From a virus (Duplodnaviria; Caudoviricetes), in IMG/VR virus record IMGVR_UViG_3300027763_000005, positions 1 through 57,560 of that record: a stretch of 57,560 bases of DNA; one strand, written 5' to 3'. The translations under genes were made by a program, and so were the position numbers. The notes under the pieces are model-generated. The model saw nothing but the letters and a program-made list of their open reading frames with translations. It made no database searches and had not been told where the DNA came from. Below, piece by piece: positions 1 to 57,560 of the stretch. Position 1 is the stretch's first letter, and every line of letters starts with the position of its first letter.

Positions 1-127
1 GACTTCGTAACCGATAACCTTTTAGTTAAAGGATACGAGCGCTACTCGTTCGGCTATTATAACTTCCGTTCTATCTTCGGGTCGTTCCCAACCTGATGAT
101 ATTACAGGGGTTTTAGCCCAAGAAGGA
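1..127. repeat. Terminal overlap, identical to 57434-57560 (circular assembly overlap)
   Basis: Exact 127-bp match to the window end. It falls inside the 3' end of the capsid gene, and 127 is a common assembler k-mer, so this is not a biological terminus. Confidence 0.95.
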
Positions 128-209
128 AAACTTCCATAGTCGCCCTACAAGACCTCTTAGAAAGGATATAAAAACAATATCCCCGTTTAAGAGGTTGAGG
201 AGCGCGACT

Positions 210-947
210 ATGGAATACCGCAAGACTCTTACCCGCGACCACGTTTCGTCGATTCTTCGGCATGATGAGGAGACGGGCAAGTTTTACTGGCTTATCAGTC
301 CCTCCAGAAATGTTAGGGCTGGTAGTGAAGCTGGGGCGGTTAAGGCAACGCGCAAGGCTAAGGAAGGCGTTTCAGCATCTTATCGGTATATCCGATATAA
401 TGGTTGGACAATCCCGGCTACGCAGATTGCTTGGCTTCTTTCTTACGGCGAATGGCCGATTGGTCGTATCACGTGCAAGGACAACAATACGTTGAACCTT
501 CGCGTGGACAACCTAGAGATGCAGAATGTAGTTGAGGGTAAGTTTGATTACAGGGACCAAGAGGAGCGGAAAGCCTACTCGAAGGCCCACCGCAAACAAA
601 ACCCTCTGGTCTGGAAGAATTCTCACCTTCAGAATTCATATGGCATTTCGCTCGCTGATTATGGGGATATGCTTGTCGCGCAGGGTGGTAAATGTGCCAT
701 TTGCGACCGGCCAGAGACCCATATAAGGAATGGCACGGTTAAGGCTCTTGCTGTTGACCATGACCACAAGACGAATAAAGTCAGGGCTCTTCTTTGCTCT
801 GAGTGCAACACGGGTCTTGGCAAGTTCCAAGATGATCCAAAGGTTCTGTTATCGGCGGTTGAGTATCTTACAAAACATTCCGATAACGGCAGTTCTAGGT
901 GCTTGATCACGCAGACCGGCCTAGCGGACTCTGCACAGACGGCGTGA
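210..947 (+). CDS. Free-standing HNH / endonuclease VII-type homing endonuclease
   Basis: N-terminal HNH-like region (WLLSYGEWP...DNNTLNLRVDNL). C-terminal EndoVII signature QGGKCAIC...LAVDHDH...VRALLCSECNTGLG. ATG at 210 follows GAGGAG. Confidence 0.85.
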   Translation: MEYRKTLTRDHVSSILRHDEETGKFYWLISPSRNVRAGSEAGAVKATRKAKEGVSASYRYIRYNGWTIPATQIAWLLSYGEWPIGRITCKDNNTLNLRVDNLEMQNVVEGKFDYRDQEERKAYSKAHRKQNPLVWKNSHLQNSYGISLADYGDMLVAQGGKCAICDRPETHIRNGTVKALAVDHDHKTNKVRALLCSECNTGLGKFQDDPKVLLSAVEYLTKHSDNGSSRCLITQTGLADSAQTA

Positions 948-964
948 TCTTATCGTGCAGGAGG
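895..964 (+). promoter_or_regulatory. Putative multi-pseudoknot cis-regulatory RNA over the RBS of the 970 gene
   Basis: Helices CTAGG(895-899)/CCTAG(920-924), GATCACGC(905-912)/GCGTGATC(942-949) and CTGCAC(931-936)/GTGCAG(955-960), followed by GAGG and ATG at 970. Confidence 0.55.
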
Positions 965-969
965 CTCTT

Positions 970-1422
970 ATGAGCATTGTTACATTCACTGGGCCTATTA
1001 AGGCGGGTGATGTTCTGAATACGACCGGCACCACTGCTGGTACGATCAAGAACGTCGGCTTTGTCGTGATGGCACAAACGGTTCCGATTACTCAGGCTGG
1101 TACTGCTACGGCCCTTGCCACAAGCATTGTCATCCCTGCCAACAGCCACATCGTCAACATTCAGGTGCTTGTCACGACTGCGTGGGACGGCGCGGCTTCA
1201 ACATTCAGCCTTGGTACCTCTGCAACATCGACCGAGCTGGTTGTTGCTGGGGCCGGTGGCACCATTGGTCTTTCCGCGCTTGCCCCCGGAGCAAATGCTA
1301 CCCGCACGGCAAAATGGACAAATGTTGGCACGTCTGATGTGATCATCTACGCACTGTCAGCAAATACTGGCAATGGTGTCGGTGACTTGGTCGTTCGTTA
1401 CATCCAAGCTGAAAATGCTTAA
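970..1422 (+). CDS. Virion structural protein (probable capsid decoration/minor head protein)
   Basis: Thr/Ala/Gly-rich, beta-type composition, first structural gene after the capsid gene. AGGAGG RBS. Confidence 0.6.
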   Translation: MSIVTFTGPIKAGDVLNTTGTTAGTIKNVGFVVMAQTVPITQAGTATALATSIVIPANSHIVNIQVLVTTAWDGAASTFSLGTSATSTELVVAGAGGTIGLSALAPGANATRTAKWTNVGTSDVIIYALSANTGNGVGDLVVRYIQAENA

Positions 1423-1442
1423 TCAAGCCATAGGAGGCGAGC

Positions 1443-1724
1443 ATGAAGGGTCGTTCTAAGCGTAATTCTGGCGGCGTTGCTGTCAAAGACGAAGCCCCAT
1501 CGGATATCTATGCCGGTGCCGGTTCCCCCACTGCCAAGGCAGCCGTTGAGCGCAAGCGTGGCGGTAAGACTGTTGGCAAGGTTGCTGGCATGAAGGCTAT
1601 GGCAAACATGGGTCGCGCACCTCGTAAGTCGGGTGGCCGTACAGGTTCGAACATGAACCCACTGTCCTCGGCGGCGAGTGCCACTCCTGCTCCGGGTCGA
1701 AATGTCACGGGTAGCCTGAACTAA
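1443..1724 (+). CDS. Small basic protein with repeated xxGG motifs (putative internal head protein)
   Basis: RNSGG, RKRGG, RKSGG. RBS AGGAGG. Confidence 0.6.
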   Translation: MKGRSKRNSGGVAVKDEAPSDIYAGAGSPTAKAAVERKRGGKTVGKVAGMKAMANMGRAPRKSGGRTGSNMNPLSSAASATPAPGRNVTGSLN

Positions 1725-1728
1725 AGTC

Positions 1729-1753
1729 GGTGGGGGCTTCGGCCCCCATCTTC
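1729..1753 (+). terminator. GC hairpin with cUUCGg loop (terminator or processing stem)
   Basis: GGTGGGGGC-TTCG-GCCCCCATC just after a stop codon. The T tract is weak. Confidence 0.55.
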
Positions 1754-1769
1754 CTATCTGGAGGGGCAA

Positions 1770-2015
1770 ATGGCAAAAACTCCCGTTTGGCAACGGTCTG
1801 CCGGGAAGAGTGAATCCGGCGGGCTAAACGATAAGGGTAGAGCCTCTCTAAAGGCAGCGGGCCACGATATAAAGCGTCCGCAACCAGAAGGCGGCTCGCG
1901 CAAAGACAATTTTTGTAGTAGGATGACAGGACTCAAGCGTAAGCTGACAGGGTCTGCCAAGGCTGCTGATCCAGATAGCCGGGTGAATCTAGCCCTTAAA
2001 AAGTGGGACTGTTAA
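1770..2015 (+). CDS. Conserved small phage protein (DUF6321-like)
   Basis: WQR..GK..SGGLN.KGRAS...SRKDNFCSRM.G...DPDSRVNLALKKWDC pattern. RBS GGAGG. Confidence 0.65.
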   Translation: MAKTPVWQRSAGKSESGGLNDKGRASLKAAGHDIKRPQPEGGSRKDNFCSRMTGLKRKLTGSAKAADPDSRVNLALKKWDC

Positions 2016-2016
2016 A

Positions 2017-2178
2017 ATGGACAAGCCCTTTTGGGAAACCAAAGCACCTAAAGATGCCGAGAAAAAGCATTTGAGCCGCAAACAGACTCAATCGGCCAAG
2101 GCTATGGCAAGGGCTGCTGGGCGACCTTATCCCAATTTGGTTGACAACGCGGCTGCTGCCCGCGCGAAAGGGAAGTGA
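2017..2178 (+). CDS. Small basic hypothetical protein (53 aa, below the ORF-track cutoff)
   Basis: MDKPFWETKAPK...AAGRPYPNLVDNAAAARAKGK. It fills the gap between neighbouring genes exactly. Confidence 0.6.
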   Translation: MDKPFWETKAPKDAEKKHLSRKQTQSAKAMARAAGRPYPNLVDNAAAARAKGK

Positions 2179-2179
2179 A

Positions 2180-2500
2180 ATGCAATACACACCAATTACA
2201 AAAACGGGTACTGGTCGTAGTTCAATCTGCGTGGTTGATGACTTTCAAGCACCATTCAACATCGGCGTTGCGGTCTCGATCAGTTCGACGGCAACATTTA
2301 CTGTTGAATATTCGCTAGATGACCCAACTGCTTCGGGCTACTCAGCCGCCTCTGCCGCATGGTTCGTTGCTCCAAACTTTACTTCTGGGTCTGCGGCCAT
2401 TGCTGGGGCCATTACCATCCCCTGTCGAGCAATTTCGGTGAATGCGTCGGCTAATGCTGGCACGATCACAGCTAAGATTGTTCAATCTGGCCCCGCGTAA
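2180..2500 (+). CDS. Small beta-rich structural protein
   Basis: ATG 2180 sits 1 nt after the previous stop. ATFTVEYSLDDP motif and structural context. Confidence 0.55.
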   Translation: MQYTPITKTGTGRSSICVVDDFQAPFNIGVAVSISSTATFTVEYSLDDPTASGYSAASAAWFVAPNFTSGSAAIAGAITIPCRAISVNASANAGTITAKIVQSGPA

Positions 2501-2502
2501 AA

Positions 2503-3243
2503 ATGGCAAACGGTGAAACCTTTTACGTATACGAGCATTGGCGGCTAGACCGCGATGAATGCTTTTACGTGGGTAAGGGTAGGGCCGGTCGTGCGTATTC
2601 CATGAAAGGCCGGAACCGTCACCATAAGGCTATCGTTGCCAAATTGTCGCGTATTGGCTCGGCACTTGAGGTGAGGATGGTGGCAACTGGGCTGTCAGAG
2701 GCTGATGCGTTTGCGCTAGAGATTGAGCGTATCAGTTTTTGGCGGGAAGCTGGCGTTGACTTAGCAAACGTTACAGATGGCGGGGAGGGTGTTACCGGGT
2801 TGAGGATGTCTGATGCCTCTAAACAAAAAATGTCAGACAAAAAAATAGGCGTCAAGCGAGGCCCGCATTCAGCTGAACATAGGTTAAGAATAGGTTTAGC
2901 CCATCGTGGTAAAAAATTCTCGCCTGAGCACATTGAGAAGCTTTCAAAAGCCAGAAGGGCGAGGGTAACTTCTTCCGAAACAAAAGAAAAAATGTCGCAA
3001 TCAATGACAAAGTTTTATAAAGAAAATCCTGAAGCGCGTCAGGCTGTTTCTGTTGCGCGCAAGGGTATGCGGCATTCAGAAGCTACTAAAAAATTAATGT
3101 CCGAAAAATCAAAAAATAAAATAATATCAAAAGAACAGCGTGCAAAAATCTCTCAAACCCTGACAGGAAAAAAACAATCTAAAGAAACCATTGAAAAAAG
3201 AGTTGCCTCTATAGCCAAAAGAAGATTGGAGTCGGCAAAATGA
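2503..3243 (+). CDS. GIY-YIG homing endonuclease with NUMOD3 repeats
   Basis: FYVYEH...FYVGKG...R, N.TDGGEG, and repeated HSxE(H/T)xxK(I/M)S units. Confidence 0.85.
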   Translation: MANGETFYVYEHWRLDRDECFYVGKGRAGRAYSMKGRNRHHKAIVAKLSRIGSALEVRMVATGLSEADAFALEIERISFWREAGVDLANVTDGGEGVTGLRMSDASKQKMSDKKIGVKRGPHSAEHRLRIGLAHRGKKFSPEHIEKLSKARRARVTSSETKEKMSQSMTKFYKENPEARQAVSVARKGMRHSEATKKLMSEKSKNKIISKEQRAKISQTLTGKKQSKETIEKRVASIAKRRLESAK

Positions 3244-3932
3244 CAACGTCGGGAACTTATAATTTTTCGCCGTCATTGGGAGAAATCGTACTTTATTCCT
3301 ACAACCTCGTCGGCTTGAGAAACACTTCTCTGCTTCAAGAGCATATGGAGTCGGCGCGCATGGCGTCGAACATGCTGTGTGCTAGGTGGGCCAACATGGG
3401 TGTGAACCTCTGGAAAGTGGACCTTGTCACCACAACACTGGTTACTGGCACGGCGACCTACCTAGTGGACTCCAAGACTGTCATGATTTTGGATGCGTAT
3501 GTGTCAAATAACCAAAGTGGTGCCGACATCGACCGCATCATTATGCCAGTGTCACGCACAGAATATGCCTCATACCCAAACAAAAATCAGCAGGGGTTTC
3601 CAACGGTTTTCTGGTTTGACAGACTTCTGTCACCCACTATCACGCTTTGGCCGGTTCCGAATGTTGATAACGGACCCGCAACCCTCAGTTATTATCGCGT
3701 CACTCAGATGCAGGATTCTGAGTTAAACAACGGTACCACGGTCGATATTCCGTATTTGTGGATGGAAGCATTTGCCTTTGGGCTGGCTTCTCGCCTTGCC
3801 ATGATCTGGGCTCCAGATAAGGTTACTCTCCTGAAGCCACTGGCTGATGAATCGTACCAGATTGCTGCGGATCAGAACATTGAAACCGCGCAACAGTACA
3901 TTTCCCCGATGATTTCCGGTTACTTCAGGTAA
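3240..3932 (+). CDS. Head-tail adaptor / tail tubular protein A-like
   Basis: MTTSGTYNF...WANMGVNLW...SRTEYASYPNK..QGFPT.FWFDR...LWPVP. Gene position fits. Confidence 0.65.
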   Translation: MTTSGTYNFSPSLGEIVLYSYNLVGLRNTSLLQEHMESARMASNMLCARWANMGVNLWKVDLVTTTLVTGTATYLVDSKTVMILDAYVSNNQSGADIDRIIMPVSRTEYASYPNKNQQGFPTVFWFDRLLSPTITLWPVPNVDNGPATLSYYRVTQMQDSELNNGTTVDIPYLWMEAFAFGLASRLAMIWAPDKVTLLKPLADESYQIAADQNIETAQQYISPMISGYFR

Positions 3933-3941
3933 GGAATTGTC

Positions 3942-4673
3942 ATGGGGTACGCATCCCGTTCGGGCCGAGCCAAAACAGACCCTAAGAACCCGCGCGCTCA
4001 CGCCATATGTGATCGTTGCGCTTTTCGTTACAATCATTCGGACCTCAGTTTCCAATACGACTGGGCCGGTGCGTCTCTGATCAACAAGAAGATGTTGGTC
4101 TGTCAAACTTGTTATGATGAGCCTCAGCAGCAACTTCGTGCCATTGTCGTTCCTGCCGATCCGATGCCGGTGATGAACCCGCGTGTCGAGCCGTATGCGT
4201 GGGATGAGACTGACCGCAGACAAGTTTCTGGCGCGGATATTGTCAGTCCGACAACAGGCATCCCGGTTCCCCGTGGTGATACCCGTGTCACAACTGCTGG
4301 AAGTTCTGCCACAAGCAACAATCGTGTTACCCAGCAGACCGGTGAAGCTCCCGGTGGCAAAAACCAGCTTCCGGGCACCGACCCCAATGCTGTCAGTTAT
4401 CGGGTCATCACCAACGTCTTCAATACCGGCGGCGTGATCTATCTGACCGTGGTAAACACCAATGGGTTCATCACAAACCAAAATGTCATCGTGGGTGGCG
4501 TTTTGGGTGTCACTGCGGCCAACGGCTCATGGGTCATCACGGTTGTGGACCTGACCACAATCTCCCTGAACGGTTCAGTGTTCTCCGGTGCATACACTTC
4601 CGGTGGCTATCTCATCAATGACCCCAGTGTGCCGTATGGGTTCACTGAGATTCCTAAGACTGGAACCCTTTGA
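3942..4673 (+). CDS. Putative virion protein with N-terminal Zn-binding CxxC...CxxC and C-terminal beta domain
   Basis: AICDRCAFRY...LVCQTCYDEPQQQL. C-terminal GV.GVTAANGSWVITVVD. Confidence 0.55.
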   Translation: MGYASRSGRAKTDPKNPRAHAICDRCAFRYNHSDLSFQYDWAGASLINKKMLVCQTCYDEPQQQLRAIVVPADPMPVMNPRVEPYAWDETDRRQVSGADIVSPTTGIPVPRGDTRVTTAGSSATSNNRVTQQTGEAPGGKNQLPGTDPNAVSYRVITNVFNTGGVIYLTVVNTNGFITNQNVIVGGVLGVTAANGSWVITVVDLTTISLNGSVFSGAYTSGGYLINDPSVPYGFTEIPKTGTL

Positions 4674-4737
4674 TAAATGGGGTGAAAGTTTCAGAAATTA
4701 GGGTATAGTACGTTCAAACCGTTGACGAGGTAGAACC

Positions 4738-6975
4738 GTGGCTTCAGTGCAAATCCCGAACCTCCCCGTTGCTACTTCCCTCACCGGAACAGAGCAGCTT
4801 GAGGCCGTCCAGTCTGGAACCTCTGTCCGCGTCACCTCCCAGCAAATTGCGAATCTAGCTCCTGCCGCGCCAACAGGCCCAACCGGCCCCATCGGTGCAA
4901 CAGGCCCAACCGGCCCCATCGGCGTTACCGGCCCCACGGGCGCTCAGGGCGCTCAAGGAAACGTTGGACCTACCGGCCCCAATGGCCCGACTGGCCCCAC
5001 GGGCATTATTGGACCCACTGGCTCTACAGGACCGCAGGGTGCTCAGGGTGTTGCCGGTGCAAATGGCACAAACGGCCCAACAGGTCCGACCGGCTCTGCT
5101 TCATTTACTCCGGGACCGACTGGTCCGACCGGCTCCCAAGGTGGGACCATTGTATATAAGGGGTCTGTTGCTACCGTTGGAGCACTTCCCCCAACAGGAA
5201 ACACGGTTAATGACGCCTACCTAGTTCTGTCAGACAGCCATCTGTACGTTTGGAATGGCACGGCGTGGATTGATAGTGGTGCGTTTACTTCCATTACCGG
5301 TCCTACCGGCCCTGCGGGAACTACCGGTCCAACCGGAGCCGCCGGTCCAACTGGTGCCGCATCGACTGTTGCTGGTCCTACCGGTCCTGCTGGAACTACG
5401 GGTGCAACGGGTGCAGTTGGAGCAACTGGTCCAACAGGTGCGGCCTCAACTGTTGCGGGTCCTACTGGTCCAACGGGTGGAGGCGTTACAACTGTATCGG
5501 TTTCGCCAAATGCTGGCGTCTCCGGTACGGTCGCTAACCCCACAACGACACCCGCCATCAGCCTGACTCTCGGTGTGATTACGCCCACCAGTGTCAACGG
5601 CCTGACCCTAACAGCGGCTGCAACCGGATTTACTGTTGCCGGTGGCACGACTTCGAAGACATTGACCGTCAGCAACACGCTGACATTGGCGGGCACTGAT
5701 GCCTCGACGCTGAATATTGGCACGGGTGGAACGCTTGGGACTTTGGCATTTCAAAGCTCAGTAGCGGGATCGGCCCTTACCGGACCGTCGCTTAATTCTG
5801 GCATTGTCACTTCCTCTCTGACAACCGTTGGAACCATTGGCGCGGGTGTATGGAACGGCACTACCATCGGCATCGCATACGGTGGCACAGGACAATCAAC
5901 CGCCCTCACCCAATACGGCGTTATCTATGGTTCGTCTACGACGGCTATGGGCAATACCGCAGCCGGAACTACGGGTCAGGTTCTCATCGCGACAACGAGC
6001 GCCGCGCCCTCTTGGGGTCAGGTTCCGATTGCCGGTGGCGGCACCGGGCAGACAACCACGGCACTTGGAACCATAGTTGTCGGCGCGAGTGGCAGCACGA
6101 CCACAAACCTCGCCATTGGCACAACTGGACAAGCTTTAACCGTTAGCGGCGGTACTGCCGCATGGGGTCTGGTTCCGATTGCCGGTGGCGGCACCGGCCT
6201 CTCCTCTACGCCCGCAAACGGCGCGCTGGACATTGGCAACGGCACAGGGTTTACCCGCACAACGCTGACGGCGGGCAGTGGCATTACGATTACCAATGGT
6301 GCGGGGTCTATTTCTATTGCGGCAAGCGGCGGCGGGGGTGGTACAGTCAATTCCGGCACATCAGGCCAACTCACCTACTACGCGGCGACCGGCACTGCGG
6401 TGTCGGGCAACCCCAATGCCACGATCAGCACCGCAGCACTGACCCTTGGTGTGCAAAACTCAGTGGCGGGCTCCCTTGTACTTGCCAATCTGGCTGCGGC
6501 GGGACGCTCCACGACCATTCAGTCCAGCGCGTCTGCTTCGGCGGCTTGGACCATGACCTTGCCAGTTTCGGCGGGGACGAGCACCTACGTCCTTTCCACG
6601 GACGGGGCTGGCGTCACAAGCTGGGCTGCTCATGTAACGTCACTGGTTGCGGGCAACGGCATAACTGTTTCCGGGGCGACGGGCGCGGTGACTGTCAGCC
6701 AAGATTTTTACACAGGCACCACGCAAAACAACACAAGTTACCCGATTGGGTCTTATATAGCCGTTATTAACACTAATGTTAGCCGACTGGTTAACGCAAG
6801 CCAGACGATTTGGTCGCCCCCAACTACTGGGGGAGGCGGGTCTTTTGCTGATAGCTCTACAGGCTCTGGTTCTGCAACCTTGACTGGAACTTGGAGAAGT
6901 CGCGGCGCGACCGCCACAGCTAGAACAGTAGGCTGCGACACTTACACTCAATATCTGTTTCAGCGCACAGCGTGA
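4738..6975 (+). CDS. Tail fibre with collagen-like (G-P-T)n repeats
   Basis: Long GPTGPT triplet runs, repeated VPIAGGGTG fibre motifs, C-terminal YPIG...GTWRSRG tip. Confidence 0.85.
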
Positions 6976-6983
6976 GGGGAAAA

Positions 6984-7250
6984 ATGGATAATGTAAAAAA
7001 TCTCACGGTCATTTGTCGGTGGCAGGATGGTGCATATAATTGCACCATTGATCTATTTGATGATTGGACCAAAACTTGGGAAAATGCAGTTCCCTATACG
7101 GCGCGCAGCGGTGACCCTGCGCCCGTAAACATCTGGATAATTGATCAGATCAATACGGGTGCATATGACCCAATTGATGCCTGCCCTATCCCTCCAACCC
7201 CTATTCCTCCCTCTGAAGTGCTGGGTGGCAATGGGCCAACGGTGGCCTGA
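6984..7250 (+). CDS. Putative tail fibre assembly protein
   Basis: Directly follows the fibre gene. VPYTARSGDP...GAYDPI motif. Confidence 0.5.
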   Translation: MDNVKNLTVICRWQDGAYNCTIDLFDDWTKTWENAVPYTARSGDPAPVNIWIIDQINTGAYDPIDACPIPPTPIPPSEVLGGNGPTVA

Positions 7251-7525
7251 TGCTCCAGACAAAGCCCCTCACCTACGGGAGCCTAAACGGTGCAATCTAT
7301 GACGCACCGGAGGTGGGCGATATTCTCCCCATGCACGATCATGGCGAGGACGATGTCCACATCACAATCGTGGCGCGTGGCTCTTTCAGGGTACACGGCA
7401 ACGGGTGGGAGATGGTTGGCAGGGCTGGGGACGTTATCGACTGGAGGTCCGGCCAAGCGCATGAATTTATTGCGTTGGAGCCGAATAGCCGGTTTGTGAA
7501 CATCGTGAAGGGTGCGCCGGTCTGA
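7250..7525 (+). CDS. Cupin-fold protein
   Basis: LPMHDH...HITIVARG...AHEFIALE cupin histidine motifs. Confidence 0.7.
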   Translation: MLQTKPLTYGSLNGAIYDAPEVGDILPMHDHGEDDVHITIVARGSFRVHGNGWEMVGRAGDVIDWRSGQAHEFIALEPNSRFVNIVKGAPV

Positions 7526-7596
7526 CGCTTGCGTGTCGCGGCGATGCGGGTAGAAATAAACCGCCCAATGGTTGGGCCTTTGAAAAGGGGAAGAGC

Positions 7597-7776
7597 ATGG
7601 AGCTGAATTTCAAATTCTTGGTGGAAGAGGTCAACGCCATCCTTCAGGCTTTGGGTGGACGCCCATATGCAGAAGTTCAGGTTCTAATTGAACGAATCAA
7701 GGCAGAGGGTGACGCTCAGATTGCGGCCAAAACCCCGGCTGTCATTGAAGAAACACCGGCCCCAGACGCCGAATAG
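7597..7776 (+). CDS. Small hypothetical protein (59 aa)
   Basis: MELNFKFLVEEVNAILQALGGRPYAEV... Purine-rich RBS. Not in the ORF track. Confidence 0.65.
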   Translation: MELNFKFLVEEVNAILQALGGRPYAEVQVLIERIKAEGDAQIAAKTPAVIEETPAPDAE

Positions 7777-7822
7777 CTATTTGTCACACCGACAAGTCTG
7801 ACTTAACTTTGGGGGGTTAAGA

Positions 7823-8905
7823 ATGAAAATCTGTGTCTACGCAATCAGCAAGAACGAAGAGCAGTTTGTCGAGCGGTTCATGGAGTCGGCAAGGGGGGCA
7901 GACCTCGTCCTCATTGCTGACACAGGCTCTACAGATGGCATGGTAGAGAAGGCACGTTCTTTTGGCGCGGTGGTCCATAGCATCTGCATTACTCCTTGGC
8001 GCTTCGATCACGCTCGCAACTCTGCTTTATCCTTGATTCCTCGTGACATTGATGTCTGTATCTCATTAGACCTTGATGAGTTGATGGAACCGGGTTGGCG
8101 CGAGGAGATTGAGCGTGTTTGGGAACTTGGAAAAACCACCCGTCTCCGGTACATGTTCGACTGGGGCTGCGGAATCCGATTCAAGTACGAAAAAATCCAT
8201 GCGCGACACGGATACCACTGGCATCACCCGTGCCATGAATATCCCGTACCTGACGGAAGAATCGAGGAAGTCTGGGCCGATACGGACTTTCTGCTCGTTT
8301 CTCATCACCCAGACCCGACCAAAAGCCGTGGGCAGTATCTTGATCTGCTGGAGTTGTCGGTCAAAGAAGACCCCGATTGCCCGCGAAACGCCTTTTATTA
8401 CGCTCGTGAACTGACGTTCCATGCCCGGTGGGATGACGCCATTGCGGCCCTTCACAGCTACCTAAAGCTGCCCCGTGCCACATGGCAGAACGAACGCTGC
8501 TATGCCATGCGTCTTTTAGGCAAGTGTTATAACGAGCTTGGTCAGACTGTTGATGCTGAAAAATGGTATTACATGGCTTCTGGCGAGGCACCCAATACCC
8601 GTGAGCCGTGGTGTGAACTTGCCATGATCATGTACCGTCAGGGCCGCTGGGCGGAGTGCTTTGCGGCATCCATGCGGGCGCTTCAGATCATTGACAAGCA
8701 ACTGGTGTACACCTGTGACCCTGCGGTTTGGGGCTATTGGGCGCACGACCTAGCCAGTATCTCTGCTTGGCACCTTGGGATGAAGGATTTGGCATTAGAA
8801 CAGGCCAAAAAAGCACTAGATTTTGAGCCGGATGACCTTCGCTTAAAGGGTAATTTAGAGTATATTCAAGCCGAAATGCACCCGGATGGTCAAAAGGCTG
8901 GATAG
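7823..8905 (+). CDS. Glycosyltransferase family 2 with TPR repeats
   Basis: MKICVYAISKNEE...DTGSTD...RFDHARN...SLDLDE (DxD), followed by TPR-like helices. Confidence 0.85.
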   Translation: MKICVYAISKNEEQFVERFMESARGADLVLIADTGSTDGMVEKARSFGAVVHSICITPWRFDHARNSALSLIPRDIDVCISLDLDELMEPGWREEIERVWELGKTTRLRYMFDWGCGIRFKYEKIHARHGYHWHHPCHEYPVPDGRIEEVWADTDFLLVSHHPDPTKSRGQYLDLLELSVKEDPDCPRNAFYYARELTFHARWDDAIAALHSYLKLPRATWQNERCYAMRLLGKCYNELGQTVDAEKWYYMASGEAPNTREPWCELAMIMYRQGRWAECFAASMRALQIIDKQLVYTCDPAVWGYWAHDLASISAWHLGMKDLALEQAKKALDFEPDDLRLKGNLEYIQAEMHPDGQKAG

Positions 8906-8906
8906 T

Positions 8907-9140
8907 ATGGATATGCAGACCACCATAAACTTGTCACTGGGTGTGGCCTTAGCAACTCTTGGGTGGCTTGCTAGGGAACTTTGGGGGGCTGTGAAGTCCC
9001 TTCAAAGCGACCTTCACCGAATTGAGGTAGACCTACCCAAGTCGTATGTATCAAAAGATGACTTCAACATAACAATGAAACATATAGAGGACATGGTTCA
9101 GCGAATCTATGACAAGTTAGACGCGAAGGCCGACAAATGA
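8907..9140 (+). CDS. Small membrane protein (1 TM + coiled coil), lysis-region
   Basis: N-terminal hydrophobic helix, then YVSKDDF...IYDKLD.KADK. Confidence 0.6.
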   Translation: MDMQTTINLSLGVALATLGWLARELWGAVKSLQSDLHRIEVDLPKSYVSKDDFNITMKHIEDMVQRIYDKLDAKADK

Positions 9141-9607
9141 TCGAAACCGACGCCATCATCAAACCTGTTGCAGCCGTGACTGCGATCATGGCGATGATTG
9201 GCGGTGGTTATTCCCTATACGATAAGGTAAAGTTGCCACCCAAGGACATTCTTAAGTGGGACGCTGATCACTTCAGCATCACCAGCGGTCCAGCTTCCGG
9301 GCAGTTTAAGGTTATCGTAGCCCGTCAGAAAATTCGTGACGACTGCACGGTTGAAGATTTTAGCCTTGAGGTGCGCGACTCAGATTTCATGGTTCACAAG
9401 GCGTTCCCGTCCGTCGCAAAGTTTTCTGGCCCGGCTAGTCCAACCGTGGACAAGTTCGGCTACACGATGACCGTTGAAAGCCCCGAAAGCGTCGCTCCCG
9501 GCAACGCGAAGTTGATTGCTCGCATCATGTACAAGTGCCCAGAAGGCAATGTTGTGATTGCGTACCCGGACCACAAAAACCTGACATTCAGCATTGAGGG
9601 GAAATAA
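9137..9607 (+). CDS. Hypothetical membrane-anchored protein
   Basis: N-terminal TM segment and a beta-rich domain with two Cys. ATGA overlap with the upstream gene. Confidence 0.55.
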   Translation: MIETDAIIKPVAAVTAIMAMIGGGYSLYDKVKLPPKDILKWDADHFSITSGPASGQFKVIVARQKIRDDCTVEDFSLEVRDSDFMVHKAFPSVAKFSGPASPTVDKFGYTMTVESPESVAPGNAKLIARIMYKCPEGNVVIAYPDHKNLTFSIEGK

Positions 9608-10135
9608 ATGGACCTGTTGAAAACATTTGGACCCCTCCTTGGACAAGTTGCACCCACGATTGCGACTGCTCTTGGCGGACCATTAGCTGGAATGGCAGTT
9701 AAGACATTGTCCAACGTCCTCTTAGGCCACGAAAGCGGCACAGCAGAAGACGTAGCCACTGCCATCCAGTCAGCGACACCGGAGCAATTGTCCGAGATCA
9801 AGAAAATTGACGCCGATTTCAAAGTTCGCATGAAAGAACTAGACATTGACCTCGAACGCATCAGTTCCGGGGACCGCGACAGTGCTCGCAAGATGCAGAT
9901 GCAGACGAATGACTGGATACCCCGCATTCTCGCGCTGATCATCACGGTCGGTTTCTTTGGTATCCTTATCTGGATGCTCATCAATGGTATGCCTAAAAAT
10001 GGCACGGAAGCCCTCTTGATGATGCTTGGTGCGCTGGGGACGGCTTGGACGGGCGTGGTAAACTTCTATTATGGATCGTCGGCTGGCTCAAAGGCCAAAA
10101 CTGACGCAATGGCAGCAAGGTCGGGAGACAAGTGA
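9608..10135 (+). CDS. Holin-like protein (3TM holin type)
   Basis: APTIATALGGPLAG, DRDSAR, two C-terminal TM helices, and NFYYGSS. Directly upstream of the endolysin. Confidence 0.65.
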   Translation: MDLLKTFGPLLGQVAPTIATALGGPLAGMAVKTLSNVLLGHESGTAEDVATAIQSATPEQLSEIKKIDADFKVRMKELDIDLERISSGDRDSARKMQMQTNDWIPRILALIITVGFFGILIWMLINGMPKNGTEALLMMLGALGTAWTGVVNFYYGSSAGSKAKTDAMAARSGDK

Positions 10136-10728
10136 TGGACTTCACGGGCGCAGCACGGAAACTAGACCAGTCTGAAATTGATAGCATTGCCAAGGACTTA
10201 GGTGTTGAACCCGCAGCTTTCCGGGCGGTGATCGCTGTTGAGGCCGCTGGCTCTGGATTTGACAAGGCCGGTCGCCCAAAGGCTCTCTTTGAACGCCACC
10301 ACTTCTATAAACATTTAAAGGACGCTCCGGGTCTCCGTGCCAATGCAGAGGCTGAAGGGTTGGCTTATCAAAAATGGGGAACAAAACCGTACCCAAAGGG
10401 CTCAGATGCGGTTTACTCAGAAATTGAACGCGCTTGCGCTATCGATGAAGAGGCTGCTCTTTTGTCAACTTCGTGGGGTCTGGGTCAGATCATGGGGTCA
10501 AATTACAAGTTGGCTGGATGTGCGTCAGTCCGCGAAATGGTGTCTGAAGCTTGCGAGAGCGAGGCGGGACAGGTGCGCCAAATGGCGTCTTTCATTAAGA
10601 ATGCCGGTCTTCAAGACGAGCTTGCCTCAAAGAACTGGGCGGGTTTCGCAAAGGGCTATAACGGCCCTCAGTACGCCAAGAACCAGTATGATCAAAAACT
10701 GGCTTCAGCGTATGCTAAATTTGCTTAA
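10132..10728 (+). CDS. Endolysin, N-acetylmuramidase (DUF3380 type)
   Basis: AVIAVEAAGSGF...LFERHHF...STSWGLGQIMG.N...FAKGYNGP.Y..N.YD.KL. Confidence 0.9.
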   Translation: MMDFTGAARKLDQSEIDSIAKDLGVEPAAFRAVIAVEAAGSGFDKAGRPKALFERHHFYKHLKDAPGLRANAEAEGLAYQKWGTKPYPKGSDAVYSEIERACAIDEEAALLSTSWGLGQIMGSNYKLAGCASVREMVSEACESEAGQVRQMASFIKNAGLQDELASKNWAGFAKGYNGPQYAKNQYDQKLASAYAKFA

Positions 10729-10763
10729 ATGTGTTATAGGTCACAAAGACTGGAGTTACCGAT

Positions 10764-11981
10764 ATGACAACCCCTATGTCCTATGATGGCACTGTGGCTG
10801 GATCAACCAGCTACATTACGCAAATCGCGACAATGGCGGTTGTTGAGGAGACGGACCCGGCCTTCCTGACGATTCTACCGCAGATGATTTCCTACGCCGA
10901 AAACCGGATGTATCGTGACATTGACTTTATGTTCACCTCCACATCCCTGCACGGTGCCAGCTTTGTTTTGACTCCGGGAAATAGAAACCTGTCGTTCAAC
11001 ATCAATCTGTCCTCCAACAGTGACGCCGCTACGGGGACTTTTGTTGTCAGTGAGCAAATCAACCTGTTGACCGGTCCACCCGTTTTAAACGTGACAGGCG
11101 CTTCTGGGAACGGAACTAACGCCACCCTCACATACTCCAGCACTTATGTGTTCTCTGCCGGTCAAACAATCGTTGTCTCTGGGATGGTGCCTTCTGGGTA
11201 CAACGGTACCTACCTCGTGGTGAACTCGTCGGCTGGGTCTGTGTCATATGCCAGTACAACCACTGGCAGCATGACAACTGCTGGGACGATTGACGGAAGC
11301 AGCAACGCATCGACCACTAACGACCCAGATTTGTGCGCCCGAACCCCTCTCCTTCCCACAACGAAGGAGTTCCTTGACGCCGTTTACGGGTCCTCCTTTA
11401 CGGCTAACAGAGCCGCGCCAAAGTACTTCGTGCCGTTTAACGAGACTTTGTTTTTCGTCGGGCCAGTGCCGGATCAAGCATATCCCGTTGAGGTTGTGGG
11501 CACCTACAGACCGAACTCTCTCGGATATATGCCTGCGATCATTTCTGCGACGACTGGCGGAAATATCACATTCGCCTCGAACCACGGTCTGACAACTGGT
11601 CAGACCATCTGGCTGTCCAGCTTCTCGCCGACAGCATGGAATGGATCCTTCACTGTGACCGTGACTGGCCTCACGACGGTCACGGTCTCGACGTCAGCCA
11701 CGACGGCGACCACAGTTGGATCTGTGGCGAAGGGCGCATCGACAACCTTCATCAGCCTCTACCTGCCCGAGACCTTCATCATGGCCTCGATGATCTACGT
11801 CAGCGCCTACCAACGGAACTTTGGCCGCGCCAATGACGACCCGCAAATGGCCGTTTCATACGAAAGCCAGTATCAAGCTTTGCTGAAGAGTGCCGTTATT
11901 GAAGAGGCTCGCAAGAAGTTCGATTCTTCAGGTTGGTCTTCGCAGTCCCCAGCGACCATCGCAACACCATCGCGGGGCTAA
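10764..11981 (+). CDS. Tail adaptor-like structural protein with inserted beta-rich domains
   Basis: ISYAENRMYRD...PKYF...VGPVPDQAYPVE...YESQYQALL core, interrupted by two Thr/Ser-rich domains. Confidence 0.55.
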   Translation: MTTPMSYDGTVAGSTSYITQIATMAVVEETDPAFLTILPQMISYAENRMYRDIDFMFTSTSLHGASFVLTPGNRNLSFNINLSSNSDAATGTFVVSEQINLLTGPPVLNVTGASGNGTNATLTYSSTYVFSAGQTIVVSGMVPSGYNGTYLVVNSSAGSVSYASTTTGSMTTAGTIDGSSNASTTNDPDLCARTPLLPTTKEFLDAVYGSSFTANRAAPKYFVPFNETLFFVGPVPDQAYPVEVVGTYRPNSLGYMPAIISATTGGNITFASNHGLTTGQTIWLSSFSPTAWNGSFTVTVTGLTTVTVSTSATTATTVGSVAKGASTTFISLYLPETFIMASMIYVSAYQRNFGRANDDPQMAVSYESQYQALLKSAVIEEARKKFDSSGWSSQSPATIATPSRG

Positions 11982-11984
11982 CAC

Positions 11985-14060
11985 ATGCCACACAGCGCCT
12001 TTAAGATTCTTCCGGGGGTTGACCAGACGAAGACACCGGCTCTCAACGAGGCGGCTATCTCGGAAAGTCAGCTTATTCGTTTTGTCCCGGACAGGACTTT
12101 GGGCGGGTTAGTTCAGAAACTTGGTGGCTGGACAAAGTTTTATGCGAATACCATCGGCTCCATTGTTAGGTGCCTTTGGGCATGGGAAGATACAAATGGC
12201 AACTCTTATCTCGGCGTTGGGGCAGAAGGCGTCCCGGCTGGCGGCGGCGGCGCGCTTGAAGCTATTGTTTCTGGTGGCGCGGTTGACCTCACTCCTCAAA
12301 CAACTACGGTCAATGTTGCCTTAAAAGCAGAAACAGTTTCCGGTAGCAATGAAGTCACGATTACCGATGCGGGGCGTAACGCAAACGCATACACCGTCGT
12401 AGACATCCAGACGCAGATCAGCGTCGGCGGGCTAATTTTGTTTGGTCAGTACCAATGCTACAATCCCGGTGGTGCAGCAAACACTTATAAAATTCTTGCC
12501 ACAAATGTTTTGGGTGAGCCAGATTACGCAACGTCTACCACAACGGTAGCGCCCTTTGGCTTGGTTCCACAATTTGCCACAACAAGCTCATCCAGTTCGG
12601 TAACAGTCACGCTGGCTAACCACGATTATTTCCCCGGAGCTACCTTCCCGGTTCTTGTCGCAACGACTGTCGGCGGCATTACATTCTATGGAAATTACAC
12701 AGTCTTAAGTGTGACAACGAACACGTTTGTCATCACAGCCCAAAACAAAGCCTCATCGACAACAACTGGATACATGAACGGCGGCAACGCCCATTACGTC
12801 TACTATATCGGCATCGGCCCTCTTCCTGCGGGGACTGGATACGGCATCGGTGGGTATGGAAGAGGCAGTTATGGCACGGGTATACCGCCAATAGCTATCA
12901 CCGGTACTCCGATCAATGCCACAGATTGGACCTTGGACAACTGGGGCCAAATCCTCATCGCAAACCCCAAGGGCGATCCAATTTTCCAATGGGACCCTAC
13001 AAGTGGGAACCCAACAGCCCAGATCATTGTAAATGCACCGTCTACCAATCAGGGCGCGTTTGTTGCCATGCCGCAGCGTCAAATTGTGGCATGGGGCAGC
13101 ACCTTTACCGGCATATCGGACCCTCTTTTAATCCGTTGGTGCGATGTTGAGAACTATGACCAGTGGATTCCGGCGCTTACGAACCAAGCTGGGTCCTACC
13201 GCATTCCCAAGGGATCGCGCGTCATCCAGTGCATCCAAGCAGCCCAACAGGGACTTGTCTGGACAGACCTTGGTGTCTGGGCGATGCAGTACGTCGGACA
13301 GCCGTACATCTATCAATTCAATGAGTTAGGGACCGGATGCGGCCTAATCGGTGAGAAAGCTGCCACATCAATGGGCGGCATCGTTTATTGGATGGGCCAA
13401 AGCCAGTTTTATCGGATGAGCGGTAGCGGCCCGGAGCCAATCAGGTGTCCAATTTGGGATGTCATTTTCCAAGACCTTGATACGGCGCAATATGACAAAA
13501 TCCGAATTGCTGCCAACAGCCGGTTTGGCGAGATTTCTTGGTTCTACCCGACCAAGAGCAACGGCGGCGAGGTCAGCCATTATGTCAAATATAACGTAAT
13601 TCTTGATCAATGGGATTTCGGGTCGCTTGCCCGGACGGCATGGATCAATGAGTCGGTTCTTGGACCGCCTATTGGCGCGGATACGAGCACCTATATATAC
13701 CAACATGAAACATCGACGGACAGTGACGGCACTGCAATGACATCGTCATTCCAGACCGGATATTTTGTCCTGAACGAAGCAGACATGAAGATGTTTGTGG
13801 ACCAAGTTTGGCCGGATATGAAGTGGGGCTACTACGGTGGTGCCCAAGGAGCTAACGTCCTTCTGACATTCTATGTGACGGATTTTCCGGGCCAGACACC
13901 GAAACAATATGGTCCGTATACGCTGATTGAGGCCACAACTTACATCACCCCTCGTTTTCGGGGTCGCCTTGTGTCAATCAAGATTGAAAGCAACGACATC
14001 GGGTCATTTTGGCGTCTTGGGAATATCCGTTATCGCGTACAACCTGACGGGAAATACTGA
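11985..14060 (+). CDS. Tail nozzle / stabilization protein (tail tubular B or P22 gp10-like)
   Basis: 691-aa beta-propeller-like sequence: WTLDNWG, DPLLIRWCD.E, GCGLIG, C-terminal FWRLG..R....PDG. Confidence 0.7.
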   Translation: MPHSAFKILPGVDQTKTPALNEAAISESQLIRFVPDRTLGGLVQKLGGWTKFYANTIGSIVRCLWAWEDTNGNSYLGVGAEGVPAGGGGALEAIVSGGAVDLTPQTTTVNVALKAETVSGSNEVTITDAGRNANAYTVVDIQTQISVGGLILFGQYQCYNPGGAANTYKILATNVLGEPDYATSTTTVAPFGLVPQFATTSSSSSVTVTLANHDYFPGATFPVLVATTVGGITFYGNYTVLSVTTNTFVITAQNKASSTTTGYMNGGNAHYVYYIGIGPLPAGTGYGIGGYGRGSYGTGIPPIAITGTPINATDWTLDNWGQILIANPKGDPIFQWDPTSGNPTAQIIVNAPSTNQGAFVAMPQRQIVAWGSTFTGISDPLLIRWCDVENYDQWIPALTNQAGSYRIPKGSRVIQCIQAAQQGLVWTDLGVWAMQYVGQPYIYQFNELGTGCGLIGEKAATSMGGIVYWMGQSQFYRMSGSGPEPIRCPIWDVIFQDLDTAQYDKIRIAANSRFGEISWFYPTKSNGGEVSHYVKYNVILDQWDFGSLARTAWINESVLGPPIGADTSTYIYQHETSTDSDGTAMTSSFQTGYFVLNEADMKMFVDQVWPDMKWGYYGGAQGANVLLTFYVTDFPGQTPKQYGPYTLIEATTYITPRFRGRLVSIKIESNDIGSFWRLGNIRYRVQPDGKY

Positions 14061-14416
14061 TGGCTGCATCACTTGATGACATTCTTACCGCCCAAAAGAA
14101 CGGCGTCGTTGCCATCAATACGCTTGGTCAGGCAACCCTGCGTGGGCTTGGCACGGTCACATCAGCCACAGTCACCGCAGCAACGCTTGTGGTTACCGGC
14201 AAGGGCTACCTCGTGAATGTTTCTGTGGTGGTGGCGGGGAGCGCGTCTGGTCTGGTTTCCAACTACACGGCATCGACATCCGTGCCAGCGTCGTCTGCGC
14301 TTATGGCAACGCCAGCCACGGTTGGCATCTATCGATCCGGTCAAGTGTTCACAAGCGGACTTGTCATTACGCCCGGCACCGGGCAGTCCATCAATGTCAC
14401 TTACTCGTTGGGATAA
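14060..14416 (+). CDS. Small structural protein
   Basis: Beta-rich and translationally coupled to the upstream gene. Confidence 0.55.
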   Translation: MAASLDDILTAQKNGVVAINTLGQATLRGLGTVTSATVTAATLVVTGKGYLVNVSVVVAGSASGLVSNYTASTSVPASSALMATPATVGIYRSGQVFTSGLVITPGTGQSINVTYSLG

Positions 14417-14419
14417 GCC

Positions 14420-14986
14420 ATGCCACTCGCCAAAGGACATTCCCAAAAGGTTATCAGCGCCAACATTGGTGAACTGGTCCAGTCTGGCCGACCGCAAAAA
14501 CAGGCGATAGCAATTGCCCTGAGCGAGGCTAGGAAGCCCCGAAAGGCATTTGGCGGTTCTTTTGGCACGGCTAAGGTCGCTCCTCAGACTGCCAAAGTGA
14601 CACCACACGTTGGTCCGATTCACAGTCCGGTCGCCGGTCGCACTGACCATCTCCCCATGCACGTTCCGTCAGGAGCTTATGTCATCCCTGCTGACATTAT
14701 TTCCGCGATGGGCGAAGGGAACACGATGGCTGGGTTCAAGATCATGAACAATATCACAAACCAGTATGGCGGTACGCCAGCATCCTTTGCTGCCGGTGGG
14801 TATACCGGGGAGCTTGTACCAATTGTTGCTGCCGGTGGGGAATTTGTCATTTCTCCAGAAGTCGTGACAAGTATGGGAAATGGGAATATTGATAACGGCC
14901 ATGAGGAACTGGATGATTTTGTAAACAAAATGCGGGCGATGACGATCAAAACCCTGCAAAAGCTTCCGGGGCCAAAGCGTGACTAG
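14420..14986 (+). CDS. Virion-associated protein with duplicated G(A/E)(Y/F)VI(P/S) motif
   Basis: N-terminal PL.KG.SQKVIS.NI.ELV.SGRPQKQAIAIALS. Contains GRTDHLPMHVPSGAYVIPADII and VPIVAAGGEFVISPEVV. Confidence 0.6.
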   Translation: MPLAKGHSQKVISANIGELVQSGRPQKQAIAIALSEARKPRKAFGGSFGTAKVAPQTAKVTPHVGPIHSPVAGRTDHLPMHVPSGAYVIPADIISAMGEGNTMAGFKIMNNITNQYGGTPASFAAGGYTGELVPIVAAGGEFVISPEVVTSMGNGNIDNGHEELDDFVNKMRAMTIKTLQKLPGPKRD

Positions 14987-15000
14987 GAACAGGGGATACT

Positions 15001-15492
15001 ATGTCAGCACAGCCAGAAATTCGAATGGGAACACCAAGTGACGTACACAAGGTTATGGACCTTGCCATGTCAGCTTGCGACGAAAATGGGTTCGTAGCCC
15101 CAAATCCGGCACGGTTACTGAAGGAAATTTGGCCCGCACTCAATCTGGACAAGGGTCTGGTCGGCGTAATCGACGGCAAAGACGGGTCTTTGGAGGGCGC
15201 TGTCCTTCTCAGGATTGGTATTATGTGGTACAGTGATAGCCAAGTTCTTGAGGAGAAGGCGATTTTCATCCACCCTAACTTTCGAAGCGCAAAAGGGGGC
15301 CGGGCTAGGCATCTTTGTGAGTTTTCGAAGCAAGTGGCTGATACGCTTGAGATTCCTCTCATTATCGGGGTTTTGTCCAATCATCGGACAGAAGCCAAAG
15401 TTCGCTTATATGAACGTCAATTTGGAAAACCAAGCGGTGCGTTTTTCCTGTATAATGCTCGTACAGGATCGAACCGGGCGGCTGCGGAGTGA
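15001..15492 (+). CDS. GNAT-family acetyltransferase-like protein
   Basis: IFIHPNFRS..GGRARHL acetyl-CoA-loop-like motif and LYER. Placed just before the ejection genes. Confidence 0.65.
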   Translation: MSAQPEIRMGTPSDVHKVMDLAMSACDENGFVAPNPARLLKEIWPALNLDKGLVGVIDGKDGSLEGAVLLRIGIMWYSDSQVLEEKAIFIHPNFRSAKGGRARHLCEFSKQVADTLEIPLIIGVLSNHRTEAKVRLYERQFGKPSGAFFLYNARTGSNRAAAE

Positions 15493-15497
15493 ACTAA

Positions 15498-18400
15498 ATG
15501 AGCGGTGGCGGCAAGACAACTCAATCCACGCAGTCTGTCCAAATCCCACCAGAAGTTCTGGCTCGGTACAACGCGGTCAATGCGAGGGCTGAGACTGTTG
15601 CTCAGACTCCATTCCAGCAATATGGCGGAGAGTTTGTTGCGGGGCTGACCCCAACGCAGACTTCTGCCATTGGAGATATCAATAACTCATCGAACCTAGC
15701 CCAAGGATACTTTCAGGCTGGTACGGACCTGACGTTAGGTGGCATAAAAGATGTCGGCCCGTTAACCCAGCAGCAAATTCAGTATTACCAGAATCCATAC
15801 ACTCAAGCCGTTGTTGACCCGACGCTTAAAGCTCTCCAGCAGCAACAGGGCCAAGAGCGTTCAACCCAACAGTCTCAGGCTATTCGTGCCGGTGCCTTCG
15901 GTGGCGACCGCGTTGGTTTAGAGCGGGCAAATCTTGGTCGTCAGCAGGAACTTGCAACAGCACAGGCTATCGCTCCACTGTACCAACAAGGGTACAATCA
16001 GGCTGTTCAGACGGCAACTGGACAACAGGGCGTTGTGGCGTCCGATCTTGCCCGTAGATTGCAAGGTGGTCAGCAAATTGCGGCTCTTGGCACGGGTGCT
16101 CAGGGCGCGGCTCTCCAAGGCGCTCAGGCAAAACTGGCTGCCGGTACTGCGGAACAGCAAACAAACCAAGCCTTGGACACTGCCAAGTATCAACAATTCC
16201 TTCAGGAGCGTGGGTATCCGTACCAACAGGCTCAATTCCTTGCCAATATCGCGATGGGAACTGGTGCTCTTTCTGGTTCGACCACGACCACGACGCAGCC
16301 GGGTTCGATCTTCTCTGACGAACGCCTCAAAGACAACATTGAGCATGTCGGTGAGCTTTACGACGGCCAGCCGATCTATCGGTTCGATTACGGTGATGGC
16401 AGAACACAACTGGGTCTGATCGCGCAAAATGTGCTGGATCGGAAGCCGGAAGCTGTCGAGCAGGACCCCCAGAGTGGGTACCTCAAGGTTGACTATCGGA
16501 ATGCCACGGATGATTCGGCTGAAATGGCCCATCAGTCTATGGGCGGTGCGGTCAATGCTCCGGGTGAGTTCTCTCGTGGCGGGTATGCTGACGGCGGCGG
16601 GTTGGTCAGCGGTGAAGACCTTCGTGCCATTCTTGCAGCGCAGCAGCAGTCTTTTGGTCCGTTTGGACAGTCTGGCCTGTATGGGAGCAAGGGTGCCGGT
16701 GCCGGTACTCCGGGTGGGAGCGGGATCATCCCATCGGCAAACCTTCCCGTGCCAAAACTTGCCACTGCTGGCGGACTCCCGGCTCAACGTCAGTCTGACT
16801 TGGCGTCTGCTATTGGCACGGGTAAGGGCATTGCCGACATGTACAAGTTTGGCAAAGAGGCCAAGACTGACATTGGTAAGCTTTTTGAGAAGAAGCCAGA
16901 AGAAACCGCAAAAACTCCTGCCCCAGCAGCGACCACTGTGGCAAAGACCGAACCCGCCAAGGTTAACCCAGATGTACGGGCGGAAGGCGCAGTTAAGACC
17001 AGTTCTGACTTGTACGAGCCAAATGCGTTTGACAGCACTGGCGCGGGTTTTTACATCCCCGGAGAAGATTTCTATCGCGGCGGCTTGGTCCCACAAGGGT
17101 ATGCTCTTGGCGGAGACATCAATCCTTACGCACCCAGCAGCGACCCACTTGGTAGTGCCATCCAGAGCGGAGCACCAGCCAGTCATCAACTGATTAAGCC
17201 GGGTCAACTTCCTTCCCAAAGCACAACAATGGGAGACATCAAGGATGCTGCCGGGGTCGTTAACGCGGCCAAGGGCGTCAAGGATATGGGTAGCGCGGCG
17301 GGTGATATCGCTGGGAAGGCTACTGACTTCTTTTCTGCCATGTTTGCTCAGGGTGGCCTTGTGCCACGCGGTTATGCTGACGGCGGTGAAATCAACCCAT
17401 ATGCACCGAGTGCCGACCCGCTGGCGGATGTCCTTAAGGACGGTGATAAAGAGTACGAGATGATCAAACCCGGACAGCTTCCGGGCCAACAAAGCAGCAC
17501 GATGGGTGACATCAAGAATGCAGCCGGGGCCGCTAGTGCGGTAGCCAGTGCCGGTAGTGCCATCATGGAATTCCTGCCAATGCTCATGGCAATGTCAGAC
17601 GAGCGTGTCAAACATAACAAGGAACAGGTTGGCGAGCTTCACGACGGTCAGCCTATCTATCGTTACGACTTTGGCGATGGCAAAACCCAACTGGGGCTTC
17701 TGGCCCAGAACGTGGAAAGGACCCACCCTGAAGCAGTGGCGGAAGACCGTCGCGGCCTGAAGATGGTCGATTATCATCGTGCCACACAGGATGCGGCTAA
17801 CCAAAACAGCTACTACCAAGGTGGTCTGGTGCCGCGCGAGCACCATGACGGTGAGGACGGGAACGTCGTCGGTAGTTCTCCAGCTACGGTTGAAGCTGTC
17901 ATCCCTGATTATTCTGCGGAAGCTGACTTGCCAGCGGTTGGCGCGGTTGAGGCTTCTGCTCCGGTAAAAGTGGAACCGGGTCTTGTTGTTCCTGCCGAGG
18001 ACCGAGAAGCCGCACCACGGTACAAGATTGCACCTCAGAACAAAGAAGACATGCCCGCTCATCGCCAAGAGATGATCAATGCCATCTACGGCCCCGAAAG
18101 TGGTGGCCGTTATGACATTCGAAATGGCGGAGAGGAAACTTTTGACATCAACGGGCCACATCCGGGTCGGAAGCCCGCAAAGGGCGGAACGTCATCAGCT
18201 TCTGGCGCTGGTCAGTTTATATACGACACATGGAACCGCACCACTGGTGGCGCTCCTATGACAAAACCGTATCAAGATGCCGCAACTTGGGCTCTTGCGT
18301 CTAATGATTATAAAGCAAACACCGGTCGCGATTTAGATGAAGACCTTCAGAAAAACGGTGTCACACCAGAAATCAAAAGAGCCTTGTCCTCAACGTGGGC

Positions 18401-20063
18401 AGCTCTCAAAAAACCGGGTGTATCATCTGGTAATGCTGACCGTCCGGCAGAGGGTGCAAGCGAAGCTCAGTACCGCAATAAAGAGCCGGGTCTCTTTGAC
18501 TCGATTGGCGACAAACTGACATCTTCAAATTATGTGGTTCCTGCCCTGTCATTCATAGGGTCAATGCTGGCCTCCAAGAGTCCGTTTCTTGGCACGGCTA
18601 TCGGTGAAGGTATCCTCGGCGGTGTCGGTGGGTATACGGAAAACCGTAAACAGAACATGGAGATGGCTAAAAACATCTTTGATATCGTTAAGAATCAATA
18701 TGCTGAGAGCCTTGATGCCAACAACAATGTGGTGTTCCACAACAAGTTGACCGGCGCAAATGCTACCCCAGATCAGATTCGGTCCTCAACGGCCATTATG
18801 TTTAAGAAAATGGGCCTTGATCCAGAACAGTACGGATTGGGTCCAGTCTCGGATTCCCGCGTCGGCCCCCCTGTCACACAAAAACCCGGTCAGCAAACGG
18901 TTAAACCGGGTACGCAACCGCAGGGTACCGTGGAACCGACAACGGGGACAGAAAAGCCGGTAGAGCCCGGAAAGCAAAAGGAAGGCGCTGCAAGCACTGA
19001 GGGAACAAGTACCGGTGTCGTTGACTTGTCCACAATGAACTTGGGACAATTGCGCGACTATTATGCCAAGAACCCCAAAGAGGCTGGAATCAACGCGGCT
19101 GAGATTCAGCAAAAGATTGATTTCTTTAAGGATCGGTCTGCCAAACTGTCGTCAATGGGTAACTCTGCGGGGGCAACACAGGCTGACGCCCTTGCCCAGC
19201 AAGAACGGACCCGGCTGGATACCCTTCTTGACAAGGCGGCGGACTACCAAGGAGACATTAACAAGGAAACCAATCGTCAAGTTGTCGCTCAATCCGGCGA
19301 TTATTTGAAGGAAATTACAAAACGTAACGAGGGATACGCTTTACGTCGTGCAAACCTTGAACGGCTTGCTGACATTTATAGCCAGTATGCTGGTGGCCGT
19401 GCTGCTCCTGCAATGGCTGAACTTAATAGTTGGGGTAAAGGAATCTTTGGATCAAACTTTGCCAAATCAGCCGATGCTGGCAATTTTGACGAAGCAATGA
19501 AAATTGCAATGACAGAAGTTGTCAGTCAGATTGCTCAAGACAATCTCCTTCGTGCTCCAAAGGCCGGTATGGATACCTTGAAACAAACGGTAGCTGCGCC
19601 GACTCTTGATCCGGGAGCAACATATGCCCTAATCGGTAGGACGCTTGGCGAAATGGACTACATTCACCAACGTGATACTGCCTACACAGATAAACATTCT
19701 CGGATGTCCCCGGCTCAATTCCTTACGCAATATGATCGGAATAATGCACCGAACATCAAAACACACGTTGCTCAAGGATTGAACAGCATTCCCTCATTTA
19801 AGGACATGTCACCTGATATCAAACGTAGTCTGTATCAGACATACGGTGAGTATGGGTACGATCCTACGGGTGGTAAAAAGACTGGGGCTACTGCACCGGC
19901 AACCCCGGCCACTACGACTGCAAGACCAGCTTCGCCCGCAGCATCGAACGAGCCCGCAGCACCGGCAGCACCTGTTCAGGTAAAATCAGTTGAGGATGCC
20001 AAAAAGCTTCCCAGCGGCACCGTGTTCATTGATCCAAATGGCATTACTCGAAAGGTTCCATAA
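15498..20063 (+). CDS. Large internal virion/ejection protein with two peptidase S74 (ICD) domains and a lysozyme-like domain
   Basis: MSGGG start and Gln/Ala-rich N-terminus. SDERLK (aa 273) and SDERVK (aa 700), each followed by IYR...GL.AQ.V....PEAV.......VDY. AIYGPESGGRY...SSASGAGQF...TW lysozyme-like motif. Confidence 0.75.
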   Translation: MSGGGKTTQSTQSVQIPPEVLARYNAVNARAETVAQTPFQQYGGEFVAGLTPTQTSAIGDINNSSNLAQGYFQAGTDLTLGGIKDVGPLTQQQIQYYQNPYTQAVVDPTLKALQQQQGQERSTQQSQAIRAGAFGGDRVGLERANLGRQQELATAQAIAPLYQQGYNQAVQTATGQQGVVASDLARRLQGGQQIAALGTGAQGAALQGAQAKLAAGTAEQQTNQALDTAKYQQFLQERGYPYQQAQFLANIAMGTGALSGSTTTTTQPGSIFSDERLKDNIEHVGELYDGQPIYRFDYGDGRTQLGLIAQNVLDRKPEAVEQDPQSGYLKVDYRNATDDSAEMAHQSMGGAVNAPGEFSRGGYADGGGLVSGEDLRAILAAQQQSFGPFGQSGLYGSKGAGAGTPGGSGIIPSANLPVPKLATAGGLPAQRQSDLASAIGTGKGIADMYKFGKEAKTDIGKLFEKKPEETAKTPAPAATTVAKTEPAKVNPDVRAEGAVKTSSDLYEPNAFDSTGAGFYIPGEDFYRGGLVPQGYALGGDINPYAPSSDPLGSAIQSGAPASHQLIKPGQLPSQSTTMGDIKDAAGVVNAAKGVKDMGSAAGDIAGKATDFFSAMFAQGGLVPRGYADGGEINPYAPSADPLADVLKDGDKEYEMIKPGQLPGQQSSTMGDIKNAAGAASAVASAGSAIMEFLPMLMAMSDERVKHNKEQVGELHDGQPIYRYDFGDGKTQLGLLAQNVERTHPEAVAEDRRGLKMVDYHRATQDAANQNSYYQGGLVPREHHDGEDGNVVGSSPATVEAVIPDYSAEADLPAVGAVEASAPVKVEPGLVVPAEDREAAPRYKIAPQNKEDMPAHRQEMINAIYGPESGGRYDIRNGGEETFDINGPHPGRKPAKGGTSSASGAGQFIYDTWNRTTGGAPMTKPYQDAATWALASNDYKANTGRDLDEDLQKNGVTPEIKRALSSTWAALKKPGVSSGNADRPAEGASEAQYRNKEPGLFDSIGDKLTSSNYVVPALSFIGSMLASKSPFLGTAIGEGILGGVGGYTENRKQNMEMAKNIFDIVKNQYAESLDANNNVVFHNKLTGANATPDQIRSSTAIMFKKMGLDPEQYGLGPVSDSRVGPPVTQKPGQQTVKPGTQPQGTVEPTTGTEKPVEPGKQKEGAASTEGTSTGVVDLSTMNLGQLRDYYAKNPKEAGINAAEIQQKIDFFKDRSAKLSSMGNSAGATQADALAQQERTRLDTLLDKAADYQGDINKETNRQVVAQSGDYLKEITKRNEGYALRRANLERLADIYSQYAGGRAAPAMAELNSWGKGIFGSNFAKSADAGNFDEAMKIAMTEVVSQIAQDNLLRAPKAGMDTLKQTVAAPTLDPGATYALIGRTLGEMDYIHQRDTAYTDKHSRMSPAQFLTQYDRNNAPNIKTHVAQGLNSIPSFKDMSPDIKRSLYQTYGEYGYDPTGGKKTGATAPATPATTTARPASPAASNEPAAPAAPVQVKSVEDAKKLPSGTVFIDPNGITRKVP

Positions 20064-22465
20064 TGGCCGATGATTGGAATGCCTTCCCTGAAGTTCCTGC
20101 TGAACACAACGATTTTGCTTCATTTCCAGAAGTAAAAGAGGACCGTCGCTCATCGCGCATATCATCGGCGCTGTCCAACATCCCCAGCCTAGCTATCCCG
20201 CAAGGTCCAATCCCACTTGGCGAGGGAGAAAAACACTTTGTTGAGGATCGGGCGCTTCTAGACAAAAGTGCTGGGTACGTTCCAGAAGGTGTTAAGGCGT
20301 TCCTCTATCCTCTTGCTAATACTGCACTTTTTGAGGCTCCGTCGCATGTTGTTGCAGCGGGTACATCCCTCTTGGAGGGCAAACCGTATCTTGAAACGTA
20401 CAGGGCTCAGAAAGAATACGAAAAGGCTTTAGCCCGTCAAAACCAACTCGCGTCAACGGTGGGCACGGCTGGTGGTCTGATAGGTGGGCTGGCTGTCCCG
20501 TTGGGGCCACTTGGGACTCTTGGGAAGACGGCTGAAACTGCCGCAACTGCGAAGTTTGGTGAAACGGCAGGGAAGGCGGCTGGTATTGGCGCATCGGGCC
20601 TGACTTCTGGTGTTCTTAGCGGCGTGTCATCTGGCATTGAAAGCCTCGATCCGATGAAGGCGGTTAAGGACGCTGCTATTGGCACGGGTATCGGCGCTGC
20701 TGCAAGTTTAGTAATCCCTACTTTGGGTCGGTATTTTCGAAACAACCCGTCACCGGTTGACGCTGCGGGCAATCTTACTGCGGAAGCTGAACGGGCAATC
20801 CAATCGGCGTTTAAAGGCAAGATGTCACCGGAGGACATTGACTCGTTTAAGTCAAACCTCGTTGATACATTTAACAAAAAGGGCGTCAGTGAAGCGGCTG
20901 CGCGTGAGGCACTCCTTGCCAAAGAGGGCGTGACCCCAACCAAAAGTCTTGTCACAGGTGAGGCACCACCAGCTTCTGCTGCCAACATTGGCGAGACTGC
21001 GGCCACTAGAGGTCAAGAAACCCTTACTGAGACAGCCGACCGGCTTGCGGGTGCGGCACCGGCATCACCAACGGCTGCTGCTGAGATTCTTCATGCTGCT
21101 GAACGGGCTGAGCGTAAGGCTGCTCAGGCACAATATGGCGTTGCAGAAAAAATACCCGGACAGTTTGCCGCAAATGCTGCTGACGAGTTTTTGCCATCTA
21201 TTGATCGAAAGCTTAGTGCGAAGGGAATTCCAACTTCTTTTGAAAATGCGGGAAGCCTTTTTTCTGAAACCGAGAAAGCTAGAAAGTTTATTGAAAATGG
21301 CGTAGCCGCTGGTAACCTTCCTAATGCTAGTAAGCCATTTGACATGAAAAACCTTGGTTTAGTCAGAGAACAACTGAATATCCATTTAAGCGATGCAGTG
21401 GGCAAAGATGCAAAGGGTGTGCGTCAGGTCATTGATGGGTTTGATGATGCCATCAACAATGCCGTCCAGAAGAACCTATTTACCGGAAACGGAAGAGATG
21501 CCGTAGACCAGCTTCGCAAAGCACGGAGCATGTGGGAGGACTACCGTGGCAAGTTCTATGACAACAAGGGCGCAGGAAAGGCTGGAAACCAATTCGGCCA
21601 GATGATGGCTGAGATGGTTGATCAAAAAGCCCGGTCAATGACAAACAACCTATCTCAGGGGTCAGCCGAGGCCGCAAATGGAATTTTGAATGCCAGCCTT
21701 TTAAACAAGACCACTGGTCTGGATATGTACGAGCGTTTACAGCGCGCACTGTCCAACAACCCACAAGCAATGGACACGGTAAACCAGCAAATTCGCAGCC
21801 GCGTGTTTAACACTAGTGGCGATTTGTCAAAGTTGTCGTTGTCGATTGACAAGTTTCTTTCGGAAAACGGGTCTATCGCAAAGAAGGTGTTTACTGGCAC
21901 GGGTAGCAATCCATCCGTATCAGACCTTCGCCGGTTGTCCGAATCCATCAAGATTATCAATGCCAAGAAGGTTCCTGATCAAGACAAAAGTAGCTTGATC
22001 CTGAAGGCTCTTTGGCGGGCCGGGGCGGCTGGAGCGTCTGCTATTGTTGGATACCATAATGCTTCGGGTGTTGTCGCAGCGGCAACATACCTTGGATCAG
22101 AGGCTCTGAGCGGCACAGCTAATGTTTTAAGAACAGGTTTTGCCAGAAGTTCAGAGCGTTACGGTGCTCCAAAAGTGCGCCCTGAAGCCAAGCCGGGTAT
22201 TTTTGTCAGAAACCCGGAGGCGTGGGAACTGCCCGGAGAAGCCGTCACAGGTGGTCCCGGACAACCTGAGCCGTACTATCAGGCTCCAAAGCCGCTGACA
22301 ATTCGTCCCGGTCGTAAGTCCGGTGGCCGCGTGTCAGATCGGTTGATTGCCGAGGTAAGCCGTGCCAAAAAGAGCATCGACAGTGGGACCGAAAAGCTCC
22401 TGAACGTAGATGACGAACGTATCGCTCGCGCGCTTCAAGTCGCCAACCAAAACCTTGAGGGTTGA
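20063..22465 (+). CDS. Large internal virion/ejection protein
   Basis: MADDWNAFPEV start, Gly/Ala hydrophobic segments, helical body, C-terminal RKSGGR. Confidence 0.6.
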   Translation: MADDWNAFPEVPAEHNDFASFPEVKEDRRSSRISSALSNIPSLAIPQGPIPLGEGEKHFVEDRALLDKSAGYVPEGVKAFLYPLANTALFEAPSHVVAAGTSLLEGKPYLETYRAQKEYEKALARQNQLASTVGTAGGLIGGLAVPLGPLGTLGKTAETAATAKFGETAGKAAGIGASGLTSGVLSGVSSGIESLDPMKAVKDAAIGTGIGAAASLVIPTLGRYFRNNPSPVDAAGNLTAEAERAIQSAFKGKMSPEDIDSFKSNLVDTFNKKGVSEAAAREALLAKEGVTPTKSLVTGEAPPASAANIGETAATRGQETLTETADRLAGAAPASPTAAAEILHAAERAERKAAQAQYGVAEKIPGQFAANAADEFLPSIDRKLSAKGIPTSFENAGSLFSETEKARKFIENGVAAGNLPNASKPFDMKNLGLVREQLNIHLSDAVGKDAKGVRQVIDGFDDAINNAVQKNLFTGNGRDAVDQLRKARSMWEDYRGKFYDNKGAGKAGNQFGQMMAEMVDQKARSMTNNLSQGSAEAANGILNASLLNKTTGLDMYERLQRALSNNPQAMDTVNQQIRSRVFNTSGDLSKLSLSIDKFLSENGSIAKKVFTGTGSNPSVSDLRRLSESIKIINAKKVPDQDKSSLILKALWRAGAAGASAIVGYHNASGVVAAATYLGSEALSGTANVLRTGFARSSERYGAPKVRPEAKPGIFVRNPEAWELPGEAVTGGPGQPEPYYQAPKPLTIRPGRKSGGRVSDRLIAEVSRAKKSIDSGTEKLLNVDDERIARALQVANQNLEG

Positions 22466-22468
22466 TTC

Positions 22469-23680
22469 ATGGCTTCCTCGTATACGCCAAACAAAACCAT
22501 CGAAAAACCCGCCAACGGCGATGCTGTTGATACATGGAGCACCCCTGTCAATTTGGACTGGGACATTATCGATCAAGCGTTCGGCGGGGTCACCCTCCTG
22601 ACCGCAACTTCTGGCTCGGTTACTTTGGCGGCTGCGGATTACAGGTCACTGTCGCTGTCAATTTCTGGCGTTATAACAGGAAATGTTACATATACCCTCC
22701 CAATAATCCCATCTTCTTCTCCACCTAGGATAGTCGGTGGGCAGTGGATCGTCAGCAACACAACAACTGACAGCGGCAGCACTGGCCCGTGGACAGTTAC
22801 GATTGCGTCGGCTGTTGGCGGGACAAGTGTTGTCATTCAGAGAAACAAGCCAACAATCATATCCAGTGACGGAACCAACATCAGGTCCGTGTATGCGGAA
22901 GCCGCTGGCGGTGTCATTACCAGCGTAACTGCCACAGCCCCGATTACGTCCACGGGTGGATTGACACCGAATATTGCTTTGACGACGCCGGTAACTGCCG
23001 CATATGGTGGGACGGGACTCTCTGCGGTTGGCACATCCGGGAACGTACTTACCAGCAACGGTTCGGCGTGGGTCAGTTCGGCTGCCGCATCGTCAGTTTC
23101 TAGCATTCAGGCGTTTACATCCAGTGGCACATTTACTGTCCCGGCTGGCGTTACAAAAGTTAAGGTTACTGTCGTCGGTGGCGGTGCGGGTGGCAGAACA
23201 GCATCCAACAGCACATCTCAAGGTGGCGGTGGCTCTGGTGGCGCAGCCATCAAGGTAATTACGGGTCTTACACCGGGCGGTACGGTTGCTGTCACTGTTG
23301 GAACGGGCGGTGCGGCTAACACGGACGGAGTCACTTCATCTTTCGGCGCTTATTGCTCGGCAACGGGCGGAGTGTCTCCCGGAGTTTTTAGCAACAATCC
23401 CGGACCCGGTGGTGCTGGCGGAACAGCAACAGGAGGTGACATTAATTTCACTGGCGGCGCGGGTGGGGGTGGTAGTGGCGTCAGTGGAACTGTGGCGGGT
23501 AACGGGGGTGGTGGCGGCTGTTCAATATTTGGCGGCGGTGGTCTGGGGGCGGTTGGTACAAATGCTGTTAACACTGCGGGTGCGGGTGCTCCCGGCACAG
23601 GCGCGGGTGGTGGCGGCGGCTGTGGTGGCCCCGGCACTGGCGGCGCTGGCGGGTCCGGTATCGTGATTGTGGAATATTAA
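22469..23680 (+). CDS. Tail fibre/spike with glycine-rich C-terminal domain
   Basis: N-terminal anchor (GD..DTW...N.DWD.IDQA), FTSSGTFTVPAGVTKVKVTVVGGG, and GGAGGSGIVIVEY. Confidence 0.75.
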   Translation: MASSYTPNKTIEKPANGDAVDTWSTPVNLDWDIIDQAFGGVTLLTATSGSVTLAAADYRSLSLSISGVITGNVTYTLPIIPSSSPPRIVGGQWIVSNTTTDSGSTGPWTVTIASAVGGTSVVIQRNKPTIISSDGTNIRSVYAEAAGGVITSVTATAPITSTGGLTPNIALTTPVTAAYGGTGLSAVGTSGNVLTSNGSAWVSSAAASSVSSIQAFTSSGTFTVPAGVTKVKVTVVGGGAGGRTASNSTSQGGGGSGGAAIKVITGLTPGGTVAVTVGTGGAANTDGVTSSFGAYCSATGGVSPGVFSNNPGPGGAGGTATGGDINFTGGAGGGGSGVSGTVAGNGGGGGCSIFGGGGLGAVGTNAVNTAGAGAPGTGAGGGGGCGGPGTGGAGGSGIVIVEY

Positions 23681-23730
23681 TGCAATCGACCTTGAGGAAC
23701 CATTAAACTCCTCAAGGCCGACTAAGTAGG

Positions 23731-23961
23731 CTAGGTGTGTTCTTTGTAACTTGGGTCTGAGATTTTACTGGTGCTGAGGTGTGTGCTTGGCCTGTCGTGG
23801 AACCTCATTCCCAAGGCGGTCAGCCGCTTTCTACAGCCGCCCTTGCCAAGGGATTTCTCCCCCATAGCCTCCATTGCGTCGGACAGTGACCCGTTCCTAC
23901 GGTATACCTTCCTCGCTGCCACGATCTGTTCTGGTGTCCATGCGGGTAAGTTTGATGACAT
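23731..23961 (-). CDS. Small putative HTH protein
   Basis: WTPEQIVAARKVY...G.SL pattern. Confidence 0.45.
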   Translation of the reverse strand: MSSNLPAWTPEQIVAARKVYRRNGSLSDAMEAMGEKSLGKGGCRKRLTALGMRFHDRPSTHLSTSKISDPSYKEHT

Positions 23962-24295
23962 TCTTTTTCCTCTCTGCGTTTTTGCAGTTTTCAATAAACT
24001 TGATGGCCGCTTCAGCCTGACGGGAACACGTTATGCAAGGGTCCTCGCATGACGAGAGCATATCGATGTTGAAGCAGATTATCTTAGCAAGCTCATCAAC
24101 CACGAATCCATCCCCAAAGTGCTGCCACGATGAAAAGAATAATAGCCGCGCCAAGCATCCATGCGGCGACAATCAGGGGAGTAAAAAGCAGAATTTCAAT
24201 CATTGAAAAAGTCCCTCCAAGCCATGCGACAAACGACAACCGCCGCAACCCAAACCATGATTACAAACGGGATAGCAAAAGCCAGATAAAGATAT

Positions 24296-24508
24296 TCAAT
24301 CATCACATTTCTCCATCAGTTGACGCCGCAGTTCATCCCGCTGGTGGCGGACCCTGACCAGTTTGCGCCGGAGATTCTCCGCATAGTCCCTAGAGCTGGT
24401 AAGTTGTTTTTCGATGTACTCGATGTAGCCAGCAGCCCGCTTGGACGCCTCACACCCGTCCTGTTCGGCCAACGCCCTCAACACAACTTTGTGATCAGTT
24501 GGTTTCAT
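24296..24508 (-). CDS. Hypothetical coiled-coil protein
   Basis: Part of the leftward operon, with an overlap to the upstream gene. Confidence 0.55.
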   Translation of the reverse strand: MKPTDHKVVLRALAEQDGCEASKRAAGYIEYIEKQLTSSRDYAENLRRKLVRVRHQRDELRRQLMEKCDD

Positions 24509-24960
24509 GTTTTAACCTCCATAATCGCACTGATTGGGCGATCTGGTTGGTTCTGATACTTGCCCCGGTAGGGTGTCTGCGTCTCGCTCTCAAGGCGCAT
24601 GAAGATGATCTGGGCAATAGGGCATCCGGCGGGAATCTTGATCAAGTCGATGCTGTTGTTGACTAGTTCCAGCGTCAGGTAACCCTTCCAGCCCGGTTCA
24701 ATCACTGTGTTGAACAAAGACAGACCACGACGCGCCCATGTCGATTTGTCATGCACGAATGCAATGATGTCATTTGGCATGTCGAACTGCTCTAACGTGA
24801 CGCCCAGCGCAAAGTTACCGGGCCAAAGAACCGTGGCATCTTTGATCCTGACATCATATCCAGCAGGGCCGACACCATAGCTCATGCCGTGCGCGACTGT
24901 ACGTTCAGTGAATGGCTGTATGGCCCGTAGACCTTCAATCTTCTGTCCGGGAATGATCAT
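24505..24960 (-). CDS. dcd: dCTP deaminase / dUTPase family
   Basis: AGYDVR, DKSTWARRGL, VIEPGWKGYLTLEL, IAQIIF, Y.GKYQNQ. Confidence 0.9.
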   Translation of the reverse strand: MIIPGQKIEGLRAIQPFTERTVAHGMSYGVGPAGYDVRIKDATVLWPGNFALGVTLEQFDMPNDIIAFVHDKSTWARRGLSLFNTVIEPGWKGYLTLELVNNSIDLIKIPAGCPIAQIIFMRLESETQTPYRGKYQNQPDRPISAIMEVKT

Positions 24961-24961
24961 C

Positions 24962-25150
24962 TTATTTCCTGCCGAATGTTACGTTTGTTTCTGCACGGAT
25001 ATCTTGGTTGCGCCATGTCCAGCATTGGCTGTCATCTTGAAAGACGACCCAGCATAAATCGAAATCGACCCCATAATCAATCAGGACATGCGCCATACCT
25101 TTCCCTTTTGGCGTCACGACGGGCAGCGGCGGGTCAAGTCTCAGCATCAT
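24962..25150 (-). CDS. Conserved small phage protein
   Basis: L.PPLPV.TPKG.G.AH.LIDYG...DL.WVVF...CWTW.N. Confidence 0.6.
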   Translation of the reverse strand: MMLRLDPPLPVVTPKGKGMAHVLIDYGVDFDLCWVVFQDDSQCWTWRNQDIRAETNVTFGRK

Positions 25151-25412
25151 CTGTCTTCTCCATAGTATCGTTAAGCGGCCCATCGGTGAACCCGTAAACG
25201 CCGTATCCTTCAACGATAACGATATAAGTGTCCCATCCAATGCGGTTGTCGTAACAGTATGGCTTAATGGTTACTTGATCTTTAGCAATGTCTCGGTCAA
25301 AAAAGCGCAGCCCTTTCTGCAAATCAAGTATTAAATCATCAATGCTCGCCACCTCTCGCACGGTATCCATAGAGTCCTCAAGCCAGTTTCGGTGGTCTCT
25401 AAACAGGGCCAT
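25134..25412 (-). CDS. Hypothetical phage protein
   Basis: FRDHR..LEDSM.T...YDNRIGWDTYIV...GFTDG. Confidence 0.6.
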   Translation of the reverse strand: MALFRDHRNWLEDSMDTVREVASIDDLILDLQKGLRFFDRDIAKDQVTIKPYCYDNRIGWDTYIVIVEGYGVYGFTDGPLNDTMEKTDDAET

Positions 25413-25650
25413 TTTTCCTCTCCCCCTCAAGCGCGGCGCGGGCAATCAGCACAGCCTCTTCGTGACCATCCGCGCAGTAGACTTTACCATGCGGGGCGTG
25501 AGCAATACGGCGCAGAGCCGTTTCCAGCTCTTTGATGCGATATTCCGCTTCTTTGAACTTGTTGTTGTACAGAAGCTTGAAGTGCATCCAGTTTTTGTGT
25601 GACATGTCTTCTGCTACTTGCAGAATATTGAAGGCTTCTTCGTCAGTCAT
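25399..25650 (-). CDS. Hypothetical protein
   Basis: RBS present. C-terminal IARAALEGE cassette. Confidence 0.55.
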   Translation of the reverse strand: MTDEEAFNILQVAEDMSHKNWMHFKLLYNNKFKEAEYRIKELETALRRIAHAPHGKVYCADGHEEAVLIARAALEGERKNGPV

Positions 25651-25969
25651 CGGCCTTCTCCCCTTCAAGCGCGGCGCGGGCAATCTTGCCAAAGTCTCCA
25701 ACGAAAACCGTTTCTCCGGTTAACGCATCTTTTTGAATAATTTCTAACAGCCCCGCCCGCAACCGCTCGATCTCGTCCCGTAGTTTTTCGTTTTCGCAGT
25801 TACGACATTCTTCGTTGGGGAATTTCATGCGCCAACCGCACTTGTCACACAAGTTCGCTGCGCCCTGCTCGATCAGCAACAATCGCTCGATCTCAGGTTT
25901 CAGGCTGTCCTTCCCGTTTTTATAGCCAAACATATAGACCAGCGTCAGATCGTCCTGTTCTTCTTTCAT
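25643..25969 (-). CDS. Hypothetical protein with CxxC...CxxC
   Basis: CDKCGW...CRNC. C-terminal IARAALEGE cassette. Confidence 0.55.
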   Translation of the reverse strand: MKEEQDDLTLVYMFGYKNGKDSLKPEIERLLLIEQGAANLCDKCGWRMKFPNEECRNCENEKLRDEIERLRAGLLEIIQKDALTGETVFVGDFGKIARAALEGEKADD

Positions 25970-26304
25970 AGCCCATCGCCCTTCTCGCAATCGATCTCGA
26001 CCTTAACACAAGCGAGGCGAGAAGACCCGGAGTAGATATCTGCGTCCTTTTTGTGCAAATACACTGTTGTCGCATTGGGGAACACATTGACCCACAGCGT
26101 CCGCTGGATGCGCGGCTTTACTTCAATCAAGTCGCCACAGTTTTCGTCGCATGTGATACGTCCATCGGAAGGCCAAGTGAAAGAACGCCAGCCATCACTA
26201 GTTTTAATTGAACCGTGGACAGAGTGCATCCCGCCACCATCCACCGCGTAGATGCGAACCTCGCGACCGTCGCGTGTGCGGTATTTCTTATTGATATCGA
26301 TCAT
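25966..26304 (-). CDS. Hypothetical phage protein
   Basis: KKYRTRDGREVRIYAVDG...WVNV. Confidence 0.6.
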   Translation of the reverse strand: MIDINKKYRTRDGREVRIYAVDGGGMHSVHGSIKTSDGWRSFTWPSDGRITCDENCGDLIEVKPRIQRTLWVNVFPNATTVYLHKKDADIYSGSSRLACVKVEIDCEKGDGL

Positions 26305-26341
26305 ATCTGATCCTTTCTTGCCATAAATGCTGGGTAATGGG

Positions 26342-26707
26342 TCATATGTCACCCCTAGACTTCTTCTCTTGCCAACGCTTCCGGGCATGTATCCGTTTGC
26401 GAGATAGTTCTTTGTATTCTGAACCTTGGAACAGGTGGTCCAGCAGCTTGACACCGTGATGGACTGTTGTGTGATCCCTGCCCCCAGACCACACCCCAAG
26501 TTGCGGGTAACTGGCATCCATAGACTGCCTTGCTCGCCACCATGCCAAACGCCTAGCTGCTGCTATGGCTCGGCTTCGATCAGGGCTGTCGAACAACTCC
26601 ACTGGAAGGCGGAACTCTTTGCAGACCTGAATTTTTATGTCATTGAAAGTAGATGCTTTTGGCACGGCCCCTAAAAGCCAAATAGTGGATAGGTCGCTTT
26701 CTGACAT
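26342..26707 (-). CDS. Stand-alone DnaA C-terminal (domain IV) HTH protein
   Basis: VCKEF...R.R.IAAARR.AWW.AR...SYPQLG...GGRDHTTVHHG matches the DnaA domain IV signature. Confidence 0.85.
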   Translation of the reverse strand: MSESDLSTIWLLGAVPKASTFNDIKIQVCKEFRLPVELFDSPDRSRAIAAARRLAWWRARQSMDASYPQLGVWSGGRDHTTVHHGVKLLDHLFQGSEYKELSRKRIHARKRWQEKKSRGDI

Positions 26708-26713
26708 TCTGTT

Positions 26714-27193
26714 TTACCATTTAGTGTCTCGGTACGATTTAGCTCTCAATGTTGAGTTTGGAACGTAACAGAGATTGTGATGATGTTGGCAGTATGAGCC
26801 TTTTTCTTTAGTTGCCCCACAGAATAGATACTCGGCTGCACTCCCCTCGTTTATGACGTATCGGCACGACTTACTGGTTAGCCCGTCGTATCCTACATGC
26901 CCTCCCTTGCTTGGGTTCAGACTATCAAAAGCTGCACGGAGCGCAATAGGGTTTTGGTTGAAACGTGAAGTTGTTTTATTTTCACTGTTTTCCTTTGCAA
27001 CAAGCGCCCTGATGGCATCCATGCGAGCATCAAGGATCGGCCCGTTGATGATTTTTTTGGCACGGAGTTTTGATATCCGGCTCATAACAGAGCTTCTGGT
27101 AAATCCAATCTCCGCAGAGATCATAAGGCCGGTGCTGCCCTCACTCCACATTTTTATGATGGTAGCGTCAAAGTCCCTGATATTGATTTTCAT
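26714..27193 (-). CDS. gcrA: GcrA-like cell-cycle regulator
   Basis: N-terminal W.EG.T...I.AEIG.TRSSV.SRI.KL HTH and C-terminal L....CRY......FCG......SYC.HH..LCY. Confidence 0.8.
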   Translation of the reverse strand: MKINIRDFDATIIKMWSEGSTGLMISAEIGFTRSSVMSRISKLRAKKIINGPILDARMDAIRALVAKENSENKTTSRFNQNPIALRAAFDSLNPSKGGHVGYDGLTSKSCRYVINEGSAAEYLFCGATKEKGSYCQHHHNLCYVPNSTLRAKSYRDTKW

Positions 27194-27247
27194 TGGTTTC
27201 TCCTGTCGGGAAGTTGGTGGCGACATGTTAGCCGCCACCATGTTTTT

Positions 27248-27625
27248 CTATTTTGACTCCATGACAATTTTTATGTCAGCCGGTTTTACGTCTATCTTTG
27301 CCGTGCCAATATTCACTACCTTGGACTTGATATCGTCCTCGACCGCGACCCCAATCGACTCTTCAGAAGAAGCAAACTGGGCAGCGAACGCTAGGTAGTT
27401 AATCGCGTCCACATAATTGTCATCGTATGTTCTGGATTCCTGCATACGAGCCAGCTTCAACGCAACCATGATCATGGAAACATCGTAGGCCGAGATTGGC
27501 TTGTTAAGGATAACGCTGGCAAGGATGCTGATCCGGTCAAACATCGAGTCGGCTGGTCCGTACTGCTCCCCGCGCTGCTTCAAGACTGCGTCGGCGGATG
27601 CCAAAACGTCCTTGTGATTCGTCAC
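27248..27625 (-). CDS. DUF6378-like protein
   Basis: RGEQYG....F.RI...DV.M.M..LKLAR......DNYVD.INY.AF. GTG start after GGAGG. Confidence 0.75.
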   Translation of the reverse strand: MTNHKDVLASADAVLKQRGEQYGPADSMFDRISILASVILNKPISAYDVSMIMVALKLARMQESRTYDDNYVDAINYLAFAAQFASSEESIGVAVEDDIKSKVVNIGTAKIDVKPADIKIVMESK

Positions 27626-27881
27626 TTCCGTGTTCCTCCATGTCGATAAATTCTTGCACTTTGCCGATGTGATGCGTGTTGATGATAGTTTCGCCACGAT
27701 CTTCCCACCAGCTTTCACCGGTTTCTGTTTTCCGGCGGTAGTGCATTTGGAACAGCAGGAACTCCTCACTGTTCATGGACCGTAGCAGAGCCTCGCATGA
27801 CTCTGAGGGGTGGTCCAGAGTTAACTGATGCACCATAGCGCCGCTCGCGGCTGGCATATTCATCGTTACAAGAAACCTCAT
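27537..27881 (-). CDS. Hypothetical protein
   Basis: Strong RBS, MRFLVTMNMP...IIN..HIGKV. Confidence 0.6.
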   Translation of the reverse strand: MRFLVTMNMPAASGAMVHQLTLDHPSESCEALLRSMNSEEFLLFQMHYRRKTETGESWWEDRGETIINTHHIGKVQEFIDMEEHGSDESQGRFGIRRRSLEAARGAVRTSRLDV

Positions 27882-27893
27882 TTTTCTCCTCTT

Positions 27894-28247
27894 TCAGTTT
27901 TCGTTTCGTCTGACAACTGTGCCGTCCATTTTCCGCTTCCAGAGAGACTTTCTGCTCCCCGGCATCGGTGATTTGGATGGCGTTTTGGCACCAAGGTGTT
28001 TTGCTCTCTGCCGCTTCACCTTGGCGATAAGAGGCATGTCTACCTTAGAAGTGTGTTCACGATGGCAAGTGCGATGAGCGACAAGCCAATTATTGGCGTC
28101 GTCAGAGCCTCCTGCCTCAAGAGGTATTTCATGTGAAACATCCCATTCTTGGCCCGGTATTACTTTTGTTTTACACATATGGCATATGCCATCATGTCTC
28201 AAAAATATATCGACGCGCATTTTAGCGGTGAGGCGTACCCTCTTCAC
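27894..28247 (-). CDS. HNH endonuclease
   Basis: CHMC...WDVSHEIPLEAGGSD..NN...AHRTCH. Confidence 0.8.
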   Translation of the reverse strand: MKRVRLTAKMRVDIFLRHDGICHMCKTKVIPGQEWDVSHEIPLEAGGSDDANNWLVAHRTCHREHTSKVDMPLIAKVKRQRAKHLGAKTPSKSPMPGSRKSLWKRKMDGTVVRRNEN

Positions 28248-28510
28248 TGGACTGGGTAGTCCTCATGCCAACGGCACACCCGACCCTTATCCGCCTTTAT
28301 GATAACATCTATCAGAGAGAGCCCGATGGAGGTTGCTGCTTCAAGAGCGGCTGCTAGGTTCGGTGCGGTTAGGCAAATAAGCTCGACCATAGCTGCTGCC
28401 AAAGCCGTGACAGATTCCTCAGTTAACTCCCCTCCGAGAGTTTCAAGAATCTCGTCCTTAAGCTGGATTTCGTTGTCGCTGAGTGTACGCTCTTCCCTAT
28501 CTTTGCTCAT
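28244..28510 (-). CDS. Hypothetical protein
   Basis: RBS present and operon context fits. Confidence 0.55.
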   Translation of the reverse strand: MSKDREERTLSDNEIQLKDEILETLGGELTEESVTALAAAMVELICLTAPNLAAALEAATSIGLSLIDVIIKADKGRVCRWHEDYPVQ

Positions 28511-28519
28511 TGTGTCCCC

Positions 28520-28849
28520 CTAAAGTTTCATTTCGGCGCGACGGGTAGCTTCCGCAGATTGCCATTCGTGGAATTTCATCCTGATGTATTCAAGCTGGAC
28601 CTTTAGTTTTAGGGCCGCTTCCCTAGCGGCAACCATATCCCTTAAAAATTCACGCCACGACTCAGACGCTTTGGACTTCATCTCTGCCCTACTGACAGGG
28701 ATGTCGCCTTGCTGAATCATCATATTGGCAAGGAGGCTGGATTTTGTCTCCTCAAGGATAGACGCCGCAGATTCTGCGTCTACCCACTTTTTGGCAATTA
28801 TCCGATACTGCTCTGATATAGGAAGGTTCTCATCCATTTTTGTTACCAT
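28520..28849 (-). CDS. Conserved helical phage protein of the recombination cluster
   Basis: W.DAE.AA..LEETK...AEM..KAS..W pattern. Confidence 0.6.
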   Translation of the reverse strand: MVTKMDENLPISEQYRIIAKKWVDAESAASILEETKSSLLANMMIQQGDIPVSRAEMKSKASESWREFLRDMVAAREAALKLKVQLEYIRMKFHEWQSAEATRRAEMKL

Positions 28850-28859
28850 TGTTTCAAGA

Positions 28860-29129
28860 CTAGAAGGGGATGTCCTCGTCCCCTAGATTGGATGCGGTGC
28901 TCTTTTTGTCATCCCATCCGCCGGTAGTGGACTCTGATGCCCTAGGTTCCTTCTTCTTAAAGCTCAGACTTACCCATGTGTCGCTGTTTTTGTCTTTCTT
29001 GGTCCATCCGCTGACCCAGTACTCGACCCCATCGATCAGGGCCTTGCCAGTAAGTTGCGGGTGGTTGTCGGTTGTGCGCTTTTCGTTCTTGAAGATTGCG
29101 CCGCTGAGATCACGCTGTTCGTATGCCAT
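28860..29129 (-). CDS. Single-stranded DNA-binding protein-like
   Basis: G.IFKN......HP..TG...IDG.EYWVSGW, with the acidic tail DEDIPF. Confidence 0.75.
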   Translation of the reverse strand: MAYEQRDLSGAIFKNEKRTTDNHPQLTGKALIDGVEYWVSGWTKKDKNSDTWVSLSFKKKEPRASESTTGGWDDKKSTASNLGDEDIPF

Positions 29130-29761
29130 TAGAAGTCTCTCCCATACTTAGCCTTGAGGCCATCAATCTTAGCGTCAAGCTCTGCCAAAAACTTGGAAAC
29201 TTCAGTCTCCATGTTGGAAATCATAGCCTCGTCACGAAGAACCCGGCAGGAAAAGGTTCGGAATTCTGCCGGTACACGAGGATCATAGCTGACAAAATCG
29301 CACCACTTGCGACCTGTACAGGCCATCTGCCACTGCATTTGCGCCATGTATTTGGGTGGAACCTCGTCACTGGCTAGGGTGTCGAGGTGAGTGGATGTAG
29401 TGGGGCACTTAATCTCTATCAGTCCATCATCCCCGACAAGGCCGTCTGGTGACGCTCCCGACATTGGGATGGTAGGGTGAGGGACGAATCCGGTTTCAAT
29501 GACAAGGCTGCCCGTGTCAGTCTCGTATACCTCTCTGGCATACGGTTCCGTTTCCGTCCCCCACGCCATTGCGGCGTTCTTAAAGAAGTCCCCCTGCCTT
29601 CTTGTCAGACGCTCGCAAAGCAATTCGGCCATGTATTTGGCGCGGTTGGCAGAGTACCCAGATCGGGTCTTGGTGATAACATCAAAAACCCGTGATGCTG
29701 TCACCTTTCCAAGTCTGGCATTGTGCCACTCGTCGGTGTGTTGCTCCATAAACTGGTTCAT
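29129..29761 (-). CDS. YqaJ / lambda-exonuclease family
   Basis: EW..ARLGKVTAS, M.WG...EP.AR, GASPDGL, EIKCP, QMQWQM, DFVSYDPR. Confidence 0.92.
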   Translation of the reverse strand: MNQFMEQHTDEWHNARLGKVTASRVFDVITKTRSGYSANRAKYMAELLCERLTRRQGDFFKNAAMAWGTETEPYAREVYETDTGSLVIETGFVPHPTIPMSGASPDGLVGDDGLIEIKCPTTSTHLDTLASDEVPPKYMAQMQWQMACTGRKWCDFVSYDPRVPAEFRTFSCRVLRDEAMISNMETEVSKFLAELDAKIDGLKAKYGRDF

Positions 29762-30387
29762 TGTTCGGACGCCTTTTTGGCACGGGCTTTATCAGAACCG
29801 GTGGCAATGGCCTTAAGGACAGCACGGGCATCCGCAGAGATCAGGTCTTTATCATCTTTGTGGAGTTCATCATGCCATAGACGCAAGGCGGTCATACCTT
29901 GTTTGGCGTGGACGGTACCTTCCTCCATCAGTTCAGGAGGCGTGACAACTGCCTCGGCCTTTACAGCCGGTGCCTTGATTGGGTTAACACCGGGGCCAGC
30001 GGTAACAGCCGCATTGCCGTCGTCATCGTCAGAAGCCACACACAGAATGCCCATGATCCCATAACGCCGAGCATAGGTAATACCCGAGCCAATACCGTGC
30101 GCGTCATACTTTGACACCGGCATAAACAGGACTTCAGAGAAATACTCACCCGATTTATGGGTCAGCATCGTCTCAACCTCGACCCCGCCCTGTATGGCAC
30201 GGGGAAACTGGAGGATAGCCAAGTCGTTGACGGCCAGTGGCTCCCGAATGGCGGCGCGGACAGATGCCAGATTGGCATACTTTGACTTGAAGTGCTCGTT
30301 CTTGGAGTCCTTGGTGGCGTCCTCAATCAAGCCTTGGGCCTTGGAGAGTGCGGTTGCGATCTCACAGATCGTCTCTGACATTTTCAT
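29758..30387 (-). CDS. erf: ERF-family single-strand annealing protein
   Basis: KDSKN.HFKSKYA.L, L.HKSGE, GSGITYARRY......DDDGN. Confidence 0.9.
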   Translation of the reverse strand: MKMSETICEIATALSKAQGLIEDATKDSKNEHFKSKYANLASVRAAIREPLAVNDLAILQFPRAIQGGVEVETMLTHKSGEYFSEVLFMPVSKYDAHGIGSGITYARRYGIMGILCVASDDDDGNAAVTAGPGVNPIKAPAVKAEAVVTPPELMEEGTVHAKQGMTALRLWHDELHKDDKDLISADARAVLKAIATGSDKARAKKASEQ

Positions 30388-30398
30388 TGCTGTTTTCC

Positions 30399-30686
30399 TT
30401 AGCCGTTAAACGGAGATGCGTTGCGCTCATATTCGACGCAACATGCCTCTTCTATATCTTCCATCAAATCTTCATCATTTTGGATAACGCGCATCAACAT
30501 GACTATGAAGGCAAAAGGCAGATTCTCATTGCCGATGCCCCGGTTGGGGAAGTTGATGTCAGTGACCACCGGCTCGTCATCATAGCCGATTTCGATGCTT
30601 AGGCTGGCTTCAAGGACCATGATCCCGTTCATGCCCGGAGGCACGTATTCTTCTATGACGTATGTGGTCGGTGCTAGTTTTCTCAT
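30399..30686 (-). CDS. Hypothetical protein (first gene of the leftward operon)
   Basis: ATG at 30686, downstream of the leftward promoter. Confidence 0.5.
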   Translation of the reverse strand: MRKLAPTTYVIEEYVPPGMNGIMVLEASLSIEIGYDDEPVVTDINFPNRGIGNENLPFAFIVMLMRVIQNDEDLMEDIEEACCVEYERNASPFNG

Positions 30687-30714
30687 TTCCCATCTCCCGT
30701 AGTAGGGTGAACCT

Positions 30715-30778
30715 AACATAGGGCTGCCACACATATTCGTCAACCCCCTATTTACTTTTTAACCAAAAATTGTATATT
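30715..30778. promoter_or_regulatory. Divergent sigma70-type promoters
   Basis: Leftward TTGACG(30743-30738)-N17-TATGTT(30720-30715). Rightward TTTACT(30751)-N16-TATATT(30773), just before ATG 30785, so possibly leaderless. Confidence 0.55.
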
Positions 30779-30784
30779 GCGTTC

Positions 30785-30985
30785 ATGAAGATGGATCGAC
30801 ACCCTGTCCTTATGGACGTTATCCGCCGGTTTGGAACAGCCTCGGCCTTGGCCGCGTACCTCCAGATCACCGATCAGGCAGTCTCCCGCTGGACCAGAAT
30901 CCCGGTGAGACATGCTCTGGCTATCTCGCGACACACAGGAATCCCGTGCCATGTACTGAGACCTGATATCTATGAAAAAACGTAG
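30785..30985 (+). CDS. Cro/YdaS-like HTH regulator
   Basis: FGTASALA..L.IT.QAVSRW..IP......LRPDIY. Confidence 0.8.
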   Translation: MKMDRHPVLMDVIRRFGTASALAAYLQITDQAVSRWTRIPVRHALAISRHTGIPCHVLRPDIYEKT

Positions 30986-31175
30986 GCCACGCATACGGCT
31001 GAAGATTATCCTTTCATGGTTCCGTCAGGGCATGGATACCAGCCAGATTGCATTCCTTCTGAGGACCGACGAGGCGCATGTCGCCAACACTCTTCACCTC
31101 GCAAGGGAGGCCGAACGTGCTGAAAATCTTGATGCCATACCCTCCCAGCATAAACCGGCTGTGGAGGGCCAGTAA
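30972..31175 (+). CDS. Small HTH protein
   Basis: G.DT.QIA..L...EA.V.N.L. Confidence 0.6.
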   Translation: MKKRRPRIRLKIILSWFRQGMDTSQIAFLLRTDEAHVANTLHLAREAERAENLDAIPSQHKPAVEGQ

Positions 31176-31473
31176 GCGCGGGGGCGTATACAAATCACAG
31201 GAGTACCGGGACTGGCAGACGGAGGCCAAATGGGAGATTTATAAACAAATCAAAAAACAACGTGTCTCAGGTCATTACAAATTGACAATTTTGGTAGTCC
31301 GTCCCGACAAGCGTAGGCGCGATTTGGGGAACCTAGAAAAAGCCATCAGCGACATTCTTGTCATGACAAATACCATAGACGACGACTGTCTATGCGACTG
31401 GATTGATATCAGGTGGGCTGAAAATGGTCCCGACTGCATGGTGATTATTGAACCTATGGGAGAGATAAAGTGA
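31117..31473 (+). CDS. rusA: RusA-like Holliday junction resolvase
   Basis: PYPPSINRLWR, PDKRRRDLGNLEKAISD, DD. Confidence 0.85.
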   Translation: MLKILMPYPPSINRLWRASKRGGVYKSQEYRDWQTEAKWEIYKQIKKQRVSGHYKLTILVVRPDKRRRDLGNLEKAISDILVMTNTIDDDCLCDWIDIRWAENGPDCMVIIEPMGEIK

Positions 31474-31691
31474 CAAAAGTGCCCCTGAAGCATCAGGCAG
31501 ACGCAGTTGAACGGGCCGTTGTGAACCTTAAGGGTTCCATTGCGACATTGCAGGATATGGCACGGTTAAAGAATGCTGACCCCACGATGGTCAGAATCCG
31601 GGAGGCGTACCTCGTCGATCTGGAAGCAGCCTACAAAACGATGCGCTGGATTGAAGCCAATGAGGATAAAATCAAGGTTGCGTTGAAGTAG
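31470..31691 (+). CDS. Hypothetical protein
   Basis: GTGA overlap with the upstream gene, RBS present. Confidence 0.55.
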   Translation: MTKVPLKHQADAVERAVVNLKGSIATLQDMARLKNADPTMVRIREAYLVDLEAAYKTMRWIEANEDKIKVALK

Positions 31692-31746
31692 GTTGACAGC
31701 CATCAATTCATGGCGTAGTGTCAGTGTGCTAACCGGATATGGAGGC

Positions 31747-32001
31747 ATGATGTCGAGCGTAAAAGCTAGGTTCAGGCTGGCTCATTCTTTGGAGGAGGCT
31801 GCAAAGCTCATATATTCACCGGCAAAAGGTAAGCAAAAGGGGTCTTTAAGGAATTACAGAGGAGCCCAGAAACTTTGGGACAAGGGGGTGTATGAAAACT
31901 CAAATCTAAGTGACGACCTCTTTTCACTTCCAAGAGGTAAGAAAACAGTAACCCTTCCAAAACTTAAGTTCATGGAAACAAAGGACAAAGACAATGGCTG
32001 A
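31747..32001 (+). CDS. Hypothetical protein
   Basis: GGAGG RBS. C-terminal VTLPKLKFME. Confidence 0.5.
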   Translation: MMSSVKARFRLAHSLEEAAKLIYSPAKGKQKGSLRNYRGAQKLWDKGVYENSNLSDDLFSLPRGKKTVTLPKLKFMETKDKDNG

Positions 32002-32395
32002 TAGGCACACACGCGGATTTGAACAGAACCGTACTAAAGGACGCCGGATTGGCACCTTGTGGTGGGACGACGATATGGGGGAAGCAGATGTTACCATTGC
32101 GGAATACTTTGAAAGTTTGGGTACGATGGAACGGGTCGATGCCATGAGTGACATTGTCGGCCTGTTAGAGCGTGAAAACAGTTTTTGTTATGAAGATTAT
32201 TCTGGCAAAAAGCCAGAAAGTGAAGAAGACGAAACAAAAGCCTTCGTTAAACTTTTGACAGATAAGGATGACGAGATTGAGCGGCTGCGGGAAGCATTGC
32301 TCTTGGCTGATGCGGCCTTAAGCGGGGCAAATATGAATATGAAGGTTGTACAGAGGGTAGTTCGCACCGCATTAAAGGAGAAAACAAATGACTGA
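31994..32395 (+). CDS. Hypothetical protein
   Basis: Coupled ORF with a DEIERLREAL cassette. Confidence 0.55.
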   Translation: MADRHTRGFEQNRTKGRRIGTLWWDDDMGEADVTIAEYFESLGTMERVDAMSDIVGLLERENSFCYEDYSGKKPESEEDETKAFVKLLTDKDDEIERLREALLLADAALSGANMNMKVVQRVVRTALKEKTND

Positions 32396-32729
32396 CATTG
32401 TTACTGAACTGCGCGACCTTGCCGACAGCAGAACTTTTAATCCATTTGCATATCGCAAGGCGGCTGACGTAATCGAGCAGCAGCGGTTAGTCCTGCAAGA
32501 GTGGGATGCACTGATAAAGCATCAATACAACGGCTCTCAACAGGCAATGTCCGACATGACAGATGCCGCACAAGCCACGGCTCACCTTCTGCATGGCAAA
32601 GAACCATATCCCGAACCGCGCATTGTGGTGTTGGAAGCGGCATTGCGGCGTATAATTGATTACGGACTTGTCAGTCTTAACGATCTTGAACGCGCTTGCG
32701 TCGTACTGGGGGAGAAAACAGATGACTGA
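32388..32729 (+). CDS. Hypothetical protein
   Basis: MTDIVTELR...AADVIE. RBS AAGGAG. Confidence 0.55.
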   Translation: MTDIVTELRDLADSRTFNPFAYRKAADVIEQQRLVLQEWDALIKHQYNGSQQAMSDMTDAAQATAHLLHGKEPYPEPRIVVLEAALRRIIDYGLVSLNDLERACVVLGEKTDD

Positions 32730-32952
32730 ATGGCAGCCGATTGAGACTGCTCCCAAGCCTGTCTACAACGAAGAGACATGGGAGAATGGACAAGTCTCGT
32801 TTCTGGTATGGGACGGAACGCAAGTCTGGTGTGTAGACCCTGTTCTATATCCTCATACAAACGGATGCGGGTGCTGTGCTTATCAGGTCGAAGCTACCCA
32901 TTGGATGGCGCTACCAAAACCACCTGTGACATTGGAGAAAACAAATGACTGA
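32722..32952 (+). CDS. DUF551-like protein
   Basis: WQPIETAPK...ATHWMALPKPP. Confidence 0.75.
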   Translation: MTEWQPIETAPKPVYNEETWENGQVSFLVWDGTQVWCVDPVLYPHTNGCGCCAYQVEATHWMALPKPPVTLEKTND

Positions 32953-33130
32953 CAACCTTTTGAAGCGTGAAAAGTTGAGCCAAGCCATTGAGTTGTCAGG
33001 AAAGACTCGTGCCGAGGTAGCAGAATATCTTGGTGTCCATGACAGGACTTTGTATCGTTGGATTTCTGGCGAAACGCCCGTGCCAAAAATGGTCCTGCTG
33101 TCTATGGAGTTGCTGACCCTGCCCCGATAG
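32945..33130 (+). CDS. XRE-type HTH protein
   Basis: TRAEVAEYLGVHDRTLYRW.SGETPVP. Confidence 0.75.
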   Translation: MTDNLLKREKLSQAIELSGKTRAEVAEYLGVHDRTLYRWISGETPVPKMVLLSMELLTLPR

Positions 33131-33272
33131 GGTATGATAGACAAATGGAAGCCCGGTGTTTGTGAGGCACCGGGCTTCTCCCAACAACGCGGCTGCAACG
33201 CGCTTTGGACTTGAACTGGTTTTACCCGTTTTCCGTCTGAACTGCAAGCCCGCCCATTCAGGGTTTGGCAAA

Positions 33273-33611
33273 ATGTCATTTAATGCAATTATCTGGGCGT
33301 TCAAACAAGTCGCCCCATCCCGCGAGAAGCTTGTCCTTCTGGCGTTAGCAAACCGGGCCAATGACAGGGACGAATGCTGGCCGTCGATGGGCAAGGTCGC
33401 CATTGACTGCGGCATGTCTCGGCACACCGTCTTACGCGCCGTCGCCAAACTCAAAGAGCTAGGGCTGATCGAAACCCGGCAGAATTCCCGCAAACATGGG
33501 AAGTCTAGCCTGACATATCGCCTTATCCGCAAGCCGGGCCACAGCTTTGAGGATGTAGCAGATTGCTACACCGATGTGTTGCAGATTGCTACATCGCCTG
33601 TAGCAGTCTGA
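33273..33611 (+). CDS. Replication-initiator-type winged HTH protein (HTH_36-like), short or truncated
   Basis: MSF.AI.WA......KLVLLALANRAN....CWPS...A.DCGMSR.TV.R....L...GLI. Confidence 0.75.
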   Translation: MSFNAIIWAFKQVAPSREKLVLLALANRANDRDECWPSMGKVAIDCGMSRHTVLRAVAKLKELGLIETRQNSRKHGKSSLTYRLIRKPGHSFEDVADCYTDVLQIATSPVAV

Positions 33612-33615
33612 TACA
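33554..33615. repeat. Three iteron-like palindromic repeats (candidate origin)
   Basis: TGTAGCA-GAT-TGCTACA (33554), TGTTGCA-GAT-TGCTACA (33577), TGTAGCA-GTC-TGATACA (33599). Confidence 0.6.
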
Positions 33616-33732
33616 TAGAAACAGTCACCTATAACCAGTCACTAGAAACAAGGTACCGTGCCAATAAGGAACTCTTAAAGGCTAGGTATATCTAGAAGCA
33701 CCCTACCAACGACAAAGCGCCAGAGGCCAGCT

Positions 33733-35202
33733 ATGAAGCTCAGGGACTATCAGGAAGAAGCTATCGTCAAGCTCAGGGTTTGCCTTGGCACGGGTAAACG
33801 CCGACCAGTGCTCCAGTCACCAACAGGCAGCGGGAAGACGGTTCTGGCCGCAGCCGTGGTCAAGATGGCAAGGGAGAAGGGCAAGCGGGTTCTGTTTTGC
33901 GTCCCGGCCCTGTCGCTGATCGATCAGACCGTCGAGCGGTTCAGGGAGAACGGCATCCACGACATCGGGGTCATCCAAGGGATGCACGAGATGACAGACT
34001 ACCGGCAGCCGGTTCAGGTCTGTTCGGTTCAGACTCTGGCGCGGCGTAAGATACCGGCGGCAGATTTGGTGATCATCGACGAGTGCCATGTCCGGTTCAA
34101 GCTGTACGATACATGGATGAATTTGCCAGAATGGCAGACGGTCCCCTTTATCGGCCTGACAGCCACCCCTTGGGCCAAGGGCATGGGTACGATCTGGGAT
34201 GATCTGATCATCGGGATCACCACAGCCGATTTGATCAAGAGTGGGTCGCTGTCAGACTTCAAGGTTTTCGCCCCGGCGCATCCTGACCTGTCCAACGTCA
34301 AGACGGTTCTGGGTGACTATGAGGCCAAGGGTCTCGGTGAGGCCATGAACCAAGGAAGTCTCGTTGCTGACATTGTGTCAACTTGGCTGGAGCGTGGCAA
34401 GAACAGTGCGACCATCGCCTTCTGCGTTAATCGCGTCCACGCCAAGAACGTCCAACAGCAGTTTGTCGAGGCCGGGGTCGCCGCCGAGTACATGGATGCT
34501 TACACCGATATCGCAGACCGGAATGACATTGTGTCACGGTTTGCGGCGGGTGTGACAAAAATCATCTGCAACGTGGGGGTGCTGACGACTGGGTTCGATG
34601 CTGACGTTCGGTGCATTATTTTGGCACGGCCCACTAAGTCTGAAATCCTGTATACCCAGATGTTCGGTCGGGGGCTCAGGACCGCCGAGGGCAAGGAATG
34701 CCTGATCGTTCTGGATCACTCAGACACGACGCTGCGTCTGGGGTTTGTCACGGACATCCATCACGACACGCTGGATATGGGGGTGAAGGCCACAGCCGCG
34801 CCAAGGAAAGCTCCGCTGCCCAAGGAATGCCCCAAGTGTGCGTTTGTTAAGCCGGTCAAAGTCCACGAATGCCCGTCATGTGGCTTTAAGCCAGAAGCAT
34901 CTGACAAAACTCAGGTGACTGACGGGGAACTCTACGAAATCACCAAAGCGAAGACGATCAAAAAAGAGACTTGGGGCTGGGATATGAAACAGAAATTCTA
35001 CTCAGAGTTGATTTTCTATGCAAAGCTGCGAGGATACAAGAGCGGGTGGGCTTACTGGGCCTACCGGGACAAGTTCAAAGAGCCGCCGAACCGTTCGCTA
35101 CTGAATACCCCCGCAAGGGACATATCCCCGGAAACATCGGGGTGGATTACCTCTAGAAACATTCGACAAGCCAAAAGCAAAAAGAGAGGAGCCGGGGCAT
35201 GA
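33733..35202 (+). CDS. SF2 DExH helicase with C-terminal Zn ribbon
   Basis: LRDYQ, PTGSGKT, DECH, GLTATP, LTTGFD, QMFGRGLR, CPKC...CPSC. Confidence 0.92.
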   Translation: MKLRDYQEEAIVKLRVCLGTGKRRPVLQSPTGSGKTVLAAAVVKMAREKGKRVLFCVPALSLIDQTVERFRENGIHDIGVIQGMHEMTDYRQPVQVCSVQTLARRKIPAADLVIIDECHVRFKLYDTWMNLPEWQTVPFIGLTATPWAKGMGTIWDDLIIGITTADLIKSGSLSDFKVFAPAHPDLSNVKTVLGDYEAKGLGEAMNQGSLVADIVSTWLERGKNSATIAFCVNRVHAKNVQQQFVEAGVAAEYMDAYTDIADRNDIVSRFAAGVTKIICNVGVLTTGFDADVRCIILARPTKSEILYTQMFGRGLRTAEGKECLIVLDHSDTTLRLGFVTDIHHDTLDMGVKATAAPRKAPLPKECPKCAFVKPVKVHECPSCGFKPEASDKTQVTDGELYEITKAKTIKKETWGWDMKQKFYSELIFYAKLRGYKSGWAYWAYRDKFKEPPNRSLLNTPARDISPETSGWITSRNIRQAKSKKRGAGA

Positions 35203-36089
35203 GCACGGCAGCTATTATGGCACGGGGAAACTGGAGTCAGCTTCTAAAACATTTCGGGGTGATCGTACCAGACAACCCCAAGAAGCACGGACCATGCCCG
35301 ATTTGTCAGGGAAAGGATCGGTTCCGTTGGGACGACCAGAACGGCCTTGGTGGATACATCTGCAACCAGTGCGGGGCCGGTGACGGGTTCGACTTGGTCA
35401 AGGGGGCCACGGGTCGGCAATTCAAAGAGATCGCAACCGAAATCGCGGCAGTGCTGGGAAAGAGCGAAGAATTCCGGCAGAAACAGGCCGAAACCGAGGA
35501 GGAGTCCCAAAGACGCTATTTAAAACGCCTGTGGGATGCCTCAGAGCGGCAAGTCGGGGGTGATCTGGTAGGGGTGTACCTGAAAAAAAGAGTTGGCCGT
35601 CTGTGGGCTTCTAATGCGTTGCGGTTCAATACAGAGAAAACCGCGATGGTTGCCAAGATTATCAGTCACGAAGACCGGGCCGTGAACCTCCACCTGACGT
35701 TTTTGACATCCGAGGGTGAGAAGGCCGACGTTGCCATCCCAAAGAAGGTCATGCCCGGAAAGTTGCCGGACGGTTGTGCCATCCGGTTGGGGATTGCTGC
35801 ACCGAGGATGGGGGTGGCCGAGGGGATTGAGACTGCCATCTCGGCGTCGATCCTGTTCGGGATTCCTGTCTGGGCTTGCGTGAATGGCAACCTACTCGCC
35901 AAGTGGATACCACCGGCCATTGCCAAACAGGTCACGGTGTTCGGTGACAACGACGCCAGCTTCACGGGACAGGCACGGTCTTACGTTCTGGCAAATCGTC
36001 TGGCGGTTCAATTTAAGCTGGATGTTGATGTCAAAATCCCGACTGTGGCGGGTCTGGATTGGAACGATGTCCTGATGACCAAGTTCTGA
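35199..36089 (+). CDS. Primase (Zn-binding domain + Toprim)
   Basis: HGPCP.C.GKDRFR....C.QCGAGDG, AEGIETA, FGDND, DWND. Confidence 0.9.
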   Translation: MSTAAIMARGNWSQLLKHFGVIVPDNPKKHGPCPICQGKDRFRWDDQNGLGGYICNQCGAGDGFDLVKGATGRQFKEIATEIAAVLGKSEEFRQKQAETEEESQRRYLKRLWDASERQVGGDLVGVYLKKRVGRLWASNALRFNTEKTAMVAKIISHEDRAVNLHLTFLTSEGEKADVAIPKKVMPGKLPDGCAIRLGIAAPRMGVAEGIETAISASILFGIPVWACVNGNLLAKWIPPAIAKQVTVFGDNDASFTGQARSYVLANRLAVQFKLDVDVKIPTVAGLDWNDVLMTKF

Positions 36090-36093
36090 CAAA

Positions 36094-36118
36094 TAAAAAA
36101 GGGGCCGGAGCCCCTTTC
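36094..36118. terminator. Bidirectional intrinsic terminator
   Basis: AAAAAAGGGGC-CGGA-GCCCCTTT between convergent genes. Confidence 0.7.
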
Positions 36119-36119
36119 T

Positions 36120-36425
36120 CTACATCCGTTCGCTGCCGTCTGTGGAAGCGTAGACCTTTCGACCATTAGAAGTCCAAACCTCGTGCCATTCCCACCGATC
36201 TGGATGGTCTCTGTCGCGGGGTGGCTTTTGTCGCCCACTGGGGCAGCAAAGATATTCATAGTCTGGTCCGTCTGTGTTTCTGACAGAGATGCCATAGACA
36301 TATGGACTTTTGAATTCGGTCGGCTGGTAAATCATGTCTGTGACATCGTTTATATCCCAGCAGAGGTATTCAGCGATAATATGGGCGGCTGTGTATCTTT
36401 TTGTCATATTGTCATATTCCTTCAA
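36120..36425 (-). CDS. Hypothetical protein
   Basis: Member of a leftward early-type operon. Confidence 0.55.
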   Translation of the reverse strand: MKEYDNMTKRYTAAHIIAEYLCWDINDVTDMIYQPTEFKSPYVYGISVRNTDGPDYEYLCCPSGRQKPPRDRDHPDRWEWHEVWTSNGRKVYASTDGSERM

Positions 36426-36679
36426 AGGAATGCGCGGGTTATTGAGGCGACGACAACCGATAACATTAAACCCGCAATGAATCCGATGATGACCCCACGC
36501 TTCAGATACCGTTGCAGGATGTGTGACACGAATTCTGCCACCAGCATTTCGTCTATATAGGCTCGGCCTAGCTGGGCTCCACCTAGACGGGTGTTAACGA
36601 TCTTTTCCCACTCGGTTCGGTCGGTAATCATGATATTTGGCAGACGGTCGTTGATGAAGGTGTTTGGTGCGTTTGTCAT
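36422..36679 (-). CDS. Hypothetical membrane protein
   Basis: C-terminal TM helix. RBS AGGAG. Confidence 0.55.
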   Translation of the reverse strand: MTNAPNTFINDRLPNIMITDRTEWEKIVNTRLGGAQLGRAYIDEMLVAEFVSHILQRYLKRGVIIGFIAGLMLSVVVASITRAFL

Positions 36680-36688
36680 TTTGATCTC

Positions 36689-36964
36689 CTACTGCTTCAT
36701 GTTGTCGATGATGGCTTCCGCGATTTCCTGCCAATTTACGTCCACCAAAAACCCAAGGGCAAATTCTCTAGCAACTCCGGGATTGCTTGCATCGATAATG
36801 TTTTCTTGCGACAGGTCCTTTAAGTACCGTGCCAAATGTTTCGTTTGCTCTGCTTCGTTTTGACCGTCTAATAACATCCAACTGGCATCGTAATCCTGAA
36901 ACATTTCAAACCAGACGCGAAATGTAGCGTAATTTGTCCAGCCGTTGTATTTTGTATCGGACAT
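36689..36964 (-). CDS. Conserved phage protein (YNGWTNY.T family)
   Basis: YNGWTNYATF.V...VNW.EIA. Upstream promoter TTGACT(37027-37022)-N17-TATCCT(37004-36999). Confidence 0.7.
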   Translation of the reverse strand: MSDTKYNGWTNYATFRVWFEMFQDYDASWMLLDGQNEAEQTKHLARYLKDLSQENIIDASNPGVAREFALGFLVDVNWQEIAEAIIDNMKQ

Positions 36965-37069
36965 GGTGTTTTCCTCGCTTGTAAATCAGAACGAATTCAG
37001 GATATGATGGCAACGCGCCACAGTCAACTGTGGTTTTTAGGCTAAGATGCTCAAAATGGGGGACATGAT

Positions 37070-37249
37070 ATGACAGAATTCCAGCTTATGTGCTTTGCGG
37101 CTTTCGTGGTTGCTGGCGTTCCGGCTTTGACCATCGCAGCGGTTGTGCTGTTTCCTGCCAAGGTGACCACCGAGAGTGACGACACCGGCACGATGGGCTC
37201 GCAGGATGTTGACCACCGACTCACCGCCGACCACCGACCACCGACCTGA
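37070..37249 (+). CDS. Possible small membrane protein (59 aa)
   Basis: GGGGGA RBS, MTEFQLMCFAAFVVAGVPALTIAAVVLF. The 3' end runs into the repeat array. Confidence 0.4.
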   Translation: MTEFQLMCFAAFVVAGVPALTIAAVVLFPAKVTTESDDTGTMGSQDVDHRLTADHRPPT

Positions 37250-37331
37250 TACCACCACCGACCTACCACCACCGACCCACCACCGACCTAATGTCACCAC
37301 CGACCACCGACCTACCCCCAGTGACCACCGA
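37166..37331. repeat. Array of 10 ACCACCGA octamers
   Basis: Copies at 37166, 37212, 37230, 37237, 37254, 37268, 37279, 37296, 37303, 37324. Confidence 0.9.
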
Positions 37332-37559
37332 TCTGGGGGTAACCACCCATTTTGGGCCGATGCTCACTTTGGTGTGCCAAACCCATTATAGGGCCGGCCC
37401 CCTATTATGGGGTTCCGGGCTTATTTTGGGCATTTGCTCAATTTGGGGTTGTGTTTGGGTTTTTGGGCGATGGTGCCTGTTTTGGGTTTATGCCCTAGTT
37501 GGGCATTGACTGAGGGTTTTTGGGTTCCGGCAAGGTTTATTGGCACGGGCAAAGTATAT

Positions 37560-37586
37560 CCGGTGCCCCGTTAAAGAGGCACCGGG
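37560..37586 (-). terminator. Hairpin after the leftward AAA operon
   Basis: CCGGTGCC...GGCACCGG. Confidence 0.5.
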
Positions 37587-37593
37587 GCAAGGT

Positions 37594-37878
37594 TTAGTAT
37601 TCTTCCGGGGTTAGGACAGTCGTTTGATGCCTATCGGCTTCCGTTATCACCCATACCTTTTGCCCATCGATAATGTATGCGCTTAGAAGCCTTGCCCCGT
37701 GCTGCAAAGCTTCCTCATTAGTTGCGGCGTCTTCTTCGTCGATATTGCCCCATTGCCCGCGCGCGTGAGCCTCTAGAACCCGTGCCAAGGTGCCGGAGCC
37801 GAACCCCAGAACGCTCATCGCCCCCGGAGTCGCGAGAATATGCCCTAAACGGAATAGCTGGCCCTCAATGTGAAACAT
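37594..37878 (-). CDS. Conserved plasmid/phage hypothetical protein
   Basis: F.LG...ATPGA....H..G.WG....D...NE.AL..G.RLLSAY...WVITEADR..TT.L.P.EY. Confidence 0.75.
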   Translation of the reverse strand: MFHIEGQLFRLGHILATPGAMSVLGFGSGTLARVLEAHARGQWGNIDEEDAATNEEALQHGARLLSAYIIDGQKVWVITEADRHQTTVLTPEEY

Positions 37879-37982
37879 GGCTTTCCCTTTCTTTTGATGC
37901 CCCATAGCGGGGTTTAAAGGCCCTTGGATGGCCTTTGCGATACTAGCAGGTAGAACCCCTGCTAGTACTGGCAAAGGGCGCC

Positions 37983-38843
37983 CTAGGGGGCCTTAGAATC
38001 GCTTTCGAGCGCGTTTAGGGTTTCCTCGAGCCAAGCCTCCGGGTTTTTGGACATAGGGTCTTTAAGGTGAGCTCCGGGCACACATAGGGCATCTGTCACA
38101 TGGGGCATCGCGGGCAGGAATATATCTTTCATCAAGGGCCTTGAAACCTTGTCATTCACATAGGGCCAGCGGCCTTGAAACCCGCCTAAAGCGTATCCCA
38201 GCGCAAACCCGATTTGACGGGGCATTGATTGACTGGAAAGCACATGCGCCGCCCGTGCCAGATCAAGCGGAGCCGTATCGATACGGGCGAAAAACGCGCA
38301 AGCGTCCATGCCAGCGGGACCGCCTTGAAGGAAGGCTCCGGCCCACAATTCGACGGGGCGTCGGGCAGATAGAACCCGAACTAAGGCCAGAATCGCCGCC
38401 CCGCGCCGTTCCATGATATCGGCGGGAATTCCTTCGCTTGCGGTCAGATCGACAATGATTGCCAAGGGCGCGCTGTCGCTTTCGACAATGGTTCTACGCC
38501 GCATTGATAGAGGCTGCCCGGCAATGTATGCGGGCACGTCAGGGCATCCTCCGGCAATATCATTGCGCCATGTTCTTTTATTGGATTCGAAAGCATACTT
38601 TTCCATTTTGGAAAGCATTGCGTCACTAGCTGCAACGCGCGACATATCTCCGAAAGTCGCGCGTTTCACGGCTTCCTCAGGTGACAGGCCCCCGTCCCAA
38701 TTCGTGCCTTGCTTAAGCTTGCCAGCGCATAGCGCCGCGATCGCCATTTCGCCGGGGCTATCGTAAAACCAAAAATTGGTCACGGCTTTGCGGCCCAATG
38801 CTTTGGTTACGTTCTTAGGTGTGGTTTGTGTGATATGTAACAT
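37983..38843 (-). CDS. vWA-like partner of the AAA ATPase
   Basis: G..PDVPAYIAG.P.SM, degenerate MIDAS-like IIVDLTAS, RRGAA.LALV..L. Adjacent to the AAA gene. Confidence 0.6.
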   Translation of the reverse strand: MLHITQTTPKNVTKALGRKAVTNFWFYDSPGEMAIAALCAGKLKQGTNWDGGLSPEEAVKRATFGDMSRVAASDAMLSKMEKYAFESNKRTWRNDIAGGCPDVPAYIAGQPLSMRRRTIVESDSAPLAIIVDLTASEGIPADIMERRGAAILALVRVLSARRPVELWAGAFLQGGPAGMDACAFFARIDTAPLDLARAAHVLSSQSMPRQIGFALGYALGGFQGRWPYVNDKVSRPLMKDIFLPAMPHVTDALCVPGAHLKDPMSKNPEAWLEETLNALESDSKAP

Positions 38844-38848
38844 TTTGC

Positions 38849-40078
38849 TTAACCTTCGATTTGTTTGCGTTGCTCGATAGAAAGGCCCGCCAAATATGTC
38901 ATGTCAGCGGCTTCGTCATATGAGAAACCCGCCTCGATCAATGCGGCCCCGGCCTGTGAGTCGCGCGGCGTTATCATGATCTTTAAACCGTTAACCCGTG
39001 CCCGTGCCCGTGCCCCGATAACACGTTGCGCCCACATTTCATTGCCGGAAAGGGCAATCTCTAAAGCCGCGTCATAATCCCATGCAAGCTTTACGAAACG
39101 TGACAGAAAAGCCGCGTCAATTCTGGAACGTCCTACATAATCAGCCGTGCCCCCTAATCCGAAGGTGTTAGCACATGCGATAATGACACAGTCTTTATGG
39201 CGCGGGATAACACCATCTGGAAACGTTGCCAAACCATTTGACGTTGCAGCATTCAAGGCCAGCAAAACCCCGTTATCCCATGCGTCGACTTCGTCTAACA
39301 TCAAAACGCCCCCATGCTCGAAAGCCTCACGAAAGGGCGTTCTATGGTACGTGCCCCCTGCGTCTTTATATCCAAGTATCTCATGCGGCATCGCCGTCGC
39401 GCCATGTATATGAAAAGGGAGCCCTAGGGTTTCAGCTAGCATGGTTCCGCCGTGCGTTTTGCCGGAGCCAGCGGGGCCTGTTATCCAAACATTTGGAACA
39501 AAGCCGTTTGGAAGCCGAACGGAACATGCGCGCAACAGGCGATTAAAAGAAGGGTGAATATGCCCGCGCGTTTCACGCTTGGTTCCATCAAAGCCGGAGC
39601 ATTCTATTTTGATGGACGGGGCGTTTTTAAAAGCTAGGGCAATCCTTTCATCAACAATTCGCGCAACTTGATCAGCGTCAATTGCATCTGCCAATGCGGC
39701 TTCTATTGCCAGTGCAATGGCATTGATGCCGGAACCCGTCTTTAAACGCGGGGTTTCCACGATAACACGCGGGGTTTCAGTTTCACTGTCATGTGCCATT
39801 GTTTCTTTTTCCTGATTTGTGGTGATTTTATACGTGGTTTTATATTCGCTGGTTTCTGCCCGATATTCTGTTTTGCCGGAAGATGCCCTTGCCGTGCCAT
39901 AATCAGCGGGGTTTATGCCTAAAACATGCGCCGCATTGATCATTTCAGAAACTGAAAAGCTTGCGGAATTGATGCCATTGGCACGTCTAAAATCTTTCCA
40001 TCCTTCGTGATTTGTTATTGCGGCGCGGAAAGCCTGTTTTTGTTCCGCGTTAAAAGCATAAGGCGCATCGTATGCCAT
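38849..40078 (-). CDS. AAA+ ATPase (MoxR/CobS-like)
   Basis: Walker A GPAGSGKT, Walker B LMLDEVD, ANT.G.G....YVGR..IDAA.LSRF. Confidence 0.85.
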   Translation of the reverse strand: MAYDAPYAFNAEQKQAFRAAITNHEGWKDFRRANGINSASFSVSEMINAAHVLGINPADYGTARASSGKTEYRAETSEYKTTYKITTNQEKETMAHDSETETPRVIVETPRLKTGSGINAIALAIEAALADAIDADQVARIVDERIALAFKNAPSIKIECSGFDGTKRETRGHIHPSFNRLLRACSVRLPNGFVPNVWITGPAGSGKTHGGTMLAETLGLPFHIHGATAMPHEILGYKDAGGTYHRTPFREAFEHGGVLMLDEVDAWDNGVLLALNAATSNGLATFPDGVIPRHKDCVIIACANTFGLGGTADYVGRSRIDAAFLSRFVKLAWDYDAALEIALSGNEMWAQRVIGARARARVNGLKIMITPRDSQAGAALIEAGFSYDEAADMTYLAGLSIEQRKQIEG

Positions 40079-40141
40079 TTGTCACCTGTTTAGTTACGTA
40101 CCCATTTTGGGCGAATCACGCGCGGTAGGGGCGCGGGTTGA

Positions 40142-40206
40142 ACGATAGCAAAACAAGCTTGGCATGACAAGATGCCAGCGCAATAATCACGAAACCGTGC
40201 TATGAT
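40142..40206. promoter_or_regulatory. Divergent promoters for the AAA operon and terS
   Basis: Leftward TTGTCA(40170-40165)-N17-TATCGT(40147-40142). Rightward extended -10 TG-C-TATGAT (40198-40206). Confidence 0.5.
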
Positions 40207-40236
40207 TTATTTGTCTAATGTTTTCAGGGGCTTAGC

Positions 40237-40920
40237 ATGGCAAACAAGGCAAAGGTTAAGGATTCCGCACCCGTTATTGGCACGGAAAGTCAAGATGAGG
40301 CGTTGAAGCTCGCAATGGGCAAAGGAACCAAAGATGAGCGAAGGGATGCGGCATCGGCTTTCATGCTGATAGAAGAAAGGGCGGCGCGTAAGGCTATACA
40401 GGATAGGGGCAAGGCATTGATGGAAAGGCCAAAGAAGGGAAGGCCCACAACATACAATCCCGACATGGGTGAGGCTATCTGCGAGAGGCTTGCAAGGGGC
40501 GAGAGCCTTGCCAGTGTGTGCGAAGGGAAGGGGATGCCCGGAGTATCGACAGTGTTTCAATGGATAGCAGCAAACCCTGTTTTTGCGGAAGGCTATGCCC
40601 GTGCGCGCGATATCATGGCACATGCCATATTTGATGAGTGCCTCGCGATAGCAGATGAGGCAAAGGATGACATGGACAAAGAGGGAAACCCCAATAACGT
40701 CAATGTCCAAAGGGCAAAGCTTAGGATCGATACTAGGTTCCGCATGGCAGGAAAACTGAATCCAAAGGTGTATTCAGACCGGATGGAGCAACTAGGTGCG
40801 GTTCCTGTTACAATCAATAACAATACAATGAACATTGACGCGCGCTCATTAGACGCGGGGCAGCGTGACAGCTTGCGCCAGTTGCTGCTGTCTGCCCAGA
40901 ATGGGGCGAAAGACTCATAA
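40237..40920 (+). CDS. terS: Terminase small subunit (Sf6 gp1-like)
   Basis: GRPTTY......ICERLA.GESL..VC....MP..STV..W...F...YARAR...KLRIDTR...GKL.PK.Y. Confidence 0.85.
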   Translation: MANKAKVKDSAPVIGTESQDEALKLAMGKGTKDERRDAASAFMLIEERAARKAIQDRGKALMERPKKGRPTTYNPDMGEAICERLARGESLASVCEGKGMPGVSTVFQWIAANPVFAEGYARARDIMAHAIFDECLAIADEAKDDMDKEGNPNNVNVQRAKLRIDTRFRMAGKLNPKVYSDRMEQLGAVPVTINNNTMNIDARSLDAGQRDSLRQLLLSAQNGAKDS

Positions 40921-42100
40921 TATCATAGACTTAGGTCGCATGCCCTAGGACGCGTTTTAAAGGGGTCTACACGGCGAAGTCTCGCGAGAGCTACCTTGGC
41001 ACCTAAAAAACAATGTTCCGCATTTGTTCACGTTGCGCCCAGTCCGGGCGTAGGTCTGGCATCCTAAAATGGCAGGATTTCTTGCCTAGGTTTCTAGGGC
41101 GTTTCCCTCTAGAGACTGGCATTCTGTCCTAGTATGACAAACTGGCATGGTTTGCATAACAGGATCGGCGTCCTAGGAGATGCCCGGAATGGGCAGGAAG
41201 CGGGTTCTTTTGGCACGGAAACCCGCCAAGCGCCGTCATGCTCACCTTGGGCAAAGGCTCATGTTGGGTGCTGTCACCCATTTTCGTTCTTTATAACGAA
41301 CGGTGGGCGGAGAAACTCGTTTAGAATCAGTGGGCCTGTTTTGGGTTCTGTCACCCGATGCGGGAAATCACGGGTTTTTGTTCTTTATAACGAACGATTC
41401 GTCCGGCCTGACTCATAGTGGGCGTCCGTGCCAATAAGCGGTGACAGACTCCAGACTGGTTTGTCATGACCGTTGTGGTTGTCTGTGCCCAAGTCAGGCG
41501 GATACCTGTTGTGGGTTGTCATGACAAATACGAACGCTTAGAACCGTTCTAAGTTGTCATGCCCATTGCGAGTGTGACAAACTCTGGCGTGGTGCCAGAC
41601 TCATAGTGGGGTTCAATCCGGTATGACAAACCCATCGTGGGTCGTGGCATGTCATAACAGGCGGGATTTGCGCCCATTGTGGGTGTGACAACCCATGACA
41701 GCGTGCTGTGCTCAGTCTGGGGCTCGTTCTGGGTCTGGCAAACCATTCCGGGTGTGACAAACCGCTTTGGGGTACCTCGCCCACAACCACCGTAGGGGGC
41801 TATATAGGAATGGCCGCCCCGGTCTGAGACTCCAAGCCCCTCCCTCAAACATCCCCAAAATCTACAGATTTCCTATCCAAACCTTTGGGTCCCTAGAAAA
41901 CATTTAGAGGTATACCCCCCCCCATAAAAAAAGGGTCCCCGGAAGGACCCCCCACCTACCCATATCTGTATAGACCCTGTAGGTACCTGTATCTCCCTAG
42001 GTAGGTACCCCCCCTATGTTCTTTGGGTCCCCCTGTAGGGTATTTGGCTTATGGGTCCCCCTGTATGGACTACCTCCTTTGGGTCCCCTCTACCCGTGCC
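40921..42100. repeat. Non-coding repeat-rich region (candidate pac/terminus region)
   Basis: Multiple TGACAA/TTGTCA, duplicated GTTCTTTATAACGAACG and GACTCATAGTGGG, five GGGTCCC. Confidence 0.55.
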
Positions 42101-42253
42101 AACAAAAAGCCGCCAAAGGATTTCTCCCCTGACGGCTTAAGTTTGTTTGTTGCACTTCCCAATCCAACTCAACCACTATAGCACATCAGCATCCGCGCCA
42201 CAACGCAATCAGCCAGCCGATGACGGAATCTCCCGTGTCAGGTCCGTGGGCTG

Positions 42254-42772
42254 TCATGCACACCCTGTGTGTTTACGCTGCAATGCAACGTGTTCATGTG
42301 CCCACTCGCTGCTGTAAACACCATTCAATTCCGGCCTTTGGGAGCTTCTCCAGATATTTAACTCTTCAAAAGAAGTGATGTTGGTTGTTCCATCAGCATA
42401 CACCTGAACCGGACGCGCCAAGTGGGTTGGGAGAGGAGACTGGACGTACTGGTCTGAGGGAGCAAGCATCTCGTAATTTTTTGGCACGGAATGCCAGTGA
42501 TCTGACGGAGATTGCCCAGATGACTCTACGGGAAATCCGTACACCCACTGGGTGACCTCCCGAAACTGGTCAATGGCACCACCCGGTTCACCAAACTGGG
42601 CCACCGACATCGGCTCCCATACTTGATGCTCAATAACCTCTAAGTCCCAACCCACACCCCACACCGTGGCATATGGTTTGATAATAGACCGAACTGGCAT
42701 TAACCGTGCCATAGCAATTACCGCCGGGGCAGCAATTAAACCTGTTAAAACAAAACGTCTGGTTAAACTCAT
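42254..42772 (-). CDS. Hypothetical protein with Tat-like N-terminus
   Basis: MSLTRRFVLTGLIAAPAVIA. Confidence 0.6.
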   Translation of the reverse strand: MSLTRRFVLTGLIAAPAVIAMARLMPVRSIIKPYATVWGVGWDLEVIEHQVWEPMSVAQFGEPGGAIDQFREVTQWVYGFPVESSGQSPSDHWHSVPKNYEMLAPSDQYVQSPLPTHLARPVQVYADGTTNITSFEELNIWRSSQRPELNGVYSSEWAHEHVALQRKHTGCA

Positions 42773-42799
42773 TTGAGGTGTCCCTTGTTTTTGATTGCG

Positions 42800-43015
42800 T
42801 TAAACAACCTTTAACTCTGCGGTTGATGGCGTCTTGATGGACATAACAACCTTCCTCATCATGGAAAGGGTAATCTCTTGAACCGTCCCATCCGACACTG
42901 TCTCTGAAAACCGTGCCAATAAAACAAACGCAACAACTCTCTGTGCTATGGCGTCACTGAAGTCCGCTACGTCCAAATCGTCCAACAGGGAAGCGTTATC
43001 GTCGTCCTCACTCAT
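42800..43015 (-). CDS. Hypothetical protein
   Basis: RBS AGGAG and operon context. Confidence 0.55.
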   Translation of the reverse strand: MSEDDDNASLLDDLDVADFSDAIAQRVVAFVLLARFSETVSDGTVQEITLSMMRKVVMSIKTPSTAELKVV

Positions 43016-43226
43016 TGATCGGCTCCTGCCTTGGAGGGTCGCGATGGAATGCCAGATGCCGGTCTTTTAGAAGCGTTCTAATGTCAGCCTCCTGTTCTAG
43101 AAGCATTAGGTTCAAAGCAATCAACTCTTCTGCCATTCGAAACTCAGTGTCGGAGCCACCCCATTTTACACGAAATTCATTAACAAGATCATGAATTAAC
43201 TTTTCGCAGGGATGCAACCCAGACAT
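43008..43226 (-). CDS. Hypothetical protein
   Basis: RBS GGAGG before ATG 43226. Confidence 0.55.
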   Translation of the reverse strand: MSGLHPCEKLIHDLVNEFRVKWGGSDTEFRMAEELIALNLMLLEQEADIRTLLKDRHLAFHRDPPRQEPINE

Positions 43227-43231
43227 AAAAG

Positions 43232-43468
43232 CTACCTCCTTGGCTCTTCCGGCAGCAGCATCCAATGTGTGGGGTCCTTAACGATCTGGTTGTCTTTTGA
43301 CCCAAAGAACCAGTACCCACCTAACTCAGGACGCCGCTCGGTAAGAAGGTAATACGCCACTACAGCATACCGATGACTAACTGTTTTTTCCTTGCCAAGC
43401 CGAAACCCCGAAACCAAAATCCAAGTCCCGTCTTTTGGCGCGGATTTTATTGGTTGCCAATCTGTCAT
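43232..43468 (-). CDS. DUF551-like protein
   Basis: WQPIKSAPKDGT.ILV...PTHWMLLPEEP. Confidence 0.75.
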   Translation of the reverse strand: MTDWQPIKSAPKDGTWILVSGFRLGKEKTVSHRYAVVAYYLLTERRPELGGYWFFGSKDNQIVKDPTHWMLLPEEPRR

Positions 43469-43484
43469 GTGACATCCCCTGATT

Positions 43485-43560
43485 TGGTTCGGGAGGAAGG
43501 GCTCGAACCTTCAACCTTGGGATTCAAAGTCCCCTGCGCCACCAGTTGCGCCACTCCCGA
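43485..43560 (-). tRNA. tRNA-Gln (anticodon TTG)
   Basis: Acceptor TCGGGAG/CTCCCGA, anticodon loop CTTTGAA, GGTTCGAGCC T arm, encoded CCA. Confidence 0.92.
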
Positions 43561-43570
43561 TAATTACCAA

Positions 43571-43646
43571 TGGTGCCTGTGATGGGACTCGAACCCACAC
43601 TCTGGAGATTTTAAGTCTCCTGCCTCTGCCGTTGGGCTACACAGGC
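43571..43646 (-). tRNA. tRNA-Leu (anticodon TAA), short variable loop
   Basis: Acceptor GCCTGTG/CACAGGC, GGAGA-CTTAAAA-TCTCC, GGTTCGAGTCC, CCA. Confidence 0.9.
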
Positions 43647-43659
43647 CCTACCTACAGGC

Positions 43660-43971
43660 TTAACCCTGTGACAGTTTTTCCCGCAACAGGTACCCCTCAT
43701 GGGACCAGATTTGCTCGAAGGCATCCTCATAGGCGTATCGCTCGCCTACCTGTCGGTCAAAGTTTTCCGAATATGCCGGAGCCGCCGTGCCAACAAAAAC
43801 AAACCCGTTTGCCATGCGAATGAAACACAAGGTTAACATTGCGCTTCCAACAGACAAAAGCTCGTAGCTGACAAAGTCTATTTTGGCACGGATGCTGTTT
43901 TCAGTGACCTTTGGTGCTGGCTTGTCTGCCACAATGGCATTGGCAGTCTCTAAGCTGATGCTCGGTTCCAT
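43660..43971 (-). CDS. Phage gp49/gp66-like conserved protein
   Basis: P.VT...I......LT.C...M.NGF...G.AA.....NFD..VG.RYA...A..QIW..EGYLL. Confidence 0.8.
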   Translation of the reverse strand: MEPSISLETANAIVADKPAPKVTENSIRAKIDFVSYELLSVGSAMLTLCFIRMANGFVFVGTAAPAYSENFDRQVGERYAYEDAFEQIWSHEGYLLREKLSQG

Positions 43972-43989
43972 GCTTCCCCCTTGAATGAG

Positions 43990-44059
43990 CGTGGGGAGTG
44001 GGGTTATCACCCACACCTTCCGACGTTTGCTCGCGGTGCTCTCTTTAAGCTATCCCCAC
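43990..44059 (-). ncRNA. tRNA-like element / pseudo-tRNA
   Basis: Perfect acceptor stem (GTGGGGA/TCCCCAC) and T stem (GTGGG/CCCAC), but a 5-nt D loop, TGATAAC T loop, distorted anticodon arm, and no CCA. Confidence 0.6.
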
Positions 44060-44060
44060 A

Positions 44061-44138
44061 TGGTCAAGATGGCAGGATTTGAACCTGCGACCTACTGCTT
44101 CCAAAGCAGCCGCGCTGACCAGACTGCGCTACACCCTG
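44061..44138 (-). tRNA. tRNA-Pro (anticodon TGG)
   Basis: CAGGGTG...GCTGC-TTTGGAA-GCAGT...GGTTCAAATCC...ACCA. Confidence 0.92.
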
Positions 44139-44241
44139 CTACCTCGTCATACTCATGACAGCCGGTATGATTAAATATACCATCATGCCATTGGCTATGG
44201 AAGCAAAAAGGTTTACTTTGTAAGCTTACGGGGATTTTTTA

Positions 44242-45963
44242 ATGACAACGCTTGATCTGGACGGTCGGTCGATTGATATCGAACGGCAGCTTATGGAGTT
44301 GGACAGGGCCGACTGCGAGGACGACCTGTACACCTTTCTCAAACACGCTTGGCGGTACATTGACTCCTCAGAGTTTACTGAAGGCTGGCCGATTGAGGCC
44401 GTAGCCGAACACCTTCAAGCTGTGGTTGATGGTGACATCCGGCGTCTGATCATCAACATCCCGCCTCGGTGTGCCAAGTCTACCCTGACATCCGTTGCCT
44501 TCCCCGCATGGACATGGGCTCAACCTTGGGCCAGCCCTACCTCTGGTCCCGGTGTTCAATTCCTCCACGCCTCATACGCTCAACAACTTTCTCTTCGTGA
44601 CAGCGTAAAATGCCGTCGCCTGATTGAGAGCCCGTGGTATCAAAAGATGTGGGGTGATCGGTTCAGCCTCACGAGTGATCAAAACACCAAAACTCGGTTT
44701 GACAATGACAAGAATGGCTCGCGGCTTTCAACGTCTGTTGGCTCGGCTCTTACTGGTGAAGGTGGCTCTATCATTGTGGTTGATGACCCCAACGCCGCCC
44801 AAGAAGCCCACTCGGAAGCTACCATTGCGACAACAATCGAATGGTGGGATTCGGCACTTTCAACTCGCCTCAACGACCCAAAGACCGGCGCGTTCGTGGT
44901 CATTCAGCAGCGTCTTTCAGAAGAAGACCTTACCGGGCATATCACTTCAAAAGATCACGGCGAGTGGACCCATCTGTGTCTCCCGATGCGTTATGAATGG
45001 CAACGCCATTCTTATACCTCTATCGGATGGAACGATCCTCGTGGCCTCGCGGACAATGAAGAACCCCTAGTCGAGGTCCTAGAAGACGGCGAGCGCATCC
45101 CCGTTAGCCCGGAAGCTCAAGTTGAACTTGAATCCAGAGAAGGAACCTTGCTCTGGCCGGAACGATTTGGCGAGCGGGAAGTTACAATCCTCGAAAAGCA
45201 ACTGGGTCCGTGGGCCGCTGCCGGTCAACTCCAGCAAAGACCCGAGCCAAAGGGCGGCGGTGTCATCAAACGAGACTGGTGGCAGCCGTGGGATAACAAA
45301 AACTACCCCATCATGGACATGATCATTGCCTGTGTGGACACAGCCTACACCTCAAAGACAGAGAATGACCCGTCTGCCATGACCGTCTGGGGAATTTTTT
45401 CCTCTACAACATCCGTCCAGTCCCCAAATCACGCCGGAGATAGGCACGGGGGTCGCTCTTCCTACACCCGCAACTACACCGAGACAAATCCGCGCGTCAT
45501 GCTGATGCATGCTTGGCAAGGAAGATACGAGCTTCATGATCTGGTCCAGCGCGTCTCTAAGGAATGCCGTGACATGGCAGTCGATGTTCTGCTGATTGAG
45601 AACAAAGCAGCCGGTCACTCGGTCGCCCAAGAGATAAAACGCATGTACGGAGCAGAGAAGTTTTCGGTTCAAATGTTTGATCCCAAGTCTCAGGACAAAT
45701 TGGCACGGTTATACTCCGTCCAGCACTTGTTTGCTGAAGGGTTGGTGTTTGCCCCCAACATGACATGGGCCGAAATGGTCATTACTCAGGTCGGTCAGTT
45801 CCCTAAAGGCAAGCATGACGACTTGGTGGACACCGTTTCTATGGCAATGCGCCACTTCCGTGATACTGGAATCCTTATGCGCGGTGAAGAGTGGGCTGCG
45901 GAGGCTGAAGATGCCGTCCAGTTCCGTGGAAACAACCAATGGGCACCTCTCTATCCAGTCTGA
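44242..45963 (+). CDS. terL: Terminase large subunit
   Basis: LIINIPPRCAKST, LTGEGG.IIVVDDP, QQRL...DL.G, QQRP.P.GG, DTA....NDPSA, IENKAAG, FP.GKHDDLVD. Confidence 0.95.
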   Translation: MTTLDLDGRSIDIERQLMELDRADCEDDLYTFLKHAWRYIDSSEFTEGWPIEAVAEHLQAVVDGDIRRLIINIPPRCAKSTLTSVAFPAWTWAQPWASPTSGPGVQFLHASYAQQLSLRDSVKCRRLIESPWYQKMWGDRFSLTSDQNTKTRFDNDKNGSRLSTSVGSALTGEGGSIIVVDDPNAAQEAHSEATIATTIEWWDSALSTRLNDPKTGAFVVIQQRLSEEDLTGHITSKDHGEWTHLCLPMRYEWQRHSYTSIGWNDPRGLADNEEPLVEVLEDGERIPVSPEAQVELESREGTLLWPERFGEREVTILEKQLGPWAAAGQLQQRPEPKGGGVIKRDWWQPWDNKNYPIMDMIIACVDTAYTSKTENDPSAMTVWGIFSSTTSVQSPNHAGDRHGGRSSYTRNYTETNPRVMLMHAWQGRYELHDLVQRVSKECRDMAVDVLLIENKAAGHSVAQEIKRMYGAEKFSVQMFDPKSQDKLARLYSVQHLFAEGLVFAPNMTWAEMVITQVGQFPKGKHDDLVDTVSMAMRHFRDTGILMRGEEWAAEAEDAVQFRGNNQWAPLYPV

Positions 45964-45988
45964 CAGGTGTGTGGTATCATTTTAAGAT

Positions 45989-46064
45989 GCTATCGTAGCT
46001 CAGAGGTCAGAGCGTCCGCTTTGTAAGCGGAGGGTCGTGGGTTCAAATCCTACCGGTAGCTCCA
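45989..46064 (+). tRNA. tRNA-Thr (anticodon TGT)
   Basis: GCTATCG...TCCGC-TTTGTAA-GCGGA...GGTTCAAATCC...CCA. TATCAT -10 at 45975. Confidence 0.92.
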
Positions 46065-46079
46065 TTTTAGAGGTTTGGC

Positions 46080-46292
46080 ATGTCACAGGTTCTTGCAAGC
46101 GCGGTTGTCAGTGTTGTCAAAGCCGCTACCCCAATCAATCTTGGCTTGTTTTTGGTCGAAGTCTGGGGCAAAGAGCCATATGACTATACCCGGCGCTATG
46201 AAATTCAGGCAAAATCAGATACAATGGCCGCTCAAGAAGGCATCCGTCGCTTTGTCAGCGAGATGGAAGCGATGGACGCTGCAAAGGGGTAA
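46080..46292 (+). CDS. Hypothetical protein
   Basis: GAGG RBS, located between terL and the portal gene. Confidence 0.6.
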   Translation: MSQVLASAVVSVVKAATPINLGLFLVEVWGKEPYDYTRRYEIQAKSDTMAAQEGIRRFVSEMEAMDAAKG

Positions 46293-46295
46293 TCT

Positions 46296-48620
46296 ATGTC
46301 AATGACGCCCGGCCTCGTGCCAAATATTCGTCAACCGGCACCTGAACAGGCCGCTATTGGCGCGGCTGATGTCATTGTAGAGGTTGTTGAGGACGGCAAA
46401 GACCTCATTGAGACTGATGAAGACAACAATATCCTTCAAATTGAACATCCTGACGGCTCAATCACCATTTCCTTGGATGGTAAGCCAATTGATGACAAAA
46501 AAGAAGAACGCGATGAGGACAATTGGTATCGAAATCTGGTTGACGACATCGCAGAGTCAAATCTATCCAGCGTTGCTCAAGACCTTCTTCGAGGAATCCG
46601 AGATGACATCCAGAGCCGTCAAGAATGGATTGACGACCGTGCTCAGGGTATCAAACTTCTTGGATTGAAGCTAGAGGTTCCGGGCCTTCAGGGTACTTCT
46701 GACGGTGCTCCCATTGAGGGCATGTCAAAAGTTCGCCATCCGTTGCTGTTGGAAGCCGTCTTGCGCTTCCAAGCTAATGCACGGTCTGAACTGCTGCCCA
46801 CGGACGGGCCGGTTAAGATTCGGAATGATTCTAACAATGCCACATTGGCACAGGATCAACTGGCAAATGCTCTGGAGAATGATTTAAACCATTACTTGAC
46901 TTCTACGGCTACGGAATACTACCCGGACACGGATAGAATGTTGCTGATGTTAGGTTTTGGTGGGACCAGTTTTAAAAAGGTTTACTTTTGTCCGCTTAGA
47001 AACCGTCCGGTGTCTGAGAGTGTGGATGCTGATGACCTGATTGTAGACAACTCGGCCACCGACCTTCGCAATGCCAAGAGAATCACCCACCGGACCTATA
47101 TGCGCCCATCGACCGTCAAGCGGTTGCAAATCCTTGGTGTTTATAAGGATACTAGCCTTTCGGCCCCCAAGCAGATTGATCAGGACTCCCTAAAGCTGGA
47201 GAAGGATGCCCAGCAGGGTATCAACCGCAACAGCATGAACCCGGATGACCGCGACCGGCTCATCTATGAGGTTTATTGCGAGTTGGACCTCATTGGCTTT
47301 GAACATCGCCATAAGGGTAAGCCGTCCGGGTTGGAAATTCCGTATATTGTCACCATTGACGACTCCGCTCAGGAGATTCTGTCAATTGTCAGAAACTATT
47401 CCGAGGATGACAAAGAACTGCCAACTGCCAAACGCAGGTTTGTCAAATACACGTTTGTTCCGGGTCTGGGGTTCTATGACATTGGCCTTTTGCATATTCT
47501 CGGCAACACGACCAACGCAATCACAGCCGCGTGGCGTGAGCTTTTGGATGCCGGGATGTATAACAACTTCCCCGGATTTCTCATGGCAGATACCGGAGCC
47601 CGTCAGAACACAAACATCTTCCGTGTTCCTCCGGGTGGCGGCGCACTGGTCAAGACCGGCGGGATGCCAATTACCCAAGCCATCATGCCCTTGCCATATA
47701 AAGAACCGTCAGGCGCGTTGATGAACCTTGTTACGCAAATGGCGGAAACAGGGATGCGCGTGGGTGGCACCAGTGAAGTCATGGTCATGGAAGGTAAGGC
47801 TGACGCTCCAGTCGGCACCACTCTGGCTATGATCGAGCAAGCCCAGAAGGTTATGAACTCGGTCCACAAGCGCCTTCATGCGTCACAAGCTGAAGAATTT
47901 GAACTGCTGACAGAATGCTTCCGGGACCACCCAGAGAGCTTTTGGCAGAAGCGCCGCCGGTCGGCATACCCTTGGGACGAAAAGACTTTCTTGGATGCCT
48001 TGGACAATTATTACTTTGTCCCACAAGCTGATCCAAACACCTCTTCCCAGTCCCAGCGCCTCATGAAGGTTCTGGCCCTGAAGCAGTTGGTGGCCTCAAA
48101 CCCATCCCTGTACGATCCAATCGCGGTCGATACAGCCGCCCTACAGGCCCTCGGCTGGTCAAACCCGCAACAGTTTATGATTCCCAAGCAAGCTCAGGGT
48201 AATCCGCCGCCGGAACTCATCAAGGCGATGGCTGACATGAAGAACGAACAGATGTCGGCTGAAGCCCGCATGATGGATTCTCAGACACGCGCTGCGGAGT
48301 CTCAAGCTAAAACAGCAATGGACATGGCCCGCCTTCAGGCTGAGTTGGGTCAAGGTGGTGCTGATCCGGCTAGGATGATGGACCTTCAAGTCCGTCAGAA
48401 TGAGATTACGCAGAAAGAGCAGGACACCATGCTCGACGCTATTAACCGCAAGCGTGACCGTGAAAGCCGCGAACGCCTTGCTGCAATGCGAATGGCAGAA
48501 CAGGTTGCTCAGAACCCTCAATCTCTGGGTTTGATTAACCAGATTGTTGATCCTGAAATGCTCAAGCGCCTTGAAAGCAACGAGCCGACTCTGGACGGCA
48601 CCCAGACTGGAGAACTGTAA
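46296..48620 (+). CDS. Portal protein
   Basis: 774 aa downstream of terL. D..SR.EW, HP.L.EA..RFQA.A..EL.P..GPVK, GFY.IGL.H..G, LPYKEPS, APVGTTLA. Confidence 0.85.
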   Translation: MSMTPGLVPNIRQPAPEQAAIGAADVIVEVVEDGKDLIETDEDNNILQIEHPDGSITISLDGKPIDDKKEERDEDNWYRNLVDDIAESNLSSVAQDLLRGIRDDIQSRQEWIDDRAQGIKLLGLKLEVPGLQGTSDGAPIEGMSKVRHPLLLEAVLRFQANARSELLPTDGPVKIRNDSNNATLAQDQLANALENDLNHYLTSTATEYYPDTDRMLLMLGFGGTSFKKVYFCPLRNRPVSESVDADDLIVDNSATDLRNAKRITHRTYMRPSTVKRLQILGVYKDTSLSAPKQIDQDSLKLEKDAQQGINRNSMNPDDRDRLIYEVYCELDLIGFEHRHKGKPSGLEIPYIVTIDDSAQEILSIVRNYSEDDKELPTAKRRFVKYTFVPGLGFYDIGLLHILGNTTNAITAAWRELLDAGMYNNFPGFLMADTGARQNTNIFRVPPGGGALVKTGGMPITQAIMPLPYKEPSGALMNLVTQMAETGMRVGGTSEVMVMEGKADAPVGTTLAMIEQAQKVMNSVHKRLHASQAEEFELLTECFRDHPESFWQKRRRSAYPWDEKTFLDALDNYYFVPQADPNTSSQSQRLMKVLALKQLVASNPSLYDPIAVDTAALQALGWSNPQQFMIPKQAQGNPPPELIKAMADMKNEQMSAEARMMDSQTRAAESQAKTAMDMARLQAELGQGGADPARMMDLQVRQNEITQKEQDTMLDAINRKRDRESRERLAAMRMAEQVAQNPQSLGLINQIVDPEMLKRLESNEPTLDGTQTGEL

Positions 48621-50044
48621 TGGCTTCGATTGCGGACCAAGTCTATGAATACCTTATCAGCAACGGGTCTTCTCCAGAGGCTGCAAGAACACAGGCTGAC
48701 CGGGTAGAGCGCACTCAGTCAAGGCAAGCTGCTACCACACCAGCAATCCTTGGCGGCGCTGGATCGTTGTCGGGTATGGCTCCTGCGGGACTGCGTTTGG
48801 CACGGCAAATCTTTGGTGGCTCCAAGCTTGTAGAAGGTGGTCAGCAATACCTCCCGCGCCCAGATCGCGGTAACGCCAGACTCCCAGAAGAGATGCTGCA
48901 ACCAGCCCCACCGTCCCCACAGGCCCAGCAACTTTTGCCACCATCTCGTTCTCTGGAACGTCTTGAGTATTCTCCGTCTGCCCGTCCGCCCCGTGATGAC
49001 CGTATGCGCCGCCTTGAAGGTGAGGGTGGCCTTACAGATGATGCCGTCCAAATGGCAAGAGATGTTCATAACCGCCGGGTCGCCCAAGAGCGTGATCTGA
49101 AGCAGATGGAAATGGACCGAATGGTAAGCGAAGGGGGCCGCGAAGGCCGATCCTTCAGCCGCGACTTCACGTTTGAGGGTCCCTCCTATTACCCTTACCC
49201 GCCGCCGGTTAAGTTTAATCAGGCTGGTATTCCTGTCGGCGGTGGGCGTCCTGCGGCAAATGACATGCCGTTGTTCACTCAAGTTGAGGGTGGGATGCCG
49301 TCACTGTCGTACTCTCCTAGGGGACCCGGTACTGCAATGGAGCGTCCGCAGTCGTCGTACTCTCCTAGTAACTCCGGGGCTATGATGGAGCGCCCGGCTT
49401 CTGACATGATGCCGCCCCCTCGTTTGGCTGGGGCGCAGGGTGCCGGTGAGTCCACGGGACCGTTCTTTGGCGCGGGTTCTGCCAATCTTGAAACGATGCT
49501 TGCGCGTCCAAACGTTCAACGGATGCTCTACAGCACCGGCACGGCTGAAACAGGTCCGGGCCAAGGCAGTCCTACTTCAAACGCTCCTGCCGTTACCCCG
49601 GCTGATTTGTTCGACATGCGCGCCCCGGCAATGACCCCGGCAGACCTGTTTGACATGCGTGACGCTCCGCTTCCACCACCCAGACCCGCTGGCCTTGGTG
49701 CAACACCGGCCCCACAACGCGCCACTGCCCCTAGGTCTGTGGTTACGACGCCTCCCCCGGCTGAAGGTAATGACAGCATCCTTGGCCGCATCTTCTCTGG
49801 CAAGGATTACCAGTCTGCTCGTGGTCCGGTTGAGCAGTCTACCCCAGAAGGCCGAAAGGCTATCAACTGGGGTGACCCGGAAAGCGCCGCTGACTTCTTC
49901 CGTGCTGATAAGGCAATGCGCGGATCAAGGGAACGCGGTGAGGATTTTACCGGCATGGCAGCCGGTGGTTCCGCAAAGCCGCACAAGGATGCTTCGTTGC
50001 ATAAGGCATTGGAAATCATTCACAGCCTTATCTCCAGCCGGTAA
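48620..50044 (+). CDS. Low-complexity Pro-rich putative internal head protein
   Basis: Disordered composition, INWGD..SAADFFRA motif, C-terminal MAAGG...LHKALEII. Confidence 0.55.
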   Translation: MASIADQVYEYLISNGSSPEAARTQADRVERTQSRQAATTPAILGGAGSLSGMAPAGLRLARQIFGGSKLVEGGQQYLPRPDRGNARLPEEMLQPAPPSPQAQQLLPPSRSLERLEYSPSARPPRDDRMRRLEGEGGLTDDAVQMARDVHNRRVAQERDLKQMEMDRMVSEGGREGRSFSRDFTFEGPSYYPYPPPVKFNQAGIPVGGGRPAANDMPLFTQVEGGMPSLSYSPRGPGTAMERPQSSYSPSNSGAMMERPASDMMPPPRLAGAQGAGESTGPFFGAGSANLETMLARPNVQRMLYSTGTAETGPGQGSPTSNAPAVTPADLFDMRAPAMTPADLFDMRDAPLPPPRPAGLGATPAPQRATAPRSVVTTPPPAEGNDSILGRIFSGKDYQSARGPVEQSTPEGRKAINWGDPESAADFFRADKAMRGSRERGEDFTGMAAGGSAKPHKDASLHKALEIIHSLISSR

Positions 50045-50050
50045 GCTGCC

Positions 50051-51592
50051 ATGACAAATCAGCGGGTAATCAAGAACGCCTTGCAGATTGCCAGACGGCA
50101 TTATTCGACGGACGGCTCTGTGCCTTACCCAAAGTTTACTTCGCGCACCATTGCTGAAAACTGGACTCCGCCAGAAGATGTAGACCCGCGTTTGGGCAAG
50201 TTTATGGAAGAATACCCAGCCAAAATGGCAGAGGGTATTGCGGGCATCCCCCAAGCAATCTGGGACACGGTCAAATACCCCGGCCAGCTTCTGTATGGTG
50301 AGAAGCAATTTGATACTGATGAGGCGGTCAAGAAGGCGGTTGACATCACAGGTGCCGCCATGACGGGCAGCTTTCCATTCGCTCGTGCTGCGGCTGGTGA
50401 AGCGGTTCTTGGGTCTGGGCCGATTCGTGCTAATGCACCAGCAACATCTATTGAACATGAAGGTTCTGGAATTTTTCGTGTGCGTCATGGGGGTGAGCCA
50501 GCCGGAACAATTAGCGTGGCTAAAAATGGTTCTGGAAATTTTGTTTCCGCAGCTAACCTTGATGAGCCTTTTATTGGCAGGGGCATTGGCAGTGAAGCAT
50601 ATAATTTAATTGAAAATGAAATTGGTAGAAAACTTGCACCAAGTCCTCTTGGCATCTCTCCAACAGCAACAAAATTTTGGCAAAAACGATTAAAGGAGAT
50701 GTCGCCAGAAGACAGATCAAATTTGTTTGCACAAACACGAGAAGCGGGGGCATCTTACAATTTGCCAGAACGAGATGTTAATATGCGCCTTTATGGAATA
50801 GGCGGTCCTGAAAGTCTTCCTCCCGTTAAAACAAACAACCCTCGCATTGATATGGATTTCCGTGATGTGACTAAACGGGTTCCTGAGCTTCAAGAGGCCG
50901 CGCCAAAAGTTGCGTCGGGAGAGATGTCATCCGCCCAATATCAAGAGTTGGTTAATAAATACAAACCCGTCAGTGAGTGGGCGTCCGTTCCCAAACCGGC
51001 TTCATATGAAGAAATGTCCAATGCCTTGCGTTCTGATCAGGTTGCGAATATTGGCAAGGGCGGTTCTATCCCAGAGGGCCATCCTGTCGGTTTAAGATTG
51101 GACATCCCAGCATATCGCGATTATGGTGTCTGGGTGCCTACAATTCACGACAAAATCAAATCCGGGTCTCAGCCTGTTATGACGCATGAGCCAACTGCAT
51201 TAATCTCCAATGCGGTTTTTTCTATTCCTGAAAACAAAGCGTTAAACGTGGCTAAGGGTGGGCCAAAAAGTCCATTTGCAACCATCAATGGTCAATGGGT
51301 CCCCTTCAGTCAAGAAAGCGCAACCGCATTAGCCCAGCAAGCCCTGAAGGATAAAAACTGGCGTCAGGTTGGTATGGACCCAGAACGTCACAGCCATTTC
51401 TATGACAGAGCCACACAACAACCTATAATCGGAGCAGAGCAAGTTCTTCAAGTCGGCCCGCTGGTCTTGGCAAAAAACCCTCAGTATGGGTCAAAAAAAG
51501 ACTTTAAGTACAAATCAGGTGGTCCTGTTGTCGAACGAGCACTTGTGTTATTGTCAAAAAAGGTCGCAAGCCGCCGGGGACGCCCGGATTAA
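50051..51592 (+). CDS. Multi-domain putative virion cargo protein (GNAT-like domain + unknown conserved domain)
   Basis: LDEPFIGRGIGSEAY...SPTATKFW. VGLRLDIPAY...QVGMDPERHSHFYDR. Terminal GG/helix tags. Confidence 0.55.
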   Translation: MTNQRVIKNALQIARRHYSTDGSVPYPKFTSRTIAENWTPPEDVDPRLGKFMEEYPAKMAEGIAGIPQAIWDTVKYPGQLLYGEKQFDTDEAVKKAVDITGAAMTGSFPFARAAAGEAVLGSGPIRANAPATSIEHEGSGIFRVRHGGEPAGTISVAKNGSGNFVSAANLDEPFIGRGIGSEAYNLIENEIGRKLAPSPLGISPTATKFWQKRLKEMSPEDRSNLFAQTREAGASYNLPERDVNMRLYGIGGPESLPPVKTNNPRIDMDFRDVTKRVPELQEAAPKVASGEMSSAQYQELVNKYKPVSEWASVPKPASYEEMSNALRSDQVANIGKGGSIPEGHPVGLRLDIPAYRDYGVWVPTIHDKIKSGSQPVMTHEPTALISNAVFSIPENKALNVAKGGPKSPFATINGQWVPFSQESATALAQQALKDKNWRQVGMDPERHSHFYDRATQQPIIGAEQVLQVGPLVLAKNPQYGSKKDFKYKSGGPVVERALVLLSKKVASRRGRPD

Positions 51593-51607
51593 CTCCTAGG
51601 AGCAAGC

Positions 51608-52975
51608 ATGTCTGAGATGGCAAAACAGGCCCGAGCGGCCATGAAATCAAAAGCTAAGAGCCTCGCGGCTGGCGGTTCGGAAAAGGTTGACTCGTCTGAC
51701 TGGTCTCCCTCTGACCCGATTCATGCAGAAGCTAAAACCGGTATGCGTCCTATTAGCCGCCGCGCTTTCAAAAAGGGCGGCAAGGTTATGGGTGCCAAGG
51801 CTGCGGTGAATATGGGTCGTAAACCCCGCAAGTCCGGTGGTTCTGCCCTGTCAGCCAACAGCCTGATCAATCGCAATGCCAAAGACGCAAACGAAGAGCG
51901 TGAAGGCATCAAGCACATCGGCGGCATGAAAAAGGGTGGCCGCATCAAGAAACAAGGTGCTGGTGCCGTAACCGGTGACGCCATCAATGATCTTCTGGCT
52001 GCAAACCCCGGCCCGTCCGATGCCCCGGTGGATACCACACCGCGTTCGGCTCCCAATGCCCCGGAAAATCAGAAAATCACTCCTGAGATGCTGGCTAAGA
52101 TGAAGGCTGCTGCGGCGGCGCAAGCTGCGGCTTCGCGTCGTAAGGACGGTGGCCGTACCAAGCACGAAGACGAGGCAATGGACACGGCTCTCATTAAGAA
52201 GATGGTTAAGCCGTCTGCGCGCACTAAGAAAGAAGACGGCGGTGGCCTTTCGGGAGCGTTGGGTGGTCTGTTGACTTCTGAAATCCTCAAGGGTAACAGC
52301 CCGCTTTCGACCAAGGGCATGATTGATATGCTCTCCCCTAAGAAGTCCGGTGGCCGTGCCAAAAAGGCTGGCGGTGGATTTCTAAAGGATGCAGCTTCCG
52401 AATTGGCTAAGGATGAAACCAAAACATTCATGAAGTCCAAACTTGATGATGTTATGGGTAATTCTGGCGCAAGCGGCATGACAAACTTTAAGAAGGGTGG
52501 CCGTACCAAGAAACAGACCGGTGGCGGCGTCTTCACTGGCCCCGGATACCCCGGTAAGGTCCCCGGCGTTGTTTCCGGTGGGCGCACTGCTCACGCGGCT
52601 GGCGGTAAAGCGAAGCGTCACGGCAAGACAAATGTCAATATTGTCATTGCTGCTGGCAAACCGGCTGGTATGGATGGCATGGCAAATCCAATGGGTGGGC
52701 CGACTTCTCCCCCAGAAGGGATGCCAATTGCGGTTCAGGCTGGCCCCGGTGGTCTTCCTGCGGGCGGGATGCCTCCTGCTGGGCTGCCTCCGATGCCTCC
52801 GGGTCTCCCGACTGGTGCTCCGGGTGGGCTTCCTCCGATGCCACGTAAGTCTGGTGGCCGCGCGGCTCGCAAGGCTGGTGGCGGTGTTTATAAATCCTAC
52901 AAGGACATGGATGCTGGCGCGGGTTCTGGTTTAGGTCGGTTAGAGAAGACCGAAATCCAGAGGCGAGCAAAGTAA
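51608..52975 (+). CDS. Basic low-complexity protein with about 13 xxGG motifs (putative internal head protein)
   Basis: FKKGG, RKSGG, MKKGG, RKDGG and others. C-terminal MDAGAGSGLGRLEK. Confidence 0.6.
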   Translation: MSEMAKQARAAMKSKAKSLAAGGSEKVDSSDWSPSDPIHAEAKTGMRPISRRAFKKGGKVMGAKAAVNMGRKPRKSGGSALSANSLINRNAKDANEEREGIKHIGGMKKGGRIKKQGAGAVTGDAINDLLAANPGPSDAPVDTTPRSAPNAPENQKITPEMLAKMKAAAAAQAAASRRKDGGRTKHEDEAMDTALIKKMVKPSARTKKEDGGGLSGALGGLLTSEILKGNSPLSTKGMIDMLSPKKSGGRAKKAGGGFLKDAASELAKDETKTFMKSKLDDVMGNSGASGMTNFKKGGRTKKQTGGGVFTGPGYPGKVPGVVSGGRTAHAAGGKAKRHGKTNVNIVIAAGKPAGMDGMANPMGGPTSPPEGMPIAVQAGPGGLPAGGMPPAGLPPMPPGLPTGAPGGLPPMPRKSGGRAARKAGGGVYKSYKDMDAGAGSGLGRLEKTEIQRRAK

Positions 52976-53074
52976 TTCATGGGAGTGCTGTCATAGCCCT
53001 ATGAATACGGACGGAGGCGTGACCCCCTTCACGCCTCCGTCTAATCTTACAAAGGGGGCCGCAAAGGGGGCGGT

Positions 53075-53293
53075 ATGGTCGTTACAGGACAAGCATACTA
53101 TGAGTATGAGTTGAAGAAACTCATGAATCAAGCGATTGACGAGCTAACAGCCAATCTCGTGACAGCTTATAGAATTGAAGGTTTTGATTATTCATCCTAC
53201 CGACACCATGTTGGTAAGATTGAAGGTCTCCGCGCGGCTTTAGAACTGTGTGATGAGGCTCAAAGTGTCGTCAACGGCAAGGATAGGGGTTAA
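53075..53293 (+). CDS. Small conserved head-region protein
   Basis: DY.SY...VG.I.GL..A motif, upstream of the GroES-like gene. Confidence 0.65.
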   Translation: MVVTGQAYYEYELKKLMNQAIDELTANLVTAYRIEGFDYSSYRHHVGKIEGLRAALELCDEAQSVVNGKDRG

Positions 53294-53295
53294 CA

Positions 53296-53688
53296 ATGCC
53301 GCCAATGATTATGGAACATCCAGTAGACCCGGCTGAAGTCTTGAAGAAGGAGATTGGGGATACCTCCAATGTCGAGGTCTTCAATAACCAGATTTTGGTT
53401 GCGGTTTATATTCGCCCGCAGAAGACCAAGAGTGGAATCTTTCTGACGGAAAAAACAACTGATGAGGACCGGTACCAGTCCAAGGTCGGCCTTGTTATCA
53501 AAAAGGGTCCAGAAGCGTTTAACGACGAATCTGGCATCTGGTTCAGCGACACTGAGATCAAAGAAGGCGAGTGGGTGGTCTTTCGACCGTCTGACGGCTG
53601 GAGCATTACGGTCAATAACGTCCTGTGCCGCATGATTGATGATGTGAACGTGAGGGCTAGGATCGACCAGCCTGATCGCGTTTGGTAA
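53296..53688 (+). CDS. GroES-like co-chaperonin
   Basis: ILV......KTKSGIFL......G.V...GP.A....GEWVVF...DD. Confidence 0.75.
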   Translation: MPPMIMEHPVDPAEVLKKEIGDTSNVEVFNNQILVAVYIRPQKTKSGIFLTEKTTDEDRYQSKVGLVIKKGPEAFNDESGIWFSDTEIKEGEWVVFRPSDGWSITVNNVLCRMIDDVNVRARIDQPDRVW

Positions 53689-53699
53689 TGGAGCTAAAA

Positions 53700-54632
53700 A
53701 TGTCAGATAATGAAGAAATCATTGAAATTGACCTCAATGTTGAGCCGGTTTTAGACAAACACGGTAACCCTGAGCCGGTTATTGAGGTTGTTGAAGACCC
53801 ATCCACGTTAGACCCGCCGTCAAACAGCCGGGATAACCCCAAGGATGTTGATAAGGCTCTGAAAAAGCTGAACAAAAAGCTTGAGGAAGAGCGCGCAGCC
53901 CGCATTGAGGCCGAAAACAACGCCCGTGTTATGGCAGCACGGGCCAATCAGGCCGCAAACGAGGTTTCAGATACAAATCTGCACCTTGTTAACGGCGCGA
54001 TTGATAGTCTCAAGCGAGATCAGGACATTCTGAAGGCACATCTTCGGGATGCCATGACAATCGGGGACTATGACAGGGCGGCTGAACTTCAAGAGGGTAT
54101 GGCTTCTAACTTCACCAAGCTCAACAGCCTTGAGCGCGGCTTGCATGAGATGAAAAATGCTCCGCGACAGCCGGTTGGCCCCGTTTCCGTGCCAAAAGCC
54201 GACGTTTCGGTGGACTCCCTCATTGAACGGGTTACCCCTAAGTCCGCAGAATGGCTGGATCGGAACCGTGACTCCCTTCCTGATGCCAGATCAATTCGTG
54301 TTATGGCACGGGCTCATGAAGATGCTGTTGACTATGGCATTGCGCCAGAATCAGAAGCTTACTTCCAGTTTGTTGAGAACCGTCTGGGGATCAATAACAA
54401 TAATCGTCGCAGCATCCCGGAAGTGGATAATGTCATGTCTGGGGCATCAAACTCCACCCAAAAGCGGTCTTCTGCTCCGGCGTCGGCTCCTGTGTCACGG
54501 ACTCCCGTTGGAAGCAATTTCCGTCCGGGGGTGGTCCAACTGACTGCTTCTGAGGTCGAAGCTGCCAAAATCAGCGGTATTTCCCCACAGGAGTACTACC
54601 GTAACAAGATGCGCGAACAGAACCGCAGTTAA
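53700..54632 (+). CDS. Capsid scaffolding protein
   Basis: Acidic N-terminus, coiled coil, C-terminal LT..EV.AA...G.S..EY. Confidence 0.65.
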   Translation: MSDNEEIIEIDLNVEPVLDKHGNPEPVIEVVEDPSTLDPPSNSRDNPKDVDKALKKLNKKLEEERAARIEAENNARVMAARANQAANEVSDTNLHLVNGAIDSLKRDQDILKAHLRDAMTIGDYDRAAELQEGMASNFTKLNSLERGLHEMKNAPRQPVGPVSVPKADVSVDSLIERVTPKSAEWLDRNRDSLPDARSIRVMARAHEDAVDYGIAPESEAYFQFVENRLGINNNNRRSIPEVDNVMSGASNSTQKRSSAPASAPVSRTPVGSNFRPGVVQLTASEVEAAKISGISPQEYYRNKMREQNRS

Positions 54633-54646
54633 AAGGAATCTGACAA

Positions 54647-55288
54647 ATGTCTGAAGCAATGAAAGCCGCCCCCAAGCGTCGTGGCCGTCCGCCCCGCCCA
54701 ATTGTCAAAAAGGCTGAACCAAAGATGGAAGCAGCCGGTGATTTTGACAATGTTGTCATGACAGAAGTTGTCATTGAGGACTCGGTCGCCTTTGAACGTC
54801 CGCCCATGCGTCCGTCTATCCGGGATGAAGACCCGCGTCTGACAGCCGCCAAGCGCGCTGCTGAGATTCGTGGTCACCTTCTGGGTAGCATGGACGACGG
54901 CACGGATGAGTTTGCCGCCCCACGCCCGCCGGATGGCTGGACGTATGAGTGGAAGAGGAAGACCGTCCTTGGGCAGGAAGACCCTGCTTACCAAGTACAT
55001 TTGGCACGGATGGGTTGGGAACCAGTTCCCACTCGCCGTCACCCAGAAATGATGCCGGGACAGGGTAGCCACCCAGCAATTGAGCGTAAGGGTATGACCC
55101 TGATGATGCGCCCGACTGTGATCTCTGAAGAAGCCCGTGACATTGAAAAGCGCCGTGCGCGCGATCAGGTCCGTGCCAAAGAAGCACAATTGAATGCCAC
55201 CCCGGATGGTACGTTGACCCGTGACGATCCGCGTGTTCGCCCGAACATCAAGAAGGGGTTTTCCCCAATTGAAGTCCCAACAGACTGA
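54647..55288 (+). CDS. Conserved head-region hypothetical protein
   Basis: P.PPDGWTYEWKR..VLG......GWEPV......GM.LM. Confidence 0.65.
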   Translation: MSEAMKAAPKRRGRPPRPIVKKAEPKMEAAGDFDNVVMTEVVIEDSVAFERPPMRPSIRDEDPRLTAAKRAAEIRGHLLGSMDDGTDEFAAPRPPDGWTYEWKRKTVLGQEDPAYQVHLARMGWEPVPTRRHPEMMPGQGSHPAIERKGMTLMMRPTVISEEARDIEKRRARDQVRAKEAQLNATPDGTLTRDDPRVRPNIKKGFSPIEVPTD

Positions 55289-55306
55289 TGTCTGTCATCT
55301 TGTCAC

Positions 55307-55341
55307 GAGGAGGGGGTCGCCATGTGCGGCCCTTTTCTTTT
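55307..55341 (+). terminator. Intrinsic terminator
   Basis: GAGGAGGGGGTCGC-CATGT-GCGGCCCTTTTCTTTT. Confidence 0.65.
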
Positions 55342-55361
55342 ATGGGGAAGTGTGTATTATA

Positions 55362-55438
55362 AAAAAATGAACCCGGCAGAGTTTGTCGCTCTGCCGGGCT
55401 CACTGAACCTTCCGCCGCAAACGGAGAGGAGCAGCTTA
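55362..55438 (-). ncRNA. Predicted small antisense RNA (~75 nt)
   Basis: Minus-strand promoter TTGACT(55472-55467)-N16-TATAAT(55450-55445). 10-bp GC hairpin (55372-55398) followed on the minus strand by a T7 run. Confidence 0.55.
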
Positions 55439-55850
55439 GGGACGATTATATATCTCATCCCCCAGCAGTCAATCTCACCAGAACGTCGGAGAACAAATAA
55501 CCTCACCCGGCAATGCCGATTGAGTGAGTTTTTGTTGGTTCGGCGGTGAGCCTTCGGGGATGGTCCGTTATCCGTTGCCCGCGACTGCTGGTGGTCTACA
55601 TCACCAGATAAGTTTCCTGCGGGTTTTTGCCCTCCGACCGTCCTGACGCCGGGTAGGCTAAGGAGCAACACCGATCTACATACCCCCTAGAGTAGTGCCC
55701 TAAAGGTACTAGGGAGCGTTCTGGCCCAACGACAGGTGAGAATATCACCAAGGCATCGGTGCTATACGGGAAACAAGAGCCCTCCCCCGACCGTGACCCC
55801 CGTAAGGGTCCTTCCCAAGCAAGGGAGGGAGGGTAGACGGAGGGCGGAGC
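55365..55850 (+). ncRNA. Candidate large structured ncRNA
   Basis: No credible ORF. At least 9 helices, including long-range 55462-70/55583-91, 55629-36/55838-45 and 55669-75/55755-61. Confidence 0.55.
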
Positions 55851-55908
55851 TTTACATTTATCTAGAAATGGTTTACTTTCCTAAAATAGAGTCCTTCTGG
55901 GGCTTTTA

Positions 55909-55999
55909 ATCGTCCCCCGGCGTGGACGATCAATCTTTTCCGGTTCTAAGTCGCCCCGGTGTGCGATGATGAACTTCCTGAAAAGGAGTTTCCATCATG
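55909..55999 (+). promoter_or_regulatory. 5' UTR hairpins of the capsid operon
   Basis: Two hairpins with CCCGGYGT loops, plus a GAAA-capped stem burying AGGAG and the ATG. Confidence 0.55.
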
Positions 56000-56602
56000 G
56001 CGAACACAAACGCCCCATATGGATTTCGTCAGTATGCTGGTACGGGCTCGTCCCCTACCTACGAACAGGTGGCTGTTGCCATTGCGTATGATGCTACGGC
56101 TCTCTTCTTTGGTGACCCCGTTGTCCCGACCACCTCTGGCACGGTTGCTAAGGGTGACATTGCGGGCGCTCCCACGGTTCAGATCGCTGGCATCTTTCAG
56201 GGATGCAAGTACCTCTCGGTGTCGCAGAAGCGCACTGTTTGGTCGAACTATTGGCCCGGTTCTGATGTCGCTTCCGGCAATGTTGTCGAGGGCTACATCA
56301 TCAATGACCCGAATGCCAAGTTTGTGGCTCAGATCGGTGGTTCTTCTTCAGTCGGCGCGGTTGCCGGTGATGTGAATGCCAACGTGCAGTTTGCTTATGG
56401 CACGGGTAACACCGCCAACGGCATCTCTGGTGCTTACGTTGACATCTCTGTCACCCCGACCACAACCAACACGCTTCCCTTCCGTATTGTCAGCCTTGTC
56501 ACGCAACCTCCCGGTGCCCCCGGTACGGAAGCTGGCGCTTACAACTACGTCGTGGTCGCGTTTAACAACGTCTCCACCAAACAACTTCTTTCGGTGGGCT
56601 AA
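55997..56602 (+). CDS. Capsid-associated (cement/decoration-type) protein
   Basis: MAN.NAP.GF......F.GDPV.....GIF.GC.Y.......DP...F..Q. Immediately upstream of the capsid gene. Confidence 0.7.
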   Translation: MANTNAPYGFRQYAGTGSSPTYEQVAVAIAYDATALFFGDPVVPTTSGTVAKGDIAGAPTVQIAGIFQGCKYLSVSQKRTVWSNYWPGSDVASGNVVEGYIINDPNAKFVAQIGGSSSVGAVAGDVNANVQFAYGTGNTANGISGAYVDISVTPTTTNTLPFRIVSLVTQPPGAPGTEAGAYNYVVVAFNNVSTKQLLSVG

Positions 56603-56617
56603 GAGGAGTCTTGAACT

Positions 56618-57529
56618 ATGGCTGTTAACCTTTCTGCCATTAAGGACCTTCTCCTCCCCGGCCTCCGTGGGGTTGAAGGCAAGTACGAGCAAATTCCGGC
56701 ACAGTATGACAAGATTTTCACGAAGCATGACTCGAAAATGGCGCTTGAGCGCACAGCCGAGATGCGTTTCTTGGGTCTTGCCCAACTGAAGACTGAAGGC
56801 GGTCAGACCGCTTTCGACAACAGTGCTGGCGAACGCTTCATCTATAACCAAGAGCACACTGAAATTGCTCTGGGTTACGCAATCACCCGCAAGGCGATTG
56901 ATGACAACCTCTACAAGACTCAGTTCGCTCCGTCGAACCTCGGCCTGATCGAATCTTTCGGCCAGACCAAGGAAATCTACGGTGCCAATATCCTCAACAC
57001 TGCGACGACGTACAACTCGTCCATCGGTGGTGACGGTAAGGCTCTTTGCGCGACTGACCATCCTATCGATGGTGGCACGGTCTCAAATCGTCCGGCGACA
57101 GATGTTGATCTCAATGAGTCAACACTACTCAACGCTATGATTTCGATTCGTACCAACTTCAAGGATCAGGCTGGCCTCAAGGTGTTTGCGCGCGGTCGCA
57201 AGCTCGTTGTCCCGCCGCAGCTTGAACCGGTTGCCATTCGTCTGACAAAGACTGAACTGCGTCCGGGCACTGCCGATAACGATGTCAACGCGATCATGTC
57301 CACTGCTGGCGGTCTGCCAGAAGGATATCTGGTCAATGACTTCCTGACATCGGCTCGTGCTTGGTTCCTCCTGACAAACATTGATGGTTTGTCGTACATG
57401 GAGCGGGTTAAGTTTGAAAGCGATATGCAAGTCGACTTCGTAACCGATAACCTTTTAGTTAAAGGATACGAGCGCTACTCGTTCGGCTATTATAACTTCC
57501 GTTCTATCTTCGGGTCGTTCCCAACCTGA
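56618..57529 (+). CDS. Major capsid protein (Mu gpT-like, HK97 fold)
   Basis: LLPGL, K.EG...FD, ALGYAITR.AIDDNLY, GDG.AL....HP, L.VPPQL, T.DND.NA, ERYSFG. Confidence 0.9.
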   Translation: MAVNLSAIKDLLLPGLRGVEGKYEQIPAQYDKIFTKHDSKMALERTAEMRFLGLAQLKTEGGQTAFDNSAGERFIYNQEHTEIALGYAITRKAIDDNLYKTQFAPSNLGLIESFGQTKEIYGANILNTATTYNSSIGGDGKALCATDHPIDGGTVSNRPATDVDLNESTLLNAMISIRTNFKDQAGLKVFARGRKLVVPPQLEPVAIRLTKTELRPGTADNDVNAIMSTAGGLPEGYLVNDFLTSARAWFLLTNIDGLSYMERVKFESDMQVDFVTDNLLVKGYERYSFGYYNFRSIFGSFPT

Positions 57530-57560
57530 TGATATTACAGGGGTTTTAGCCCAAGAAGGA
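57434..57560. repeat. Terminal overlap, identical to 1-127
   Basis: Exact match. Confidence 0.95.

Follow-up and report, generated by a model that had tools for sequence, protein, structure and literature searches.

A density-selected octamer in a lake phage genome and its resemblance to phage-borne Chi sites

Background

Why does the complete 57.6-kb genome of an uncultured lake (freshwater) phage carry the octamer TGGCACGG in dozens of copies, and what would read it? The initial annotation saw in it a sigma54 -24 box and proposed either a sigma54 sponge or roadblock, sites for a phage HTH protein, or a self-mark for packaging or anti-defence. The window analysed here is the whole stretch of 57,560 nucleotides.

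Results

TGGCACGG occurs in 55 exact copies, 33 on the plus and 22 on the minus strand; every coordinate given initially was matched and no further copies were found. The sites (8 bp each) are listed with strand, codon context and gene, together with their state in relatives where aligned (G001 to G004, L012), and the last line gives the secondary variants.

731..738, +, sense xxT-GGC-ACG-G (Gly-Thr), ORF 195-947 (HNH/EndoVII)
3446..3453, +, sense Gly-Thr, ORF 3240-3932
5256..5263, +, sense Gly-Thr, tail fibre ORF 4738-6975
5718..5725, +, sense Gly-Thr, tail fibre ORF 4738-6975
8228..8235, -, antisense (Pro-Cys-His), ORF 7823-8905
8473..8480, -, antisense (Arg-Ala), ORF 7823-8905
10000..10007, +, sense Gly-Thr, ORF 9608-10135
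10335..10342, -, antisense (Arg-Ala), endolysin ORF 10132-10728
12872..12879, +, sense Gly-Thr, ORF 11985-14060
14149..14156, +, sense Gly-Thr, ORF 14060-14416
14280..14287, -, antisense (Val-Pro), ORF 14060-14416
14563..14570, +, sense Gly-Thr, ORF 14420-14986
16088..16095, +, sense Gly-Thr, ORF 15498-20063
16747..16754, -, antisense (Val-Pro), ORF 15498-20063
16814..16821, +, sense Gly-Thr, ORF 15498-20063
18590..18597, +, sense Gly-Thr, ORF 15498-20063
20680..20687, +, sense Gly-Thr, ORF 20063-22465
21895..21902, +, sense Gly-Thr, ORF 20063-22465
22360..22367, -, antisense (Arg-Ala), ORF 20063-22465
26660..26667, +, antisense (Val-Pro), DnaA-domain-IV-like ORF 26342-26707(-)
27058..27065, +, antisense (Arg-Ala), GcrA-like ORF 26714-27241(-)
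27301..27308, -, sense Gly-Thr, ORF 27248-27769(-)
29778..29785, +, antisense (Arg-Ala), Erf ORF 29758-30387(-)
30195..30202, +, antisense (Arg-Ala), Erf ORF 29758-30387(-)
30944..30951, -, sense Met-Ala-Arg, ORF 30752-30994(-)
31558..31565, +, sense Met-Ala-Arg, ORF 31470-31691
33078..33085, -, outside gene list, upstream of initiator-like ORF 33156-33611
33656..33663, -, outside gene list, between initiator-like ORF 33156-33611 and helicase
33786..33793, +, sense Gly-Thr, helicase ORF 33733-35202
34622..34629, +, sense Leu-Ala-Arg, helicase ORF; homologous codons TGGCGCGG in G001 and G003, TGGCGAGG in G002
35218..35225, +, sense Met-Ala-Arg, primase ORF 35199-36089
36827..36834, -, sense Leu-Ala-Arg, ORF 36689-36964(-)
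37541..37548, +, intergenic
37780..37787, -, sense Leu-Ala-Arg, ORF 37594-37974(-)
38253..38260, -, sense Leu-Ala-Arg, DUF7192 ORF 37983-38843(-)
39892..39899, -, sense Gly-Thr, AAA+ ORF 38849-40078(-)
40278..40285, +, sense Gly-Thr, small terminase ORF 40237-40920; intact in L012
41211..41218, +, sense Gly-Thr, ORF 41134-41418; intact in L012
41426..41433, -, intergenic; intact in L012
42094..42101, -, intergenic; intact in L012
42482..42489, +, antisense (Val-Pro), ORF 42254-42772(-); intact in L012
42704..42711, -, sense Met-Ala-Arg, ORF 42254-42772(-); one mismatch in L012
42911..42918, -, sense Leu-Ala-Arg, ORF 42800-43015(-); intact in L012
43785..43792, -, sense Gly-Thr, ORF 43660-44016(-); one mismatch in L012
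43884..43891, +, antisense (Arg-Ala), ORF 43660-44016(-); intact in L012
45701..45708, +, sense Leu-Ala-Arg, large terminase; homologous codons TGGCGCGG in G001
48798..48805, +, sense Leu-Ala-Arg, ORF 48620-50044
52354..52361, -, antisense (Arg-Ala), ORF 51608-52975
54187..54194, -, antisense (Val-Pro), ORF 53682-54632
54304..54311, +, sense Met-Ala-Arg, ORF 53682-54632; same place TGGCGCGG in G001, TGGCAAGG in G002
55002..55009, +, sense Leu-Ala-Arg, ORF 54647-55288
55171..55178, -, antisense (Arg-Ala), ORF 54647-55288
56137..56144, +, sense Gly-Thr, ORF 55997-56602
56398..56405, +, sense Gly-Thr, ORF 55997-56602
57073..57080, +, sense Gly-Thr, major capsid ORF 56618-57529; identical in G001 and G004
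1113..52922, no strand, span of secondary variants (TGGCGCGG and TGGCAAGG copies)

In the octamer frequency ranking, TGGCACGG is the commonest octamer of the whole genome, and the next-ranked octamers, TTGGCACG (38) and GGCACGGG (25), overlap it. The random expectation of about 2-3 copies put forward initially agrees with 100 dinucleotide-preserving shuffles (mean 2.83, sd 1.65, max 7), none of which held 55 or more copies, and an order-3 Markov model, with 4.3 copies expected, gives a z of 23. Enrichment also survives codon-preserving controls, since the 85-gene list made in this analysis contains 50 copies, versus 5.68 +/- 2.25 (max 12) in 200 synonymous-codon shuffles and 2.69 +/- 1.60 (max 8) in 200 codon-order shuffles. 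GGC-ACG is chosen in 26 of 69 Gly-Thr-[GAVDE] tripeptides, and 158 protein-neutral places (99 sense and 59 antisense) are able to hold the octamer, 50 of which do so (35 sense and 15 antisense), a sense bias that fits the coding opportunity. These counts demonstrate enrichment, coding independence and saturation, and they bear out the earlier view that the word is selected, or driven, at the DNA level and not through protein. The claimed dispersal of about one site per kb is upheld on both strands (1 per 1.05 kb), the small-terminase region being the densest (14 sites at 36-44 kb vs 7.6 expected, P 0.025).

The contexts are Gly-Thr (22) and Leu/Met-Ala-Arg (13) in sense, and Arg-Ala (9), Val-Pro (5) and Pro-Cys-His (1) in antisense, with five sites outside the gene list, in agreement with the several codon phases and intergenic sites described at first. 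The A/T run noticed before the sites is real: of the 55 sites, 35 have T at -3, 44 have A or T at -2 and 35 have T at -1. This T-rich 5′ flank is shared by TGGCGCGG, a secondary variant with 21 copies (the first at 4229, the last at 52915), and is weaker at TGGCAAGG, another such variant, with 19 copies (the first at 1113, the last at 51052).

Related phages carry dialect words patterned as Y-TGGC-NN-GG, namely TGGCGCGG, TGGCGAGG, TGGCGGGG, TGGCGCGT and TGGT[TA][CG]GG, at 1-2.5 per kb; the 3′ G is retained by all dialects, and GG is present in every one except TGGCGCGT. Synonymous switching of dialect at homologous codons was seen at some sites. Across seven genomes of ~70% nucleotide identity, 4/6 to 10/12 (55-83%) of the aligned TGGCACGG sites are without the motif in the relative. 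L012, which is closer, keeps 7 of 9 aligned sites unchanged, and its 72 site bases show 2 mismatches where 7.6 are expected. Our findings thus demonstrate turnover, dialects and mosaicism; most sites turn over among relatives, and it is site density, not site position, that is kept. TGGCACGG, itself of the Y-TGGC-NN-GG form, is a DNA signal selected for density and independent of orientation.

Discussion

Our best reading, a possible rather than a probable one, is that the octamer mimics a host Chi-like signal for RecBCD/AddAB, and we infer a host nuclease as its reader; the conservation of density over position counts for it. The mimicked sequence would be the control sequence of a double-strand-end helicase-nuclease (RecBCD or AddAB). 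Packaging is probably by headful (Sf6-type small terminase) and, if so, linear DNA ends would lie at any map position. Such ends, or restriction breaks, would let the host nuclease in, and a word every 1-2 kb per strand would switch it from degradation to RecA loading, by which the genome would be saved and circularisation and recombination-dependent replication fed. Of the 64 six-base palindromes, 23 are almost missing from the genome; its DNA therefore appears to be unmodified and open to restriction breaks, the entry points of RecBCD/AddAB-type nucleases, a further point for the Chi-like reading. If this reading holds, the dialects would reflect the recognition specificities of different hosts, and modules moved by recombination would retain the dialect of their former genome. 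The self-mark or anti-defence option comes closest to it among those first proposed.

The main rival, which we consider rather unlikely, is that some phage-encoded protein reads the octamer. Eight candidate phage proteins showed no co-variation with dialect: the DnaA-domain-IV protein at 26342 is missing from motif-bearing relatives, and neither the GcrA-like protein at 26714 nor the HTH_36 protein at 33156 tracks the dialect; 26342 and 26714 are among the phage HTH proteins suggested initially. Since no examined phage protein follows the dialect, there is room for an external reader. The sigma54 reading is not supported, because TTGC at the canonical -12 spacing +/-1 is found at 0/55 sites (extending to all sites the lack of a -12 box reported earlier; GC at the canonical spacing itself, 5/55 vs ~4 expected from a GC dinucleotide frequency of 7.3%), 50/55 sites are intragenic on either strand, no Sigma54_activat-type activator was matched in a Pfam scan of 87 ORFs, and the dialect words of close relatives alter positions within the -24 consensus, to which their 3′ G is not known to belong.

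Several observations count against the Chi-like reading. None of 406 bacterial genomes searched had the word enriched: in five MAGs holding relatives' contigs, themselves also without the motif, TGGCRCGG equalled its reversed control, and 401 Alphaproteobacteria genomes reached at most 0.18 per kb and a ratio to control of 3.9, the word ranking 367th or lower in DNA sampled from four genomes among those with the highest density or ratio. Hints of alphaproteobacterial hosts come from the GcrA-like gene and the MAG bins; Alphaproteobacteria use AddAB, whose known signals have 5-7 letters. The known context effect of E. coli Chi lies on the 3′ side, whereas the extra conserved letters of our word are 5′ of the core. 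Chi is reported to be well conserved within Enterobacteriaceae, whereas dialects differ here between phages with large terminases 83-86% identical, and several variants are enriched within a single genome (G416: GC 35, GA 29, GG 18, AC 13). In addition, the lake phage encodes a Rec module of its own, made up of Erf, an exonuclease of YqaJ type and an SSB-like protein, whereas abundant Chi in lambdoid phages accompanies the absence of one, according to PMC12315714.

The statement that no phage system of this kind had been described does not stand, since in P1, LLS and MD8 no octamer is more frequent than the Chi of their hosts, which they carry at ~1 per 1.9 kb (PMC12315714). The top rank of TGGCACGG followed by its 7-letter neighbours is the pattern given there for these phages, its density is of the same order as in P1 and LLS (1 per 1.05 kb vs 1 per 1.9 kb), and its crowding near the small terminase may be set beside the terminal clustering of Chi in LLS and MD8. 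Both strands are used in each case, 33/22 here and 15/12 for Chi in the initial 50 kb of the headful phage P1. The word is G-rich and begins with YTGG, its variation falling on the two letters ahead of the terminal GG, and Buton & Bobay list Chi variants (GCTGGTGG, GCTGGCGG, GCTGCTGG and GCTGGAGG) that vary similarly; moreover, the extended word CTGGCGCGG of relative G003 has 7 contiguous letters in common with Pseudomonas Chi GCTGGCGC. Altogether, the octamer most resembles Chi sites, the host recombination signals hoarded by some phages, not sigma54 promoters.

Enrichment of the octamer and its distribution in the window

The octamer TGGCACGG (hereafter the word) occurs 55 times in the window, 33 times on the plus strand and 22 times on the minus strand, and every copy and coordinate listed in the initial annotation was reproduced exactly. 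It ranks first among the octamers of the window, followed by its overlapping neighbours TTGGCACG (38 copies) and GGCACGGG (25 copies). An order-3 Markov model predicts 4.3 copies (z 23) and dinucleotide-preserving shuffles of the window gave 2.83 +/- 1.65 copies with a maximum of 7, none of 100 reaching 55; the observation is confirmed as real and stronger than first thought. Single-letter variants are enriched as well, namely TGGCGCGG (21 copies vs 4.2 expected), which has the T-rich 5' flank in common with the main word, and TGGCAAGG (19 vs 5.6 expected). The A/T run previously noticed before the sites was also found here, with T at position -3 in 35/55 sites, A or T at -2 in 44/55 and T at -1 in 35/55 (T or C in 40/55), so that a GC-rich core adjoins a T-tract, which lengthens to TTTTTTGGCACGG in less constrained DNA.

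The sites are dispersed, with gaps from 67 to 4300 bases and no close inverted pairs in the window, and they are densest near the small-terminase region (14 in 8 kb vs 7.6 expected, P 0.025). A hand count detected no replication-arm skew about the putative origin at 37.2 kb (16 plus and 12 minus vs 17 plus and 10 minus).

According to our own list of 85 genes, which makes the window 92% coding, 35 sites lie in sense and 15 in antisense orientation within genes, and 5 outside genes. The 50 genic copies fall in the frames Gly-Thr (22), Leu/Met-Ala-Arg (13), Arg-Ala (9), Val-Pro (5) and Pro-Cys-His (1), and none in the Trp-His-Gly frame. Shuffling synonymous codons within genes left 5.68 +/- 2.25 copies (maximum 12 in 200 shuffles) and shuffling codon order 2.69 +/- 1.60, against 50 observed, which bears out the earlier claim that selection acts at the DNA level and not at the protein level. 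The GGC-ACG spelling is used in 26 of 69 Gly-Thr-[GAVDE] tripeptides and, overall, the word could be written without amino-acid change at 158 places (99 sense, 59 antisense), 50 of which are occupied. The 70% sense bias of the sites therefore reflects the opportunities available, and the word itself is orientation-neutral.

The genome and its other repeats

The IMG/VR virus record that makes up the window has terminal repeats and is complete (100% by CheckV). Its cultured counterparts are distant: no cultured phage gave a megablast match to the window, and the best large-terminase match among them has 45% identity. At least half of the sampled words of the window are present in three freshwater metagenome runs, one of which may be its source, and 24 runs contain the phage. 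The following genes are referred to below.

195-947: HNH_3 and Endonuclease VII fusion, adjoining the capsid gene
2503-3243: NUMOD3 homing-endonuclease-like gene
27894-28247: small HNH, 70-77% identical across the motif-bearing clade
40237-40920: small terminase, Sf6-type
44242-45963: large terminase
56618-57529: capsid protein

The window also encodes an SU10-type portal with tail and ejection proteins, recombination genes (Erf, a YqaJ-type exonuclease, an SSB-like protein and RusA), replication genes (an O/DnaD-like initiator, an SF2 helicase and a Toprim primase) and small GcrA-like and DnaA-domain-IV-like proteins, and its endonuclease inventory amounts to two HNH proteins and one NUMOD3 endonuclease. 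A scan of 87 ORFs gave no Pfam match to a DNA polymerase, a methyltransferase, an integrase or a sigma54-activator domain and no Vsr-like gene; about half of the window ORFs have no assignable family. Four tRNA genes (Gln-UUG, Leu-UAA, Pro-UGG and Thr-UGU) stand on both sides of the large terminase (43485-46064).

Among the 64 six-base palindromes, 23 are present in the window at no more than one copy where at least 4 are expected, including (observed/expected) CCATGG 0/17, CCCGGG 0/21, CGGCCG 0/22, GCCGGC 1/26, GGCGCC 1/20, TGGCCA 0/17 and TCCGGA 0/17; CCWGG is absent and RGATCY has 2 copies. The avoided sets of five relatives partly differ (G001 13, G002 13, G003 10, G004 7, G005 17). Such avoidance suggests unmodified DNA that would be exposed to heavy type II restriction pressure.

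Several other repeats were noticed. About 11 GGTCGGTGG(T) units with a period of 7-14 are arrayed at 37166-37331 on the minus strand, 1.1 kb past the primase gene, and are possibly the replication origin; the primase/helicase loci of relatives carry the lineage-specific arrays GGTCGGTC, TGGTTGGT and TCGGTTCA. Three 20-base, partly palindromic TGTAGCAGATTGCTACAC-like repeats at 33552-33618, between the initiator-like and helicase genes, resemble operators or origin sites. At 41100-41800, in the stretch that separates the small terminase from the tRNA genes, a dense group with five GGTGTGACAAACC-like repeats and the palindrome TTGTCATGACAA occupies the same place as the parS-like palindromes of relatives. 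In these relatives the 16-base perfect palindrome TGTTTCACGTGAAACA, which is the canonical parS site of chromosomes, the target of ParB, has 2-5 copies within about 1.5 kb in 21 loci (carriers include L001, L003, L014, L015, L017, L032-L035, L240, L281 and L292-L294), upstream of the large terminase where checked, and at least one copy in 27 of 587 loci, some of which are overlapping pieces of the same contig. The window has no perfect copy, and one with two mismatches at 28125.

Dialects among related phages

Relatives were collected from IMG/VR by large terminase (80 loci), as well as by helicase and primase, and among all three groups the word is lineage-specific. Related words of the form Y-TGGC-NN-GG, here called dialects, take its place.

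Words of related phage genomes and loci (two-letter labels give the NN letters of Y-TGGC-NN-GG)
L012, a near relative (terminase 98%): TGGCACGG, 7 in 5.6 kb
G415 (30 kb): AC 19, AA 13, GC 10
G001 (41.5 kb): TGGCGCGG 37, TGGCGGGG 18
G003 (37.5 kb): TGGCGCGG 37, TGGCGAGG 21, TGGCACGG 0
G002 (35 kb): TGGCGGGG 19, TGGCGCGG 0
G416 (56 kb): GC 35, GA 29, GG 18, AC 13, AA 13
L281 (21 kb): TGGCGCGT 21
G418: TGGT[TA][CG]GG 44
L033 and L003: TGGCTGGG

T or C at position -1 and G at word position 7 are kept in every dialect, and G at position 8 in all but TGGCGCGT. Graded, overlapping variant sets occur within single genomes, and TGGCTGGG or TGGCGCGG replaces TGGCACGG even at 83-86% large-terminase identity. 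Phages with a common helicase-primase module span word-family densities from 2.5 down to 0.14 per kb. No such word was seen in relatives of 50-70% terminase identity, such as G004 and G005, and these two genomes are without the early module (HNH at 72-77% identity, SSB-like, GcrA-like, initiator, helicase and primase) that is common to the motif-bearing clade. As for GGTGGCGG, most of its copies in G001 and G004 form one-strand clusters a few kb long, and in the window most stand in the GGT-GGC-GG (Gly-Gly) frame.

Homologous codons show how one dialect passes into another. The site at window position 34622, TTGGCACGG, is switched synonymously to TTGGCGCGG in G001, CTGGCGCGG in G003 and CTGGCGAGG in G002, and the Leu/Met-Ala-Arg codons at 45701 and 54304 are likewise switched synonymously in relatives. 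Across seven genomes at about 70% nucleotide identity, the motif is missing in the relative at 4/6 to 10/12 aligned window sites (55-83%; 7/11 in G415, 14/18 in G417 and 6/11 in G001). L012 (85-93% identity) keeps 7 of the 9 aligned sites unchanged, intergenic ones included, with 2 mismatches in 72 site bases vs 7.6 expected. Density is therefore kept while positions turn over, which answers the question of turnover raised in the initial annotation. Moreover, the complete genome G417 (IMGVR_UViG_3300027917_000004) is a dialect mosaic: 12 of its 13 TGGCACGG copies lie in the capsid-to-tail module (51-59.5 and 1-7.6 kb), the part most similar to the window, and the rest of the genome uses TGGCGCGG.

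Whatever the reading of the word, the dialects, the mosaic genomes and the synonymous switches between homologous codons are new; a literature search found no description of TGGCACGG or of dispersed-word dialects in phages, and searching with octamer strings returned nothing relevant. The saturation of about one third of the synonymous opportunities, together with dialect switching, makes this clade a clean natural experiment on DNA signals laid over coding sequence.

Search for hosts carrying the word

The contigs of relatives were binned in metagenome-assembled genomes (MAGs) of a beta proteobacterium, Rhodospirillaceae, Caulobacteraceae, Rhodospirillales, Afipia, Paceibacterota and Verrucomicrobia, although such binning of phage contigs is weak host evidence. 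The GcrA-like gene presumably points to Alphaproteobacteria, and the endolysin is affiliated in the protein atlas only with 'Pseudomonadota'. In five MAGs holding relatives, TGGCRCGG stays at the level of its reversed control, and the phage contigs in these MAGs are also without the word. In an even sample of 401 genomes from across the Alphaproteobacteria (about 400 species, one class), TGGCACGG reached a density of at most 0.18 per kb and a ratio to its control of at most 3.9. In sampled DNA of four genomes among the highest in density or ratio (G106, G393, G280 and G194), the word ranks 367th or lower. Note that the set includes the unpublished genomes G254 and G054, both unremarkable, on which no claim rests. 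Altogether, none of the 406 bacterial genomes searched approaches a density of about 1 per kb.

Pair-pattern scans of IMG/VR (gaps 0-30 and 200-230) and of metagenomes (gaps 400-430), with 80 loci each, showed among the matches listed only tandem coding repeats or local one-strand clusters, and say little because only about 0.4 hits are expected per true genome. Two large-phage IMG/VR fragments unrelated to the window (G420 920-4568, G421 2465-9650) have 7 and 8 copies of TGGCACGG, all on one strand and confined to 4-7 kb of the roughly 21 kb present, and their spacing partly agrees; these clusters are a local oriented use of the word, perhaps as real promoters. The metagenome contig Ga0123354_10067429 (30% GC) carries 21 irregularly spaced same-strand copies in 4 kb, which are an unrelated repeat family.

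Possible readings of the word

The reading that we favour, tentatively and at somewhat less than even chances, is that the word mimics a Chi-like nuclease-control signal of the host, kept dense on both strands of an unmodified, restriction-exposed genome packaged by the headful mechanism, a mode of packaging that we infer for this phage. Chi is the only described cause found in the literature for an asymmetric octamer being the commonest word of a phage genome. A recent survey reports 23 Chi in LLS (1 per 1.86 kb, 20 in one orientation), 50 in P1 (1 per 1.9 kb) and 32 copies of GCTGGCGC in Pseudomonas phage MD8, with next-commonest octamers that overlap Chi and sites clustered near the packaging end in all three (PMC12315714). 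According to Buton & Bobay, Chi variants keep GCTG..GG and vary between, and most Proteobacteria must use words other than these (PMC8022716). The architecture Y-TGGC-NN-GG is similar to that of Chi variants because of its YTGG start, its variable letters 5-6 and its final GG, and CTGGCGCGG of G003 has 7 letters in common with the Pseudomonas Chi. Against this reading stand the phage's own Rec module, the change of dialect between close relatives and the presence of several variants in one genome, and no enriched host was found among the 406 genomes searched; the hoarding rule is that Chi-rich phages are without both their own Rec module and a RecBCD inhibitor (Zheng et al. 2025, PMC12315714). 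No RecBCD inhibitor was recognised among the window ORFs, many of which are without assignment. As for known Chi words, GCTGGCGG (10 copies vs 2.7 expected, all on the plus strand in plus-strand genes) and GCTGGTGG (8 vs 2.5) were rejected, as their excess is modest and not dispersed.

If the word is host Chi-like, these phages would reveal, without culture, the recombination-nuclease recognition words of uncultured lake bacteria, and would show that such words vary from host to host even where the phages are closely related. A new clue read from sequence alone, the dialect, would then help to match phages to hosts and to trace the host background of mosaic modules.

A second and rather doubtful explanation is that the word is read by a protein of the phage itself, which might nick the DNA site-specifically, make recombination hotspots, serve in packaging, or coat or self-mark the genome, and whose drifting specificity would give the dialects. 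Site-specific nicks of phage DNA are found in phages T5 and tf. In its broader form, which we likewise hold to be possible but unlikely, a fast-evolving, self-encoded reader would recognise copies of Y-TGGC-NN-GG spaced at 0.5-1 kb along the two strands, and the word would work as a self-mark in packaging, as protection from a nuclease or as a recombination hotspot. Dialects would arise as word and reader evolve together, so that recombinant genomes would become dialect mosaics. Such a system would be the viral counterpart of uptake sequences or Chi, belonging to the virus itself and not to the host, and a phage-encoded reader would mean that a virus with unmodified DNA labels its genome in a manner not yet described. 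Dialects change more quickly than a host Chi should, which argues for such a reader, as do the graded variant sets within single genomes, the wide range of densities despite the same helicase-primase module, the early module that the motif-free genomes are without, and the fact that no enriched host genome was found in our search. Five genes are also common only to the window and G415, which alone of the seven relatives compared also uses the TGGCACGG dialect, namely those at:

28244-28510
31693-32001
37594-37974
37983-38843
38849-40078

However, these genes are missing from equally motif-rich genomes of other dialects, no tested candidate co-varies with dialect, and the literature search gave no dispersed phage-encoded reader of such a kind. 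The last three form a minus-strand module (37594-40078) with a 126-aa ORF, a DUF7192 protein and a MoxR/CobS-like AAA+ ATPase, shared by G415 alone among the seven relatives.

The candidates were rejected on their distribution or similarity. No homologue of the DnaA-domain-IV protein occurs in G001-G005, including the motif-rich G001 and G003, which do have its neighbour genes; seven other proteins are no closer between the window and G415 than between the window and G001, which uses another dialect.

Protein identity to the window
Small terminase: G415 46%, G001 42%
HNH: G415 76%, G001 76%
GcrA-like: G415 26%, G001 30%
Initiator: G415 35%, G001 47%
Primase: G415 59%, G001 55%
Erf: G415 61%, G001 55%
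Exonuclease: G415 63%, G001 64%

Two of the phage HTH proteins put forward in the initial annotation did not hold up as readers, the one at 26342 (DnaA-domain-IV) being absent from G001-G005 and the one at 26714 (GcrA-like) not tracking dialect. Residues exclusive to the window and G415 are few in every compared protein except the helicase, with 15 of 470 columns; since the loci L326 and L325, also of TGGCACGG dialect, carry just 3 of these 15 residues, the helicase signal reflects kinship and not specificity, and this candidate was rejected too. A gene-content contrast of 8 motif-rich and 10 motif-poor sequences gave nothing interpretable as a reader, an HTH protein and two unknown ORFs being enriched in the motif-poor set.

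It is improbable that the word spreads by molecular drive and not through benefit to the phage, with a biased step favouring its carriers during packaging initiation by the small terminase, uptake by a competent host or mismatch repair of near-cognates. The uptake sequences of Neisseria and Haemophilus accumulate by such drive. The density of about 1 per kb in both orientations, the restriction to permissive frames, the enriched one-off variants, the GC-rich core beside a T-tract, and the dialects and position turnover among relatives all match features of DUS/USS and would be consistent with such drive, and so would the site density that peaks near the small terminase, the most divergent conserved packaging protein (30-46% identity vs 70-82% for the large terminase). 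However, small-terminase similarity does not follow dialect, G415 of the same dialect having 46% identity to the window against 42% for G001 and 50% for L077, and on the same grounds a pac or small-terminase binding site was rejected. None of the bacterial genomes searched, nor any of the 80 metagenome loci listed in the pair scan, has an uptake-like density; the window has no close inverted pairs and no DNA methyltransferase or Vsr-like gene among its 87 ORFs, and a phage in which no integrase was found offers no obvious route for transformation-driven spread. Replication-origin iterons were rejected as well, the word being dispersed and not a tandem cluster by the initiator or primase, where other repeats lie (33554-33618 and 37166-37331).

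Finally, the proposal of the initial annotation that the sites are -24-only sigma54 boxes that sponge or block host RpoN appears very improbable: TGGCACG, the 7-letter -24 consensus quoted there, is in 55/55 sites and -1 is T or C in most, but TTGC at the -12 spacing (0 or +/-1) is found in 0/55, as had been anticipated, GC at the canonical spacing stays at background (5/55 vs about 4 expected), base counts are flat at +11 to +14, 50/55 sites are inside genes on both strands with 15 antisense, no activator domain was matched among the 87 ORFs, and relatives abandon the consensus for TGGCGCGG, TGGCGAGG, TGGCGGGG, TGGCGCGT or TGGT[TA][CG]GG while conserving G at positions 7 and 8 (8 except in TGGCGCGT), which are not known to belong to the -24 consensus. 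To our knowledge, the RpoN box and its target are near-universal. Sigma54 promoters proper were rejected, as the sites have no -12 element and are intragenic on both strands.

Comparison with known systems

HIP1 of cyanobacteria is reportedly a very dense octamer with lineage variants, for which a repair drive has been proposed. It is palindromic and tied to methyltransferases, whereas the word of the window is asymmetric and no methyltransferase was found; CGATCG is almost absent from the window (1 vs 11 expected).

The word resembles the DUS of Neisseriaceae and the USS of Pasteurellaceae in several respects: about 1 per kb in both orientations, in genes in permissive frames, with enriched one-off variants, a GC core with an AT-rich flank, and lineage dialects with a fixed core. 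Nevertheless, DUS and USS are known only in the chromosomes of competent bacteria, whereas the word belongs to a lytic-looking phage clade and has no inverted pairs. Uptake sequences match the statistics of the window as well as Chi does, but would need a competent host of the same density, and no such density was seen in the 406 genomes searched.

Compared with the Chi-rich phages P1, LLS and MD8, the word matches no known Chi, and the window has an Erf/exonuclease module with SSB-like and RusA proteins where those phages are without Rec modules. Dialects among close relatives are seen here and are not described for Chi-rich phages in the available part of the source (PMC12315714). Nearly all sites of LLS and MD8, which are cos phages, are on one strand, in contrast to both strands in the window. 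As in the Chi-rich phages, on the other hand, an asymmetric G-rich octamer tops the ranking of the window with overlapping 7-letter neighbours next, the density lies in the shared range of 0.5-1 per kb and the sites cluster towards the packaging end. Like headful P1, whose first 50 kb carry 15 Chi on the plus and 12 on the minus strand by our own count, the window, with its Sf6-type small terminase, uses both strands, and this two-strand Chi of P1 is as expected for a headful phage.

Follow-up and report, generated by a model that had tools for sequence, protein, structure and literature searches.

To our knowledge, large structured RNAs that encode no protein and have no assigned job are rare and fall into only a handful of classes. 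In ColE1, the first 70–110 nt of a long structured RNA are covered by a strongly promoted stem-loop antisense RNA, and a G-rich segment lies near the 3' end of the long RNA; this segment makes a lasting hybrid with the template DNA, from which RNase H produces the primer. P22 sar and lambda OOP are phage cis-antisense small RNAs (sRNAs). PMC12286853 describes GOLLD and ROOL as large phage RNAs of unassigned function that are often located near tRNA islands, states that the 3' region of GOLLD is conserved and its 5' region variable, and reports that both RNAs have recently been shown to build RNA cages. The IMG/VR candidate structured RNAs of Fremin et al. 2023 (PMC10690425) are 29–151 nt long.

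The window, which is the whole 57,560-nt stretch of phage DNA that was analysed, carries upstream of its capsid genes an element that is comparable to GOLLD and ROOL in being a large protein-less phage RNA with an elaborate covarying structure and no assigned function. As in GOLLD (PMC12286853), the 3' region of the element is conserved and its 5' region variable, and the element is located at sites where related phages carry tRNA genes; the two resemble each other in kind, which does not make the element a member of that family. The invariant palindromic GGCC loop of the element (55724–55727) recalls the kissing loops of GOLLD and ROOL, a possible likeness that offers a lead. Unlike GOLLD and ROOL, the element is shorter (~490 nt), has its own predicted antisense sRNA gene and is known only from 9 freshwater phage contigs, with none found in bacterial genomes by exact-pattern scans; the GOLLD and ROOL models give no match at E values up to 10 in the window or in two other members (L098 and L095). 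The element shares its data source and covariation in phage intergenic DNA with the candidates of Fremin et al. (PMC10690425); its 3' motif was not found in the six supplementary files searched, pieces of it being possible in files 1, 2 and 4. The searched literature contains no occurrence of this motif, and no description of the family was found in the literature on phage structured RNAs, GOLLD and ROOL.

An earlier note, made from the sequence alone, had described the locus as a structured non-coding RNA with a ColE1 RNA I/RNA II-like layout, acting either as an RNA-primed origin or as an attenuator gating capsid expression. The resemblance to ColE1 holds in lengths and arrangement (a ~490-nt RNA and a ~78-nt predicted antisense RNA), and is one of layout only. 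Unlike ColE1, the element is not conserved among related replicons, occupies three slots and has no sequence or model match; its G-rich strand pairs inside the RNA, and the sRNA has two hairpins where that of ColE1 has three. P22 sar, lambda OOP and ctRNA_pGA1 resemble the predicted sRNA in being ~70–80 nt long, in having a terminator hairpin and in having a promoter inside a longer opposing transcript, whereas the target here is a non-coding RNA and not a regulator or Rep mRNA.

The gap and its flanks

The element lies in a 708-nt gap (55289–55996) between a 213-aa gene and a 201-aa gene, the latter of which precedes the major capsid gene. The gap of ~700 bp in a packed operon and the terminator insulating it, both pointed out in the earlier note, have been confirmed. 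The flanks of the element contain the following sites.

55307–55347, + strand: intrinsic terminator of the upstream head-assembly genes (hairpin plus TTTTCTTTT)
55851–55879, + strand: capsid-operon promoter, TTTACA-17-TACTTT, outside the element (alignment with element-free relatives)

The terminator has a predicted folding energy of −24.4 kcal/mol (z −3.45; none of 200 shuffles as good), is also called in the relative L096 and aligns with the terminators of element-free relatives. The capsid promoter scores below the promoter-scan threshold; it aligns with TTTAC(A/T/G)-17/18-TAnnnT sites located directly 3' of the terminator in element-free relatives. The earlier note had placed the end of the RNA at a G-rich sequence followed by an AT-rich tract. 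The G-rich end exists and no other block is as conserved, with a bias from its use as bait, but the AT-rich tract is the capsid promoter, common to element-free relatives, and does not belong to the RNA. The AT-rich character of the tract after the element is missing in the L098 type.

None of the three ORFs inside the gap that were compared with PHROGs and Pfam has a match, and no ORF of at least 30 aa keeps its limits across the seven family members, ORFs of <30 aa having been inspected by eye only. The ATG ORF at 55367 meets a stop after five codons in L096 (alignment read by eye). A 104-aa − strand ORF was rejected as a gene: as a query it retrieved only a syntenic relative, and it is shortened to 62–68 aa in the closest relatives. 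A type I toxin-antitoxin identity was set aside, no conserved small ORF being present in the long RNA. A 536-nt stretch folds better than shuffled sequence on both strands (z −2.99 on the + strand and z −3.34 on the − strand), and GC skew across the window gives no signal at the element.

A conserved structured RNA family

An exact 22-mer from the 3' end of the element occurs in eight IMG/VR contigs, and three further patterns (5' end; core; core with tail) occur in 8, 7 and 8 contigs of the same set and in no others. In six metagenome matches the element is identical to a sequence already known. The element aligns over its full length in all members, and the homologues comprise seven distinct sequences in three clades. 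It is 83% identical to that of two syntenic relatives, and the 2.6–2.8 kb locus around it is 73% identical. Two exact-pattern scans of bacterial and archaeal genomes, of a kind that misses diverged copies, gave no match, nor did a similarity search of plasmids. The Rfam search of the whole window at curated cut-offs returned only four tRNAs, and no family over the element. A relaxed search (E values up to 10) of the window gave only sub-threshold matches, with ctRNA_pGA1 as the sole plasmid replication RNA; a BjrC80 match, which spans the sRNA promoter, was set aside at 28.7 bits against a cut-off of 80. With no Rfam match and with covarying homologues, the claim of an uncatalogued structured non-coding RNA has held up: the element belongs to a rare uncatalogued family of freshwater phages. 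The contigs from four metatranscriptome sets cover 55852 onward, that is, the capsid genes, and none lies on 55362–55851, which makes them uninformative for the element.

The family profile matches the window at 55362–55854 with an E value of 1.6e-124, and finds no second place in the window and none in loci L001 and L003–L082. The large RNA has the following parts.

55362–55854, + strand: conserved element, large structured RNA of ~490 nt (family profile, covariation)
55351–55360, + strand: candidate promoter −10 (TGTGTATTAT) of the large RNA, which would start near 55367; weak, no good −35
55441–55459, + strand: hairpin M1, whose loop contains the complement of the sRNA −10 box (covariation)
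55460–55612, + strand: variable middle domain, a long arm plus hairpin 55588–55607 (folds, alignment)
55506–55524, + strand: conserved tip of the long arm, CCCGGCAATGCCGATTGAG (block conservation)
55613–55773, + strand: conserved 3' core (helices 9–17, covariation)
55613–55619/55767–55773, + strand: closing helix of the core
55685–55714, 55717–55731 and 55735–55749, + strand: hairpins of the four-way junction of the core, closed by 55669–55677/55752–55761
55724–55727, + strand: invariant GGCC in the loop of hairpin 55717–55731
55629–55643, + strand: near-invariant C-rich block (GCCCTCCGACCGTCC), unpaired in the consensus fold
55780–55849, + strand: 3' tail helix, pyrimidine-rich 55780–55800 with G-rich 55823–55849 (helices 18–21)
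55823–55849, + strand: invariant G-rich strand, GGGAGGGAGGGTAGACGGAGGG(C/A)GGAG

A conserved RNA family with a covarying structure exists. Among 103 predicted pairs in the seven distinct sequences, 94.5% of the cells are standard pairs compared with 82.6% in shuffled controls (reached by 0 of 500), a control of pairing that is not a probability, the structure having been predicted from the same alignment that was used for counting. Both sides change in 44 pairs, compared with a shuffled mean of 28.9 (0 of 500) and with 3–14 when the partners are slid, and a compensatory change is present in 15 of the 21 helices; the independent compensatory events are few because there are only seven distinct sequences in three clades. 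Since the alifold energies are nearly equal on the two strands, the strand is called by counting G-U against A-C: the core gives 24:3, the tail 25:2 and the middle 19:4, indicating the + strand. The 3' four-fifths of the element (the last ~410 nt) is thus assigned to the + strand.

All five pairs of hairpin M1 change on both sides, and 82.4% of its cells are paired. The long arm and its tip reappear in single-sequence folds of all seven members, the alignment of the middle domain between subtypes being unsure. In core helices 9–17, 89–100% of the cells are paired, and both-side changes occur in eight of the nine helices. The C-rich block is an alternative partner of the G-rich 3' block, forming 5 to 8 of 8 pairs with 55838–55845 in all seven members, uncompensated where changed. 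This pairing and TCTAC/GTAGA are pseudoknot candidates that are possible in all members, with both sides invariant. In 7 of the 18 pairs of the tail the sole variation is C versus U facing a G, which fits a helix within the RNA. The invariance of 55823–55849 is partly a bias because three of the five viral and metagenome scans used the G-rich block as bait, the rows of the alignment having first been found by the 22-mer taken from it.

Several helices drawn in the earlier note are kept in the homologues with covariation, as judged from alifold or from alignment and folds read by eye: 55372–55381/55389–55398, CACCGAT/ATCGGTG, TAGTGCC/GGTACTA, GGTGA/TCACC, the long arm with its tip at 55506–55524, and CTGGTG/CACCAG, which takes another register in the closest relatives. 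Three others stand in the window and fade outside it. The pairing 55462–55470/55583–55591 is complete in the window (9 of 9 pairs), whereas 6 pairs are left in the two closest relatives and 1–3 elsewhere, where the alignment is unsure; CATCCCC/GGGGATG goes from 7 of 7 to 6 of 7 and then to 0–4 of 7 in the same groups; and the proposed closing helix 55629–55636/55838–55845 has all 8 pairs in the window but only 5–6 of them in the closest relatives, the losses being uncompensated. The sense promoter had been called weakly supported, and no good −35 was found for it in the window. The pattern TGTG-N0-2-TATNAT occurs only twice in the window, the second time 8 nt upstream of tRNA-Thr, and promoter-like sites are present at the equivalent place in other members (TTGATA-17-TAAAGT in L092, the rest by eye).

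The predicted antisense sRNA over the 5' end

The earlier note had proposed an antisense RNA of ~75 nt, delimited by an opposing promoter and a terminator. Both signals are present, and an RNA of ~78 nt is predicted from the following features.

55360–55438, − strand: predicted antisense sRNA of ~78 nt with a U7 tail (promoter, terminator, fold)
55434–55403, − strand: hairpin A of the sRNA
55404–55366, − strand: sRNA terminator hairpin, 16 pairs plus T-run (terminator scan)
55472–55445, − strand: near-consensus sigma-70 promoter of the sRNA, TTGACT-16-TATAAT (11 of 12 consensus positions)

Because it terminates at the left edge of the cassette, the sRNA would be fully complementary to the first ~70 nt of the large RNA. 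The predicted folding energy of an 81-nt − strand RNA is −40.6 kcal/mol (z −5.19; none of 200 shuffles as good), which supports a predicted small antisense RNA gene together with the promoter and the terminator. In the two 5' hairpins, G-U to A-C on the + strand is 0:5, the A-C mismatches on the + strand being G-U pairs on the − strand, and in the three window-type sequences folding of the 5' stretch favours the − strand by 5.0, 6.7 and 12.3 kcal/mol. The highest Rfam score of the predicted sRNA is that to ctRNA_pGA1 (RF00236), 30.4 bits (E 6e-4), below the cut-off of 45, and membership of that family was rejected; in the relaxed Rfam search the match is absent from L098 and L095.

It has to be considered whether only the + strand RNA is real, the left hairpin being a two-way insulating terminator and the − strand promoter a chance occurrence or a remnant. 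The promoter scan finds one site per 2 kb, as expected from shuffled sequence (mean 0.9), and outside the window type the promoter sites are weaker, the −10 lacking its final T in three of four sequences (by eye), and the two strands of the 5' stretch fold about equally well. Against this, an 11 of 12 promoter (TTGACG-16-TATAAT) is kept at the equivalent place in L096, a promoter is also kept in L093 by an alignment read by eye, and a TTGAnn −35 is found there in all seven sequences (by eye). Moreover, a hairpin in L093 has three A-C mismatches on the + strand that are G-U pairs on the − strand, and the spacing of promoter and terminator yields a compact two-hairpin sRNA with the U7 tail and the low z score given above. 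A locus expressing the + strand RNA alone is rather doubtful.

Insertion into the packaging and head module

The element is absent from the capsid locus of all 78 relatives, with which the gap shares nothing but the leader. In 52 of them the gap is ≤231 nt, the terminator running straight into the capsid promoter, and in the window the element sits between an intact terminator and an intact capsid promoter. The element is thus an insert, located in different slots in different phages. There are three slots in all, and all lie within the packaging/head module. In the L098/L097/L094 type it stands 5' of a gene of 133 or 174 aa, after which comes the small terminase gene, and in the L095 type it is between the large terminase gene and a 71-aa gene plus portal, the terminase and portal of L095 being 71% and 76% identical to those of the window. 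The window carries tRNA-Thr in the slot used in L095, and five relatives carry tRNA-Met in the slot used in the window; sister phages have tRNA genes in the element slots or leave the slots empty. In other long gaps of relatives only tRNAs match Rfam, and none resembles the element. In all three slots the element is co-oriented with the late genes, which would also fit a role in cis or expression by read-through. The genes 3' of the element have promoter-like sites of their own (scan matches in the L098 and L092 types; L095 by eye).

Possible functions of the element

We lean towards reading the element as an accessory RNA gene, self-contained and comparable with GOLLD and ROOL, with an antisense sRNA of its own that would gate the accumulation of the RNA. 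A cassette would have entered the phage between the head-assembly terminator and the capsid promoter. Its + strand would give an RNA of ~490 nt with a variable middle arm, a four-way-junction core and a tail helix on the invariant G-rich strand, and its − strand an sRNA of ~78 nt, made from a host-type promoter inside the cassette and ending at the left-edge terminator. The large RNA may be stable and trans-acting, of the same kind as GOLLD and ROOL, and the sRNA together with convergent transcription may limit or time its accumulation. The location of all three slots hints at a target in packaging or the head. By analogy, the element may even represent a new class of ornate RNA that forms a particle or scaffold, self-associates through the GGCC loop and is timed by the antisense RNA; a role in packaging or head assembly is proposed because all three slots lie in that module. 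The sRNA, made in the first minutes by the polymerase of the host, which is likely to be an alphaproteobacterium, would then repress the RNA until late transcription overruns the sRNA. This extension is speculative and on balance improbable.

Since the element precedes an intact capsid promoter and a leader that are common to element-free relatives, and elsewhere stands before unrelated genes that each have a promoter-like site, the attenuator gating capsid expression is not supported. A wider action in cis, in which the RNA would be transcribed with the late genes and would either modify RNA polymerase for processive antitermination or bring ribosomes to the structural genes 3' of it while the sRNA keeps it off early, agrees with its position directly upstream of, and co-oriented with, major structural genes in all three slots, with the absence of a clear terminator from the L098-type element and with several GGAGG motifs in the G-rich block. 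However, the genes that follow have promoter-like sites of their own 3' of the element, most relatives (the 52 of 78 with the short gap) run the capsid operon without it, and sister phages place tRNA genes in the same slots. The antiterminator RNAs that we know of need far less than 490 nt with conserved junctions. A cis role is thus unlikely, if still worth some weight.

A ColE1-like origin, in which the G-rich end of a pre-primer would form an R-loop at the AT-rich tract, with copy number controlled by the sRNA, accounts for a ~490-nt RNA with an overlapping 5' antisense RNA whose 3' end falls at the large-RNA start, and for a G-rich 3' end followed by AT-rich DNA in window-type members. Such an origin would be expected at a fixed place, but none of the 78 locus relatives has the element and three different slots are used. 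In addition, the AT-rich tract is an ordinary capsid promoter and is not AT-rich in the L098 type, the C/U-only tail pairs fit an intramolecular helix, the phage encodes a primase and a helicase of its own, no plasmid replication RNA reaches the Rfam cut-off and GC skew is without signal. These findings speak against the RNA-primed origin of the earlier note, which is very improbable indeed. The patchy distribution over three slots in related phages also raises the question of a selfish mobile RNA, ribozyme-based or intron-derived and without an ORF, that hops between slots, possibly with the help of homing endonucleases. Homing-endonuclease-like genes are present in the late region of the window (195–947 and 2503–3243), and the right junction GCGGAGCTTTAC resembles GCGGCCCTTTAC, the sequence of terminator arm and promoter at empty sites, which would suit recombination. 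However, no gene is interrupted, a non-systematic look revealed no target duplication or terminal repeats, and no intron or ribozyme model matches the three members searched (the window, L098 and L095) at E values up to 10, for which reasons a group I or group II intron was rejected. Rfam intron models are not very sensitive, and a remote relation is possible. A selfish RNA of this kind is quite improbable.

An accessory RNA gene gated by its own sRNA would add a further class of large phage RNA, of a size suited to structural studies. A natural contrast is offered by one and the same phage backbone, in which the slot is empty or is filled by a tRNA gene or by this RNA, and the antisense regulator would give an experimental handle on the role of such RNAs in phages. 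It would also mean that RNA genes can be among the "morons" in the late operons of phages. An accessory module consisting of RNA alone and passing between phages in the manner of a tRNA gene would be a hitherto undescribed kind of cargo.

The leader of the 201-aa gene

Downstream of the capsid promoter, the gap ends in a leader with the following features.

55909–55998, + strand: leader of the 201-aa gene, conserved in relatives (three hairpins)
55909–55930 and 55950–55967, + strand: leader hairpins with the identical loop CCCGGYGT
55966–55998, + strand: third leader hairpin, over the ribosome-binding site and the start codon

The leader is the only part of the gap that is common to relatives, 42 loci matching the window at 55901–55993, and it is also the only part matched in a similarity search of phage GenBank records, in one record. 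The stems of the leader covary and the loops are fixed.

Genomic Context of the Element

The record has terminal repeats and represents a complete phage of 57.5 kb. The late region runs from the terminase genes to the major capsid gene, and the element, which encodes the large RNA, lies in a 708-nt gap between the 213-aa and 201-aa genes.

Features of the late region
40237-40920, small terminase gene
between small and large terminase, tRNA genes
44242-45963, large terminase gene
45989-46064, tRNA-Thr gene
46296-48620, portal gene
after the portal gene, several head genes, one of them GroES-like
54647-55288, 213-aa gene, followed by the 708-nt gap
55362-55854, + strand, element (large RNA, ~490 nt)
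55438-55360, - strand, predicted antisense sRNA
55997-56602, 201-aa gene, right of the gap
56618-57529, major capsid gene

The GroES-like co-chaperonin gene (53296-53688) lies inside the head module, and the annotation of the GenBank phage MW202675 has one too. A strong terminator marks the left end of the gap. None of the three ORFs tested inside the gap matches a protein family, and the translations of the gap ORFs are noise-like.

IMG/VR contains at least 588 relatives of the 201-aa protein; of these, the best 80 loci were used, and in 78 of them, including MW202675, both flanking genes were located. Gap length varies from 96 to 1136 nt across the 78 loci and is 231 nt or less in 52 of them. 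The leader (55901-55993), the last 80-90 nt of the gap, is the sole part resembling these capsid-locus relatives and is matched in 42 loci. The window gap left of the leader has a match in none of them, and a family profile search of the same relatives found no element. Longer gaps contain unrelated cargo, with a tRNA-Met present in 5 of 26. In element-free relatives, the terminator directly abuts a TTTAC(A/T/G)-17/18-TAnnnT promoter followed by the conserved leader; in the window, the same terminator is followed by the element, and only then come the same promoter (55851-55879) and leader. By these sequence comparisons, the gap is a hot spot for insertions, and the element is one such insert.

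The capsid-gap slot of the homologous phage loci L001 (MW202675.1, locus 4270-5407), L019, L021, L029 and L030 holds tRNA-Met and several hundred bases more; the extra sequence is annotated in GenBank as small hypothetical proteins, and Rfam matches the tRNA only. Two homing-endonuclease-like genes (195-947 and 2503-3243; HNH/endonuclease VII; phrog_314) are found in the structural region just past the capsid gene, and they may account for brisk intergenic cargo exchange in this phage group. An alphaproteobacterial host is indicated by a GcrA-like cell-cycle regulator gene (26714-27241, - strand) in combination with capsid relatives known from Pelagibacter, Roseobacter and Caulobacter phages.

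Distribution and Novelty of the Element Family

A 22-mer from the G-rich end is present in 8 IMG/VR contigs, and three further patterns (core plus tail, 5' end, core alone) retrieve the same contigs and no others. A metagenome scan gives 6 matches with element sequences identical to known copies, whereas 185,579 genomes of bacteria and archaea, scanned twice with exact patterns, contain no match. All members, including the window copy (55362-55854), can be aligned over the full length. Exact duplicates were left out, as was one copy that departs from that of locus L095 at N positions (unread) and at a few further bases, leaving 7 distinct sequences in three subtypes. The element is 83% identical in two syntenic relatives, compared with 73% for the 2.6-2.8 kb locus that includes it.

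The element occupies three slots, always oriented with the late genes.

Slots of the element
Slot 1, ahead of the capsid genes: window type
Slot 2, ahead of a 133- or 174-aa gene and then the small terminase gene: L098, L097, L094 type
Slot 3, between the large terminase gene and a 71-aa gene plus portal gene: L095 type

The L095 phage is closely related, with a terminase and a portal 71% and 76% identical to those of the window. Since tRNA-Thr of the window lies exactly at the element site of L095, ahead of a homologous small ORF (window 45967-46064; L095 1582-2170), the same slots take either the element or tRNA genes as cargo. Right behind the element, a promoter-like site for the gene that follows is found by scan in the L098 and L092 types and by eye in L095. 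In an L094-type phage (contig G001, 15707-16669), a 341-aa ORF is related to the 201-aa protein and is matched twice by the query, indicating a tandem domain duplication.

In agreement with the proposal in the earlier note of an uncatalogued RNA, the element has no Rfam match at curated cut-offs. A relaxed search gives sub-threshold matches on the - strand hairpins only (ctRNA_pGA1, 30.4 bits against 45; BjrC80, 28.7 against 80). A keyword search of the literature returned no description of the family, and the 3' motif was not found in the literature searched. A large IMG/VR survey of candidate structured RNAs reports candidates 29-151 nt long (PMC10690425); the 3' motif is missing from 6 of its supplementary files, and fragments may stand in three others.

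Structure of the Large RNA

The stretch folds better than shuffled sequence, with z about -3 on both strands. RNAalifold predicts 103 pairs in 21 helices from the 7 sequences, and 15 of the 21 helices show compensatory change among homologues. Standard pairs fill 94.5% of cells, compared with 82.6% in shuffled alignments (0/500 reach the observed value) and 33-46% with partners slid; 44 pairs are changed on both sides, compared with a shuffled mean of 28.9 (0/500) and 3-14 with partners slid. These counts come from the same alignment as the predicted structure, and its three clades represent few independent events.

The 3' core (55613-55773) is the best-supported part, in which a closing helix encloses two hairpins together with a four-way junction whose strands are near-invariant. 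Both sides are changed at 5 of 7 pairs of the core closing helix, and helix CACCGAT/ATCGGTG is replaced by CACAGGT/ACCTGTG in one subtype and by CGCAGGT/ACCTGCG in a second. One hairpin loop carries an invariant palindromic GGCC (55724-55727). In the tail (55780-55849), a pyrimidine-rich strand pairs with an invariant G-rich strand, and at 7 of 18 pairs the only variation is a C/U exchange opposite G, as predicted for a helix inside an RNA. The middle domain (55460-55612) aligns poorly between subtypes; its long arm, conserved tip and last hairpin recur in single-sequence folds. The helix 55629-36/55838-45, taken in the earlier note to close the second domain, can pair in all members but decays without compensation in the closest relatives. 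It competes with the tail helix for the same Gs and may be an alternative fold.

Strand Assignment and the Predicted Antisense sRNA

G-U pairs far outnumber A-C mismatches among paired cells in the core (24:3), tail (25:2) and middle (19:4), indicating that the RNA body is read on the + strand. The two 5' hairpins (55369-55434) are reversed, with 0 G-U and 5 A-C; in the first hairpin of L093, as read by eye in the alignment, three A-C mismatches on the + strand are G-U on the - strand. The - strand fold is better by 5 to 12 kcal/mol in the three members of the window type; in the remaining four the two strands fold about equally well.

The features listed in the earlier note are present in the sequence at the positions given there, and the scan recovers both its opposing promoter (TTGACT-16-TATAAT, 11/12) and its - strand terminator (16 pairs and a T-run). 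Since one promoter-like site per 2 kb is expected in shuffled sequence, the promoter alone is weak proof. The 81-nt - strand RNA folds at z -5.19. The 11/12 promoter is kept in L096 and, by eye, in L093. All 7 sequences have a TTGAnn box at the corresponding position (by eye), and the -10 box is poor in 3 of the 4 sequences outside the window type. A U7 tail follows the hairpin. Jointly, the kept promoter, the TTGAnn box and the hairpin with its tail make an antisense sRNA of ~78 nt likely, at least in the window type.

Covariation with G-U pairs on the + strand is seen in hairpin M1 (55441-55459), which overlaps the sRNA promoter, and so the large RNA must start further left. A promoter-like site is found just 5' of the first hairpin in every subtype (scan match in L092, others by eye). 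In the window it is TGTGTATTAT, which occurs once elsewhere in the genome, 8 nt upstream of tRNA-Thr. The motif TGTGGTATCAT stands ahead of tRNA-Thr and is found elsewhere in the genome only ahead of the element. Given a start 5' of the first hairpin, the predicted RNAs would overlap across the whole sRNA, in keeping with the 5' overlap layout suggested earlier.

Possible Role of the Element

The earlier note offered an RNA-primed origin or a capsid attenuator. An origin would be expected to be kept among relatives, and the element is missing from 78/78 at this locus, so this reading is not supported. The phage also has its own primase and helicase, and the AT-rich tract assigned to the origin is the ordinary capsid promoter. 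An attenuator belongs inside the transcription unit that it controls; the element lies upstream of the capsid promoter, and therefore this reading is not supported either. Either function may arise as a side effect of read-through. The element is most likely a self-contained accessory RNA gene, neither a capsid-operon leader nor an origin.

In this RNA gene, a strong host-type sRNA promoter would face a weak large-RNA promoter, and the sRNA most likely restricts how much of the large RNA accumulates, or delays its accumulation, possibly through duplex formation and collision of convergent transcription. The location of all three slots in the packaging and head module and the invariant GGCC loop are no more than leads to the role of the large RNA. 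Among known RNAs, GOLLD and ROOL are the nearest in kind; the large RNA has a match to neither model. Both are sizeable phage RNAs whose function is unknown and which lie close to tRNA islands, and in GOLLD the 3' region is conserved and the 5' region variable (PMC12286853).

Capsid Operon Leader and Expression

In the leader of the 201-aa/capsid operon (55909-55998), which has no Rfam match, hairpins 55909-55930 and 55950-55967 share the 8-nt loop CCCGGYGT; their stems covary across relatives and their loops are fixed. A third hairpin spans the ribosome-binding site and start codon, with ATGATG (55967-72) pairing with CATCAT (55992-97). The arrangement resembles a site bound by a dimeric regulator, combined with a translational lock.

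In four metatranscriptome contig sets compared with the locus, only the capsid genes are covered. One contig (run X22, 151 nt, no mismatch) corresponds to window 55852-56002; it starts at the element end, upstream of the predicted capsid -10 box, and a contig end does not by itself mark an RNA end. This contig could come from transcription running through from the element or from library DNA.
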